NCBI GenBank assembly: GCA_000091165.1 | Contig: FP565575.1 | Span: 930,001-962,000, forward strand | Length of the DNA: 32,000 nt | Reading direction: 5' to 3' | Source of the DNA: Candidatus Methylomirabilis oxygeniifera | GTDB taxonomy: Bacteria > Methylomirabilota > Methylomirabilia > Methylomirabilales > Methylomirabilaceae | Part shown: positions 1 to 32,000 of the stretch, piece by piece | How the letters are laid out: each line of letters opens with the position of its first letter | Numbering within the stretch: the first letter of the stretch is position 1 | Program-made: the position numbers and the translations under genes | Notes under the pieces: generated by a model | What the model was told of the DNA's origin: nothing | The model's input: only the letters and a program-made list of their open reading frames with translations | The model's database searches: none

Positions 1-164
1 TTGTCTCCTTGTGTGATTGTGATAAAGCCGGTTAACGCGGACTTCCTCGTTGCGGTGTAAGACCGTGGGTGGTAACGCCGACTGAGTATTGACATGTGGC
101 GCCTGTCCTCCTGGTGCAGGATGTCGCAGATACTTGCACATGGTCCCAGCTCCTGTCGGTTGAT

Positions 165-524
165 TCAGGCCGACCGCTTCAGTGGCAGATCCGGCATCTG
201 TGAGAAGCTGCTTTCAAGGTCGTGGTACAGTGCATAAACCTGAAGGAAGGGATTCCAATCGAATTGCGCCCGAAGTTCATCTTGAAGAGCGTACAGCCTG
301 AGGGTACCATCCTGCGCCTTGACCTCCTGGCGGATAGCCCCTAGGACGCCCAGCTCCGGGATGCCGAGCTCGTCAAGCCCGGTCAGGTTGATGACGACTT
401 TCACACCGTGGCGCCGCAGCAACGGCAAGAGGACCCGGTGTAACCGTGCCTCCTCGTTGTCTGCCGCCTTCCCATCAAGCCTGATGATCAGACTCCCTTT
501 GTGCTCCTTGATCCGGTATCGCAT
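165..524 (-). CDS. STAS-domain protein (anti-sigma-antagonist fold), 119 aa
   Basis: ORF 165..638 trimmed to the ATG at 524 (MRYRIKEHKGSLIIRLDG...). GAGGAG lies 6 nt upstream, and the longer N-terminus would overlap the upstream 72-aa gene. VVINLTGLDELGIPELGVLG resembles the STAS core. Confidence 0.6.
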   Translation of the reverse strand: MRYRIKEHKGSLIIRLDGKAADNEEARLHRVLLPLLRRHGVKVVINLTGLDELGIPELGVLGAIRQEVKAQDGTLRLYALQDELRAQFDWNPFLQVYALYHDLESSFSQMPDLPLKRSA

Positions 525-546
525 ATGCCACTCCTCTTTGTTATGG

Positions 547-765
547 TTACGCCGCCAGTCGTTGCCCGCCCATTGGTCGAATACTGATACGCAGTGCCTG
601 CTCTTCCCTGTTGTACGAAATTCGTTCGATGGTTCCATCGATGGGGCTCAGTACAAATTGATCATCGAAATATGGAGAGAGGCCTAACAGGTAGCCCCTC
701 TTTACCTCGCTCTTTGCGACCAGTCGGTTGTAAGAACTCCCATCAACCTTCAACGTAATCAGCAT
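547..765 (-). CDS. Hypothetical 72-aa protein, first gene of the STAS operon
   Basis: Strong SD (AAAAAGGAGGATGAC then ATG at 765). It ends 22 nt before the STAS start. No family recognised. Confidence 0.5.
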   Translation of the reverse strand: MLITLKVDGSSYNRLVAKSEVKRGYLLGLSPYFDDQFVLSPIDGTIERISYNREEQALRISIRPMGGQRLAA

Positions 766-786
766 GTCATCCTCCTTTTTGATGGC

Positions 787-840
787 ATCCTAACCGTGGC
801 TTGTTACAACCATATGAAGGATCGATGACACGGAAGTAAA
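787..840 (-). promoter_or_regulatory. Phased direct-repeat promoter (Pho-box-like) of the 72-aa/STAS operon
   Basis: Read on the minus strand: TTTAC (840-836), GTCAT (829-825), TTCAT (818-814), GTAAC (807-803), exactly 11 bp apart. A 10-bp gap is followed by TAGGAT (792-787). Confidence 0.5.
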
Positions 841-1007
841 TTCGAGACCTCGGAGTAGCGATCTCAGTGAGAGCGGGAAGAGAAATAGTGTGAGAGCGGA
901 GCACACCGGGGCAAACCGCAGTATCAGGGGCAGCTATCCCGTGGTGCGGTCCGTTCCGGCTTCCACCGTCCTATACGATTTGCGGAAGAGTCTTAAATAG
1001 AAGAAAT

Positions 1008-1063
1008 GTTACACCACTGCAACATCGCAGTAATCCGGGTGTAATTGTGGCCTGTTTTACTTA
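1008..1063 (+). promoter_or_regulatory. Phased direct-repeat promoter (Pho-box-like) of the zinc-ribbon/HMA-like operon
   Basis: GTTAC 1008, GCAAC 1019, GTAAT 1030, GTAAT 1041 (11-bp phase). The -10-like hexamer is TTTACT/TACTTA at 1056-1063. Confidence 0.45.
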
Positions 1064-1067
1064 GGCC

Positions 1068-1364
1068 ATGAGAATCGCTTGTCCGGAAGAGGGGAGAGTA
1101 GAAACACGGGGCGGTGAAGTGATGTGCCCGTCATGCGGTTCAGAAGCCGTCAACAGGTACGGACGGGCATGGACCCAAAAGCAGCGGTTTCGATGCCTGA
1201 TATGCGGAAGACAGTTCACGCTTGGCAATCGAAACACCACACCTGCCAAGAGACCTTACTGCGGTAAGTGCGGTCGACCAATGCATATCTATAAACGGGA
1301 AGCGAATATTATCAGATTCAGGTGTTCCGGGTATCCGGACTGTCGGGGCTTTCACAAACAGTGA
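1068..1364 (+). CDS. Dual zinc-ribbon protein (IS1/IS1595-transposase-like CxxC..CxxC ribbon plus topoisomerase-type C4 ribbon)
   Basis: CPSCGSEAVNRYGRAWTQKQRFRCLICGRQF followed by CGKCGRPMHIYKREANIIRFRCSGYPDC. The real start may be the ATG at 1122 (MCPSCG), because the predicted -10 sits only about 5 nt before 1068. Confidence 0.6.
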   Translation: MRIACPEEGRVETRGGEVMCPSCGSEAVNRYGRAWTQKQRFRCLICGRQFTLGNRNTTPAKRPYCGKCGRPMHIYKREANIIRFRCSGYPDCRGFHKQ

Positions 1365-1379
1365 GCGAGGAGGTGTGAC

Positions 1380-1751
1380 GTGAGTCACTATATCCACGAT
1401 ATACCGGGAAGGCTCAGGGTGAGGACGCCCGTGATCCAGCGCAATCCCCATCTTGCCCAGGAAGTCTACGGGCTGTTGGCGGTGCTTCGCGGAATAGAGA
1501 GCGTGACAGTCAAGGTCGTGACCGGGAGTATCGTGATTCACTATGACCACAAGGTGATCCGGTCGCGAGAGATTATTGCCGCCCTCACCCACGCCGGTTA
1601 TTTTGATCCGAAGAAGGCGATCACCCACGATGACTACCTGCATGACGCATGCGTCAAGACCGGCAAGATCGTGTGGAAGGCCTTCTTTGGGGCTTTTGTA
1701 GATACGGCACTTGAAGGGTCCGCGCTGTCGTTCATCGCAATTCTGATATAG
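1380..1751 (+). CDS. CxxC-less HMA-like domain protein with hydrophobic C-terminus, 123 aa
   Basis: GTG start 6 nt after GAGGAGG (1367-1373). It shares H-x-GRLRVR ... TGSIVIHY with two other proteins in this window and has no metal-binding CxxC. The C-terminus WKAFFGAFVDTALEGSALSFIAILI is hydrophobic. Confidence 0.65.
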   Translation: MSHYIHDIPGRLRVRTPVIQRNPHLAQEVYGLLAVLRGIESVTVKVVTGSIVIHYDHKVIRSREIIAALTHAGYFDPKKAITHDDYLHDACVKTGKIVWKAFFGAFVDTALEGSALSFIAILI

Positions 1752-1800
1752 CAATTCCCCACATTGCCTTCTCCCGTTGCATCGCGCAGCGGTATTCCTA

Positions 1801-3000
1801 TCAGCCTTGCAGGGCACTGACCTTATCGGTGACCTCCCATGGAAGTCCGATGTCCATCCGTCCCACATGTCCATATGCAGCCAACTTCCTGTAAAACCCA
1901 CCTTTGATCAGGGATGGCAGATAGCGCAGGTTGAACTGCCTCATGATCCCAACGATCCGAAAATCGACATGGTTCTCAAGGAGCTGGGCGATCCGGGCGT
2001 CCGGCAGCTTGCCTGTGCCGAATGTCTCCACCTGCACGCTGACGGGTCGTGACAGGCCGATAGAGTAGCTTAACTGGACCTCACATTCCCGTGCTAGCCC
2101 GGCGGCAACCACGTTCTTGGCCGCATAGCGGGCGATGTACGCGCCGATACGGTCGATCCGCATGGGATCCTTCCCGCTCAGCGCCGCACCACTGTGTCGT
2201 GAATACTCCCCATAGGTGTCGATGGCATTCTTTCTGCCGGTCAGTCCGGAATGGATGGACGGTCCGCCGACGACAAACGGACCGTCCGGATTGACGAAGA
2301 TCCTGGTCTTGTCGTCCGGCTTGATCTCCGCTTCCTGTAGGATCGGGTGGATGACCATCTCTTTAAGATCCTGTTCCAGTCTTTTTAGATCGGGACCGCC
2401 GGCTGTCGAGGGTCTGCCCTGACTGGCAATCAGCGTGATGCTGTGTATCCTGTACGGCCTACGATCTCTGTACTCAACGCCGACCTGCGTCTTGCCGTCC
2501 GGAGCGAGATAGGGTAGGAGCTTTTGGAGCCTCACGGAGGTCAGCCGCCGGGCCAGCCGATGGGCCAGCCAGATGGGAAGCGGCATGAGGGCAGAGGTCT
2601 GATCGCATGCATAGCCGAAGACGGTCACCTGATTTCTTACCGGAATCCGCTCGATCTCTTCGTCTGACAGATACCGTTCGTCGAACGAGTCGGACTCCTC
2701 AGTGGGTAACTCCTTCAGACTGGTCAGAATGCTGCAGGTCTTGGCATTGAAGGAGTGGTCCGCGTACCCGACCTGGTTGATCACCTGTCTGGCGATGTTG
2801 GCGAAGTCGATAGAGACATTGGTAGAAAACCTGGCTGCAATAAATACAATGGCGGTTGAAACCGCGCATTCAGCGATCACCCGTGAACAGGGATCCCGTT
2901 GAAGGATATGATCCACGATGGCATCACTGATCTGATCGCACAGTTTATCGGGGTGTCCCTCTGTCACCGATTCGGAGGTAAACATAAAGTCAGCCTTCAT
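1801..3000 (-). CDS. metK: S-adenosylmethionine synthetase family protein, divergent paralog
   Basis: SESVTEGHPDKLCDQISDAIVD, PDGKTQV, GLTGRK..DTYG, SGKDP..DR..AY.ARY.AKN.VAAGLA. Trimmed to the ATG at 3000 (GAGGTG 6 nt upstream). Several invariant MAT motifs are altered (see findings). Confidence 0.85.
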   Translation of the reverse strand: MKADFMFTSESVTEGHPDKLCDQISDAIVDHILQRDPCSRVIAECAVSTAIVFIAARFSTNVSIDFANIARQVINQVGYADHSFNAKTCSILTSLKELPTEESDSFDERYLSDEEIERIPVRNQVTVFGYACDQTSALMPLPIWLAHRLARRLTSVRLQKLLPYLAPDGKTQVGVEYRDRRPYRIHSITLIASQGRPSTAGGPDLKRLEQDLKEMVIHPILQEAEIKPDDKTRIFVNPDGPFVVGGPSIHSGLTGRKNAIDTYGEYSRHSGAALSGKDPMRIDRIGAYIARYAAKNVVAAGLARECEVQLSYSIGLSRPVSVQVETFGTGKLPDARIAQLLENHVDFRIVGIMRQFNLRYLPSLIKGGFYRKLAAYGHVGRMDIGLPWEVTDKVSALQG

Positions 3001-3054
3001 GTGCGTCACCTCGTATGGCGAATGTACCGTCCCAAAAGTCTCTTTGCTTTGATT

Positions 3055-3119
3055 GTCATTCCGAGCTTGACCCGGAATCCAGGCCTTCTACTCTGGATTC
3101 CCGCTTTCGCGGGAATGAC
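3055..3119. repeat. Compound palindromic REP-like element (the 'IPAFAGMT / FPRKRES' type)
   Basis: Outer inverted repeat GTCATTCC (3055-3062) / GGAATGAC (3112-3119). Inner hairpin ATTCCCGC-TTTC-GCGGGAAT (3097-3116) and ATTCCG..CGGAAT (about 3058-3078). It yields the spurious peptide WIPAFAGMT in ORF 2899..3228. Confidence 0.6.
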
Positions 3120-6100
3120 GACCCCGGAAATGAATGTACAGAAGCATCGGATACACACACTATTGCCGGACCCGTTGTGGTGTGGTTGTTTGTCGTTGGG
3201 TGTATGCGAAGCTTGGTGGCCTCGTTGACCAGGAATGGGATCAGTGCGCCTCCTCCTACTACAAGCGCGTCTACCACCCCGAGAGGCGCAATACTCAGGA
3301 GACTGCGGAGTCCTGGAACTGTCAGTGTAGCGGCCTGAACGGCAAACGATCCGCCCAGTGCAAGCTGGAGGTATCGGTTGGGGGGGAGCGGAGTCCGGGC
3401 AGCCGGCGGATCATAGATCGTGTGTCTTTCTGAGCGGCAACTGAGGGCGTGCAGGAGCTGTCCCAGGACCAGGGTCACAAAGGCCATCGTGCCGGCCTGC
3501 GGCCCCATGCCGTATCTCAGGATACCATAGGTATAGGCCCCCATCGAACCCGCCGAGATCACGCCGGCCTCGTACGCGATCCTCTTCAGGTCGGCAGTGC
3601 TCAGGATCGGTTCGTGTGGATTTCGGGGTGGGCGACTCAACACATCAGGTTCGGGTGGCTCAAGGGCCAGCGCCAAGCCCGGGAAGATATCCGAGATCAG
3701 ATTGATCCACAAAAGCTGCATGGGGTTGAGCGGTTCACCCAGTCCCACCGTCATAGCGGCCGACATGACGAGCAGCTCGCTCGCGTTTGTGGCCAGGAGA
3801 AAATGGACCGCCTTTCTGATGTTGTTGTAGGTCGTCCTGCCATGGCTGATGGCCACGATCATCGTTTCAAGATCGTCGTTTTCCAGCACCACATCCGCCA
3901 CCTCCCTGGCGACATCCGTACCGGCGTGGCCCATCGCGATCCCGATATCTGCGGCCTTCAGAGCCGGTCCATCATTGATGCCGTCGCCGGTCATGGCCAC
4001 GACCCTGCCGGCTCGCTGAAGCGCCTGGACGATCTGCAGCTTATTGGCAGGGCTGACCCTCGAAAACACGTGGACCTTTTTTGAGAGCGCCTCCATGACC
4101 TGAGGATCCACGGTTGCCAAGTGGGTCGAGTCCAGGATTTCAAGCGACCCATTTCCGCCCAGATTCAACGACTTGCCGATGGCGTAGGCCGTAGGACTCT
4201 GATCTCCGGTGATCATGACGGTATCGATCCCAGCCTGGTGAAACCGGGGAATCAACTCCTTGACGCCGTTCCTGATCGGATCAGCCATGCCGACCAACCC
4301 GAGCCAGATCAATCCATGTCCGACATGACCCCCGTCCTCCGCATGATCCTGGTGGGCGTATGCGAGCCCCAGGACTCTAAGTGAATCACCGGCCATGCGT
4401 TCATTTTCGTTCTCAATCGTTGCGCGTATCTCCTCGGAGAGGGGAATCTGTTGACCGTCTTTCAGGTACCACTGACACATGTCCAGGACCTCTCGAGGAC
4501 TGCCCTTGACAGCCAACAGTCGTGACGGGGAATCCGACCGGTGCAGCGTCGTCATGTAGTTCCGATTTTCGGAGCGTTGGGTCATCTTGAGCAGCGGATA
4601 CCGCTCCCGGATTTTCAGGACATCGATCCCTGCGCTGACGGCCAGATGGACCAGGGCGTTCTCTGTGGGCGAGCCTGTCAGCACGCACTCCTCCCCGAGA
4701 TGACTCACGACGGTTTCGTTGCACAGCACCGAGGCATGAACCAATCTCAGGAGCTCGTCGCAGGTGAATGGGTTGATCGTGACCTCTCCTGAGACGAACC
4801 TCCCCTCTGTGATCGTGATAGTCTGCAGACTTGTGTGGATGGCCACCACCGACATCCGGTTCATGGTGATGGTTCCGGTCTTGTCCAGACAGATCGTCTG
4901 GACCGATCCGAGGGTCTCTACGGCATGAAGATATCGGATCAGGACATGATGTCGCCTCATGCTCCTGATTCCCAACGCCAGCGTCGTCGTGGCGACAGTG
5001 GACAGGCCTTCAGGGACGGCCGCCACTGCCAGTGAAATGGCGATCTTGAACATCCGGACAAAGCCGTATCCGCGGAGCAGGCCGATGACAAAGACCAGCA
5101 CGCAGGCCAAACCGCCAAGCCACACCGAGTGGTTGCCGATCTGTCTGAGCCGCCTTTCCATGGGGGTCTCGGGCGGTACCGCCTCGCCGGTCAGGATCTG
5201 AATCTGTCCCATCTCTGTCACGCCCCCGGTGGCGACCACCACAGCCAGCCCTTCGCCTCCCGTCACCAGGGTTCCCATATAGACCATGTTGATCCGATCG
5301 GCCAGCGGGACGGCGGCCGCAAGGATCGATTCCGCGGTCTTGAGCGCAGGCATATTCTCGCCGGTCAGCGCCGACTCATCCACATACAGATATCGGCTGT
5401 CCACGATCCTGGCATCCGCCGCAACGTAGCTTCCGGGTCTGAGTGCCAGGAGATCCCCAATGACGACCTCCTCTGCGCGAATGGTGAGGAGAGCGCCGTC
5501 CCGGATGACTGCCGCAGAAGGGGTCACCAGTTTCTTGAGGGAATGGAGCGTGTCCTCAGTTTGACTTTCGGTGACATACCCAATCGTGGCATTGATGCAT
5601 ACGACTCCAAGGATGACCAGCGCATCGGCAACCCCACCGGTCACAAACGAGAGCGCGGCGGCTGCCGCAAGGAGGGCGACAGGCAGCGAGGCAAACTGAT
5701 CGATCAGGATACCGAATCGTGATCGACGGAGCGCCTCAGGCAAGACATTCGGACCATATTGCGTGAGGCGTTCCCGCACTGATTCTTCAGATAGCCCTGA
5801 TCGTGTCGCACTCAGAATCGTAAGCGCCGAATCGATTTCGAGGGCGTGCCATGGGTGAACCGCCCGTCTTTCGACGGGAGACGTGGGAGAGGTGGCGGGT
5901 CTTGCCGTATGAGGGAGACGCTTACCGTTGAACGGCTGGTCGCTATACTCTGAAACGATACCCCTGATAAGGACGGTGACCGTCTTGGTGGTGTGGTCCG
6001 AATTGAAGACGATCAGGAGATTTCCGGTCAGGACGCTTGCCGAGGCATTCTTGATCCCCTTGACCTGATGGAGGCGGGACTCGAGGTATCCTTTGAGCAT

Positions 6101-6172
6101 CTGAGAGCGGTAGAGACCGCTGACTCGTAGCCTGATCCTCCCCTTCACCTGATTGTGTACGGCCTGAACCAC
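3056..6172 (-). CDS. P2-type (SERCA/PMCA-like) cation-transporting ATPase with N-terminal HMA-like domain, 1038 aa
   Basis: DKTGTIT (4865-4885), AVAAVPEGLSTVATTTLALG, MITGDQ, GDGINDGPALK, and a Cation_ATPase_N-like segment (WHALEIDSAL...GLSEESVRERLTQYGPN). N-terminal residues 1-75 carry GRIRLRV...LTGNLLIVF. GTG start 7 nt after GAGG. Confidence 0.9.
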   Translation of the reverse strand: MVQAVHNQVKGRIRLRVSGLYRSQMLKGYLESRLHQVKGIKNASASVLTGNLLIVFNSDHTTKTVTVLIRGIVSEYSDQPFNGKRLPHTARPATSPTSPVERRAVHPWHALEIDSALTILSATRSGLSEESVRERLTQYGPNVLPEALRRSRFGILIDQFASLPVALLAAAAALSFVTGGVADALVILGVVCINATIGYVTESQTEDTLHSLKKLVTPSAAVIRDGALLTIRAEEVVIGDLLALRPGSYVAADARIVDSRYLYVDESALTGENMPALKTAESILAAAVPLADRINMVYMGTLVTGGEGLAVVVATGGVTEMGQIQILTGEAVPPETPMERRLRQIGNHSVWLGGLACVLVFVIGLLRGYGFVRMFKIAISLAVAAVPEGLSTVATTTLALGIRSMRRHHVLIRYLHAVETLGSVQTICLDKTGTITMNRMSVVAIHTSLQTITITEGRFVSGEVTINPFTCDELLRLVHASVLCNETVVSHLGEECVLTGSPTENALVHLAVSAGIDVLKIRERYPLLKMTQRSENRNYMTTLHRSDSPSRLLAVKGSPREVLDMCQWYLKDGQQIPLSEEIRATIENENERMAGDSLRVLGLAYAHQDHAEDGGHVGHGLIWLGLVGMADPIRNGVKELIPRFHQAGIDTVMITGDQSPTAYAIGKSLNLGGNGSLEILDSTHLATVDPQVMEALSKKVHVFSRVSPANKLQIVQALQRAGRVVAMTGDGINDGPALKAADIGIAMGHAGTDVAREVADVVLENDDLETMIVAISHGRTTYNNIRKAVHFLLATNASELLVMSAAMTVGLGEPLNPMQLLWINLISDIFPGLALALEPPEPDVLSRPPRNPHEPILSTADLKRIAYEAGVISAGSMGAYTYGILRYGMGPQAGTMAFVTLVLGQLLHALSCRSERHTIYDPPAARTPLPPNRYLQLALGGSFAVQAATLTVPGLRSLLSIAPLGVVDALVVGGGALIPFLVNEATKLRIHPTTNNHTTTGPAIVCVSDASVHSFPGSSFPRKRESRVEGLDSGSSSE

Positions 6173-6189
6173 AAGGAGACCTCTAAAAG

Positions 6190-6236
6190 AAGCCGTCCTG
6201 ATCGAAGGCAGGGGCAGGTGTCAATCAGGACGGCTT
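6190..6236 (-). terminator. Intra-operon stem-loop (13-bp perfect stem) followed by CUUUU: attenuator or partial terminator
   Basis: AAGCCGTCCTGAT (6190-6202) pairs with ATCAGGACGGCTT (6224-6236), with a 21-nt loop. On the minus strand the stem is followed by CTTTTAGAGG, which also contains the ATPase SD. Confidence 0.45.
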
Positions 6237-6251
6237 TTGGTGGCGTGAGTA

Positions 6252-6953
6252 TTACTTGCTTCGTATGCGACCCTTGGGGACGGTCGATGATTCCAGAGGC
6301 TCGGCAGGTGCCGGTGACTTGGCTGGTGATGGTGGGGTCGGCACGCTCGCGCCGGATCTCGGGAGCGCTGCGCTTGCGACCTCCTTGACGCCCTCGACAA
6401 CGCCCAGCAGGATATCTTTCACAGTCCTGACGGCAGTCTGCCCGATGCTGCCCGCTGCCTCGATGGCTCCGGTTACGGCTACTCCGGCAGCCTTCTCCAC
6501 GTTGCCGCCTGTCTCTTTGACCGCATCAACCACGCCGTCTACAGCGCTTCTGGCCACGAGGCCGATGTCGGCCCCGATCTCGGCGGCGCCGGACACGGCG
6601 GCCTTTACGGTCTGACCGGCAACGCTCATCGCATCGCCTCCTACATCACCAACCCCCATGATGACCCCTTTGGCGACACTTCTGGTGCTCATGACCAGAC
6701 CTGTACCGACCTCCTCTGTGGCCTGGATCGCACCCTTGACGACATCACGTGTAAGGCCGATAGCCTCACCGGCCACTCCCCCCGTCGCCCTGAGGGTCTG
6801 AGAAACAGTATTTCGCACTAGACTGACGATTTCGGCTTCGATCTCATTAATCCCCTTCAGACTCGAGACGATCCCGTCCTTCACTGTTGTACCGGCTTTC
6901 CCGATCGGTTCAGATATACCTGATCCACCCTTTTCACCCTCTTCGATAACCAT
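6252..6953 (-). CDS. Gly/Ala/Val-rich protein built from 7-8 tandem ~22-residue repeats with a Pro-rich basic tail, 233 aa
   Basis: SD GAAGGAG upstream of the ATG at 6953. Repeats include LTRDVVKGAIQATEEVGTGLV, MSTRSVAKGVIMGVGDVGGDAM, SVAGQTVKAAVSGAAEIGADIG, LVARSAVDGVVDAVKETGGNVE and KAAGVAVTGAIEAAGSIGQTAV. Confidence 0.7.
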   Translation of the reverse strand: MVIEEGEKGGSGISEPIGKAGTTVKDGIVSSLKGINEIEAEIVSLVRNTVSQTLRATGGVAGEAIGLTRDVVKGAIQATEEVGTGLVMSTRSVAKGVIMGVGDVGGDAMSVAGQTVKAAVSGAAEIGADIGLVARSAVDGVVDAVKETGGNVEKAAGVAVTGAIEAAGSIGQTAVRTVKDILLGVVEGVKEVASAALPRSGASVPTPPSPAKSPAPAEPLESSTVPKGRIRSK

Positions 6954-6974
6954 CGCTAATCTCCTTCACGGTTG

Positions 6975-7481
6975 TTATTCGCCACCGGCCGCTGTGTCAC
7001 GTTGCCGTTCCTTCATGAGGCTGTGGGCATACCACAGCGCCGTTATGGCAGGCATCATGATATGGCCCCTCGTCAGTTGAATAATCGCGACGCCAACGAA
7101 TCCCAGTATGGCAAGCATCCTGAAATCGATGTCGCTACTCGCGCGGCCACCGACCTCTCCATTGACTTCTCGCGGGGATTGCTTGCGAATCACGGACGCA
7201 GACGTCTGGTTAGGAGGGGATACCTTCAGGCGAAACAGGTTATTGAATTCGCTGTACTGCGCAACCATCTCAAGGTCTGTAGCTTGCAGGTCCAAGGTAT
7301 GAAGGACAAGTATGCTCCCTGTCATGGGATTCGCCTCGATCCTCTGAATCCCTGGTAGTTCAGATAACCCCGCCAGCTTTTCCTTTAACGAAGCAAAATA
7401 GGTCGAATCGCCCTTCCTGTCAGGGATCTTGATCCTGACCCTTCCTTGAGTCGCATGAGTAATGTAGGCATCCGGAAGCAT
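6975..7481 (-). CDS. CxxC-less HMA-like domain protein with C-terminal TM segment, 168 aa
   Basis: ORF 6975..7631 trimmed to the ATG at 7481 (MLPDAYITHATQGRVRIKIP...), because the longer form overlaps the upstream gene out of frame. Motifs: GRVRIK ... MTGSILVLHT. TM-like FRMLAILGFVGVAIIQL. Confidence 0.7.
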   Translation of the reverse strand: MLPDAYITHATQGRVRIKIPDRKGDSTYFASLKEKLAGLSELPGIQRIEANPMTGSILVLHTLDLQATDLEMVAQYSEFNNLFRLKVSPPNQTSASVIRKQSPREVNGEVGGRASSDIDFRMLAILGFVGVAIIQLTRGHIMMPAITALWYAHSLMKERQRDTAAGGE

Positions 7482-7494
7482 CACGCCCCTACCT

Positions 7495-7785
7495 TTACGC
7501 TTCAGGTCGAGCGGGATCTGATACCACAGACCCGGTTTCTGTTGGAGCTTGAGCCAATTCCGCCTTCGCCTCCGCCGCCAGGTCCTCGATGACCTCTCCT
7601 GCCTCAGCAACCGCCTCCTGACCCTTTTCATAGAGCAAGATGCCGCCTTTAATTGTGGCCTTCAGCAGGGGCTTGACGATGGCCGCAGCCAGCGGGATCA
7701 CGACAGGGGCCAAAATAGACGCGCCGATACCAATGGCCAACCCTGTCACCACGTTTCCCTTCAGCCCATTATCTAACAATCCCAT
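7495..7785 (-). CDS. Small membrane protein, DUF5132-like, 96 aa
   Basis: SD AAAAGGAGGATCGTC then ATG at 7785. A hydrophobic hairpin (GLAIGIGASILAPVVIPLAAAIV) is followed by KGGILLYEKGQEAVAEAGEVIEDLAAEAKAEL. The DUF5132 assignment is from memory. Confidence 0.65.
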   Translation of the reverse strand: MGLLDNGLKGNVVTGLAIGIGASILAPVVIPLAAAIVKPLLKATIKGGILLYEKGQEAVAEAGEVIEDLAAEAKAELAQAPTETGSVVSDPARPEA

Positions 7786-7830
7786 GACGATCCTCCTTTT
7801 CCATGTGTTCGGCCATACAATCGTTAGATA

Positions 7831-7860
7831 ATGATAGGCTTCCAGGGGTGGCTATGTAAA
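7831..7860 (-). promoter_or_regulatory. Candidate sigma70-type promoter of the DUF5132-like/ATPase operon
   Basis: Minus strand: TTTACA (7860-7855), 18 nt, TATCAT (7836-7831), about 45 nt upstream of the ATG at 7785. It has no phased repeat array. Confidence 0.3.
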
Positions 7861-7880
7861 CATGCTCGTTCATTACTTAC

Positions 7881-9419
7881 CTATTCCTCGTCCTCGTCTT
7901 CGTCCTCATCGTCCGGAGAACCGATGCTCGGGTCCACGTACATGGCGAGCAACTGTCCGCCCTGTACCAGCGCCGGATCGGAGTGAGCGAAATGGGCCTG
8001 GGCATCGAGCAGAAACCATCCATTCCCGAGGATCTGGTGTGCATCGATGATCCCGGAGGATTCTTCATCGGTCGTGAGGGCGGGCGGGGCCGGCGGCGCA
8101 AAGAAGGCAGGGTCGTGTGCCGCGACCTCGATCAGTTGGCCACTGTTGGTGCTATACAACCAGATCTTTCCGAGCGGATCCTGCCTGCCGATATCCTCTT
8201 GCATCAGAAGGCGGCCGCGCCGGTCCATGGTGATATTATCGAGCATCTTGTGACCCTCGCTGCCGCTCAACAGAATCTCGATGGTTCCGCCGTGTTCCGG
8301 GTGTTCGATATCATTGAAGCGCAGTCTCCACAGTCGGCTGTTTGTCGAGAAGCTCGCAGTCGTCACAAAGTAGAAATCGTTCTCGTGGCCTGGTCGGGGG
8401 TCCCACACCCCGTCCTCGAGCCGCTGCATCCGGAAGACGTCGGCGGCGATAGCGGCGTCCTGAAGCTGTGTCTCGGTCAACCCGGAAACATCTCCGAAGC
8501 TGTGGAGGCTGAAGGTGCCTGACCCGACATAGTTGCCTCCGCTCCCGAGTCCGTCGGTGTTGCTTTCCTCGGTGACTGTGGTCCCGTTGACCGCCACCTT
8601 CATGCCGAACAGGCCGCCGTTCGTGAGCCCCGCGCGTTCCACAGGAGTACCGTGATTCGTCTTCATGCCGATATAGACATACAGCTCGCTTGGAACATTG
8701 GGCGGAATCGGGCTTGTGCTGGCATCGGCATCGTCCAGCCCGATGACGACGGTCTTTGACTGCCGATGCGGACTGGCGACCACGTTTTCGAACGCCATGC
8801 GTCCGAGACGCGGCAACTGCCAGGACTGACCCTTATGGGGCCCGGTGGCGATATGAGCCCACGCCGTTCCGTTGTTCGTCTCCTCGCCGTTGAGATAGAG
8901 GCGATCCCGTGTACCCTTCCCTCGGGCGAAGAACGCCTTCTGAGGCGCTAAGTCCGCCGAGCAGAAGCGATTCCAGGCGACCGTCCCTTGCGCGTATCGG
9001 CTGCTCACCGGATCCCAGGAGTAGACGTCGCTTGATGACGGTGTTTGATCCTCGCCCTTCAAGACCTCTAGTGTTTTCCGCTTGATCTCCCAGCGGGATA
9101 CGAACGCGCCCGGCGACCCATGGGCACGGACGACGCCCGCTGTTGCGCCCAGTTCGTGGTTCACCAATAGCGTGAATGTCCGGTGACCGCTCTTGAAGGC
9201 ACCCAGTCCATCCGGGATGCCTACCAGGGAATACCCGCCAATGGTGTCGCCGACGGTCAGCACCGAGATCGTCTCGACCCCAGGCATTGAGGGAAGGACA
9301 TACGGGGCTGTGGTTGTGCTCGGTCCGATGCTTTGCGCTGAAGCGACGCAGGCAGTCGTTGCCACGCATCCGAGAACCAACGCGGCTCGAGCAAGCTCTT
9401 TTCCAACCCTGTTCGACAT
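7881..9419 (-). CDS. Secreted PhoX-like (DUF839 beta-propeller) phosphatase, 512 aa
   Basis: Trimmed to the ATG at 9419 (AGGAGG upstream). Signal peptide MSNRVGKELARAALVLGCVATTACVASAQS. GIPDGLGAF, LLVNHEL, FCSA, NGEE and LPRLGRMAFEN resemble the PhoX/DUF839 family. The C-terminal tail is acidic (DDEDEDEDEE). Confidence 0.6.
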   Translation of the reverse strand: MSNRVGKELARAALVLGCVATTACVASAQSIGPSTTTAPYVLPSMPGVETISVLTVGDTIGGYSLVGIPDGLGAFKSGHRTFTLLVNHELGATAGVVRAHGSPGAFVSRWEIKRKTLEVLKGEDQTPSSSDVYSWDPVSSRYAQGTVAWNRFCSADLAPQKAFFARGKGTRDRLYLNGEETNNGTAWAHIATGPHKGQSWQLPRLGRMAFENVVASPHRQSKTVVIGLDDADASTSPIPPNVPSELYVYIGMKTNHGTPVERAGLTNGGLFGMKVAVNGTTVTEESNTDGLGSGGNYVGSGTFSLHSFGDVSGLTETQLQDAAIAADVFRMQRLEDGVWDPRPGHENDFYFVTTASFSTNSRLWRLRFNDIEHPEHGGTIEILLSGSEGHKMLDNITMDRRGRLLMQEDIGRQDPLGKIWLYSTNSGQLIEVAAHDPAFFAPPAPPALTTDEESSGIIDAHQILGNGWFLLDAQAHFAHSDPALVQGGQLLAMYVDPSIGSPDDEDEDEDEE

Positions 9420-9498
9420 GTGATCATACCTCCTATTGAGAAGTTGATGTCCACACCCCGATGACAACATGTAACACACATGCTGCGGAGTATGGCGT

Positions 9499-9541
9499 AT
9501 CCTAACCCCCCCTTATGTCCGTGTGATGACATGGGAGTAAA
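9499..9541 (-). promoter_or_regulatory. Phased direct-repeat promoter (Pho-box-like) of the PhoX-like gene
   Basis: Minus strand: TTTAC (9541-9537), GTCAT (9530-9526), GACAT (9519-9515), a 10-bp gap, then TAGGAT (9504-9499). Confidence 0.55.
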
Positions 9542-9586
9542 AAGCGTGTTACAAGTTCCAGCCCGACAGACGTGTGTCGGTAGGAA

Positions 9587-9640
9587 TTTACACCGGAGAA
9601 ACCCGGTCGTAACAGACGCGTCACAACAACACCCTACTGT
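9587..9640 (+). promoter_or_regulatory. Phased direct-repeat promoter (Pho-box-like) of the GAF hybrid kinase gene
   Basis: TTTAC 9587, GAAAC 9598, GTAAC 9609, GTCAC 9620, a 10-bp gap, then TACTGT (9635-9640). Confidence 0.5.
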
Positions 9641-9693
9641 TTGAGCAAAGAAGGTATCTGCAGACCGTTATTCAACCGAACCGAGGTGTCACG

Positions 9694-11526
9694 ATGAAAC
9701 ACGTTCAGTCTCTCGAACTACTTCATGCAAGCCTCCATATACGCGAACCCCTGGAGCTTCGTGAACGTCTGGATCGGATCATGCGGACCGCGCGGGATAT
9801 TTTAGGGCTACGACGCCTGACCCTGTTCCTCGCCGATCCTGAAGGGTTGTGTCTGCGTACAGTAGCCAGTACGGCCTTGAGCCCGGGATCACGGCCGATT
9901 CCGCTGACCGACTCGGAGAATCCCGTCGTACGGGCCTATAGTGCTCATGCGCCGGTGTTCTGGAATCCACAGATGCCGACTACCCGGGCGATTCGACTGC
10001 AGCCGCCTTATGATCACCCTGTCGGGCTACCCTCCGACGGGTTCCTCAACCTCCCACTCATTGTGCAGGGACGAGTGATCGGCGTTCTGGGTGTTGAGCA
10101 TCCGGAGGGGGGCTGGATCCTGGACCGTGAGACGATCCAACTGATGGAGTTGTTTGCCGCTCAGGCGGCGACGGCTATCGAACACGCCCGTCTCTATGAG
10201 GAGGCAAGACGGATAGCAGCAGAACTGCAACAAAAGGTCGAAGCCCTTGCGCAGGCCGACGCAGCGCTCGTGGAGTCGGTACGGCTCCGCGCCATGGGCC
10301 AGATGGCCTCCGGCGTGGCGCATGATTTTAATAATATTCTGAACTCGATCCTGGGGCAGGTGCAGCTCCTGCAGACGCGTTTCGCGCAGGGATCTGTCCA
10401 TGCGGCAACAATCAAGGAGACGCTGCGGCTGCTGGAAGCGGCGGCCCTCGATGGGGCTGAGATTGTCCGCAAACTCCGTGAATTCACACGACCTGCTGAG
10501 GAGGAGGCGTTTGTGCCGATGGCCCTCGATAAGGTGATCGAGCAAGTGCTGGACACGACCAGGCCTCGTTGGAAGGACCAGGCTGAGGCCAGCGGTCGTC
10601 GCTTTCGGATTGTGACTGAGTGTGCATCTGTTCCCCCTATTCTCGGAAATGCCTCGGAACTCCGGGCGGTCGTCACCAACCTGTTGTTCAATGCCTTGGA
10701 TGCGATGCCGCAGGGGGGAACTGTAACCATTACGCTACGACATGTTCAGAGGGGTGGGGAGACCGCTCAACGAGCGGAAGGATTGATCGTGAATGGCGAG
10801 TGGGGTGAGAAGAGACGTCGATCTGAACGTGGAGGAGTCGTCCTGTTTACGATGACGGATACTGGAGTGGGAATTCCTGACAGTGTCAAAGCGCGTATCT
10901 TTGACCCATTCTTTACGACGAAGGGTACACGGGGGACCGGACTTGGTCTCAGCATGGTTCACGGAATCGTTCGCCGCCACCGTGGTGAGATTCTGGTAGC
11001 CAGCGAGGAGAGGCGTGGCACAACTATCACGATCTCCCTGCCGATTGCTGTAGACATTCCAACGGTTGTCATGTCCGAGGCGACTGCGCTGCCGAGCGTA
11101 CCATACTGCGCACGGATTTTAGTCATCGATGATGATCCGCTTGGTGTGGACGTCCTGATGGCTTTCTTGCAGACGCTTGGCCATGAGGCCGTAGTGGCGA
11201 CGGGAGGACCGGAGGGTCTTCGACTGTTGGAGACGAACAAGTTCGATCTACTTCTGACCGATCTGGGTATGCCGGAGATGTCGGGGTGGGATGTGGCCCA
11301 GGCGGCCAAGACCCGTCTCCCCAGCCTCCCCGTTGTCCTCGTCACCGGATGGGGGGATCATATCGATCCGTCGAGACTCGCGGGGACCGGAGTTGACGTG
11401 GTGCTGACCAAGCCGTACACGCTCTCGGACCTTGGTACCGGATTGAGCAAGGCCTGGGGCGCGTCCACAGTAGAGCCGAGACGGGGTTACAACGTAGCGA
11501 GATGTAACGAAACGTGTGAGGTGTGA
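9694..11526 (+). CDS. GAF-domain hybrid sensor histidine kinase with C-terminal receiver, 610 aa
   Basis: H-box GVAHDFNNILNSILG. The HATPase_c N/G boxes are present (NLLFNALDAM, DTGVGI, GTGLGLSMV). Receiver: ILVIDDD...LLLTDLGMPEMSG...TKP. Confidence 0.9.
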   Translation: MKHVQSLELLHASLHIREPLELRERLDRIMRTARDILGLRRLTLFLADPEGLCLRTVASTALSPGSRPIPLTDSENPVVRAYSAHAPVFWNPQMPTTRAIRLQPPYDHPVGLPSDGFLNLPLIVQGRVIGVLGVEHPEGGWILDRETIQLMELFAAQAATAIEHARLYEEARRIAAELQQKVEALAQADAALVESVRLRAMGQMASGVAHDFNNILNSILGQVQLLQTRFAQGSVHAATIKETLRLLEAAALDGAEIVRKLREFTRPAEEEAFVPMALDKVIEQVLDTTRPRWKDQAEASGRRFRIVTECASVPPILGNASELRAVVTNLLFNALDAMPQGGTVTITLRHVQRGGETAQRAEGLIVNGEWGEKRRRSERGGVVLFTMTDTGVGIPDSVKARIFDPFFTTKGTRGTGLGLSMVHGIVRRHRGEILVASEERRGTTITISLPIAVDIPTVVMSEATALPSVPYCARILVIDDDPLGVDVLMAFLQTLGHEAVVATGGPEGLRLLETNKFDLLLTDLGMPEMSGWDVAQAAKTRLPSLPVVLVTGWGDHIDPSRLAGTGVDVVLTKPYTLSDLGTGLSKAWGASTVEPRRGYNVARCNETCEV

Positions 11527-11578
11527 CACCGTAGAGCGGAAAACAGCGCGCCCTTGGACCGTCATACTGGAGGCGCGC

Positions 11579-11617
11579 CCCTTGTGCCCAGTACAAACGG
11601 GTTGCAAGGGTATTTTG
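11579..11617 (+). terminator. Probable rho-independent terminator of the kinase gene
   Basis: CCCTTG (11579-11584) pairs with CAAGGG (11605-11610), plus inner GCCC/GGGT pairing. TATTTTGTG follows. Confidence 0.45.
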
Positions 11618-11642
11618 TGAGACATCACACGAGCAGCCCCCT

Positions 11643-12599
11643 CTAGGCGATTTGCGCTGCCAATCCGACCTCCAGCCCGTTTCCCGATGTCGGCCGGAAG
11701 TCAGGGCGGGTAAGATCCATCTCGACCTGCGCGGGATTGCCCCAATCGCTCCAGTAGACGTCTTTTACCCGTTTTACCGCGAGGCGAGGAGGATGCTGAG
11801 CCAAAATCGCTCGCGAGAAATCCACCGGCGGCAGCTTGGCGTAGACGCTTTCGACGGCCTCAGCTTCTCTCGGAGACCCGATGAGGGGCTCTAAGCCATC
11901 AAAGAGATTGAAGAGTCCCGGCGTCAGCGTCTTGAAAAGGCTGATCAACCACCAGGCTCGTCCGATTGCAACCATCGTGTTCCACAAGCAATCGTATCGG
12001 CGGTAGAGGATCTGGGCCGTGCGGCGGTCGGGCTTCTCCCAAAATCGTCGTACGTGATGGACCTCCGCATGGTCATGGTATCCGGAAATACCATCTGTCT
12101 CAATCCAGCCATACTCGGGTTCCGGTCGCTTCGGTTCGACCCCTAAGAGGACGAGACAACCGGGGGCTGTAGCGACAAAGGCGGCAACCTCCTCGACATG
12201 CGACATGAACCGCTCCTCCTCAGCGATGAAGTGGTCGGCCGGCAGTAAGACCACGACAGCCTTCGGATCTTGCCGGTAGACATGCAACAGCGGCAGCAGG
12301 ATGCCCGGCCCCGTCTCCCGGTTGCTAGGCTGGACGATAACGGCGCCCGGAGGGCGGTCATGGAGCTCTTCGCGAGCATAATCAAGGTGCGGGCGGGTCA
12401 CGACGGTCAGGAGACGCTCAGGCGGGATGAGCCGCTCGGCACGATACAGCGTGTGCCGGAGCATTGAACGGCTGCCGAAAAGTGTACAGTACTGCTTTGG
12501 CCGATCAGAACCGAAACGCGACCGGATGAAGGGCCGAAGCCTCTTGCCCTCGCCGCCTGCCAGGATAATGCCCCAAAGATGATCGGTTATTCCAGACAT
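11643..12599 (-). CDS. Sugar-phosphate nucleotidyltransferase, mannose-1-phosphate guanylyltransferase-like, 318 aa
   Basis: ILAGGEGKRLRPF...RPKQY, PEPEYGWIE, FWEKPD, LWNTM and SDWGNP match the ManC/NTP_transferase pattern. An SD-like AGGAGGAGAGG precedes the ATG at 12599. Confidence 0.8.
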   Translation of the reverse strand: MSGITDHLWGIILAGGEGKRLRPFIRSRFGSDRPKQYCTLFGSRSMLRHTLYRAERLIPPERLLTVVTRPHLDYAREELHDRPPGAVIVQPSNRETGPGILLPLLHVYRQDPKAVVVLLPADHFIAEEERFMSHVEEVAAFVATAPGCLVLLGVEPKRPEPEYGWIETDGISGYHDHAEVHHVRRFWEKPDRRTAQILYRRYDCLWNTMVAIGRAWWLISLFKTLTPGLFNLFDGLEPLIGSPREAEAVESVYAKLPPVDFSRAILAQHPPRLAVKRVKDVYWSDWGNPAQVEMDLTRPDFRPTSGNGLEVGLAAQIA

Positions 12600-12694
12600 A
12601 TCCTCTCCTCCTTTTCTCCATGCGAGTATTCAAGAGTCAGTGTGAGTTCAAGGATCGGTGATGTGTGCCGAACGTCTCTCTCATGACTATGAGG

Positions 12695-12748
12695 AAGATA
12701 ACCGGGGAATGTTGCCGTGAAATGAAGGGGTGATGACGAAGGGGTAAA
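12695..12748 (-). promoter_or_regulatory. Phased direct-repeat promoter (Pho-box-like) of the nucleotidyltransferase gene
   Basis: Minus strand: TTTAC (12748-12744), GTCAT (12737-12733), TTCAT (12726-12722), GCAAC (12715-12711), a 10-bp gap, then TATCTT (12700-12695). Confidence 0.5.
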
Positions 12749-12774
12749 TTCTGTCGGGTGGATCAGACCAACAC

Positions 12775-14364
12775 TTACGAGCGGACAACGGCCTCTCGCG
12801 GCCAGTCCCGCTTCTCGGGTAGTGTGACAAACAGCGAGACCATGGTCCGCACGCCGATCGAGCGGATCAGGTTTACCATCAGGGCGAGGTAGCCGACCAA
12901 CAGAACCGCGCCGAAGCAGGCCGCCAGATACATCTCGCTGAGGTAGGAGGCATCACCAATGTACAGGGTCCGGCGCAACATCCCGTCGAGTCCGGCAAAC
13001 CCCATCGCCACCGACATGCCGATCCCCCCGAGCATCTGGCACCAGAAATGAATGTTGGACAGGACCATGCTCTTGATTTCGCGCTTGGTCACCAGCGGGA
13101 AGATCATATAGAGCGCGGCGAACAGGGTGCAGGAGAGCCCGACCAGGATTTGCATGTGGGCATGGGCGCCGATCACCCACTGGGTGTTGTGCAGGACGCG
13201 GTTCATCCCCAGGTCGGCCTGCAGGATGCCGGCCGGCACTCCAAGGCCGAATCCGACGATCCCGCCCAACAGGAACTTGAGCGGCATCGTCATCGTGAGG
13301 GGGCGCGCCTGCCAGAGCGTGGCCAGAGTGCAGAAGACGGCGATCCCGGAGGTCACCAGCTCGAAGGCGGTGATCAGCTCACCCGAGAGGAGTTTCATCC
13401 ACCCGGGCTGCGTCTGGTCTGAGAGCAGATGGTGGCTCCAGACGAACCAGGAGACCACCAGCTCCACGAAGAGGGCGGCGCGGGCGATGTGCTGCATGTA
13501 GAGCGGTCGACCCGTCAGCAGCATGGCCAGCAGGTACCAGGACCCCGCCACGTAGATCAGCACCAGCCCGTCGGCGATCAGGTCCAGCCCCCACCAGTAG
13601 ACATTCTTGTACAGTAGGGCGTCGAACCAGGTCGTGGGCAGCGCGACCCCGTTCAATCCGTACACGGCGTAGACCACGAAGATCAGGCAGATCCCTCCCA
13701 GCACGACGGCATCCAGGACCGTGTCGATCGTACCGCGAAAGATTGCGACAATCGGCAGGGGAACGTCGGGATGCTTGGTCTTCTGGCGGCCCCTGGCGAC
13801 GTGATAGAGGTTGACCCACCCATCGAGGCCGAGGCTGGAGACCAGCAAGGCGGAGACGGGCTTATGTTCCGGTTTTCGGTGGAACACCGTGGCGAAGAGG
13901 TTGAAGCAGAAGAGCAGGATCGCGACCATGATGGTCAACATGCCGACAGCGTACACCAGGAGGCTCACCGGCTTGGAGGCCGTCACCGGCAGCGGCCAGT
14001 AGTTGGTGTAGAGCGCCGAATGCAAGAAGAGGGCGCTGCTCACCCAGACGCTGAGCACCCCGGCAGCCATGAGCCGCCAGGTCCACTCAGCCGCCCGGAC
14101 GCTGTAGAGGTCCTTCTTAAGCAGCGTCGGGACCAGGAAGGAGAAGGCGCCCATGACGAGCATGAAGCTGTAGCCGAAAATCCCCACGATGGGGTGGGCG
14201 TTCAGTACGGCGTAAAAGTGCTCGGGCTCGAGCAGCGGCATGTTGGCCAGCGCGGTCCGCATCATCATCCCCTCCAGCGTGGCGAGTCCGTAGAAGAGCA
14301 GGGCGATGACGGCGAACCGCAGGGTCACGTGCTGCAGCGGCGTGAGATCGCGAAGCGACACCAT
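12775..14364 (-). CDS. Heme-copper oxidase superfamily subunit I with non-canonical active-site ligand set (NOR-like), 529 aa
   Basis: Trimmed to the ATG at 14364 (AGGAGG 6 nt upstream). About 12 or more TM helices. H57 (NAHPIVGIFG), H311-H312 (WSHHLL) and H401/H403 (GAHAHM) are present, but helix VI reads WWGLDLIADG instead of W.GHP/GHN. Confidence 0.85.
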   Translation of the reverse strand: MVSLRDLTPLQHVTLRFAVIALLFYGLATLEGMMMRTALANMPLLEPEHFYAVLNAHPIVGIFGYSFMLVMGAFSFLVPTLLKKDLYSVRAAEWTWRLMAAGVLSVWVSSALFLHSALYTNYWPLPVTASKPVSLLVYAVGMLTIMVAILLFCFNLFATVFHRKPEHKPVSALLVSSLGLDGWVNLYHVARGRQKTKHPDVPLPIVAIFRGTIDTVLDAVVLGGICLIFVVYAVYGLNGVALPTTWFDALLYKNVYWWGLDLIADGLVLIYVAGSWYLLAMLLTGRPLYMQHIARAALFVELVVSWFVWSHHLLSDQTQPGWMKLLSGELITAFELVTSGIAVFCTLATLWQARPLTMTMPLKFLLGGIVGFGLGVPAGILQADLGMNRVLHNTQWVIGAHAHMQILVGLSCTLFAALYMIFPLVTKREIKSMVLSNIHFWCQMLGGIGMSVAMGFAGLDGMLRRTLYIGDASYLSEMYLAACFGAVLLVGYLALMVNLIRSIGVRTMVSLFVTLPEKRDWPREAVVRS

Positions 14365-14374
14365 GATCGACCTC

Positions 14375-14932
14375 CTATCTCTGAGCGACCATCTGAGCTG
14401 ATGCGACCTCGATCGTGTGCCTGGCGTGCATCTGCCAAGTGTGGGGTCCGGCGTACTCCGTGGAGCGGATCGAGTACCGGCCGGGTTCGGAGAAGACCCA
14501 GACGAGGTCATTGTCATGACCCGGGACGACCTGCATCTGAAACTCCATCCGCCCGTTCTCGCGGAAGACGCCGAAGCCGTAGGTCAGGTCTTCGGACCGG
14601 ACCCGGAAGCGCACGAGTTCCCCCTGTGTGATCCTGATGCCTTCGTCGGGGAGGTGAAACTGATGGTCTTGGACGGTGACGGCGATGTCCCGGTCTGGAG
14701 TCAGACGGGCACGCTGCAATTCCCACCGGACCCACGGGACCTGCCAGGCGGTCAGCAGGTGGAAGGCGATCGACACGCTCACCAGGCAGCCGATCCACCC
14801 ATAGAACGGCATCTTCGCCATCCACGACGACTGTCGCCCAGACGTCAATCCGCGTACATAGCCCCACATCATCGAGAGCACGGTCATCACCATGACCGAG
14901 TAAAAGCCTTTCACGAGCAGTGCGAGCGGCAT
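14375..14932 (-). CDS. HCO subunit II-like cupredoxin protein lacking CuA ligands, 185 aa
   Basis: Trimmed to the ATG at 14932 (AAGGAGGTG upstream). Two N-terminal TM helices. SEDLTYGF replaces DVIHSF, and RSTEYAGPHTWQM replaces C.E.CG..H..M. There is no CxxCH. Confidence 0.7.
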   Translation of the reverse strand: MPLALLVKGFYSVMVMTVLSMMWGYVRGLTSGRQSSWMAKMPFYGWIGCLVSVSIAFHLLTAWQVPWVRWELQRARLTPDRDIAVTVQDHQFHLPDEGIRITQGELVRFRVRSEDLTYGFGVFRENGRMEFQMQVVPGHDNDLVWVFSEPGRYSIRSTEYAGPHTWQMHARHTIEVASAQMVAQR

Positions 14933-15011
14933 TGGCACACCTCCTTTCCCTTCATTTCCGGTGCACACCCTGGTAGCGTCAAGCCCCAAAGTCTCTCTTA
15001 TGACTAATGGA

Positions 15012-15065
15012 AGCATAGTCGGGGAATGTTGCCGTCAAATGAAGGAGTCGTGACGAAGAGGTAAA
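15012..15065 (-). promoter_or_regulatory. Phased direct-repeat promoter (Pho-box-like) of the HCO operon
   Basis: Minus strand: TTTAC (15065-15061), GTCAC (15054-15050), TTCAT (15043-15039), GCAAC (15032-15028), a 10-bp gap, then TATGCT (15017-15012). Confidence 0.5.
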
Positions 15066-15093
15066 TTCGAGACTTTTTCGGCGAGAGGCGTAG

Positions 15094-15157
15094 GTCGGGT
15101 TAGCGTCGCGTAACCCGACAACCCGGCCCCACTCCGTATCCCTCTTTGCGCAAGAGG
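15094..15157. repeat. Two REP-like hairpins ('GTCGGGTTA..TAACCCGAC' type and 'CCTCTT..AAGAGG' type)
   Basis: 9-bp stem GTCGGGTTA / TAACCCGAC (15094-15119, 8-nt loop), then CCTCTT-tgcgc-AAGAGG (about 15141-15157). They account for the spurious ORF 15035..15244. Confidence 0.5.
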
Positions 15158-15325
15158 AGGCCAGGGAGGAAATTCTGTGGAGTTGAGAACTGATCGTTGG
15201 GTATTTCTCGACGATGGCGTATCTCCGATGAGGCTATCTTGCATTTGCTCCGCCCTTTAGGTACAGTCATAGAATGATTGCTTGAGAGACCGATGCAATG
15301 AAGAGAATGCCCGAAGGAGTCTGAG

Positions 15326-15658
15326 ATGGAGGCTGAACTTCTGCAGCGCGAACCGAGGCTTGCCGAGATCGTGCGTCGGCTGATCGAGGCTTGCCGACCC
15401 GAGCGTATCTATCTTTTCGGATCGAAAGCACGCGGCGAAGCCGGACCGGATAGTGACTACGACATTATGGTGATCGTCTCCGACTCTTCCGAGCCGTCGT
15501 ACCGACGGGCACAGCACGCCTACCTCGCGCTTCGTGGAATCAATACGGCCGTCGATGTGCTCGTCTGGACACGCGAGGCTTTTGACCGCCGCCTGCACCT
15601 GCGAGCGTCGTTTCCGTCGACCATCATGCGTGAAGGGAAGCTGCTGTATGCCGCGTGA
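15326..15658 (+). CDS. Minimal nucleotidyltransferase (MNT) antitoxin-type protein, 110 aa
   Basis: LFGSKARGEAGPDSDYDIMVIV (the GS..G...D.D pol-beta-type NTase motif). SD GAAGGAG upstream. Confidence 0.85.
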   Translation: MEAELLQREPRLAEIVRRLIEACRPERIYLFGSKARGEAGPDSDYDIMVIVSDSSEPSYRRAQHAYLALRGINTAVDVLVWTREAFDRRLHLRASFPSTIMREGKLLYAA

Positions 15659-16061
15659 TGCGCAGCAAATCGAAGATACCCGGGCGTGGCTCACGAAGGC
15701 GGCGCTCGACTTACGGGCCGGCGAGGGAGATCTGACCTTGGAACCCCCGATTCCAGAAGACGCGATGTTCCATGCCCAGCAGGCGGCGGAGAAGGTCCTG
15801 AAGGCTTTTCTGGCCTGGTACGATGAACCGTTTCGGAAGACGCACGATCTTCGAGAGTTGGGTAGACAGTGCGTGCGTATAGACCCAGCGCTCGATACCG
15901 CCTGCTCGAAAGCTGAGGCGCTTACTCCCTTTGCCTGGCAGTTCCGCTATCCGGAAGAGCCGTCAGCGCCAAGTATCCAAGAGGCAAAGGAGGCCCTCGC
16001 GCTCGCTCGTGAAGTCTACGAGACTATCCTCGGCCGCTTACCCGAGGAGGTGCGACCATGA
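15648..16061 (+). CDS. HEPN-domain protein (toxin partner of MNT), 137 aa
   Basis: Trimmed to the ATG at 15648, which overlaps the MNT stop by 11 nt. It carries a helical HEPN signature, FRKTHDLRELG. Confidence 0.8.
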   Translation: MPRDAQQIEDTRAWLTKAALDLRAGEGDLTLEPPIPEDAMFHAQQAAEKVLKAFLAWYDEPFRKTHDLRELGRQCVRIDPALDTACSKAEALTPFAWQFRYPEEPSAPSIQEAKEALALAREVYETILGRLPEEVRP

Positions 16062-16169
16062 ATCAATCCGGATTCTCTGGCCGTACGGTCGGGTCTTGCA
16101 TTGGACCTCGCACATCTATTCTCCTTGTAGCGGCAACATCAGCTCCCTCCGATAAGGCGCTTGTGGGAA

Positions 16170-16469
16170 AATAGGGACAGACACTAGTATCGTGCCAATT
16201 CGTGGTGTTCGCGGTCATGATCGTGCATGCCACGGATTACCCGAACTGTTGCGTTCGGCTACCGGTATCGTGTGACGCAACGAGGGAATGATCGCCAAGC
16301 GGTCTTTCGGAACGACAGAGATCCGAATGCGCACGATGACAGAACGGCCACTGCGAAGAGACGGACTCATCTGGGACATTTGGGAGATACGCAGGAAGCT
16401 GGACGAGTAATTCACGTGTTGCAGAGGGGAAGACCAAGAACGGATTTTTAAATAGTGTCTGTCCCTATT
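16170..16469. mobile_element. Degenerate REPtron: remnant of a REP-associated tyrosine transposase (RAYT) bounded by a 17-bp perfect inverted repeat
   Basis: AATAGGGACAGACACTA (16170-16186) and TAGTGTCTGTCCCTATT (16453-16469). The internal ORF starts MPRITRTVAFGYRYRVTQRGNDRQAVFRNDRD (RAYT/IS200-like N-terminus, with the HxH position reading YRV) and then loses similarity. Confidence 0.5.
16227..16451 (+). pseudogene. Truncated/decayed RAYT (IS200/IS605-like Y1 transposase) gene
   Basis: Only about the first 32 codons look RAYT-like and the rest is low-complexity. The ORF is 74 aa, against roughly 150-300 aa that I would expect for an intact enzyme. Confidence 0.45.
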
Positions 16470-16485
16470 ATTCGTATTCGTACTG

Positions 16486-16941
16486 TCACACCGGCTTCAA
16501 CTTCACCGACGAGGGGGAAGATTGCTCTTGATCGACAAGCCATGCGCGAAGCGTGGCGTGGATCTCATCGCGAACGCGACGGAACTTCTTCAGTTTGTCT
16601 TCATCTGTGCCGGCAGCCTGAGAAGGATCGTCGAAGCTCCAGTGGATGCGGGTCGTTCCGCCTGGGAACATCGGGCATCGTTCGTTGGCGTTGTCGCAGA
16701 CCGTGATCACGTAGTCCCATGGCTGGCTGAGGAATGCGTCGATGGCCTTGGAGGTATGCCCGCTCAGATCGATGGCAACCTCGCCCATAGCCCGAATCGC
16801 GAGCGGGTGGACGCGCGATGCTTCGGTCCCGGCGCTTGCCACATCAAAACGCTCGCCAGCGAGCGCGCGAAGGAGACCTTCGGCCATCTGGCTCCGCGCC
16901 GAGTTGTGTGTGCAAAGAAACAGGACTCGCAGTGTGGTCAT
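16486..16941 (-). CDS. arsC: Arsenate reductase, LMW-PTPase/thioredoxin-coupled type, 151 aa
   Basis: Trimmed to the ATG at 16941 (GAGGGGAG upstream). P-loop VLFLCTHNSARSQMAEG, plus downstream Cys in VCDNANERCP. Confidence 0.85.
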   Translation of the reverse strand: MTTLRVLFLCTHNSARSQMAEGLLRALAGERFDVASAGTEASRVHPLAIRAMGEVAIDLSGHTSKAIDAFLSQPWDYVITVCDNANERCPMFPGGTTRIHWSFDDPSQAAGTDEDKLKKFRRVRDEIHATLRAWLVDQEQSSPSSVKLKPV

Positions 16942-17036
16942 ATAGCTCCCCTCAGCGTGTACGCTGACCATAGATTGCCGGATAACACCCGGAAGACATC
17001 GACGCTATCGCGAAGCAGAGATTGTGCTGAACATGG

Positions 17037-18146
17037 TCACGTCTGTCGGCCGATTGGTGTTCCGGCTGATTCGACGACCGGGACCGCCGTGGGCTCGGTA
17101 AACCAATGACGTGTGCGATTACAGATCGAGCACACCGAGAGCATGACCGGCACCTCGACGAGGACCCCGACCACCGTGGCCAATGTCGCGCCGGAGGTGA
17201 GGCCGAAGAGCGAGATGGCGGTGGCGACGGCCAGCTCGAAAAAGTTGCTGGCGCCGATCAGCGCGCCAGGAGCCGCGACCGAGTGTGGGACACGGAGCCG
17301 CCACGCCAACCCATACGCCAACCCTGAGTTGAAGTAGACCTGGATAAGCAGAGGGATGGCGATGAGCACGATGTGCGAGAGCTTACCCAGGATCACCTCC
17401 CCCTGGAAGGCGAAGATGATGACGAGGGTGGCCAGGAGGGCCACAATAGTGACCGGCTTGAGCCGCGCAAGAAAAACGCCCTCGAACCACGCGGGGCCGT
17501 GAGTCCGGAGGAGCGCCGCGCGAGAGGCAGCCCCGGCTACAAGAGGGATGACGATATAGAGCAGGACCGAGTAGAGCAGTACGTCGTACGGCACCGTGAT
17601 GTTCGAGACGCCCAGGAGAAAGATGACGATGGGCGCAAAGGCGAAGAGCATGATGAGGTCGTTCAACGCTACCTGGACCAGCGTGTAGGCTGGGTCGCCG
17701 TCGGTCAGATAGCTCCAGACGAAGACCATGGCCGTGCACGGGGCAGCCGCCAGGATGATGGTCCCGGCAAGGTACTGATCTCCGAGCGAGGGACCGATAA
17801 TCCCGGCAAAGAGGTGCTTGAAGAAGAGCCAGCCGAGGAAGGCCATGCTAAAAGGCTTGACCAACCAGTTGACGAACAGGGTGATCAGGATCCCCTTCGG
17901 TCGCCGCCCGACGTCCCTGATGGCAGAGAAGTCGATCCGCAGCATCATTGGGTAGATCATCAGCCAGATCAGGATCGCAACCGGGAGGTTGACGTGACTC
18001 ACCTCCATCCGGCTTAAGGCGCCAACCAGTCCGGGGCTGATCTTGCCGATGGCGATGCCCGTCACGATACAGAGCGCCACCCAGACAGAGAGGTAGCGCT
18101 CAAAGACGTTCAGCCGCGTTGCAACAGTGATATCCTGCGTGCTCAT
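17037..18146 (-). CDS. acr3: ACR3-family arsenite efflux permease, 369 aa
   Basis: About 10 TM helices. The N-terminus LNVFERYLSVWVALCIVTGIAIG is typical of ACR3. It lies between arsR and arsC. Confidence 0.9.
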   Translation of the reverse strand: MSTQDITVATRLNVFERYLSVWVALCIVTGIAIGKISPGLVGALSRMEVSHVNLPVAILIWLMIYPMMLRIDFSAIRDVGRRPKGILITLFVNWLVKPFSMAFLGWLFFKHLFAGIIGPSLGDQYLAGTIILAAAPCTAMVFVWSYLTDGDPAYTLVQVALNDLIMLFAFAPIVIFLLGVSNITVPYDVLLYSVLLYIVIPLVAGAASRAALLRTHGPAWFEGVFLARLKPVTIVALLATLVIIFAFQGEVILGKLSHIVLIAIPLLIQVYFNSGLAYGLAWRLRVPHSVAAPGALIGASNFFELAVATAISLFGLTSGATLATVVGVLVEVPVMLSVCSICNRTRHWFTEPTAVPVVESAGTPIGRQT

Positions 18147-18165
18147 AGTATCTTCCCACTATCCG

Positions 18166-18188
18166 AATCAAGATTCATTGATGAGTCA
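18166..18188 (-). promoter_or_regulatory. Second copy of the ArsR-type operator, between arsR and acr3
   Basis: AATCAAGATTCATTGATGAGTCA is near-identical to the site at 18539-18561. Core palindrome: ATCAA-N6-TTGAT. Confidence 0.45.
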
Positions 18189-18201
18189 GGCCAAAAAAAA
18201 G

Positions 18202-18528
18202 TCAATCACATCGTTTCAACGAAACGCGAAGCCCACGTCCTCTTGGCTTCAGCGAGCCAATAAACTGCTCCAGATCCTCGATCGCCTCCGGGTTCAACGA
18301 GTAGTACACCCATCGACCCTCCCGCCTGTCCGTTAGGAATCCGGCCTCCTTGAGCGTCTTGAGATGGAAGGAGAGCAGCGATTGGGTTGTCGCCAGCATG
18401 TCGGTCAAGTCGCAGACGCACTGCTCGCCGTCGCTCAGACGTTCGATGATCTGCAGGCGCGTTTCATCGGAGAGCGCGTGAAACCAACGCGCGGTACGCT
18501 TGAAATCTTTCGGCACCAGAAATCCCAT
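18202..18528 (-). CDS. arsR: ArsR/SmtB-family metalloregulator, 108 aa
   Basis: LSDETRLQIIERLSDGEQCVCDLTDML (HTH with a CVC As(III) site). Confidence 0.85.
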   Translation of the reverse strand: MGFLVPKDFKRTARWFHALSDETRLQIIERLSDGEQCVCDLTDMLATTQSLLSFHLKTLKEAGFLTDRREGRWVYYSLNPEAIEDLEQFIGSLKPRGRGLRVSLKRCD

Positions 18529-18534
18529 GAACTG

Positions 18535-18562
18535 AATATATCAAACTTCATTGATGCGTCAA
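18535..18562 (-). promoter_or_regulatory. arsR promoter with operator in the spacer; arsR probably leaderless
   Basis: Minus strand: TTGACG (18562-18557), a 16-nt spacer containing the palindrome ATCAATGAAGTTTGAT, then TATATT (18540-18535), then 6 nt to the ATG at 18528. There is no SD. Confidence 0.5.
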
Positions 18563-18757
18563 ACAACTATAAAAAAGGGCGCCTTCCTCGTCATGGCTAG
18601 GCTACACACACAAACGAACCTGGATAATCCCTATATGGCTCAAACTGTGCGGTTGCGGTTCGCTAGCCTATGATTTACACTTGGTAAGTTTATCGTGTAC
18701 GTCATACGATCAATGACAACCGGCTGAATACTAATTCTCCAACAACTCAAATCGCCC

Positions 18758-21082
18758 ATGCTTCAAACCATCGAACAGCGCATCGCCACCGAGCTTGGTG
18801 TCAAGCCTGCCCAAGCCATTGCCGCGGTTCAATTGCTTGACGAGGGTGCCACCGTGCCCTTCATAGCCCGCTACCGCAAGGAAATTACCGGCGAGCTGGA
18901 CGACATCCAACTGCGGTTACTTGAGGAACGACTGACCTATCTGCGCGAACTCGAAGAACGCCGTGCGACAGTGCTTGCGTCCATAGAGGAGCAGGGGAAG
19001 CTGACGGCCGAACTGAAAGCCGAGATCGTTGGTGCCGAGACCAAACAGCGTCTCGAAGATCTCTACTTGCCCTACAAATCCAGACGACGCACCAAGGCCC
19101 AGATCGCGCGCGAGGCCGGTCTGGAGCCCTTGGCCGATGCCCTGTTCGACGATCCAACACTCGTTCCGGAGATCGAAGCCGCAAAATATGTTCGAACGGA
19201 CACTGAACCGCCGGAGCAGCATGTACCGGATGTCAAGGCAGCGCTCGATGGCGCACGCCAGATTCTGATGGAACGGTTCTCTGAGGATGCCGGGCTGCTC
19301 GACGGGCTGCGTCGTTACCTGTCCGATCATGCGCTGATCGTCTCCATGGTGGCCGAGGGCAAGGAGAGTGAAGGCGCCAAGTTCCGCGACTGGTTTGATT
19401 TTCGTGAACCGATCAAAAGCGCTCCCTCGCACCGGGTTCTGGCCATGTTGCGGGGCCGCAACGAGGATATCCTGCGTTTGGCGCTGAAGACCGAACCCGA
19501 ACTTGAAGATCCGCCGCGTGCCTCGCCCTGCGAAGCCATGGTAGCCGGTCATTTCGGCATCACCGACAAAGGCCGCCCGGCGGACACGTGGTTGCTGGAC
19601 TCGGTACGTTCGGCCTGGATGGTCAAGCTCTCGCTGCACCTGAAGCTCGAGTTGATGAACGAGATGCGGGAACGTGCCGAGGACGAAGCCATTCGGGTTT
19701 TTGCCCGCAACCTTCACGACCTGCTGCTCGCGGCACCGGCCGGCCCGCGGATCACTATCGGTCTTGATCCAGGGATTCGCACCGGAGTCAAGGTCGCCGT
19801 CATCGACAAGACCGGCAAGCTCGTCGACACCTCCACGATCTACCCTCACGAACCGCGCCGGGACTGGGACGGCGCACTTGCCACCATTCGCCAGTTGGCT
19901 CAAAAGCATGGGGCCGAGTTGATCGCTATTGGCAACGGCACAGCCAGCCGGGAAACCGACAAGCTCGCCGCCGATCTCATCAAGCGCCACCCCGAATTGA
20001 AACTGGCCAAGGTGGTGGTGTCGGAGGCAGGGGCCTCCGTGTATTCAGCCTCCGAACTGGCCTCGAAGGAATTTCCCGATATAGACGTGTCTTTGCGGGG
20101 CGCCGTGTCCATCGCGCGCCGTCTGCAGGATCCCCTGGCAGAACTGGTCAAGATCGACCCGAAGAGCATCGGCGTCGGCCAGTATCAACACGATGTGAAT
20201 CAGGGCAAGCTGGCACGGTCGCTCGGTGCGGTGATCGAGGACTGCGTGAACTCGGTCGGCGTCGACGTCAATACTGCATCCGTACCCCTGCTGACTCGCA
20301 TCTCCGGTCTCACCCCGACACTTGCCGGTAACATCGTCAGCTACCGCGATCAGCATGGCGCCTTCAAGAGCCGCAAGCAGTTACGGCTTGTCCCCCGCCT
20401 GGGCGACAAGACATTCGAACTGGCTGCCGGTTTCTTGCGTATCAACAATGGCGACAACCCACTCGATGCCTCGGCTGTGCATCCGGAAGCCTATCCCGTC
20501 GTCGAGCGAATTCTTGCCGACATCAAAAAGAGCATCCGTGAAGTGATCGGAGACGGTAACGCCGTGCGCGCCCTCACACCTGAGAAATACACCGATGACA
20601 AGTTCGGCCTGCCCACGGTTCAGGACATTCTCACGGAACTCGAAAAACCCGGTCGCGATCCGCGACCTGAGTTCAAGACCGCCCTATTCCGCGAAGGGGT
20701 TGAAAGTCTCATGGACCTTGAGTCCGGGATGATGCTGGAAGGCATCGTCACCAATGTCACCAATTTCGGCGCCTTTGTCGATATCGGCGTACACCAGGAC
20801 GGTCTCGTCCACGTCTCAGCGCTTGCCGACAAGTTTGTCAAAGACCCGCACAGTATCGTCAAGGCGGGCGACGTTGTGAAGGTGAAAGTGTTGGAGGTCG
20901 ATATCGCACGCAAGCGCATCGCCCTGACCATGCGCCTGTCGGATGAAGTCACAGCGAGGATTGACGGCACCATTTCGCATCGAAGAGGCAAACCCCCTCT
21001 ACCGAAACCGAAACCAGATGCATTACAACAACGCAGTGCGATAGCAGCGGCTTTCGCGAAATTGAATCAGCGATACCAGTGA
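18758..21082 (+). CDS. tex: Tex-like transcription accessory protein (YqgF/HhH/S1 domains), 774 aa
   Basis: N-terminus [31 protein letters not shown], and a C-terminal S1 domain ([26 protein letters not shown]). Confidence 0.9.
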
Positions 21083-22167
21083 CGCAGGCTGTTCTCGTTC
21101 GCCGACCGAGTGATCTGACGGTCGCCTGGGCGCAACGCATCGTTGCTCAACATGCTGCAGGCGCCACGGTATCGGAGGTCAGTGTGCTGTCCGCTGATAT
21201 CGGGACGACAACGCGGGTGCGCGTCGCAGTCGAACACAATGGGCCGGAGACGTTGCCCCGTCGTTGGTTCGTGAAACTGCCGTCGCGGTCCTGGCGAGCC
21301 TGGTGCATTACGGCGTTACCCCGCCTCCTCCAGACAGAAGTGCGTTTCTATCAGGAAGTGACGCAGGCTGTCCCCGTGCTGCGGCCTACCGTGTTAGCGG
21401 CGCAGAGCCGGTGCGGACGGGGCACGACGCTGGTCCTTGCCGATGTGACAGAACGTGGTGCTGTTCCCGGCGCTCCAGGGGATGCGTTGACGACCGCTCA
21501 AGCGACCGTAGTGGTCGAACAACTGGCCAGACTTCATGTGCAGTTTTGGAATAAGGCGAGTCTCGATCAGGAATATCGATGGCTGGCTGGTCCTGTTCGG
21601 CGATGGGAAGATCGGTTGGGAACAGCCCTGGCAGTGCCGTTGATGCAACGGGGGTTACGGCGTGCCGGGAGCGCTGTTCCCATCGTACTCCACGCCCCCG
21701 CTGTGCAGTATGCGTGCCGGCGTCGCCAGGCGATGCGCTTGCTTGCAGACGGCCCACGCACCCTCGTCCATCACGATGTACATCCCGGCAATCTCTTCTG
21801 GCAGCAGTCCCAACCGGGATTCCTCGACTGGCAGCTCGTCCGCATTGGTGAGGGGATTGGCGATGTCGCGTACTTCCTGGCTACCGCGCTCACACCTGAA
21901 ATCCGGCGGACGTGCGAAGCGCGCCTGCTCGCACGGTATCAGCAGGTTCTTGAGGACTGCCGGATTGCGGATCTCGATTCCACAACGCTACGGCAACGAT
22001 ATCGCGCCCATCTCATGTATGCCTTTGAAGCCATGGTAGTGACGCTTGCGGTCGGTGACATGATGCCCCTGGAGAGCAATCTGGAACTCATTCGCCGGGC
22101 GGCCGCGGCCGTCGAGGATCACGATGCCTTTGCGGTCAGACCGGCGAGGAGCGCCTACCTCGGTTGA
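21079..22167 (+). CDS. APH/choline-kinase-like phosphotransferase family protein, 362 aa
   Basis: [13 protein letters not shown] (Brenner-type catalytic loop) and [18 protein letters not shown]. The GTG start overlaps the tex stop (GTGA), and the start is uncertain. Confidence 0.65.
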
Positions 22168-22173
22168 TCCATA

Positions 22174-24006
22174 TTATACGAAGTCCGTACCAGGAGGGGC
22201 GATCGGTAGCGTAAAGCGGACAGTAGTTCCCTTGTTTAATTCGCTTTCGATGAGTAGCTCACCACCATGCGCCTTGACCAGGTGCTTGACGATGGCTAAG
22301 CCAAGTCCTGTCCCGCCCATCTCTCGAGAACGGGCCCTGTCCACCCGGTAGAACCGCTCGGTGATTCTGGGCAGGTCCTGGGAAGGAATGCCAATGCCCG
22401 TATCCTGCACCGCAACCTCCACGAAGTCAACGATAGGGTGTAGGGTATCGGGTGTAGGGTGGGCGAGCGAAGCGGACACCCTGACAGCCCCGCCCTTTTG
22501 AGTAAACTTGAAGCCGTTGTCCAGGAGGTTGATCAGGACCTGCGCGATTCGGTCGCGGTCGGCCATGACGCGCGGTAGATCATCGGGAAGCTCGGTCCGA
22601 AGTTCGATCTTCTGCTTGGTCGCCTGCGGTCCGTAGATAGCCATGACATTGTGCACCACCTCGGCGAGGACTGTCGGTTGCCGATGAAGCGTCACCTTTC
22701 CCAATTCAAGATTGGAGAGATCCAGCAGGTCGTCCAGGAGCCGACCCAAACGTTCGGTGTGCTTGTGGATTACCTCGAGGAACGGCCGGGCATGCTCCCG
22801 ATCCTCGAGCGCTCCTTCCAGGAGGGTCTCCAAGTATCCTCTGACTGAGGTAAGGGGAGTGCGGAGTTCATGAGAGACGTTGGCCACAAACTCCGTACGG
22901 GCCGCCTCAAGGCGACGGAGTTCGGTCACATCGTGCATCACCCACAGTGCGCCTGCTGATCGTTCGCTGCCCTTGAGGGGAGAGGCATGCACTTGAAGTA
23001 CCCGCTGCACCGGGGTAAAGATATGAAGCTCCCGAGGAGCGAAAACCCCCTCCCTGAGGGTTTGATTCAAAAGATCCAACATTTCCTTATTACGAATCAC
23101 CTCGAGAAATGGCCTGCCCTCCGCCACGACCGACGAGATGTTGAAAAGCCGGCAGGCGCTGGCGTTGATAAAAAGAATCCGATTCATCCCATCAACCGCC
23201 AGTACCCCCTCTACCATGCTGTCAAGGATGGCAGCCCCCTTCGTCCGCTCCTCTTCCAGTGCGGCGAGGCGGTCTTCCAGCCGCTTTGCCATCAGATTCA
23301 GGGCGTTCCCTAACTGGCCAATTTCATCAGAAGAGACCGCGGAAATCTTTCGGGAGAAGTCCCCGTCGGCCATGCGGCGAGCGACGGCCGTCATCTCGGC
23401 GATGGGACTGGTCACCTGACGGGCGAACAGGAAACCCAGGATCACCGCTGCAGCCAGGGCAATCAGGCCCCCAATGATGAGTGTTCGTCTGAGTAACGTA
23501 AGATCATCCCTGAGATCAGAGAGCGGCATTGCAACGCGGAGGACCCCAGCGATTACTCCATTCTGTCGCAGGGGGATGGCCAGATACAGCATCTTGACGC
23601 CGAGGGTGTCGCTTCGACGAAGAACACTCCCCACACCATCGGAAATGGCAGCCTGGACCTCGGGGCGGCGCAGGTGATTGTCCATCAGTGCGACCTGTTC
23701 GAGTGTCCTCTCGGAATCCGCGAGGACTCGGCCTCCCGCCTCGATCACCGTGACTCGGGTCGCGACCTGCTGAGTAAGCCGTTGCACCAGCCTCTGAAGT
23801 TGCTTGGCATCTCGGGAGAGGAGGGCGGAATGTACCTCGTTGCTCATAAGCTGAGCCTGGGCCTGCAGGCTCGCCTTCAATCGATCGATCGGGGTGCGCT
23901 CGAGCGAGGAGTAAAGATAGACGCCGGCGACGGCGACGATGACGAGCACTAGGAGGAGATACGTGCCGATCAGCTTGCGCTGAAACCCGCCTTCGATCCG
24001 TGCCAT
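22174..24006 (-). CDS. phoR: PhoR-like sensor histidine kinase (periplasmic domain, HAMP, PAS, HisKA, HATPase), 610 aa
   Basis: FVANVSHELRTPLTSVRGYLETL closely resembles the E. coli PhoR H-box. It lies directly downstream of the PhoB-like regulator. Confidence 0.7.
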   Translation of the reverse strand: MARIEGGFQRKLIGTYLLLVLVIVAVAGVYLYSSLERTPIDRLKASLQAQAQLMSNEVHSALLSRDAKQLQRLVQRLTQQVATRVTVIEAGGRVLADSERTLEQVALMDNHLRRPEVQAAISDGVGSVLRRSDTLGVKMLYLAIPLRQNGVIAGVLRVAMPLSDLRDDLTLLRRTLIIGGLIALAAAVILGFLFARQVTSPIAEMTAVARRMADGDFSRKISAVSSDEIGQLGNALNLMAKRLEDRLAALEEERTKGAAILDSMVEGVLAVDGMNRILFINASACRLFNISSVVAEGRPFLEVIRNKEMLDLLNQTLREGVFAPRELHIFTPVQRVLQVHASPLKGSERSAGALWVMHDVTELRRLEAARTEFVANVSHELRTPLTSVRGYLETLLEGALEDREHARPFLEVIHKHTERLGRLLDDLLDLSNLELGKVTLHRQPTVLAEVVHNVMAIYGPQATKQKIELRTELPDDLPRVMADRDRIAQVLINLLDNGFKFTQKGGAVRVSASLAHPTPDTLHPIVDFVEVAVQDTGIGIPSQDLPRITERFYRVDRARSREMGGTGLGLAIVKHLVKAHGGELLIESELNKGTTVRFTLPIAPPGTDFV

Positions 24007-24023
24007 CCTTACTGTTCCGCCGA

Positions 24024-24707
24024 TCAGGAGTCCTGATTGAACCGGTACCCGACGCTCTTGACGGTGACGATGCGCGCAGCCTCCGGCCCCAGCTTCTCCC
24101 GGAGGCGCCGGACATGGACATCGACGGTGCGGGATTCTATCTCGGAGGCTCGCTCGTATCCCCAGACACGGTCCAACAGGTATTCCCTGGTCAGGACACG
24201 GCCCTTGGCCAGAACGAGGGCCTTCAAAAGGTCGAATTCCTTCGGTGTCAGCTCGACGGCCCGCTTGCGAATCGCAACAGTATACCGGTCGAGATCGATC
24301 TCAAGGCTGCCGGCCTTCACAATCTCTCCACCCTGGACCTCTTCGCTTCTGCGAATCAGGGCCTTGACCCTGGCCACCAGCTCCTTGGGTCCGAACGGCT
24401 TGGTGAGATAGTCGTCGCCGCCCAGTTCAAGACCTAGGACCTTGTCAGTTTCTTCCGCCTTGGCGGTCAGCATCAGGATCGGTAGGCGCGCGGTATCGGG
24501 TTCTTTGCGGAGCCGACGGCAGACATCCAACCCGCTCAGATGCGGCAGCATCAGATCCAGGACCAGCAGGCTCGGTCGCTCACGCTTGACCAGCTCCAAG
24601 GCCTGAAGGCCATCATGGGCCTGGAGGACACGAAATCCCTCGCGCTCAAGATGATAGGCGACCAGGGCGGTAATGTCTTTCTCATCGTCCACGACCAAGA
24701 CTTTCAT
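24024..24707 (-). CDS. phoB: PhoB-like OmpR-family response regulator, 227 aa
   Basis: LRKEPDTARLPILMLTAKAEETDKVLGLELGGDDYLTKPFGPKELVARVKALIRR and RTVDVHVRRLREKL are close to E. coli PhoB. Confidence 0.75.
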   Translation of the reverse strand: MKVLVVDDEKDITALVAYHLEREGFRVLQAHDGLQALELVKRERPSLLVLDLMLPHLSGLDVCRRLRKEPDTARLPILMLTAKAEETDKVLGLELGGDDYLTKPFGPKELVARVKALIRRSEEVQGGEIVKAGSLEIDLDRYTVAIRKRAVELTPKEFDLLKALVLAKGRVLTREYLLDRVWGYERASEIESRTVDVHVRRLREKLGPEAARIVTVKSVGYRFNQDS

Positions 24708-24862
24708 AACTGCGCCTCCAGCCGGGTCATCAGCATTACGTGGTTAGGGTGGGCGGTGATATGTCCGATAATAGTCTCGTTTGTGGGAAGGCCGCAAGCG
24801 GTTTTCCTTGAGCGTCGCCTGGTGATTGCGCTTGACCTGATGGACGAACGGTAGTAAATATG

Positions 24863-24888
24863 TCGATATGTTTATACATGCATATCGA
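24863..24888 (+). promoter_or_regulatory. Candidate ModE-type operator
   Basis: Perfect 8-bp inverted repeat TCGATATG (24863-24870) / CATATCGA (24881-24888) around the AT-rich spacer TTTATACATG. It ends 9 nt before the ATG at 24898. Confidence 0.4.
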
Positions 24889-24897
24889 GGGTGATCG

Positions 24898-25236
24898 ATG
24901 CAACTTGAGGTGAAGTCAAAGACTTGGCTGGAGGCAGACGGCAAATTTATTATGGGGGAGCACGGTATTGCGCTCCTCGATGCGATCGATGAGCTCGGGT
25001 CGATCCAGCATGCGGCGAGGCAGGTAGGGTGGTCCTATCGGCGCGCGTGGGGATATCTCAAAACGATGGAGCGACACGCCGGCGTCCCGATTCTGGTCAT
25101 CAGTCATGGAGGAACCGCGGGCGGCGGGACGCGGCTCACACCGCAAGCTCGCAAGCTCCTGCGGGAGTATAAGCGATTACAAAAGACATTGCGGGCAGCC
25201 ATACGACAGAAATCGCGCCTACTGTTTTCGTACTAA
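24898..25236 (+). CDS. ModE N-terminal-domain-like winged-helix regulator (no Mop/TOBE domains), 112 aa
   Basis: LLDAIDELGSIQHAARQVGWSYRRAWGYLKTMERHAGVPILVISHGGTAGGGTRLTPQAR matches the ModE N-terminal pattern (GSI..AA...SY..AW......GG..GGG..LT). Confidence 0.75.
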   Translation: MQLEVKSKTWLEADGKFIMGEHGIALLDAIDELGSIQHAARQVGWSYRRAWGYLKTMERHAGVPILVISHGGTAGGGTRLTPQARKLLREYKRLQKTLRAAIRQKSRLLFSY

Positions 25237-25242
25237 CAGCCG

Positions 25243-25302
25243 GTGCGGCGTTGCCGCACAACGGCCTACTAAAACCCCCCAACCCCCCTTTGGCAAAGGG
25301 GG
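25243..25302. repeat. Hairpins / REP-like element ('CCCCCTTT-GGC-AAAGGGGG' type) between the ModE-N-like gene and mop
   Basis: GTGCGGC-gtt-GCCGCAC (25243-25259), then an 8-bp stem CCCCCTTT / AAAGGGGG (25284-25302). Confidence 0.45.
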
Positions 25303-25372
25303 ATCGAAGGGGGTTTGCCTGGAGCTGACGGTTGAGTACTGACCGCTGTTTTCAACGGGAGGAGGTGGGAGG

Positions 25373-25579
25373 ATGGAGATGAGCGCTCGGAATCAACTGC
25401 CTGGGACCATCAAGAAGGTCAAAGTCGGTACCGTGATGGCTGAGGTAGTCATGAAGGTCGGAGATCACGAGCTGGCCGCGGCCATCACCAGCGGTTCGGC
25501 CAAGCGGATGAAATTGAAGGTCGGTGATAAAGTCGTCGCGGTCATCAAGGCGACCGAAGTGATGATCGCCAAGGAGTAG
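25373..25579 (+). CDS. mop: Molybdate/tungstate-binding Mop (TOBE) protein, 68 aa
   Basis: MSARNQLPGTIKKVKVGTVMAEVVMKV...VVAVIKATEVMIAKE is typical of Mop. GGAGGAGGTGGGAGG upstream. The start could be 25379. Confidence 0.85.
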   Translation: MEMSARNQLPGTIKKVKVGTVMAEVVMKVGDHELAAAITSGSAKRMKLKVGDKVVAVIKATEVMIAKE

Positions 25580-25588
25580 CGGGAGACG

Positions 25589-26467
25589 ATGACAATCATG
25601 CGTAAGAGATGGCTGAAAAGCGCTCGTAAACGCGTTGTCGTTGGGCTGGCGGCGCTTGGCATTCTGCAGATCGCGTTAATCTCTAGCGTTCAGGCCGCAA
25701 GCCAGAATGTCATTCTGGCGACGACGACCAGTACGCAGGATTCCGGTCTGCTTGATGTTCTGGTTCCGCTGTTTGAAAAGCGAACTGGCTACGCAGTGAA
25801 AACGATTTCTATCGGAACCGGCCAGGCGCTTGCGTTGGGCGGTCGAGGCGAAGCCGACGTCGTCCTGGTGCATGCGCCTGAGGCTGAGAAGAAGTACGTC
25901 GCTGAGGGGACGCTGATGAACCGGCGGTTGGTGATGCACAACGATTTTGTGGTGGTCGGTCCCAAAGAAGATCCGGCTCAGATTCGTAGCGTAAAGAAGG
26001 CGAGTGATGCGCTGCGCCGAATTGCCGAAAAAAGGGAAACGTTCGTTTCGCGCGGCGATAACTCCGGGACCCATCAGCTTGAGAAACGTCTGTGGAAAGA
26101 GGCGGGACGAGACCCAGTCGGTCACTGGTATCTCGAATCGGGTCAGGGGATGGGGCAGACCCTTGGTATTGCAGCGGAGAAGCGGGCCTATGCCCTTACC
26201 GACCGCGGCACCCTCCTCGCGTTGAAAAAACACCTCGCCCTGGACATTCTGGTCGAGCGGGACCCATCGCTCCTGAATATCTACTCGGTCATGGAGGTCA
26301 GTTCCGCCAGGTTCTCGAAGGTGAACGCTGCGGGCGGAAAGGCGTTCGCCGACTTCATGGTCTCGCCGGCGGCCCAGGAGGTCATCAAGAGTTTTGGGGT
26401 GGAGAAGTTCGGTGAGCCGCTGTTTTACCCGGATGCCGGTAAATACGAGGAGGAGATTGGACGCTGA
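25589..26467 (+). CDS. tupA: Periplasmic tungstate-binding protein, TupA-like, 292 aa
   Basis: Signal peptide. ILATTTSTQDSGLLDVL carries the TTTS motif characteristic of TupA-type binding proteins. No tupB/tupC follow. Confidence 0.75.
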   Translation: MTIMRKRWLKSARKRVVVGLAALGILQIALISSVQAASQNVILATTTSTQDSGLLDVLVPLFEKRTGYAVKTISIGTGQALALGGRGEADVVLVHAPEAEKKYVAEGTLMNRRLVMHNDFVVVGPKEDPAQIRSVKKASDALRRIAEKRETFVSRGDNSGTHQLEKRLWKEAGRDPVGHWYLESGQGMGQTLGIAAEKRAYALTDRGTLLALKKHLALDILVERDPSLLNIYSVMEVSSARFSKVNAAGGKAFADFMVSPAAQEVIKSFGVEKFGEPLFYPDAGKYEEEIGR

Positions 26468-26687
26468 ATAGATTGCAAGCCTGAACAGTACTCGAAAATG
26501 ACAAGGGGCGTTCAGCTCACCCGGCCAGGTCGATACTGAACGCCCCGGCGACACGAGGCGGTCTCCCGCCCCAACGCCCATTGTATTCCCCCACTGATTG
26601 CAATCAATGTCAAGGGGAAAAGAGGCGCAAGGCGTGACCGTCTTCACCAGGATTTTCAGTTATACGATCGATGACAGGGAGGAGACG

Positions 26688-28175
26688 ATGCAGCGCGCGC
26701 TCATAGCCGCAAGCTTGGCAATCTGGCTGGTGTGGGGTACTGGCGTGTCGAGGGTGTTCGCCGCCGATCGGTTGAGCGAACTGGCGCAGCAGCTTGAGAG
26801 TCAGAAGCAGGCACTCGAAGCTCAGAAGCGGATCATTGAGGCGCTTCAGCGGGAGGTCAACAGCCTGAAACAAGGGCAAACCCACCAACAAACCCTGGAG
26901 CGTGAGGTAGAAGGTCTGAAGCAGGCCCAGCAGGAGAACCAAAAGCTCAAGCGGGAGGTGGAGCAGATCAGGGTTGCGGCGACACCAAAGTTCGATGCCG
27001 GTTTCAAGAATTGGCAGCCCTATATCCGATCGACAGACGGCAATTTCACCCTCAATCCGGTCGGCCGCATCCAGTTCGATTATCGTAATTTTGAGGACGG
27101 CAATAGGCGTAACCTGGACGGTACCGAACTGACCAACAGATTTCTGATCAGGCGGGCCAGAATCGGCCTTGCCGGGACGTTCTACAAATACTTCGACTTC
27201 TTCGTTGAGGCCGACTTCGGACAGGGAGCGACCGGCCGGGACGGCAATGTCGTCCTGACGGACGGCTTTCTGGATATTCACTACTGGCCCGAACTTCGAC
27301 TTCGAGCGGGGCAGTTCAAGGTGCCGTTTGGCTATGAGGAGCTGTTCTCGGACAACAACATCGACTTTGTGGAGCGATCGGTTGCGGACAACCTTGTTCC
27401 GTCCCGCGACATGGGCGCGATGGTACATGGCTCAGCGTTCGACGGCAGTGTCAGCTACGCGCTAGGAGGTTTCAACGGCTCTGGCCAGAACAAACGCGAC
27501 ACCAACGATTCAAAGGACATCGTTGGCCGGCTCGTCGTGGCGCCATTTAAGAAAGCTGAGGTGCCGTGGCTCAAGAATCTGCAGGTGGGAGGCGACGTTG
27601 CGTGGGGCGATGAGGACAGCGGTCAGAGCCTGCAGGGTAAAACTGATGCGCAGTTTGTCTTCTTCCGGTCTATCCCTACGCGGGGTGATCGACTGCGCTA
27701 TAGCGGCGAAGCAGCGTACTACTACGGGCCGTTCACGATGTACGGCGAGTATATCCAGACGCGGGAGGAGCGAAAAGGGTTGGGGACCGGAGGAAGCGAT
27801 CTGCGCGATCTGTACGGCCGGGGCTGGTACGTGACGATGACCTATATGCTGACCGGCGAGACCAAAGTTCCCGGGCAGCCGGTCATCCCAACCCGGTGGG
27901 CTTCGCCGGTGGGACCTGAGAAAGGTTGGGGAGCCTGGGAACTCGCGGCCCGCTTTGAGCAGCTTGATTTTCGCGCAAAAGACATTATGGGCAACCGGGT
28001 CAATGCCGTGACGGCCGGCGTGAACTGGTACCTTACACCAAACGTAAAGTGGATGGCCAACTTTGTTGAGAACTGGTTCTCGAATGAGCGGGGCACCCCG
28101 TTTAGTTATACCAATCCCAACAACACGCGAACAACCGCATGGGAGGTCCTCACGCGGTTGCAACTGTGGTTCTAA
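26688..28175 (+). CDS. Phosphate/oxyanion-selective porin of the OprO/OprP family with N-terminal coiled coil, 495 aa
   Basis: Trimmed to the ATG at 26688 (GGGAGGAG upstream). Signal peptide ending VFA-AD, then a coiled coil (QLESQKQALEAQKRIIEALQREV...), then beta-barrel-like alternating segments. RRARIGLAGTFYKYFDFFVEADF is typical of Porin_O_P. The C-terminus is LQLWF. Confidence 0.7.
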   Translation: MQRALIAASLAIWLVWGTGVSRVFAADRLSELAQQLESQKQALEAQKRIIEALQREVNSLKQGQTHQQTLEREVEGLKQAQQENQKLKREVEQIRVAATPKFDAGFKNWQPYIRSTDGNFTLNPVGRIQFDYRNFEDGNRRNLDGTELTNRFLIRRARIGLAGTFYKYFDFFVEADFGQGATGRDGNVVLTDGFLDIHYWPELRLRAGQFKVPFGYEELFSDNNIDFVERSVADNLVPSRDMGAMVHGSAFDGSVSYALGGFNGSGQNKRDTNDSKDIVGRLVVAPFKKAEVPWLKNLQVGGDVAWGDEDSGQSLQGKTDAQFVFFRSIPTRGDRLRYSGEAAYYYGPFTMYGEYIQTREERKGLGTGGSDLRDLYGRGWYVTMTYMLTGETKVPGQPVIPTRWASPVGPEKGWGAWELAARFEQLDFRAKDIMGNRVNAVTAGVNWYLTPNVKWMANFVENWFSNERGTPFSYTNPNNTRTTAWEVLTRLQLWF

Positions 28176-28216
28176 GACGCCAGGCGCCCTTATAGGCGAA
28201 AGGCCTGGGAAGGAGC

Positions 28217-28564
28217 ATGAGCAAGATGACAAAAAAGCGTTTCACGGTGATCACGGCCCGGACGCTCACGCAAGGCCAGGCGATGCACGTCGGAAAGGAG
28301 TCGAAAGAGTATGTGGACGAGATCTCTACGGCGCGAATGAACCTCAAAGACTTCGAGGAACTCGAACTGTGTGACGGCGATCGCATTCGTTTGGCCACCG
28401 AGCACGGCTCGACTGTGCTGAAATGTGCAAAGGGTGATGTGCCCCAGGGGATGGTGTTCATTGCGTATGGGCGACTGATTAATCCGATTGTTGGCCCTGA
28501 TACTCAAGCGACCGGGATGCCGGACTATAAGGGGATCGAGGCGGAGGTGGAGCGCTATGTCTGA
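28217..28564 (+). CDS. fwdD: Formylmethanofuran dehydrogenase subunit D-like protein (molybdopterin-dinucleotide-binding cap domain), 115 aa
   Basis: FTVITARTLTQGQAMHVGK...ELCDGDRIRLATEHGSTVLKCAKGDVPQGMVFI. The stop overlaps the fwdB start (ATGTCTGA). Confidence 0.75.
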   Translation: MSKMTKKRFTVITARTLTQGQAMHVGKESKEYVDEISTARMNLKDFEELELCDGDRIRLATEHGSTVLKCAKGDVPQGMVFIAYGRLINPIVGPDTQATGMPDYKGIEAEVERYV

Positions 28565-29924
28565 GAATGTAGCAGTACTGGACGCGAAACAGTTACAGGT
28601 CTTTACCGGTGTAACCTGCCCATTTTGCGGCACGGCGTGCGACGATATAGAGATCCGTGTTGAGGATGGAAAAATTACGACAGTCAAGAACGCCTGCGCC
28701 TTGGGCAAAGCGACCTATATGCACTATCAAGAGGACCTGGCGACGCCACGGATTCACGGACAACCCGCGACCATCGAGCAGTGCATCGATGCGGCCGCGG
28801 AGATCCTGGCCAAAGCCAAGTACCCCTTGATCTATGGCCTGGACTCGACCGAATTGAGCGCCCAGCGGAAGGCGATCCAGTTGGCGGAGCTGATTGGCGC
28901 CAACATCGACCACACCTCGTCGGTCTGACACGGACCAGGTCTGCAGGGTCTGCAGACAATCGGGCTTCCGACGTGTACCGTGGGAGAGATCAAGAACAGG
29001 GCGGATCTTGTGATCTACTGGGGATCGAACCCGGCGGAGGCGCATCCGCGACACCCCAGTCGCTATGCCGTGACGGCCAAGGGGCTCTTTACCCCATTGG
29101 GGAAAAAAGAACGGACGATCGTGACGGTTGATGTGAGGCCGACTTCATCATCTCGGATGGCCAATATCGCCTTCCAGATCAAGCCGAACTCCGACTATGA
29201 GGTTCTTTCCGTCCTGTTGGCGCTGGTGAAGGGTCACGAGTTGGATTGCCGTGAGGTGGGTGGAGTGGCGATCGAGGAATGGAAGGCGTTGGTAGACAAG
29301 ATGAAGCAGTGCAAGTTCGGGGTCATCTGTTGGGGGATGGGTATTACGATGAGCCGGGGTAAGCACTTCAATGCTATCGCCATCCTGAAACTGGCTCAAG
29401 AGCTGAACCGATTCACCAAGTTTTCCGGTATGCCGATGCGGGGTCATGGCAACGTGGTGGGTATCCAGCAAGTGCTGACCTGGCAGACCGGCTACCCCAT
29501 GTCCGTCAACTTCAGCCGGGGCTATCCGCGATACAACCCTGGGGAGTTTTCGGTTGCCGACCTCGTAGGCCGCAAAGAAGTAGACGCCGCCATGGTTATC
29601 GCAGCGGATGCCGTCGGTCATCTTCCGGGCAAGACGTCGGAGTATCTTCAGTCGATCCCGCTCATCGCCATCGATCCCAAAGAGAGCGACACGACGAGGG
29701 TGGCCGCGGTCGTGATTCCCGTGGCACAGGCCGGGGTGGCTGCCGCCGGCATGCAGTATCGGATGGATCATATCCCGCTCAAGCAGAAGAAGGTGGTCGA
29801 CTCGCCCTGGCCCACGGATCGTGAGGTTGTAGAGAGAATTATCGCGAAGGTGATCGCCAAGAAACACGCTAGGAGCGGCGCCGCCGCAGGTCTAGGGAAA
29901 GGGGGAGCAGCGCAGGGCACGTGA
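28557..29924 (+). CDS. fwdB: Formylmethanofuran dehydrogenase subunit B-like protein, selenocysteine-containing (UGA at 28926-28928 read as Sec124), 455 aa
   Basis: ORFs 28488..28928 and 28980..29924 are in the same frame and are separated only by one TGA. The N-terminus carries [10 protein letters not shown]...NAC (4Fe-4S). The TGA falls in HTSSV-U-HGPG, where Fwd/Fmd B and FDH enzymes carry the Mo/W-ligating Cys/Sec. A hairpin follows. Confidence 0.75.
28939..28957 (+). other. Candidate bacterial SECIS stem-loop
   Basis: GTCTGCAG-GGT-CTGCAGAC. The 8-bp stem starts 10 nt after the UGA, and the apical loop contains GGU. Confidence 0.55.
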
Positions 29925-30002
29925 TAGCGACCAGGGACTGACGACCATTATCGCAATCCCTCCAACTGTCATTCGCCCTGCCTGAATTTTCAGGGGGGTT
30001 CG

Positions 30003-31421
30003 GTGAGCAGCTCCGTAACCAAGGCGGAGGCGGCCGAGACGTTCTATCATCTCTCGGGTCCGAATCTGCCTCCCGTCTGTCAGGGTATCGCGTGCTTTGT
30101 AGCGCGCCACCTCAATCCGGAACGTTTCTCACAAGCTGAGACGCAATCCCCACGCCTCTATTGCCTGGGACGCTGTTTCGCCGCGCCCGCCTGCCTCACG
30201 GAACACCCTCAACCTCACATCGAAATTCGCGCTTCCCGCGGCGTCATTCTGGATCGGATCGTGCGGGGCGAGACGGGTCCGGACTATGGCGCGCTCCGGC
30301 GCGCGCTGGACCTCACGTCTGAGGAGGTATTGCGCGAGGTCGAACGATCCGAACTTCGGGGGCGCGGGGGAGCGGGCTTCCCCACCGGCAGGAAGTGGCG
30401 GGCCGTCGCTCAGCAAGAGGCCCACGAGAAATTCGTCGTCGTCAACGCGGACGAGGGCGACCCGGGCGCCTATATCGATCGCGTGATCCTCGAACGCGAT
30501 CCCCACCTGCTCCTCGAGGGCGTGAGAATCGCGGCCTACGCGGTCGGCGCCCGGAGGGGTGTCATCTATCTGCGCAAGGAATACCCTGAGGCGCTGCCGG
30601 CGTTGCAGCGCGCGGTCCAGGAAGCCGGACGGGTCTGGCCCGGCGAATTCGCCGTCGAGATCGTTGTCGGTCAGGGGAGTTACGTCTGCGGCGAGGAAAC
30701 CGCATTACTGAATTCAATTGAAGGGAAGCGCCCGGAAGTCCGGACGCGACCCCCCTATCCGACGGCGCGCGGGCTGTATCAGCGGCCGACCCTGATCAAC
30801 AATGTGGAGACCCTGGCCGCGATTCCGTGGATCATACAAGAAGGCGCCGCCGCCTACCGCAACCTCGGATTTTCGCAAAGCCGCGGGACCAAACTGCTGT
30901 CGCTGAATTCGCTGTTTCGAAAACCGGGTCTCTACGAGGTGGAGTTCGGAATCACCCTCCGGGAGGTCGTCGAGGGACTGGGCGGCGGTCTGTGTTCCGG
31001 TCCGCTGAAAGGGCTGATCGTCGGGGGACCTCTGGCCGGAGTGATCCCGCCTGAGCTGCTGGATACGCGGCTTGGCTTTGAAGAGTTGCGGGAGATCGGG
31101 GCGGGGGTAGGGCACGGCGGGGTCGTGGCCTTCGACGACCGGACGTCGATCCTGGAACTCGCCCACCATGTCTTTTCTTTCGGGGCCTATGAGTCGTGCG
31201 GCAAGTGCACTCCGTGCCGGCTCGGCTCCCCGCGTGTGGAGCAGGTGTTCGCCTTGGCCCGACAGGCGGAAACGCCGTCGCAGGGGGCGTATCGCGAATT
31301 CGGAGCAATCGTTGCGGCCTTGCATCAAGCCAGCCTCTGCGGCCATGGGACAGGGCTGGCCGCTTTCGCGATGAGTGCGATGCGTTACTATCGAAAGGAG
31401 CTGGAGGCATGCCTCGGCTAA
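30003..31421 (+). CDS. NuoF-like NAD(H)/FMN/4Fe-4S flavoprotein with short NuoE-like 2Fe-2S N-terminus (FDH beta / HoxF-type), 472 aa
   Basis: GRGGAGFPTGRKW, NADEGDPGAY and ESCGKCTPCR. N-terminal CQGIAC...CLGRC. GTG start after AGGGGGG. Confidence 0.85.
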   Translation: MSSSVTKAEAAETFYHLSGPNLPPVCQGIACFVARHLNPERFSQAETQSPRLYCLGRCFAAPACLTEHPQPHIEIRASRGVILDRIVRGETGPDYGALRRALDLTSEEVLREVERSELRGRGGAGFPTGRKWRAVAQQEAHEKFVVVNADEGDPGAYIDRVILERDPHLLLEGVRIAAYAVGARRGVIYLRKEYPEALPALQRAVQEAGRVWPGEFAVEIVVGQGSYVCGEETALLNSIEGKRPEVRTRPPYPTARGLYQRPTLINNVETLAAIPWIIQEGAAAYRNLGFSQSRGTKLLSLNSLFRKPGLYEVEFGITLREVVEGLGGGLCSGPLKGLIVGGPLAGVIPPELLDTRLGFEELREIGAGVGHGGVVAFDDRTSILELAHHVFSFGAYESCGKCTPCRLGSPRVEQVFALARQAETPSQGAYREFGAIVAALHQASLCGHGTGLAAFAMSAMRYYRKELEACLG

Positions 31422-32000
31422 CGGTCAACGGGCGGGCCTTGGAGTGCGAGCCCGGCCTCACCATCTTACAGGTGCTGCGTCGGGAGGGGATCGAGGTGCC
31501 GACGCTGTGCTGGGACCAGCGGCTGCAACCCTATGGCGGTTGCCGCTTGTGCGTCGTCCGGGTCGCAGGATACGAGAAGCCGCTCACCGCCTGCAACACC
31601 CCCGTAGAGCCGGGGATGCAGATCGACAGCCATACCCCGGAACTCGAAGATCTGCGCCGCACCATGCTGGGCCTGATCGCCAGGGGGTATCCCGCCGAGG
31701 CCGTTGAGAGATGTCCGGAAAAGGAGTTCCATCGGTATATCCGCCGCTACGATCTGATGGCTGAGTTGCAGGGGCGCCCGGCGCCGGACTTGCGGGACGA
31801 CTCGCATCCGTACCTGCACGTCGACATGTCCCAGTGCGTGGACTGCTTCCGCTGCGTGCGGATCTGCGAGGAGGTGCAAGGCCAGTTCGTCTGGCGGGTA
31901 TTGGAGCGCGGCGACAGGATCCGGATTGTCCCGGACTCGGGGACCGATCTGCGGACGAGCTCGTGTGTGAGCTGTGGCGCGTGCGCGGATGCCTGCCCAA
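31409..32000 (+). CDS. NuoG/FdhA-like Fe-S protein, 5' partial (runs off the window)
   Basis: Translated by hand from the ATG at 31409 (overlaps the upstream stop by 13 nt; not in the ORF track because it has no stop in the window): MPRLTVNGRALECEPGLTILQVL...CRLCVV (2Fe-2S), HPYLHVDMSQCVDCFRCVRIC (His-ligated 4Fe-4S), CVSCGACADACP. Confidence 0.8.
   Translation, partial: MPRLTVNGRALECEPGLTILQVLRREGIEVPTLCWDQRLQPYGGCRLCVVRVAGYEKPLTACNTPVEPGMQIDSHTPELEDLRRTMLGLIARGYPAEAVERCPEKEFHRYIRRYDLMAELQGRPAPDLRDDSHPYLHVDMSQCVDCFRCVRICEEVQGQFVWRVLERGDRIRIVPDSGTDLRTSSCVSCGACADACP

Follow-up and report, generated by a model that had tools for sequence, protein, structure and literature searches.

In Bacillus subtilis, PhoP boxes are TT(A/T/C)ACA repeats that occur four or more times per promoter, and PhoR is of the TM-PAS-TM-HAMP-PAS type. 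The PhoB-dependent, sigma-70 type pstS promoter of E. coli consists of four head-to-tail units in 11-bp phase and has no -35 element; PhoB binds head-to-tail and contacts sigma-70 (PMC4415409). In Streptomyces, 11-nt direct-repeat units combine in variable number to form the PhoP sites (PMC2275107), and predicted Pho boxes are also carried by plcP clusters (PMC4796936).

The window analyzed here, a stretch of 32,000 nucleotides from Candidatus Methylomirabilis oxygeniifera (phylum NC10), was scanned on both strands with the pattern (KNNAY-N6)x3-KNNAY. Exactly six matches were obtained (box 1 starts at 840(-), 1008(+), 9552(-), 9587(+), 12748(-) and 15065(-)), all of which (6/6) are intergenic and point toward a gene.

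S1, 803..840, minus strand: boxes TTTAC (840-836), GTCAT (829-825), TTCAT (818-814) and GTAAC (807-803); -10 TAGGAT (792-787), upstream of the 72-aa gene (ATG 765) and the STAS gene
S2, 1008..1061, plus strand: boxes GTTAC (1008), GCAAC (1019), GTAAT (1030) and GTAAT (1041); -10 candidate TTTACT (1056-1061), 6 nt ahead of ATG 1068
S3, 9499..9552, minus strand: boxes GTAAC (9552-9548), TTTAC (9541), GTCAT (9530) and GACAT (9519); -10 TAGGAT (9504-9499), upstream of the secreted PhoX-like gene (ATG 9419)
S4, 9587..9640, plus strand: boxes TTTAC, GAAAC, GTAAC and GTCAC; -10 TACTGT (9635-9640), upstream of the GAF hybrid histidine kinase gene (ATG 9694)
S5, 12695..12748, minus strand: boxes TTTAC, GTCAT, TTCAT and GCAAC; -10 TATCTT (12700-12695), upstream of the nucleotidyltransferase gene (ATG 12599)
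S6, 15012..15065, minus strand: boxes TTTAC, GTCAC, TTCAT and GCAAC; -10 TATGCT (15017-15012), upstream of the gNOR-type heme-copper oxidoreductase (HCO) operon

The initial annotation had described six sites of one shared architecture, and all of them were recovered where it had placed them. In 300 first-order Markov shuffles the loose pattern occurred 0.56 times on average (maximum 5). This corresponds to about one match per 114,000 positions, so that the earlier estimate of one per 65,000 was slightly conservative. As claimed, position 4 of the boxes is always A and position 5 always C or T (24/24 each); G or T occupies position 1 of every box (24/24), and 19/24 boxes have T at position 2. 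The phasing and the 10-bp gap between box 4 and the -10-like hexamer likewise held at all six sites. The assignment of only three boxes to S3 did not, as the fourth upstream box GTAAC at 9552-9548 makes its layout equal to that of the other sites. S2, for which no -10 had been given, has the candidate TTTACT listed above. S3 and S4 stand back-to-back, 35 bp apart. No -35-like hexamer at a 16-18 bp spacer was found at the six sites, the best match being 4/6 at a single site.

With a matrix built from the six sites, these score 24-29.5 bits, while the shuffle maximum averages 8.8 and never exceeds 19.3 bits. In leave-one-out matrices every omitted site ranks right after the training sites among 63,914 positions; when S6 was left out together with its duplicate S5, its rank dropped to 9. 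S5 and S6 are a duplicated (paralogous) cassette of about 80 bp that extends into the transcribed region, which confirms the earlier remark that the last two sites are not independent and leaves five independent sites in the window. Furthermore, S1 and S6 have the flank GTCTCGAATTTAC in common. The similarity of S1, S5 and S6 beyond the boxes is thus partly due to common descent, and one may ask whether the shared architecture merely reflects the copying or movement of a promoter cassette, or chance, the sites having no regulation in common. However, the phased boxes are the sole likeness among S2, S3, S4 and the pstS site described below, and the spacers drift while the boxes are conserved: between species, 4/120 box positions changed as compared to 34/158 spacer positions (Fisher p = 5e-6), all changed boxes still conform to KNNAY, and the -10 hexamers are retained. 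The S1 ortholog in locus L013 keeps boxes and -10 with altered spacers, the S2 counterpart in L017 retains the boxes within rewritten spacers, and S5 is kept in L012 (84% identical species) and L025. Together with six observed matches against 0.56 expected and the lack of matches of at least 20 bits in 729 kb of unrelated metagenomic loci, this renders the already disfavoured cassette or chance origin highly improbable.

On the same contig, immediately before the first position of the window, stands a pstS-pstC-pstA-pstB-phoU operon (0 mismatches over 10,765 nt). The genuine canonical Pho genes, namely those for the OprP-like porin, pst and phoU, are thus located past the edge of the window. 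A search for the motif upstream of pstSCAB had been proposed beforehand as the decisive check, and its outcome was positive. In this flank the matrix derived from the window sites alone detects one new site, directly upstream of pstS, which at 31.4 bits scores above every training site. It comprises five boxes, an 11-bp gap and TAGTCT, and ends 32 nt ahead of the pstS ATG. In a 30-kb region of E. coli, the best match of the same matrix (28.3 bits) is the Pho boxes of pstS, in the register and with the 10-bp gap to the -10 found in the window, and those of phoB and phoA also rank high among the two-box matches. Arrays upstream of pstS were also detected in four other lineages (L112, L113, L114 and L115), and further arrays are located upstream of psiE (L112), near phoH (L114) and upstream of a PF04185 phosphoesterase gene (L111); the shuffle expectation in these scans was about 0.4 matches or fewer per locus. 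Among 185,579 genomes, the exact four-box pattern matched in Methylomirabilis and in five Terriglobales genomes, where the array, with 10-bp gap and -10, precedes a metallophosphoesterase and GT28/MGDG-synthase-like operon that, by its Pfam domains and gene order alone, would be of the plcP-agt lipid-remodelling type.

The sites exceed chance expectation, are conserved in their boxes and take the same position in the promoter as those of E. coli pstS; the arrays match experimentally defined Pho boxes and occur at pstS here and in four other lineages. The Pho-box reading put forward in the initial annotation is thereby supported, and we estimate the probability that the six sites are Pho boxes of a phosphate-starvation regulator at roughly 85%. 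That phosphate is the signal is what we infer from these data.

A candidate cognate two-component system is encoded in the window:

22174..24707, minus strand: candidate cognate two-component system
24024-24707, minus strand: OmpR/PhoB-family response regulator of this pair
22174-24006, minus strand: TM-HAMP-PAS-HisKA-HATPase kinase of this pair

The response regulator and E. coli PhoB share 43% identity, and their recognition helix (RTVDVHxRRLR) and wing (GYRF) do not differ. The helix residues are common to many OmpR-family paralogs, and WalR-type regulators bind a very similar target, a TGTWAH direct repeat. Its nearest solved relatives are MtrA and RegX3, and its score against the NCBIfam PhoB model is 252.6 bits, below the cut-off of 296.2. 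The closest NCBIfam matches of the kinase are PnpS and WalK. A matrix scan revealed no Pho-box site upstream of the operon of the pair, unlike E. coli, where phoBR is autoregulated. Moreover, the pair was put at 23 kb from the nearest array and adjoins unrelated genes (APH-like kinase, Tex, ModE locus). These features, like the score under the PhoB equivalog cut-off, would fit true Pho boxes bound by a PhoB encoded elsewhere, with the 24024-24707 regulator controlling something else. This arrangement appears rather unlikely, since no other OmpR-family regulator is present in the window or within 10 kb of pst-phoU, the CoBaHMA cluster (see below) of L110 and L111 is accompanied by regulators that are 47-53% identical and have the same recognition helix, and the kinase reaches the cut-off of the phosphate-sensing PnpS. 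On balance, we favour the pair at 22174-24707 as the regulator acting on the arrays. The PBP_like_2/porin genes at 25.6-28.2 kb, previously taken as phosphate (Pst) context, proved to be a ModE/Mop/TupA-like tungstate or molybdate locus, and their Pst identity was rejected.

By analogy to E. coli PhoB and B. subtilis PhoP, phosphate limitation would lead the kinase to phosphorylate the response regulator, whose dimers would bind cooperatively to successive units on one helix face. The array, four head-to-tail 11-bp units with the core G/T-T-N-A-Y, takes the place of the -35 and leaves 10 bp between its end and a TAnnnT -10 hexamer; the promoter-proximal protomer would recruit RNA polymerase via sigma region 4.

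The window belongs to a phosphate island in the genome of Ca. Methylomirabilis. The predicted regulon comprises the 72-aa/STAS/OprP-like porin operon, pstSCAB-phoU, the PhoX-like gene with the CoBaHMA/DUF5132/P-type ATPase/MetK cluster, a probably leaderless zinc-ribbon/CoBaHMA operon, the GAF hybrid kinase, the nucleotidyltransferase and the gNOR-type HCO. The genes under S1, S2, S4 and S5 are:

547-765, minus strand: 72-aa protein, first gene of the S1 operon
165-524, minus strand: STAS protein, S1 operon, followed just past the window edge by an OprO/P-type phosphate-selective porin
1068-1364, plus strand: zinc-ribbon protein (InsA-type and Top1-type ribbons), S2 operon
1380-1751, plus strand: CoBaHMA/HMA_2 protein, 123 aa, S2 operon
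9694..11526, plus strand: GAF-HisKA-HATPase-receiver hybrid kinase
11643..12599, minus strand: nucleotidyltransferase resembling the N-terminal domain of mannose-1-phosphate guanylyltransferase

As the -10 of S2 is only 6 nt from the ATG, its transcript is probably leaderless. This layout (box 4, 10 bp, TTTAMT, 6 nt, ATG) recurs in L110, L111 and L112, and a similar one with the hexamer TTATAA is present in L114. The GAF hybrid kinase is predicted to be a Pho-regulated second-tier sensor.

Downstream of S3, a run of co-directional genes extends over 1801..9419 on the minus strand:

7881-9419, minus strand: PhoX-like protein, secreted, first gene after S3
7869..7883, minus strand: conserved 15-mer TAGGTAAGTAATGAA, overlapping the PhoX-like stop codon, 96 nt before the DUF5132 ATG
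7495-7785, minus strand: DUF5132 protein
6975-7484, minus strand: CoBaHMA-TM protein
6252-6953, minus strand: G/A/V-rich 233-aa protein without Pfam match
3056-6172, minus strand: CoBaHMA-fused type-II P-type ATPase
1801-3000, minus strand: MetK

Seven lineages share the HMA_2 (CoBaHMA)/DUF5132/P-type ATPase/MetK cluster and its linkage to phosphate genes. All of them (7/7) carry the 13-nt core of the 15-mer unchanged, and a search for a consensus RNA structure at this element was negative; the 15-mer may serve the DUF5132-ATPase-MetK operon as an operator or promoter element. The CoBaHMA domain corresponds to Pfam HMA_2, and in Microcystis ccyA is flanked by and co-expressed with genes for DUF5132 and CoBaHMA-TM proteins and a Ca transporter (bioRxiv 10.1101/2024.07.07.602159; PMC8890360). 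The DUF5132 protein, three CoBaHMA proteins and the CoBaHMA-fused Ca-type P-ATPase of the window resemble this calcyanin (ccyA) neighbourhood of iACC-forming cyanobacteria. However, no calcyanin was detected in the window, the transporter is a P-type ATPase instead of a CAX, and the cluster also holds MetK and the zinc-ribbon protein. A CoBaHMA-phosphate link has no report in the papers searched.

The operon under S6 encodes an HCO:

12775..14932, minus strand: gNOR-type heme-copper oxidoreductase (gNOR family, cf. PMC11214002)
14375-14932, minus strand: subunit II-like cupredoxin without CuA ligands
12775-14364, minus strand: subunit I, carrying WWGLDLIAD

In this motif of subunit I, the helix-VI active-site His is replaced by Asp. 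The 85%-identical HCO of the nearest other lineage (L105) has no S6-type array upstream, and neither do the WOR-1 and Nitrospinota HCO homologs. The gNOR Pho box is lineage-specific and sits on the duplicated promoter cassette. The gNOR and the GAF kinase are predicted regulon members without known phosphate link.

This gene content bears on whether a different OmpR-family regulator, responding to another signal (such as envelope, redox/NO, metal or calcium), binds the arrays, the likeness to Pho boxes being at the family level only. Several members of the OmpR family, e.g. WalR and OmpR, recognize GTNAY direct repeats with a 10-11 bp period, and the regulator pair scores best against WalK and under the PhoB cut-off. 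The gNOR, hybrid kinase and Ca-type ATPase genes would suit NO or metal control, and the WOR-1 and Nitrospinota gNOR homologs adjoin Rrf2 or sigma-54 activators. In contrast, the top-scoring site of all is that of pstS, the matrix selects pstS promoters in E. coli and four other lineages as well as psiE, phoH, phosphoesterase and plcP-like genes, and the last gene of the S1 operon encodes a phosphate-selective porin. We therefore consider another signal improbable and retain the assignment as Pho boxes. While the mechanism would be ordinary, an unusual NOR-like enzyme and a widely conserved cluster of unknown function come under predicted phosphate control.

Compared to the pstS promoter of E. 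coli, whose core GTCAT/TACAT/GTCAC is compatible with the G/T-N-N-A-Y of the NC10 boxes, the distance from the last unit to the -10 is the same 10 bp, as checked with the NC10 matrix on the real sequence. However, the NC10 units favour GTAAC/TTTAC/TTCAT over CTGTCAT, their spacers are G+C-rich instead of A/T-rich, their -10 hexamers, e.g. TAGGAT, are more distant from TATAAT, and the kinase, unlike E. coli PhoR, has a periplasmic domain and HAMP. The PhoP boxes of B. subtilis, with TTTAC/TTAAC-type half-sites in 11-bp phase, four per promoter, are like those of NC10, and the NC10 kinase shares the domain order of B. subtilis PhoR, its PnpS and WalK matches being Firmicutes-type relatives; the organism, however, is a diderm of phylum NC10, and the kinase likeness was judged by domain order and profile scores. 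The unit logic of Streptomyces PhoP (11-nt DRu, GTTCACC core) also accommodates the five-unit pstS site and the four-unit sites of NC10, whose core sequence is different. Among plcP-agt operons with Pho boxes, the putative Terriglobales representatives carry the identical four-box pattern, 10-bp gap and -10.

Scanning both strands of the 32-kb window with the pattern (KNNAY-N6)x3-KNNAY returned exactly the six places at which the initial annotation had described look-alike promoters. In 300 first-order Markov shuffles the pattern occurred 0.56 times on average and at most 5 times, as compared to six observed matches. All of these are intergenic and each is directed at the neighbouring gene:

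Arrays in the window (start of box 1, strand, downstream gene)
840, minus strand: site 1, 72-aa/STAS operon
1008, plus strand: site 2, zinc-ribbon/CoBaHMA pair
9552, minus strand: site 3, PhoX-like gene
9587, plus strand: site 4, GAF hybrid kinase
12748, minus strand: site 5, nucleotidyltransferase
15065, minus strand: site 6, heme-copper oxidoreductase (HCO) operon

The proposed rule of an A at position 4 and a pyrimidine (C/T) at position 5 holds for 24/24 boxes; position 1 is G or T in all 24 and position 2 is T in 19. The units are arranged head-to-tail at exactly 11 bp, four at sites 1-6 and five at the pstS promoter described below. Box 4 is followed at six of six sites by the claimed gap of 10 bp and then by a -10-like hexamer, which is of the TAnnnT type at five of them (TAGGAT, TAGGAT, TACTGT, TATCTT and TATGCT). 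Two entries were amended. The boxes of site 2 stand as listed, and a candidate for its missing -10 element, TTTACT, was found at 1056-1061. Site 3 keeps its position, but its three-box layout does not hold, since a fourth box (GTAAC, 9552-9548) gives it the same layout as elsewhere. No -35-like hexamer at a spacer of 16-18 bp from the -10 element was found at sites 1-6; this position is taken by the array, which is the geometry of the E. coli pstS promoter.

A 4x11-bp position matrix derived from the six sites scores them at 24-29.5 bits, while the best position in shuffled windows reached 8.8 bits on average and never exceeded 19.3 bits. With leave-one-out matrices each omitted site ranked directly behind the training sites, the result for site 6 being weaker once its duplicate was also taken out. 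Sites 5 and 6 are indeed not independent, as had been stated, but form an 80-bp duplication (window 12680-12760 and 14997-15075) spanning GAATTTAC to roughly the first 25 nt of the predicted transcript. The window therefore contains five independent sites. Directly after the -10 element this cassette carries a conserved, presumably transcribed stretch, AGTCATRAGAGAGAC, and the cassette is retained in two other species (L012, L025). The upstream flank GTCTCGAATTTAC is common to sites 1 and 6. Between Methylomirabilis species, 4 of 120 box positions changed versus 34 of 158 positions in spacers and gaps (Fisher p = 5e-6). All four box changes remain KNNAY, and the -10 hexamers are retained; at site 2 all boxes are kept, with almost half of the bases in the spacers replaced. 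The six-site observation is real.

The flank of the window was identified through the 72-aa protein and shows 0 mismatches to the window over 10,765 nt. The site 1 operon runs there from the 72-aa gene through the STAS gene to a phosphate-selective (OprO/P-type) porin, followed by pstS, pstC, pstA, pstB and a phoU-type gene. Scanning with a matrix trained on the six window sites only gave a single additional site in the 10 kb beyond the window edge, so that the proposed check for the motif upstream of pstSCAB was positive. With 31.4 bits this site outscores every training site. It reads TTTAT/GTAAC/GTAAC/GTAAC/GTTAT, then 11 bp and TAGTCT, its end lying 32 nt before the pstS start codon. In the same flank (L016 13412-17298), PstC and PstA, with 756 aa and 539 aa, greatly exceed their E. 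coli counterparts in length, and the gene call for the phoU-type protein comprises 451 aa with PhoU and PhoU_div domains.

A second candidate for pstS/oprP, the PBP_like_2 gene (25589-26467) with its porin (26598-28175), was rejected because its neighbours are ModE-like, Mop and formylmethanofuran/formate dehydrogenase genes, its best NCBIfam match is TupA, which binds tungstate, and no array is present. In this region a ModE-like gene (24898-25236) is followed by a Mop/TOBE gene, the TupA-like binding protein, the OprO/P-family porin and the formylmethanofuran/formate dehydrogenase genes. The inverted repeat CGATAT-N12-ATATCG at 24864-24887, just upstream of the ModE-like gene, probably serves as a ModE operator, and the locus would be one for tungstate or molybdate. 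An operon of arsR, an ACR3-type (SBF) gene and an LMW-phosphatase-type arsC (16486-18528) also lies within the phosphate island and is without a Pho-box array. For the PhoX-like gene behind site 3 (7881-9419), the Pfam PhoX score is 26.6 bits (cut-off 24), covering residues 347-456 only and with no single stretch significant. A Sec-type signal peptide was seen; there was no NCBIfam match, and a PDB sequence search gave no match.

Furthermore, the matrix was applied beyond the Methylomirabilis locus. The E. coli pstS promoter sequence was confirmed against 5,423 genomes. Over the surrounding 30 kb the matrix ranks its Pho boxes first, at 28.3 bits and in register, and the 10-bp gap is present as well, here to TATTTT. 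The single Pho boxes of E. coli phoB and phoA rank second and sixth among two-box matches, each in its own 30 kb. As a negative control we used metagenomic loci from a search with the GAF kinase, which had yielded one close relative only (L025), the other 79 loci being paralogs. In these 79 unrelated loci (729 kb) no match of at least 20 bits was found; the single Methylomirabilis locus of the batch gave four. In four further lineages (L112-L115) the pstS promoters were matched at 24.6-31.7 bits. Additional matches concern psiE (L112), the vicinity of phoH (L114), and a PF04185 phosphoesterase (L111). Composition-matched shuffles of these loci gave at most about 0.4 matches per locus. At 35.2 bits, the array between pstS and pstC of L114 (6397-6440) is the strongest seen in the whole analysis; a second strong array of 23.6 bits is found there on the opposite strand at 6403.

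The pstS site, the E. coli boxes in register, the clean negative control and the footprint between species support the initial hypothesis of phosphate control, with sites 1-6 read as Pho boxes on the basis of their sequence. The 11-bp units would sit on one face of the helix, head-to-tail and replacing the -35 element, as in PhoB-dependent promoters. PhoB is known to occupy repeats of this kind with its effector domains arranged in tandem and to make contact with sigma-70 (PMC4415409). Given this geometry and the established behaviour of PhoB, sites 1-6 are taken as putative activator sites. A phosphorylated regulator of the OmpR/PhoB family would activate transcription there, with phosphate limitation as the switch. 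Binding, induction and transcription starts at sites 1-6 are what we infer from this analysis.

The regulator in question is fairly likely to be the response regulator at 24024-24707, encoded with a kinase at 22174-24006; this is the sole OmpR-family pair in the window or within 10 kb of pst. By Pfam, the regulator consists of a receiver and an OmpR-type winged helix and the kinase of PAS, HisKA and HATPase domains. The regulator shares 43% identity with E. coli PhoB and has the identical recognition helix RTVDVHxRRLR and wing GYRF, residues which are common across the OmpR family. It scores 252.6 bits against the PhoB model TIGR02154, below the cut-off of 296.2 bits, and this is still its best curated match; among solved structures, MtrA and RegX3 are closest to it. 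The kinase stays below the phoR_proteo cut-off (298 versus 334.2 bits) and reaches that of the phosphate sensor PnpS (405.4 versus 400 bits). On their shared contig, about 32 kb separate the pair from pst-phoU, and the array closest to it is site 6, 9 kb away. The regulator protein is also present on WBTX01000007.1 (GCA_009026205.1) and in run SRR023516. Autoregulation of the regulator/kinase operon was considered and rejected, since upstream of it no two-, three- or four-box site rises above shuffle level. In two other lineages (L110 and L111), regulators with 47-53% identity adjoin the gene cluster described in the following.

This cluster encodes DUF5132, CoBaHMA, P-type ATPase and MetK proteins. 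The Pfam domain HMA_2 corresponds to the CoBaHMA domain. Elsewhere, CoBaHMA and DUF5132 have been described near calcyanin, which serves as the marker gene for the formation of Ca-carbonate inside cells (10.1101/2024.07.07.602159; PMC8890360). Homologs of the CoBaHMA-fused P-type ATPase were placed in their genomic context in six further lineages. The gene order is conserved in all seven, which include NC10, Nitrospiria and Planctomycetota: DUF5132, CoBaHMA-TM, a G/A/V-rich protein of about 225 aa, a CoBaHMA-fused Ca-type P-ATPase, and MetK. The cluster (window 1068-9419; L110-L116) is frequently accompanied by DUF3562, an ArsA-like ATPase, GDT1 or CorA. A divergent zinc-ribbon/CoBaHMA pair lies nearby, replaced in L113 by a variant small-gene/CoBaHMA operon. 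In every lineage phosphate genes are found less than 10 kb from the cluster:

Phosphate genes neighbouring the cluster
pstSCAB-phoU directly adjacent: three further lineages, plus the window flank
PstS-like gene and psiE: one lineage
phosphoesterase and PhoBR-like pair: one lineage
PhoBR-like pair: one lineage

The phosphate genes seen near the cluster also include phoH and the PF04185 phosphoesterase.

The zinc-ribbon operon bears a Pho-box array in six of the seven lineages. Four have the layout of the window, in which box 4 is followed by 10 bp, TTTAMT (TTATAA in L114), 6 nt and the ATG. This shared layout argues for a leaderless transcript with a predicted start at 1068. Directly upstream of DUF5132 no Pho box was found in the other phyla, and this reading was rejected. 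Instead, a different conserved element is present, a 15-mer occurring upstream of this operon in 7/7 lineages with a 13-nt core identical in all:

Occurrences of the 15-mer TAGGYAAGTAATGAA
window 7869-7883, minus strand
L110, 1942
L111, 7339
L112, 2812
L113, 8376
L114, 8299
L115, 8229

The 15-mer is located 87-144 nt before the DUF5132 start codon within unconserved flanks. It contains stop codons in all three frames and in the window overlaps the stop codon of the PhoX-like gene. In L112-L114, box 1 of a divergent Pho array is 16-22 bp away from it. RNAalifold gave no consensus RNA structure for the 15-mer leader, and no Rfam family matched in the window. The zinc-ribbon protein is a candidate binder of the 15-mer, which could then be the operator at which this putatively PhoB-induced protein acts; that would make a feed-forward cascade. 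As a whole, we read the cluster and the divergent zinc-ribbon/CoBaHMA pair as a possible, so far unrecognised phosphate-starvation-response module across several phyla, a reading to which we assign a probability of roughly 0.45. If it is true, the CoBaHMA/DUF5132 proteins, which have so far been connected with intracellular Ca-carbonate biomineralisation only, would have a role in the homeostasis of Ca/phosphate (polyphosphate or mineral). In the same reading, a copied Pho-box promoter cassette also put a gNOR-type, NO-reductase-like enzyme under phosphate control in Methylomirabilis.

This enzyme is the HCO at 12775-14932, which by its sequence is a member of the gNOR family. Enzymes of this family have an Asp in place of one active-site His and keep both the HH pair and the His residues that bind heme, and Ca. 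M. oxyfera is listed among the gNOR carriers (PMC11214002). The motif WWGLDLIADGLVLIY of subunit I, with Asp where other families have His, is shared without change by the window protein and 10 homologs, those bearing it coming from Nitrospirota, Nitrospinota, WOR-1, Persephonella and Sulfurimonas. The HH and HxH motifs are retained. By eye, the 185-aa small subunit reads STEYAGPHTWQMH where CuA sites have CxxxCxxxH and so appears to be a cupredoxin-type subunit without the CuA cysteines; its only profile match is weak and CzcE-like. The Asp for His, together with a small subunit that probably lacks CuA, fits the published definition. A PDB sequence search with the HCO gave weak cbb3 matches only (E = 1.6e-5).

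The idea that the gNOR operon keeps its Pho box outside the genus was rejected. No array was found upstream of the 85%-identical homolog on an NC10-like contig (L105), nor upstream of the WOR-1 and Nitrospinota homologs, which adjoin Rrf2/hemerythrin genes or sigma-54 activators. Thus, the gNOR Pho box is lineage-specific, and its location on the duplicated cassette suggests that the operon was rewired by promoter duplication. Between the gNOR promoter and the ars genes, an MNT-type nucleotidyltransferase gene (110 aa) overlaps that of a HEPN protein (15326-16061), a typical toxin-antitoxin pair.

Overall, the predicted regulon comprises the canonical porin operon and pst-phoU, and as unexpected members gNOR and the CoBaHMA cluster, both directly testable. 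In the literature that could be searched, neither a Pho box defined at sequence level nor a predicted Pho regulon has been described before for the phylum NC10. To our knowledge, genetic manipulation of the nitrite-dependent methane oxidiser Methylomirabilis is impossible, so that predictions at the promoter level offer one of the few ways of studying how it is regulated. In this organism, with a metabolism that passes through NO, a gNOR-type enzyme may be induced when phosphate is limiting. The CoBaHMA/DUF5132/P-type ATPase/MetK cluster may likewise belong to the phosphate response, in which case the calcyanin/iACC field would gain a condition for studying these proteins. The matrix is portable: it also works in E. 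coli, Acidobacteriota, Planctomycetota and Nitrospirota, and it should therefore be usable for annotating Pho regulons in uncultured lineages.

The promoter mechanism itself is the well-known Pho box and thus of an already established kind. When one genome per species was scanned for the exact four-box pattern, it was found in Ca. Methylomirabilis and in five Terriglobales genomes. In the latter the array precedes a TAGAAA-type -10 element by 10 bp and heads a metallophosphoesterase gene followed by a GT28/MGDG-synthase-like gene (L007-L011, L014). The -10 element stands only 7-8 nt before the start codon, and the transcript is therefore predicted to be leaderless. By domains and gene order, this is the pair that remodels lipids under phosphate starvation, a system with reported Pho boxes (PMC4796936).

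Follow-up and report, generated by a model that had tools for sequence, protein, structure and literature searches.

Ferrosomes, which are made when iron is limiting, are invaginations of the membrane in which iron phosphate accumulates; FezA and FezB alone yield them in E. coli, i.e. a small membrane protein and an ATPase suffice for vesicles. According to the ferrosome preprint, FezB has an N-terminal RxRxR motif, FezC combines an HMA domain and an R-rich motif with two TM segments, and further Fez proteins are small GxxxG proteins and small soluble R-rich proteins; its supplementary tables contain HDIPGRMRLRFA for FezB of D. magneticus, HH[VIL]PGRIRL for proteins of 105–117 aa, and FezC proteins of 146–182 aa. 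Two other descriptions bear on the locus studied here. One is that of the CoBaHMA domain family (Pfam HMA_2, PF19991; Benzerara 2022, Gaschignard 2024), for which binding to anionic lipids has been proposed. The other concerns the ccyA neighbourhood of Microcystis aeruginosa PCC 7806, linked to intracellular amorphous CaCO3, in which co-expressed genes for DUF5132 and CoBaHMA-TM proteins adjoin those for a glycine-rich helical-repeat protein (calcyanin) and a Ca2+ transporter.

We analysed a window of 32,000 nucleotides from the methane oxidiser Candidatus Methylomirabilis oxyfera (Table 1), in which all open reading frames of a preliminary description made from the sequence were found where it had placed them. 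On the minus strand, genes for a DUF5132 protein, a CoBaHMA (HMA_2) protein with TM segment, a 22-residue repeat protein (REP), a CoBaHMA-fused P2A ATPase and a MetK-like enzyme with a MAT fold make up a single conserved operon, which has a promoter of its own and, upstream, a conserved operator. Gaps of 13, 21, 79 and 46–55 nt separate the genes, a sequence scan of the operon found no internal terminator, and the small membrane proteins are probably coupled tightly, at the level of translation, to the pump.

Among the 68 non-redundant loci that encode both REP and the ATPase, 54 have all five genes in the same order, a combination far beyond chance. Most of these loci belong to Nitrospirota and Thermodesulfobacteriota; Binatia and Deferrimicrobium contribute one each, and NC10 is represented too. 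The preliminary description had proposed four of these families as a co-occurring module and had named lack of co-occurrence as the outcome speaking against it; we observed the opposite, with the MetK-like gene as an additional member. Its limits for the module (1801–7860) do take in the five genes but are too narrow, as the promoter element (7869–7883) lies outside and so does the pair of zinc-ribbon and CoBaHMA genes (1068–1751 in the window) that accompanies the operon in most genomes. It could name no characterised system of such a composition; as a conserved unit the whole module is indeed so far uncharacterised, but a close parallel had already been published for the Microcystis ccyA neighbourhood.

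Table 1. Features of the module and its surroundings (positions in the window)
Feature	Position	Strand	Remarks
Double zinc-ribbon protein, 98 aa	1068..1364	+	co-transcribed with the 123-aa CoBaHMA gene; zinc-ribbon domains are the only match
Small CoBaHMA protein, 123 aa	1380..1751	+	HMA_2, E 7e-13; signature HDIPGRLRVR; hydrophobic C-terminus
MetK-like enzyme, MAT fold	1801..3009 (alternative start 3000)	-	last gene of operon; TIGR01034, 381 bits (cutoff 309)
P2A-type (SERCA/SPCA/LMCA1-like) Ca2+ ATPase, 1038 aa	3056..6172	-	PEGL387, DKTGT430, GDGIND729
N-terminal CoBaHMA domain of the ATPase	5978..6163	-	aa 4–65; HNQVKGRIRLR; HMA_2, E 6e-8
REP, 233 aa	6252..6953	-	eight 22-residue helical repeats, Pro-rich basic tail
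CoBaHMA-TM protein, 168 aa	6975..7481	-	Pfam HMA_2 (PF19991), E 7e-12, model positions 10–153 of 154
DUF5132 protein, 96 aa	7495..7785	-	Pfam PF17195, E 9e-16
Sigma-70-like operon promoter	7831..7860	-	TTTACA-18-TATCAT, 10/12 positions; best promoter-like match in window 1–10000
Cis-element TAGGTAAGTAATGAA	7869..7883	-	exact copy, directly upstream of the -35 box
PhoX-like secreted protein	7881..9419	-	directly upstream of operon, same strand; weak Pfam PhoX match
Pho-box-like arrays, 11-bp period	9448–9476, 9514–9553		TGTAACA/TTTTACT/TGTCATC and TGTTACA/TGTCATC/TGTGGAC

In most loci the motif TAGGYAAGTAATGAAAG directly precedes the -35 box of the operon; the family consensus is gTAGG[CT]AAGTAATGAAAga-N4-aT[ag]GAca (logo from 51 instances). 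In 56 loci the DUF5132 gene has a copy with at most two mismatches upstream of it (73 hits in total in the 1.34 Mb scanned), the start codon follows the motif start at a median distance of 87 nt, and in the other loci -10-like hexamers peak 46–47 nt after the motif start. The element is probably an activator site. It also precedes genes for CDF and MntP-like efflux proteins.

The operon sits in phosphate-limitation gene islands: at least one gene of this type (pstSCAB-phoU, OlsB/A-like, GT21 or MGS) is found within 10 kb in 38 of the 68 loci, a strong context that had been overlooked in the preliminary description. The two Pho-box-like arrays of the window are similar to the one at pstS in this genome. 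The motif at the promoter of the operon itself is not a Pho box, so that only the neighbourhood suggests that phosphate limitation induces the operon.

The ATPase is closest to LMCA1 and SPCA1 among solved structures (E ~1e-142), and its best NCBIfam models are the PMR1-type and SERCA-type ones, both matched below their equivalog cutoffs. It has Cation_ATPase_N and Cation_ATPase_C domains and shares with the P2A pumps (SERCA, SPCA1/PMR1, Listeria LMCA1) the core motifs and the Ca-site residues E309, N768, E771, N796 and D800 (SERCA numbering), but differs from them in T799S and E908Q, in TGEN for TGES, and in about 105 extra N-terminal residues that contain the CoBaHMA domain, whose signature 53 of the 56 full-length orthologues carry. 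A motif search found no CPC, DYSCA or HNxxT in it; as a P2A pump lacking CPC, it was rejected as a heavy-metal pump.

All three HMA-like copies of the window match the CoBaHMA family, with the beta0 His and basic beta1 residues and, as had been noted before, no CxxC in any of them (3/3); at the domain level they do not differ from the family, and what is new for the domain is its conserved operon context. The two expectations that had seemed broken (an HMA domain lacking CxxC, and an HMA domain on a non-P1B ATPase) are accounted for by this described family; DUF5132 and HMA_2, the models put forward earlier for HMM searches, were both matched in Pfam. The CoBaHMA-TM protein (signature HATQGRVRIK) has no Cys and a hydrophobic C-terminal region with its hydropathy peak at residues 118–136; the 123-aa CoBaHMA gene is conserved beside the module, and there are about two CoBaHMA genes per locus on average. 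The DUF5132 protein had been described as a membrane hairpin, but it has one hydrophobic segment (about aa 12–36, with GxxxG at 15–19), followed by one helix that is basic and one that is acidic and amphipathic, and AlphaFold gives a single long helix (residues 3–83, pLDDT ~70) and no confident hairpin. Its orthologues are 57–97% identical, with G15, G19, G21, P27 and P31 invariant.

The loose analogy with ferrosomes drawn in the preliminary description proved much closer than supposed: FezB, FezC and the small soluble Fez proteins have, as their 'R-rich motif', the H-x-x-PGRxRxR seen in the Arg-rich strand of the HMA-like modules. The window signatures HDIPGRLRVR, HNQVKGRIRLR and HATQGRVRIK occur in proteins of sizes matching Fez ones. 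In a real fez cluster, on an Arcobacter plasmid (its FezB has DYSCA and HNGTT), the R-rich protein scores above the Pfam HMA_2 threshold and the N-terminus of FezB aligns with the same positions of that model (E 0.004); the Pfam family found on the pump and its accessory proteins also matches Fez 'R-rich' proteins. Our literature search, to which the text of Gaschignard 2024 did not belong, returned no statement equating the CoBaHMA domain with the fez 'R-rich motif'. Fez clusters and the window share a P-type ATPase with this module at its N-terminus, a protein of ~150–180 aa with the module plus TM helices (FezC; the CoBaHMA-TM protein is comparable in size and layout), proteins of ~90–120 aa with the module alone (to which the 123-aa protein is comparable), and at least one small protein in which a charged helix follows a hydrophobic one with GxxxG. 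For the last, no homology between Fez GxxxG proteins and DUF5132 was detected (no Pfam match; hhalign probability 3%), so here the parallel is one of architecture only. Both adjoin genes for homeostasis of the (in the window, putatively) stored element, which are Feo or Fur genes for fez and phosphate and divalent-cation genes for the window. On the other hand, the window ATPase is a P2A Ca-type pump and FezB is a P1B-6 pump; REP, the MAT-like enzyme and the zinc-ribbon protein have no fez counterpart; and DUF2202 and DUF4405 of fez clusters are absent from the window.

REP has no match in Pfam or NCBIfam, and its profile matches 726 cluster representatives among 1.84 billion. The 22-residue periodicity noticed earlier was borne out by autocorrelation peaks at lags 22, 44 and 66. 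The AlphaFold model has eight helices (pLDDT 77.8, pTM 0.69) and finds only de novo designed helical repeats in the PDB; REP is predicted to be a cytosolic alpha-solenoid. The MetK-like enzyme has the fold, length and triphosphate/metal-binding residues of S-adenosylmethionine synthetase (GHPDK, E42, K165, R244/K245, K265 and D271 are retained), but GAGDQG has become PVRNQV, GGGAFSGKD has degenerated to SGAALSGKD, and E55R, D238H and D118N are found, all conserved in 55 orthologues. E55 and D238 are the equivalents of MAT2A Glu70 and Asp258, which hold the methionine amino group (for the roles of these residues, see PMC6850014). With such a remodelled methionine pocket, the enzyme is probably not a SAM synthetase. 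Its non-canonical nature had been overlooked before.

Since a SERCA-type pump and accessory domains of the ferrosome kind are encoded in one conserved operon, a calcium version of that organelle is possible, and our tentative preference, which we hold at nearly an even chance, is for a fez-like compartment system built around a SERCA-like Ca2+ pump in place of the iron pump. The small GxxxG membrane protein and the CoBaHMA proteins would help to form or mark an invaginated lipid-bounded vesicle, as in ferrosomes, with the basic face of CoBaHMA binding an anionic partner (lipid or polyphosphate); the pump would fill the vesicle with Ca2+ out of the cytoplasm, a direction topologically equivalent to transport into the periplasm. 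The anion co-deposited would most plausibly be phosphate or polyphosphate (compare the iron-phosphate ferrosome), else carbonate, and the outcome a Ca-rich store, with REP as a cytosolic scaffold and the MAT-like enzyme perhaps handling a triphosphate-bearing or otherwise anionic substrate. The ferrosome is a demonstrated organelle; for the window system we infer sequestration of cations in a compartment, like every other function of the module, from the genes. Conserved synteny, the identity of the Ca pump, the fez link, the sufficiency of FezA and FezB and the phosphate context count for the fez-like compartment, and so do the varied transporters found with the DUF5132 and CoBaHMA pair: a P2A ATPase in the window and Microvirga, P1B-like ATPases on Nostoc and Deinococcus plasmids, and CAX beside the iACC marker ccyA in Microcystis. 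As these cation transporters are quite different, a compartment or targeting role fits the pair better than that of a pump-specific regulator. Against it count the P2A class of the pump and the two proteins, REP and the MAT-like enzyme, that fez lacks; the domain also occurs in many other architectures, so an organelle need not follow from it. To our knowledge, the P2A Ca-ATPases so far studied in bacteria work as exporters in the plasma membrane, and Ca-rich granules have not been reported from M. oxyfera; both count against the fez-like compartment as well.

The main rival, to which we give a substantial but minority chance, is an efflux pump for Ca2+ (or Ca2+/Mn2+) in the plasma membrane that has regulatory subunits of its own and is used under phosphate scarcity: the consumption or replacement of polyphosphate and anionic phospholipids would deprive the cell of cation buffers, and the released divalent cations would have to be extruded. 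DUF5132 and CoBaHMA-TM would act as small single-pass regulators do on other P2 ATPases, and the CoBaHMA domain at the N-terminus of the pump would be auto-regulatory. The P2A identity with intact Ca sites, the tight (probably translational) coupling of the small membrane proteins to the pump, neighbours such as Pst/PhoU, ornithine-lipid and glycolipid synthases, MGS, CorA and CDF, and the lipid binding proposed for CoBaHMA agree with efflux, as does the operon motif before CDF and MntP-like genes, which suggests a divalent-cation efflux regulon. Efflux leaves unexplained, however, why the same pair accompanies CAX antiporters and P1B-like ATPases and why the set resembles the organelle-forming fez one; it gives REP and the MAT-like enzyme no role, and the regulatory interaction of the subunits with the pump is only putative.

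A non-cyanobacterial counterpart of the ccyA/calcyanin neighbourhood, i.e. a system for intracellular amorphous calcium carbonate (iACC) with REP in calcyanin's part, is unlikely. The co-expressed order in Microcystis (DUF5132 / CoBaHMA-DUF454 / CoBaHMA / DUF5132 / ccyA / cax) does mirror that of DUF5132 / CoBaHMA-TM / REP / CoBaHMA-Ca-ATPase, and iACC is present in some Nitrospirota, its genetic determinants beyond cyanobacteria being not known. But REP is not a calcyanin by the (GlyZip)3 definition (a central Gly-Pro is missing, there are only six GxxxG pairs, the longest small-x3 run is five versus ~12, and the protein is polar), the transporter is a CAX antiporter there and a P-type ATPase here, the MAT-like gene is absent there, the conserved neighbours are phosphate genes with no bicarbonate transporter or carbonic anhydrase among them, and the module is frequent in lineages for which calcification is not known. 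Still less probable is a SAM-supply operon, in which a genuine MetK would feed a methylation or aminocarboxypropyl step (e.g. for betaine or methylated ornithine lipids under phosphate limitation): lipid-remodelling genes are near and the TIGR01034 score is above its cutoff, but both methionine amino-group residues are replaced, and conserved as such, and the GAGDQG signature is gone in all 55 orthologues. An ordinary heavy-metal (Cu/Zn/Cd) resistance operon of HMA metallochaperones and a metal-exporting ATPase, suggested by weak sub-threshold matches of the 123-aa protein to classical HMA and CopZ and by labels of relatives such as 'copper chaperone CopZ' or 'heavy metal', is contradicted by the present data and hardly credible, as none of the three HMA-like copies has CxxC or another metal-binding Cys and the ATPase is of the P2A type, with the domains of that type and no CPC.

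The zinc-ribbon gene is present in 41 of the 68 module loci, and its upstream regions are enriched in words of pstS promoters (ATTTAAC, GTAACAA and TGTAACA); its product is a candidate regulator. In databases this protein is labelled as an IS1 or 'insertion element' protein.

All of the reading frames of the preliminary description are present where it had placed them, and five of them form an operon on the minus strand of the window (Candidatus Methylomirabilis oxyfera, phylum NC10), whose gene order is invariable among the compared loci: DUF5132, CoBaHMA-TM, REP (a repeat protein), ATPase and a MetK-like (MAT-like) gene. We scanned one genome per GTDB species with an alignment of REP, which gave 235 relatives, and compared the best 80 loci: 62 are Nitrospirota-type, 13 are from Thermodesulfobacteriota ('delta'), two from 'Pseudomonadota' MAGs, and one each from Binatia, Deferrimicrobium and an unclassified genome. 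When all ORFs of the best 80 loci were clustered, 68 non-redundant loci were found to hold both REP and the ATPase. The preliminary description depended on a conserved co-occurrence of its families in other genomes, and this is what we observed: 54 out of the 68 loci carry all five genes, and contig ends interrupt many of the remaining ones. 53 out of 56 full-length ATPases of the compared loci have an N-terminal CoBaHMA signature, and the gene pair for a zinc-ribbon protein and a 123-aa CoBaHMA protein, which adjoins the operon on the plus strand of the window, is found in 41 of the 68 loci. The recurrence of the gene order, the pair and the signature across loci rules out chance adjacency. 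Public records call the zinc-ribbon protein of this pair 'Insertion element protein / IS1 family transposase', probably a misannotation, since no transposase domain is present.

Features of the window (plain positions) and of the compared loci (L-numbers), with profile matches, motifs and identical public entries
Feature	Location	Strand	Match or motif	Public entry
Array of Pho-box-like 7-mers	802-830	-
Double zinc-ribbon protein, 98 aa	1068-1364	+		KAB2959886
CoBaHMA protein, 123 aa	1380-1751	+	HMA_2, E 7e-13; HDIPGRLRVR	CBE68167
MetK-like (MAT-like) protein	3009-1801	-	TIGR01034, 380.8 bits (cutoff 309.4)
P2A ATPase, 1038 aa	6172-3056	-	HMA_2 at residues 4-65, E 6e-8; HNQVKGRIRLR	CBE68169
REP, 233 aa	6953-6252	-
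CoBaHMA-TM protein, 168 aa	7481-6975	-	HMA_2 over whole length, E 7e-12; HATQGRVRIK	CBE68171
DUF5132 protein, 96 aa	7785-7495	-	PF17195, E 9e-16, 58.1 bits (gathering 25)	CBE68172
Sigma-70-like promoter	7860-7831	-	TTTACA-18-TATCAT
Operator motif, exact copy	7869-7883	-	TAGGYAAGTAATGAAAG
PhoX-like protein	7881-9479	-	Faint PhoX match only; poly-acidic C-terminal tail SPDDEDEDEDEE
Arrays of Pho-box-like 7-mers	9448-9476, 9514-9553	-
Array of Pho-box-like 7-mers, M. oxyfera	L001:18494-18535
Further operator motif sites	L013:17999, L020:18710, L040:19694, L053:15894, L034:8845, L055:17398
Loci with pst operon divergent from the module	L009-L012, L016-L018, L022, L024-L026, L029-L032, L035, L037, L049, L055, L061, L086
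Nostoc flagelliforme pNFSY04 ATPase	L090:11831-14479		Two tandem N-terminal HMA_2/CoBaHMA
Deinococcus peraridilitoris pDEIPE01 ATPase	L093:6010-8514		Two tandem N-terminal HMA_2/CoBaHMA
Syntrophobacteraceae REP-Ros/MucR fusions	L007:8001-9077, L008, L087 (entries P0002, P0003, P0007, P0008, P0010)
Nitrosovibrio sp. Nv6 reduced module (GCA_900110495.1)	L005/L006, 6853-8950

HMA_2 and DUF5132, the two Pfam families named in the preliminary description, were both matched by HMM search. The three HMA-like copies of the window score 46.0, 33.1 and 49.3 bits with HMA_2 (PF19991; gathering cutoff 30) and none contains CxxC; with the classical HMA family (PF00403; GMxCxxC) the best score, 22.3 bits for the 123-aa copy, is below the threshold of 24.8, and no other copy matches. 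In the literature, HMA_2 is equated with the CoBaHMA (Conserved Basic residues HMA) domain, which was defined on calcyanins and for which anionic partners such as lipids are the proposed ligands. The CoBaHMA signature (a histidine in beta0 and basic residues in beta1) is seen in all four size classes of these proteins, and the HMA-like module of the window is a member of the CoBaHMA family. Orthologues of the DUF5132 protein are highly conserved, with G15, G19, G21, P27 and P31 invariant and the glycines (G15-x3-G19-x-G21) within the sole hydrophobic helix. A 'membrane hairpin' had been proposed for this protein, but AlphaFold gives a single long helix over residues 3-83 and no confident hairpin; we therefore read it as one putative GxxxG TM helix followed by a basic and then an acidic amphipathic stretch. 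The homologue search returned close orthologues only, and no pump is found near the DUF5132 locus of Sinorhizobium.

The ATPase is a P2A pump. It has the core motifs PEGL387 (in M4), DKTGT430 and GDGIND729 and the Pfam domains Cation_ATPase_N, E1-E2_ATPase and Cation_ATPase_C, and a scan for CPC, CxxC, DYSCA and HNxxT found none of them; among solved structures it is closest to LMCA1, a Ca2+-ATPase of Listeria, and to human SPCA1 (E ~1e-142). Five of the seven Ca2+-coordinating residues of SERCA1 (3tlm) are identical in the alignment (E309, N768, E771, N796 and D800), and the remaining two are substituted (T799S and E908Q). The sequence argues strongly for Ca2+ transport, possibly also of Mn2+. 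The ATPase scores below both NCBIfam equivalog cutoffs (616 versus 798 bits for the PMR1-type TIGR01522, and 519 versus 703 bits for the SERCA-type TIGR01116), and we therefore regard it as a distinct subfamily whose ion specificity we infer. In four Nitrospirota loci (L023, L050, L056 and L067) another P-type ATPase from this ORF cluster, shorter at 736-905 aa, is encoded 3-6 kb downstream of the module. An additional CoBaHMA gene follows it, and a duplication of the unit of pump and CoBaHMA is thereby suggested.

The MAT-like enzyme differs from the MetKs of the PDB and from E. coli MetK at four signatures: GAGDQG is replaced by I-P-v-[KRQ]-[ND]-Q-[VA]-T, in which five residues are inserted (PVRNQV in the window), GGGAFSGKD by SG[AS]ALSGKD (SGAALSGKD), GGEIT by AARF (E55R in E. 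coli numbering) and GDxGLTGRK by vHSGLTGRK (D238H). Each of the four changes is shared by 55 orthologues, and H14/D16, E42, K165, R244/K245, K265 and D271 are kept. E55 and D238 correspond to Glu70 and Asp258 of MAT2A, which hold the amino group of methionine; an Asp258 mutant of MAT2A lost SAM synthesis and kept tripolyphosphatase activity (PMC6850014). The conserved changes, the kept triphosphate residues and the mutant data together point to a MAT-fold enzyme that has been neofunctionalised and continues to bind triphosphate. The subfamily is annotated as MetK but probably does not make SAM, a point of importance for automated annotation. In the MetK-like ORFs (of the window, L004 and L009-L088) neither PROSITE MAT signature is intact, each being lost or degenerate, yet TIGR01034 calls them MetK.

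REP has no family match in Pfam or NCBIfam, and with this analysis it is defined as a new helical-repeat family. Its autocorrelation peaks at lags of 22, 44 and 66. When the repeats are set in register, eight out of nine have an acidic residue at position 3, Gly predominates at positions 5 and 18, and basic residues predominate at positions 13 and 17. The AlphaFold model (from an alignment of 20 sequences; pLDDT 77.8, pTM 0.69) has eight helices, one per repeat, and Foldseek against the PDB returned de novo designed helical-repeat proteins only. Among 1.84 billion cluster representatives, 726 relatives were found with a profile; tblastn against plasmids gave nothing. No signal peptide or TM segment was found in REP, and in some Syntrophobacteraceae a Ros/MucR zinc-finger domain is fused to its C-terminus, which together suggest a cytoplasmic location. 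The genes for these fusions are followed by a DUF5132 gene, without the pump.

The gene clusters for ferrosomes (fez) offer a close comparison. According to the ferrosome preprint, they encode a P1B-6 ATPase (FezB) with an N-terminal 'R-rich' RxRxR, FezC, which is annotated as HMA and has the R-rich motif as well as two TM helices, and, in addition, small GxxxG proteins and further soluble R-rich proteins. The tabulated motif is HDIPGRMRLRFA in FezB of D. magneticus and HRLPGRIRLRYQ in FezB of R. palustris, HH[VIL]PGRIRL in the soluble proteins (105-117 aa) and IEGRIRFRHP in FezC (DMR_28340, 146 aa); the same motif is present in the ATPase, the 123-aa and the 168-aa proteins of the window. The TM motifs of FezB (D[Y/F]SCA and HNxxT) are absent from the window ATPase. 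As a control we used a fez cluster on an Arcobacter plasmid (FezB with DYSCA and HNGTT; DUF2202 and DUF4405-like genes are present): its 104-aa R-rich protein scores 31.3 bits with HMA_2 (gathering 30), and the N-terminus of its FezB aligns to the same model positions (E 0.004). We therefore place the Fez R-rich module in the HMA_2/CoBaHMA family, a link between the ferrosome 'R-rich motif' and this domain that comes from the present analysis. No homology between the Fez GxxxG proteins and DUF5132 was detected: the former have no Pfam match and reach 3% with DUF5132 in hhalign. A 107-aa GxxxG protein of Deinococcus, encoded ahead of a P1B-like ATPase with two HMA_2 domains, is a marginal match (hhalign 48%).

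Smaller sets are found elsewhere: a Microvirga replicon encodes DUF5132 twice, together with CoBaHMA-TM and a P2 pump fused to CoBaHMA, without REP and MetK, and a Nostoc plasmid has DUF5132, HMA_2 and a P1B-like pump with two HMA_2 domains. These sets indicate that the core consists of a DUF5132-like protein, CoBaHMA-TM and a CoBaHMA-fused pump, with REP and the MAT-like enzyme as lineage additions. The Nostoc and Deinococcus pumps are annotated as 'heavy metal translocating' ATPases; neither has CPC, each is preceded by DUF5132 or a DUF5132-like GxxxG protein, and both are members of the DxGTGIR group, which the supplementary table on ferrosomes gives alongside FezB (the TM4 region of the Nostoc ATPase is DIGTGIR).

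Most loci, across phyla, have a motif of the form gTAGG[CT]AAGTAATGAAAga-N4-aT[ag]GAca upstream of DUF5132, and such a cross-phylum promoter element is defined here. In the window it abuts the -35 box of the best promoter match in the first 10 kb, as expected of an activator site, and since it is upstream of this box it acts at the DNA level. In the form TAGG[CT]AAGTAATGAAAG, this promoter-proximal motif is seen upstream of DUF5132 genes in L009-L088. With up to two mismatches, 73 occurrences were found in 1.34 Mb: 56 precede DUF5132 genes and five precede stand-alone REP paralogues, and others precede CDF and MntP-like genes and DUF2934/GalT-like genes (a pair of DUF2934 and GalT/HIT-like). 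To judge from these neighbours, the motif looks like that of a small regulon which includes divalent-cation exporters, and the zinc-ribbon protein may be its regulator. A riboswitch or leader RNA (e.g. a SAM riboswitch) was also considered for the upstream region, and Rfam (E<=1) gave no match in positions 1-12000 of the window.

The genomic context points to phosphate. pstS-pstC-pstA-pstB-phoU are neighbours in 23-25 loci, and one or more genes of the phosphate-limitation type are found within 10 kb in 38 out of 68 loci; other conserved neighbours encode OlsB-like and OlsA-like acyltransferases, a GT21 glycosyltransferase, methylglyoxal synthase, CorA, CDF and a low-molecular-weight phosphatase. 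The pst operon of about 25 Nitrospirota species, which is divergent from the module, begins with genes for a short CoBaHMA protein and a small 4-Cys protein, and CoBaHMA proteins are thereby tied to phosphate uptake. These CoBaHMA proteins have 84-100 aa and the 4-Cys proteins 60-77 aa (C-x9-12-C-x17-20-C-x6-7-CP[FI][YF]); genes for related small 4-Cys proteins (F7 and F9) adjoin the zinc-ribbon gene. In M. oxyfera a PhoX-like gene, whose stop codon overlaps the start of the operator motif, is directly upstream of the operon, and a porin O/P gene and pst genes are further downstream. Arrays of Pho-box-like 7-mers ([TC]GTAAC[AG] or TGTCATC) with an 11-bp period (e.g. TGTAACAtaacCGTAACAtagaTGTAACG) precede pstS, the PhoX-like gene and a 72-aa/STAS/porin unit, in M. 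oxyfera, and such arrays also precede many zinc-ribbon and short-CoBaHMA genes; these words are enriched ahead of zinc-ribbon genes, with paired half-sites in 15 out of 44 upstream regions, compared with 37 out of 2000 random chunks. The DUF5132 promoter carries the operator motif and not such an array, and the motif was rejected as a Pho box: its sequence and spacing are unlike those of the TGTAACA arrays. A cascade from Pho to the zinc-ribbon/CoBaHMA pair and on to the operon is possible.

Ferrosomes are membrane invaginations formed under iron limitation and loaded with iron phosphate by FezB, and FezA and FezB alone form them in E. coli. This analogy, together with the presence of one and the same accessory pair beside transporters of three unrelated classes, leads us to favour a compartment-forming system, to which we give close to an even chance: its ATPase would load the lumen with Ca2+, and phosphate, polyphosphate or carbonate would be co-deposited. 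The fuller version, a lipid-bounded ferrosome-like organelle of calcium and phosphate or polyphosphate, is put forward more tentatively. Such an organelle would be made in the phosphate-limitation response, as ferrosomes are under iron limitation; CoBaHMA would be an organelle-building or anion-sensing module common to ferrosomes, cyanobacterial inclusions of intracellular amorphous calcium carbonate (iACC) and this system, REP a new scaffold family, and the MAT-fold enzyme the catalyst of a new reaction, other than SAM synthesis, whose substrate is a triphosphate or anionic. The main rival is a Ca2+/Mn2+ efflux pump of the plasma membrane with small regulatory subunits, acting when phosphate-based cation buffers are lost. 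We hold it to be possible, at roughly a one-in-three level of belief; the direction of transport is the same as in the compartment-forming system, and only the formation of vesicles differs.

An iACC-specific system has the gene neighbourhood of ccyA (the calcyanin gene) in its favour: in Microcystis, DUF5132, CoBaHMA-DUF454, CoBaHMA, DUF5132, ccyA and a Ca2+/H+ exchanger gene are adjacent and co-expressed, with the same logic as the operon of the window. However, REP fails the published features of the C-terminal (GlyZip)3 of calcyanin, which comprises three largely apolar motifs of ~50 aa, each with ~12 G-x3-G units and a central Gly-Pro (PMC8890360): REP has no GP dipeptide, six GxxxG pairs, a longest small-x3 run of five, a 22-residue period and a pI of 5.2. 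On these described features REP is set apart from calcyanin, and we consider an iACC-specific system improbable. A heavy-metal operon is rejected for its lack of Cys ligands and its P2A core. A SAM-supply operon is also less likely: its last gene would have to be a genuine MetK, as TIGR01034 calls it, and the altered methionine site speaks against this.

The CoBaHMA domain family, the P2A pump class and the fez paradigm are already known. No description of the operon, the motif, REP or the altered MetK was found in the searchable literature (Gaschignard 2024, on CoBaHMA, may mention P2-ATPase fusions or a fez link), nor one of the operon in the literature on DUF5132, PF19991, DUF3562 and phosphate or polyphosphate in M. 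oxyfera. A calcium organelle, if true, would show that ferrosomes have counterparts for other metals than iron, which is an open question; for intracellular carbonate formers, studies report no genetic determinant outside cyanobacteria. As a compact five-gene unit with a putative calcium pump, and with the CoBaHMA module common to it, the fez clusters and the ccyA neighbourhood, the operon is a concrete, testable candidate for both questions. Uncultured Nitrospirota and Desulfobacterota have it widely, and it is also found in M. oxyfera, a well-studied enrichment organism.

In 15 loci REP is present and the ATPase is not, and a DUF3562 gene often accompanies REP there. The betaproteobacterial ammonia oxidiser Nitrosovibrio sp. 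Nv6 has a reduced module of DUF5132 (154 aa), a 94-aa CoBaHMA-like protein, REP (203 aa) and DUF3562, without a P-type ATPase, and a Na/Ca-exchanger gene is found 6 kb off.

What the first reader, a model, noticed from the sequence alone, without database searches (positions are those of the whole stretch)
12775..14932. Heme-copper oxidase family enzyme with Leu-Asp in place of the helix-VI CuB histidine, and a CuA-less, heme-c-less subunit II
Subunit I (529 aa):
- It keeps the low-spin heme ligand (H57), the helix-VII HH pair (H311/H312) and the helix-X H-x-H (H401/H403).
- The WWGLDLIADG segment (codons at 13570-13596; D261 = 13582-13584) replaces the W.GH(P/N) motif.
- The spacing to the HH pair is 50 residues, the same as from the CuB/FeB His to the HH pair in A-, C- and cNOR-type enzymes, which puts Asp261 or Leu260 at the ligand position.
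- There is no Tyr four residues downstream, so no His-Tyr cross-link. Glutamates flank the site (E301, E329, E335).

Subunit II: the CuA ligands are replaced. DVIHSF reads DLTYGF, and C.E.CG..H..M reads S-T-E-Y-A-G-P-H-T-W-Q-M (Cys to Ser, Cys to Ala, His to Thr), while the Glu, Gly and Met are retained. There is no CxxCH.

Established knowledge: loss of the cross-linked Tyr and an altered third metal ligand characterise NO-reductase-type members. As I recall, one proposed family (gNOR) has a His-to-Asp ligand change.

Inference: this is a candidate non-canonical NO reductase or another N-oxide- or O2-handling enzyme with an unknown electron donor. It would apparently be under the phased-repeat (Pho-like) promoter.
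Basis: partly seen in the sequence, partly recalled or inferred. Interest (0 to 1): 0.75.

Follow-up and report, generated by a model that had tools for sequence, protein, structure and literature searches.

The report
Known gNOR-type nitric oxide reductase operon
These two genes are the already described "gNOR" of the methane-oxidising bacterium Candidatus Methylomirabilis oxyfera: a respiratory-oxidase relative with an aspartate in place of one metal-binding histidine and no copper centre in its partner subunit, predicted but never shown to reduce nitric oxide.

Summary
The motif WWGLDLIADG is invariant in 121 homologues from bacteria and in five archaeal ones.

Alignment to the closest solved relative (Thermus ba3, B-family) and to about 25 outgroup oxidases settles the Leu/Asp ambiguity:
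- Asp261 takes the place of the helix-VI CuB histidine.
- The invariant Asp265 takes the place of the cross-linked tyrosine.
- Subunit II is a cupredoxin with the CuA ligands replaced (His to Tyr118, Cys to Ser157, Cys to Ala161, His to Thr165). These replacements hold across the family.

It is not new. Both proteins are identical to CBE68178.1 and CBE68179.1 of Ca. Methylomirabilis oxyfera. The literature lists that organism's gNOR as Damo_1118-1119, and the gene pair has been called norGH. The published family definition has three parts: Asp for an active-site His, Asp at the Tyr site, and a CuA-less cupredoxin subunit. All three are met.

Function remains a prediction: a quinol-dependent NO reductase. 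I found no biochemical test of any gNOR.

The "Pho-like phased-repeat promoter" is not supported. There are no direct repeats and no Pho box upstream.

Verdict: already known, low interest, and a correct reading by the first stage.

The parts
14375..14932 (-). gNOR subunit II (185 aa). It has two N-terminal hydrophobic segments and then a cupredoxin domain without CuA ligands. It is identical to CBE68179.1 / D5MEK2.
   Evidence: Exact-sequence look-up. Alignment to the Thermus ba3 CuA domain at E 4e-7 to 8e-5. Family-wide DxTYGF and RSTEY(A/S)GP motifs. Strong Shine-Dalgarno sequence before the ATG.
12775..14364 (-). gNOR subunit I (529 aa), the heme-copper oxidoreductase catalytic subunit. 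It is identical to CBE68178.1 / D5MEK1.
   Evidence: Pfam COX1 at 183.7 bits. Exact look-up. AlphaFold model with pLDDT 80.7 and pTM 0.84, and Foldseek TM 0.77 to bo3 and aa3 subunit I.
13567..13596 (-). Helix-VI motif W257-W-G-L-D261-L-I-A-D265-G266. D261 (13582-13584) replaces the CuB/FeB histidine. D265 (13570-13572) replaces the cross-linked tyrosine.
   Evidence: Profile alignment to ba3 (WWTGHPIAY). hmmalign against about 25 outgroup oxidases carrying FGHPVVY. Invariant in 121+5 homologues.
13429..13434 (-). H311-H312, the two retained helix-VII ligands of the non-heme metal.
   Evidence: Aligned to the HH pair of cbb3 and ba3. Invariant.
14194..14196 (-). H57, the helix-II ligand of the low-spin heme.
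   Evidence: Invariant. Codon verified. The role is assigned by position in the family alignment.
13156..13164 (-). H401-A-H403 in helix X. H401 is the proximal ligand of the high-spin heme and H403 is the second ligand of the low-spin heme.
   Evidence: Aligned to G-HFH of ba3 and G-HVH of cbb3. Invariant.
13351..13464 (-). Conserved polar residues on helices VII and VIII: E301 (Asp in archaea), S305, S327, E329 (Gln in archaea), T332, E335 and T338. They are candidates for a proton path or second-sphere carboxylates.
   Evidence: Conservation table. The role is inferred only.
14218..14274 (-). E31, R36 and H49 at the outer ends of helices I and II. H49 lies 8 residues before the heme-b ligand H57. 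They are candidate quinol-site residues.
   Evidence: Conservation and helix limits from the model. The analogy to E. coli bo3 (R71/D75/H98/Q101, with H98 8 residues before H106) is from my own knowledge and was not tested.
14429..14581 (-). Former CuA-ligand positions of subunit II: Y118 (His), S157 (Cys), E159, A161 (Cys), T165 (His) and M168 (Met retained).
   Evidence: Alignment to the ba3 CuA domain. Family alignment. Codons verified. The ba3 ligand numbering is from my own knowledge.
14933..15075 (-). Upstream region conserved among three Methylomirabilis genomes. It contains TTGACG-N15-TAT(G/C)CT and is the probable promoter. It has no repeats and no Pho box.
   Evidence: Alignment A3. 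Repeat scan. Consensus promoter scan found nothing. Pho-box search.

Best explanation
The region is the two-gene gNOR operon of Candidatus Methylomirabilis oxyfera. The gene pair is called norGH in one paper, and the literature gives the locus as Damo_1118-1119.

Subunit I is a 12-helix heme-copper oxidoreductase derived from B-family oxygen reductases. It keeps the low-spin heme (H57/H403) and the high-spin heme (H401).

The non-heme metal site is rebuilt. Two histidines remain (H311, H312). Asp261 stands where the third histidine should be, and Asp265 stands where the cross-linked tyrosine should be. Asp265 occupies the same i+4 position as the FeB-ligand glutamate of cNOR. A two-His, two-carboxylate site without a His-Tyr cofactor cannot carry out four-electron O2 reduction. 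It suits a non-heme iron, so the most likely reaction is 2 NO + 2 e- + 2 H+ -> N2O + H2O.

Subunit II is a membrane-anchored cupredoxin with no CuA and no heme c. Electrons therefore most likely enter from quinol directly in subunit I and pass through the low-spin heme.

Shown here: gene identity, family membership, ligand substitutions and their conservation. Inferred: Fe as the metal, NO as the substrate, quinol as the donor, and a detoxification role in M. oxyfera.
For: Identity:
- Exact sequence matches to CBE68178.1 and CBE68179.1 on the 2.75-Mb M. oxyfera contig.
- PMC6094997 names Damo_1118-1119 as the gNOR of this organism and Damo_0801-0802 as the sNOR.
- The known pairs DAMO_1889=CBE68939 and DAMO_2434=CBE69496 place CBE68178 at about DAMO_1113-1128, far from 0801.

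Family definition in print:
- Asp in place of an active-site His, a cupredoxin subunit lacking CuA, a possible quinol donor, and relatedness to the B-family (PMC11214002).
- 'D' at the Tyr site, with members in Sulfurimonas and Persephonella (PMC8756737 Table A4).

Tests run here:
- D261 aligns with the ba3 CuB His and D265 with the cross-link Tyr.
- The same placement holds against about 25 outgroup oxidases.
- Helix VI has no His.
- The motif is invariant in bacteria and archaea.
- ba3 is the best solved relative at 71.8 bits. A-type oxidases reach about 63 bits and cbb3 49 bits. No solved structure beyond ba3-, A-type and cbb3-type oxidases passes E<=1e-3.
- The family is discrete. Its two full-length 50%-identity representatives score 782 and 573 bits, and the next full-length protein scores 149 bits.
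- The homologue list includes Persephonella, Sulfurimonas, Nitrosophilus, Nitrospirota and Nitrospinota.
- The CuA ligands are lost across the family.

Hints of a link to NO:
- In one locus the operon is followed by an Rrf2 regulator whose best specific hit is NsrR, a NifU-like protein and a YtfE-like hemerythrin.
- norGH was transcribed in a Methylomirabilis MAG from a bioreactor (PMC8906906).
Against: - I found no activity, metal content or structure reported for any gNOR in the held library.
- The operon is not next to nir, nor or nos genes in any of the 17 loci examined.
- M. oxyfera makes little N2O and already has a qNOR, an sNOR and two NOD candidates, so a respiratory role is doubtful.
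- The locus-tag to accession link is inferred from numbering, not read from the record.
- One preprint states that gNOR has a His-to-Glu heme-ligand change. That is not seen in this family.
Confidence: 0.72

Rival explanations
1. It is a quinol-oxidising oxygen reductase of the bo type. It would respire the residual O2 that M. oxyfera produces internally.
For: - Subunit II lacks CuA, as in E. coli bo3. The top Foldseek hits of the model are bo3 structures at TM 0.77, though they are barely better than aa3 hits.
[quoted passage not shown] 2011, as summarised in PMC3653055).
- My recollection, not verified, is that this gene pair was the one then annotated as the putative bo-type quinol oxidase.
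Against: - The tyrosine required for O2 reduction is replaced by an invariant Asp, and one CuB histidine is replaced by Asp.
- No Tyr sits at the C-family position on helix VII; S305 lies 6 residues before H311.
- PMC11214002 argues that families lacking the Tyr do not catalyse O2 reduction.
- The later M. oxyfera literature re-labels the pair as gNOR.
Confidence: 0.08
2. It catalyses a different reaction at the rebuilt binuclear site. Candidates include NO dismutation, N2O reduction, a sulfide-tolerant N-oxide conversion, or sensing rather than respiration.
For: - The active site has no characterised precedent.
- There is no conserved nir/nos neighbourhood.
- gNORs are enriched in sulfidic habitats.
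- M. oxyfera releases little N2O although it encodes three NORs.
- Other members of the superfamily have been proposed as NO dismutases and N2O reductases.
Against: [quoted passage not shown]
- Every characterised Tyr-less member of the superfamily is a NOR.
- The NOD candidates of M. oxyfera are different proteins, the qNOR-like DAMO_2434 and DAMO_2437.
Confidence: 0.15
3. It is a decaying or non-catalytic paralogue of an oxidase that has lost metal ligands.
For: It has lost one CuB His, the Tyr and all the CuA ligands. M. oxyfera has several other enzymes of the superfamily.
Against: - The replacement residues are invariant from 94% down to 42% identity across bacteria and archaea.
- The subunit II-subunit I gene pair is kept in all 17 loci.
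- The heme ligands and the Arg464/Arg465 pair are intact.
- The two genes are translationally coupled through strong ribosome-binding sites.
- The genes are transcribed.
Confidence: 0.03

Closest known systems
gNOR family of heme-copper oxidoreductases (Hemp & Gennis 2008; Sievert et al. 2008; Murali et al., PNAS 2024, PMC11214002)
   Same: Everything tested agrees. Asp stands for the active-site His and Asp sits at the Tyr site. The subunit is a CuA-less cupredoxin and the family has B-family affinity. Relatives occur in Sulfurimonas, Persephonella and archaea. The proteins are identical to the M. oxyfera pair that the literature names as gNOR.
   Different: Nothing found. The Methylomirabilis, Nitrospirota and archaeal operons have two genes. 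The Campylobacterota and Aquificota ones carry a third conserved gene of about 200 aa.
B-family oxygen reductase, Thermus thermophilus cytochrome ba3 (1EHK/1XME)
   Same: It is the closest solved relative by profile score. It shares the two-subunit layout with a cupredoxin subunit II, the WW-x-x-(ligand) helix-VI framework, the HH pair and the helix-X H-x-H.
   Different: ba3 has the helix-VI CuB His cross-linked to Tyr, a CuA centre and cytochrome c as donor. Here the helix-VI His and the Tyr are both Asp, and the CuA ligands are gone.
cNOR / qNOR (Pseudomonas NorBC 3O0R, Geobacillus qNOR 3AYF)
   Same: It shares the proposed reaction (NO to N2O), the lack of the Tyr cofactor, and a carboxylate at the i+4 position after the helix-VI ligand (the FeB-ligand Glu in cNOR, from my own knowledge; 'E' in Table A4).
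   Different: cNOR and qNOR keep all three His ligands. [quoted passage not shown] No solved structure beyond ba3-, A-type and cbb3-type oxidases reached E<=1e-3 against the family profile.
E. coli cytochrome bo3 ubiquinol oxidase (A-family)
   Same: Its subunit II is a cupredoxin without CuA. The donor is quinol bound in subunit I near helices I and II. Here a His lies 8 residues before the heme-b ligand, as with bo3 H98 and H106 (my knowledge).
   Different: bo3 has the full three-His CuB site plus the His-Tyr cofactor, and it is a proton-pumping O2 reductase.
NO dismutase candidates of M. oxyfera (DAMO_2434 / DAMO_2437)
   Same: They come from the same organism and the same superfamily, and one metal-ligand His is also replaced.
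   Different: The NOD candidates are qNOR-like single-subunit proteins with a His-to-Asn change. They are different genes in a different clade.

Membership tests
gNOR | Subunit I belongs to the heme-copper oxidoreductase superfamily (COX1 fold) | tested here: met
   Pfam COX1 at 183.7 bits. AlphaFold model with pTM 0.84, and Foldseek TM 0.77 to oxidase subunit I structures.
gNOR | One active-site metal-ligand histidine is replaced by aspartate | tested here: met
   D261 aligns to the ba3 CuB His and to the GH of about 25 outgroup oxidases. Helix VI has no His. D261 is invariant.
gNOR | Asp at the position of the cross-linked tyrosine ('D' in Table A4 of PMC8756737) | tested here: met
   D265 aligns to the ba3 Tyr and to the Y of FGHPVVY. 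It is invariant. Definition.
gNOR | The other five canonical histidines are retained | tested here: met
   H57, H311, H312, H401 and H403 are invariant.
gNOR | The secondary subunit has a cupredoxin fold and lacks the CuA-binding residues | tested here: met
   It aligns to the ba3 CuA domain with His to Tyr, Cys to Ser and Cys to Ala. The changes are conserved in 8 family members.
gNOR | A distinct clade related to B-family oxygen reductases | tested here: inconclusive
   The score-based evidence agrees. ba3 is the best solved match and there is a sharp gap from 573 to 149 bits. No formal tree was built with curated reference sets.
gNOR | Identity with a published member (Damo_1118-1119 of Ca. 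M. oxyfera) | tested here: met
   The sequences are identical to CBE68178.1 and CBE68179.1 of M. oxyfera. The literature names Damo_1118-1119 as its gNOR. The tag-to-accession link is inferred from accession numbering.
gNOR | NO reductase activity, quinol as donor | not testable with these tools
   This is only predicted in the literature. I found no assay of any gNOR.
cNOR / qNOR | FeB ligated by three His plus Glu, with a C-family-related catalytic subunit | tested here: not met
   One His is missing. The profile matches only ba3-, A-type and cbb3-type oxidases among solved structures at E<=1e-3. Subunit II has no heme-c motif.
B-family O2 reductase (ba3 type) | His-Tyr cross-linked cofactor, three-His CuB site, CuA in subunit II | tested here: not met
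   The helix-VI CuB His and the Tyr are both Asp. The CuA ligands are replaced.
bo3-type quinol oxidase (A-family) | CuA-less subunit II together with an intact three-His CuB site and the Tyr | tested here: not met
   The CuA-less subunit is met. The CuB His and the Tyr are not. NCBIfam CyoB scores 54.7 bits against a cut-off of 1020.
sNOR | Three His retained, Asn at the Tyr site, separate locus Damo_0801-0802 | tested here: not met
   The Tyr site is Asp, not Asn, and one His is lost. Accession numbering puts this locus near tag 1118, not 0801.

The most novel reading that the evidence does not exclude
The untested two-His, two-Asp site of gNOR might not be a simple NO-to-N2O reductase. In M. 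oxyfera, which dismutates NO and emits almost no N2O, it could do something else: an unrecognised N-oxide or O2-related reaction, or sulfide-tolerant NO scavenging coupled to the quinone pool through a helix-VIII carboxylate/threonine proton path (E329, T332, E335, T338). In that case the enzyme would be electrogenic, contrary to the 'non-electrogenic' label used in print.
Probability: 0.15. Interest if true: 0.6.

Novelty: already known. Interest (0 to 1): 0.25.

Why it matters
gNOR is a described but biochemically untouched branch of the heme-copper superfamily. It is the only branch reported to have replaced a metal-ligand histidine. Showing what metal it binds and what it reduces would bear on three questions:
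- how oxygen reductases were converted to NO reductases;
- N2O budgets in sulfidic habitats;
- the unusual nitrogen metabolism of M. oxyfera.

None of that is new with this window. The value here is confirmation, a residue-level assignment (D261 for the His, D265 for the Tyr), and a practical warning. [quoted passage not shown] No Pfam match more specific than COX1, and no NCBIfam model above its cut-off, was found for the family.

Tried and rejected
1. Leu260 as the substitute for the His. A phmmer alignment to cbb3 put Leu260 on the His, but only by opening a one-residue gap to match Gly with Gly. I rejected it in favour of the ungapped WW-x-x-ligand register seen with ba3 and about 25 other oxidases.
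2. Phased repeats or a Pho box upstream. There are no direct-repeat families in 14900-15330. The only Pho-box-like match in the window is at 5204 with 3 mismatches. The sigma-70 consensus scan found nothing.
3. Genomic context as a guide to function. Seventeen loci were examined and none has a conserved nir/nor/nos neighbour. The only hints are isolated ones: an Rrf2, NifU-like and hemerythrin set in L013, and a sigma-54 activator in L010.
4. Primary sources I could not read. Wu et al. 2011, Murali et al. 2022 (quinol sites) and Sievert et al. 2008 are not held. The supplements of the PNAS paper are not held either.
5. Geometry from the AlphaFold model. The coordinates are not exposed, so I could not measure distances.
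6. The genome-contig scan returned only 7 loci and not M. oxyfera itself. The exact-sequence look-up gave the identification instead.
7. The preprint claim of a His-to-Glu heme-ligand change in gNOR. It is not seen here, since all three heme-ligand His are invariant.
Full report
**What is in the sequence**

Two minus-strand genes fill the region. Subunit II runs from 14932 to 14375 (185 aa). Its ATG follows GGAAAGGAGGTG. Subunit I runs from 14364 to 12775 (529 aa). Its ATG lies 7 nt after a GGAGG that overlaps the stop codon of subunit II, so the two genes are translationally coupled. The mechanical ORF list also shows a 580-aa version starting at 14517. Homologues begin at the 529-aa start.

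The motif WWGLDLIADG occupies 13567-13596. Subunit I is a clear COX1-family protein, at 183.7 bits against a cut-off of 34.8. Subunit II has no Pfam hit above threshold. It aligns to the CuA domain of Thermus ba3 subunit II with E-values from 4e-7 to 8e-5.

**Which residue replaces the histidine**

A single-sequence alignment to cbb3 (3mk7) put Leu260 opposite the CuB histidine, but only by inserting a gap so that Gly matched Gly.

I built a profile from 29 family members and searched the Protein Data Bank with it. The best hits are Thermus ba3 oxidases, at 71.8 bits and E 5e-19. In that alignment WWGLDLIAD lies ungapped over WWTGHPIAY. The top chain is a ba3 sequence variant; I recall the wild type as WWTGHPIVY. 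Asp261 falls on the CuB histidine (H233 in my recollection of ba3 numbering) and Asp265 falls on the cross-linked tyrosine (Y237).

The same register appears when about 25 full-length outgroup oxidases from the 1.84-billion-protein representative library are aligned to the family HMM. Their FGHPVVY lies over GLDLIAD. Helix VI of the AlphaFold model spans residues 249-284 and contains no histidine. No tyrosine occupies the C-family position on helix VII either; Ser305 is there.

So the enzyme has two histidines and two aspartates where oxygen reductases have three histidines and a tyrosine.

**Conservation**

- In 121 sequences down to 53% identity, WWGLDLIADG is essentially invariant: W258 and I263 each vary in one or two sequences. 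H57, HH311/312 and H401/H403 are invariant.
- After adding five archaeal homologues at 42-48% identity, D261, D265, E335, S305, T332, T338, H392 and R464/R465 remain invariant. E301 becomes Asp and E329 becomes Gln.
- In subunit II the former CuA ligands are Y118, S157, A161 and T165, and M168 is retained. The motifs D(L/V)TYGF and RSTEY(A/S)GP recur in all eight family members compared, archaea included.
- Subunit II has no CxxCH.

These are fixed family characters, not decay.

**Identity**

An exact-sequence look-up shows that both proteins are CBE68178.1 (UniProt D5MEK1) and CBE68179.1 (D5MEK2) of Candidatus Methylomirabilis oxyfera, on its 2.75-Mb contig. The closest genome hit, at 89% identity, is another Methylomirabilis MAG with the same downstream nucleotidyltransferase gene.

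Versantvoort et al. 2018 (PMC6094997) list the nitric oxide reductases of this organism as follows:
- qNOR: Damo_1889
- gNOR: Damo_1118-1119
- sNOR: Damo_0801-0802

Published tag and accession pairs (DAMO_1889 = CBE68939, DAMO_2434 = CBE69496) imply that CBE68178 lies near tag 1113-1128. That fits 1118 and excludes 0801. This last step is an inference from numbering.

**What the literature says gNOR is**

- Murali, Hemp and co-workers (PMC11214002) describe gNOR as the first heme-copper family to have replaced an active-site histidine, with an aspartate.
- They place the family close to the B-family and find it mostly in sulfidic habitats.
- They mark its function as proposed, not demonstrated, and name M. 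oxyfera as a holder.
- Table A4 of PMC8756737, modified from Hemp & Gennis 2008, gives the diagnostic residue at the tyrosine site as D for gNOR. It lists Sulfurimonas, Sulfurovum and Persephonella as holders.
- PMC8906906 calls the genes norGH and reports them transcribed in a Methylomirabilis MAG.

My results match each point:
- The two Asp substitutions are present.
- Subunit II lacks CuA.
- ba3 is the best solved relative, ahead of A-type oxidases (about 63 bits) and cbb3 (49 bits). No solved structure beyond ba3-, A-type and cbb3-type oxidases passes E<=1e-3.
- The homologue list includes Persephonella, Sulfurimonas, Nitrosophilus, Nitrospirota, Nitrospinota and archaea.
- The family is sharply bounded. 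Its two full-length representatives at 50% identity score 782 and 573 bits, and the next full-length protein scores 149 bits and carries the canonical GHPVVY.

**How it most likely works**

Shown here:
- An HCO fold is predicted with moderate to good confidence, at pLDDT 80.7, pTM 0.84 and TM 0.77 to bo3 and aa3.
- Both heme sites are intact.
- The non-heme metal site is made of H311, H312, D261 and probably D265.
- There is no CuA and no heme c.

Inferred:
- Hard carboxylate ligands and the missing His-Tyr cofactor argue for a non-heme iron and against four-electron O2 reduction.
- D265 sits at the i+4 position, which in cNOR holds the FeB-ligand glutamate (my knowledge; 'E' in Table A4).
- The expected chemistry is therefore two-electron reduction of 2 NO to N2O.
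- With no redox centre in subunit II, electrons should come from quinol bound in subunit I. E31, R36 and H49 are candidate residues at the outer ends of helices I and II. H49 lies 8 residues before the heme-b ligand, the same spacing as H98 and H106 in E. coli bo3 (my knowledge, untested).
- The conserved E329, T332, E335 and T338 along one face of helix VIII could form a proton path. The literature is undecided about such a path.

**Context**

The subunit II-subunit I pair is kept in all 17 loci examined. No nir, nor or nos genes are adjacent.

The only hints towards NO come from single loci:
- In L013 the operon is followed by an Rrf2 regulator, a NifU-like protein and a hemerythrin with weak YtfE similarity. 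The regulator's best specific match is NsrR, at 63.6 bits, well below the cut-off.
- In L010 a sigma-54 activator lies divergently upstream. It matches NorR among many other activators.

**The promoter claim**

- The 430 nt upstream hold no direct repeats, no consensus sigma-70 site and no Pho box.
- The proximal 140 nt or so are conserved among three Methylomirabilis genomes. They contain TTGACG-N15-TAT(G/C)CT.
- A PhoX-like gene lies about 3 kb downstream on the same strand. Nothing links it to this operon.

**Rivals**

- An O2-reducing bo-type quinol oxidase is the historical reading for M. oxyfera (plus my recollection of Wu et al. 2011). It is hard to reconcile with the loss of the tyrosine and one histidine.
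- A different reaction at this unprecedented site cannot be excluded, because I found no report of an assay on any gNOR.
- A degenerate paralogue is excluded by the conservation.

**Verdict**

The object is already named in the literature for this very organism. What remains open is biochemical, not genomic.

Noticed in passing
L008:9705-10298, L009:5753-6343, L011:9673-10296, L012:9651-10247: In the Campylobacterota and Aquificota loci a third conserved gene follows gNOR subunit I directly. It encodes about 200 aa and has an apparent hydrophobic (possibly transmembrane) stretch in its C-terminal half. The four copies are 34-50% identical to one another. It has no NCBIfam match, and no Pfam family is on record for it. 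It is absent from the Methylomirabilis window and the other loci. It may be an extra subunit or an assembly factor.
   Followed up: partly
L013:5990-7234: In a gNOR locus whose subunit I (P0020) NCBI names as candidate division WOR-1 (74% identity to the query), the operon is followed on the same strand by three genes: an Rrf2 regulator (best specific match NsrR, below cut-off), a NifU-like protein and a hemerythrin-domain protein with weak YtfE/RIC similarity. This set is typical of nitrosative-stress responses.
   Followed up: partly
L010:5655-7184 (minus strand): In a Nitrospinota genome a sigma-54-dependent activator lies divergently upstream of gNOR. Its AAA+ and HTH part matches NorR at 312 bits, but also NifA, NtrC and others. 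Its N-terminal 180 aa are unassigned.
   Followed up: partly
L008:10334-10957 and L014:9614-10222: A nitroreductase-family gene lies convergently next to gNOR in two unrelated genomes, Nitrosophilus alvini and a Nitrospirota MAG.
   Followed up: no
P0207 (472 aa) and P0210 (462 aa): These are two divergent HCO-like proteins just outside the family, at about 120 bits. P0207 reads IWWGLHSYVN, with a His at the D261 position and Asn at i+4, and it seems to lack one helix-X His. P0210 reads IWVALRFYLQ and has QH instead of HH. They may belong to further undescribed active-site variants.
   Followed up: no
window 12775-14932 and database entries: [quoted passage not shown] No NCBIfam model reaches its cut-off; the best is CtaD at 106.6 bits against 670.75. 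Pfam matches only the general COX1 model. Automated pipelines will therefore miscall these genes as oxidases.
   Followed up: yes
bioRxiv 10.1101/592808 versus window H57, H401, H403: A preprint states that gNOR has a His-to-Glu substitution of a heme ligand. In this family all three heme-ligand histidines are invariant, so the statement does not fit these sequences.
   Followed up: partly
window 15093-15128: An inverted repeat (GTCGGGTTA, 8 nt, TAACCCGAC, with a second overlapping pair) lies about 170 nt upstream of subunit II. It is conserved in L015 but not in L001. It could be a terminator or a structured element between the divergent nucleotidyltransferase/HEPN pair and the gNOR operon.
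   Followed up: no
window 15326-16061 (+): A nucleotidyltransferase (PF01909) and a HEPN protein are encoded by overlapping genes. This is a typical HEPN/MNT toxin-antitoxin pair, divergent from gNOR. A nucleotidyltransferase gene, without a HEPN partner on record, sits at the same place in L015 and L016.
   Followed up: partly
window 16486-18528 (-): An arsenic-resistance-like cluster: an ArsR-family regulator (18202-18528), an SBF/ACR3-type permease (17037-18146) and a low-molecular-weight phosphatase of the ArsC type (16486-16971).
   Followed up: partly
window 7881-9479 (-) and 9694-11526 (+): A secreted protein with a marginal PhoX match (26.6 bits) and an acidic C-terminal tail, and a GAF-HisKA-HATPase-receiver hybrid histidine kinase. 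The PhoX-like gene is syntenic with gNOR in L015, but the kinase is not.
   Followed up: partly
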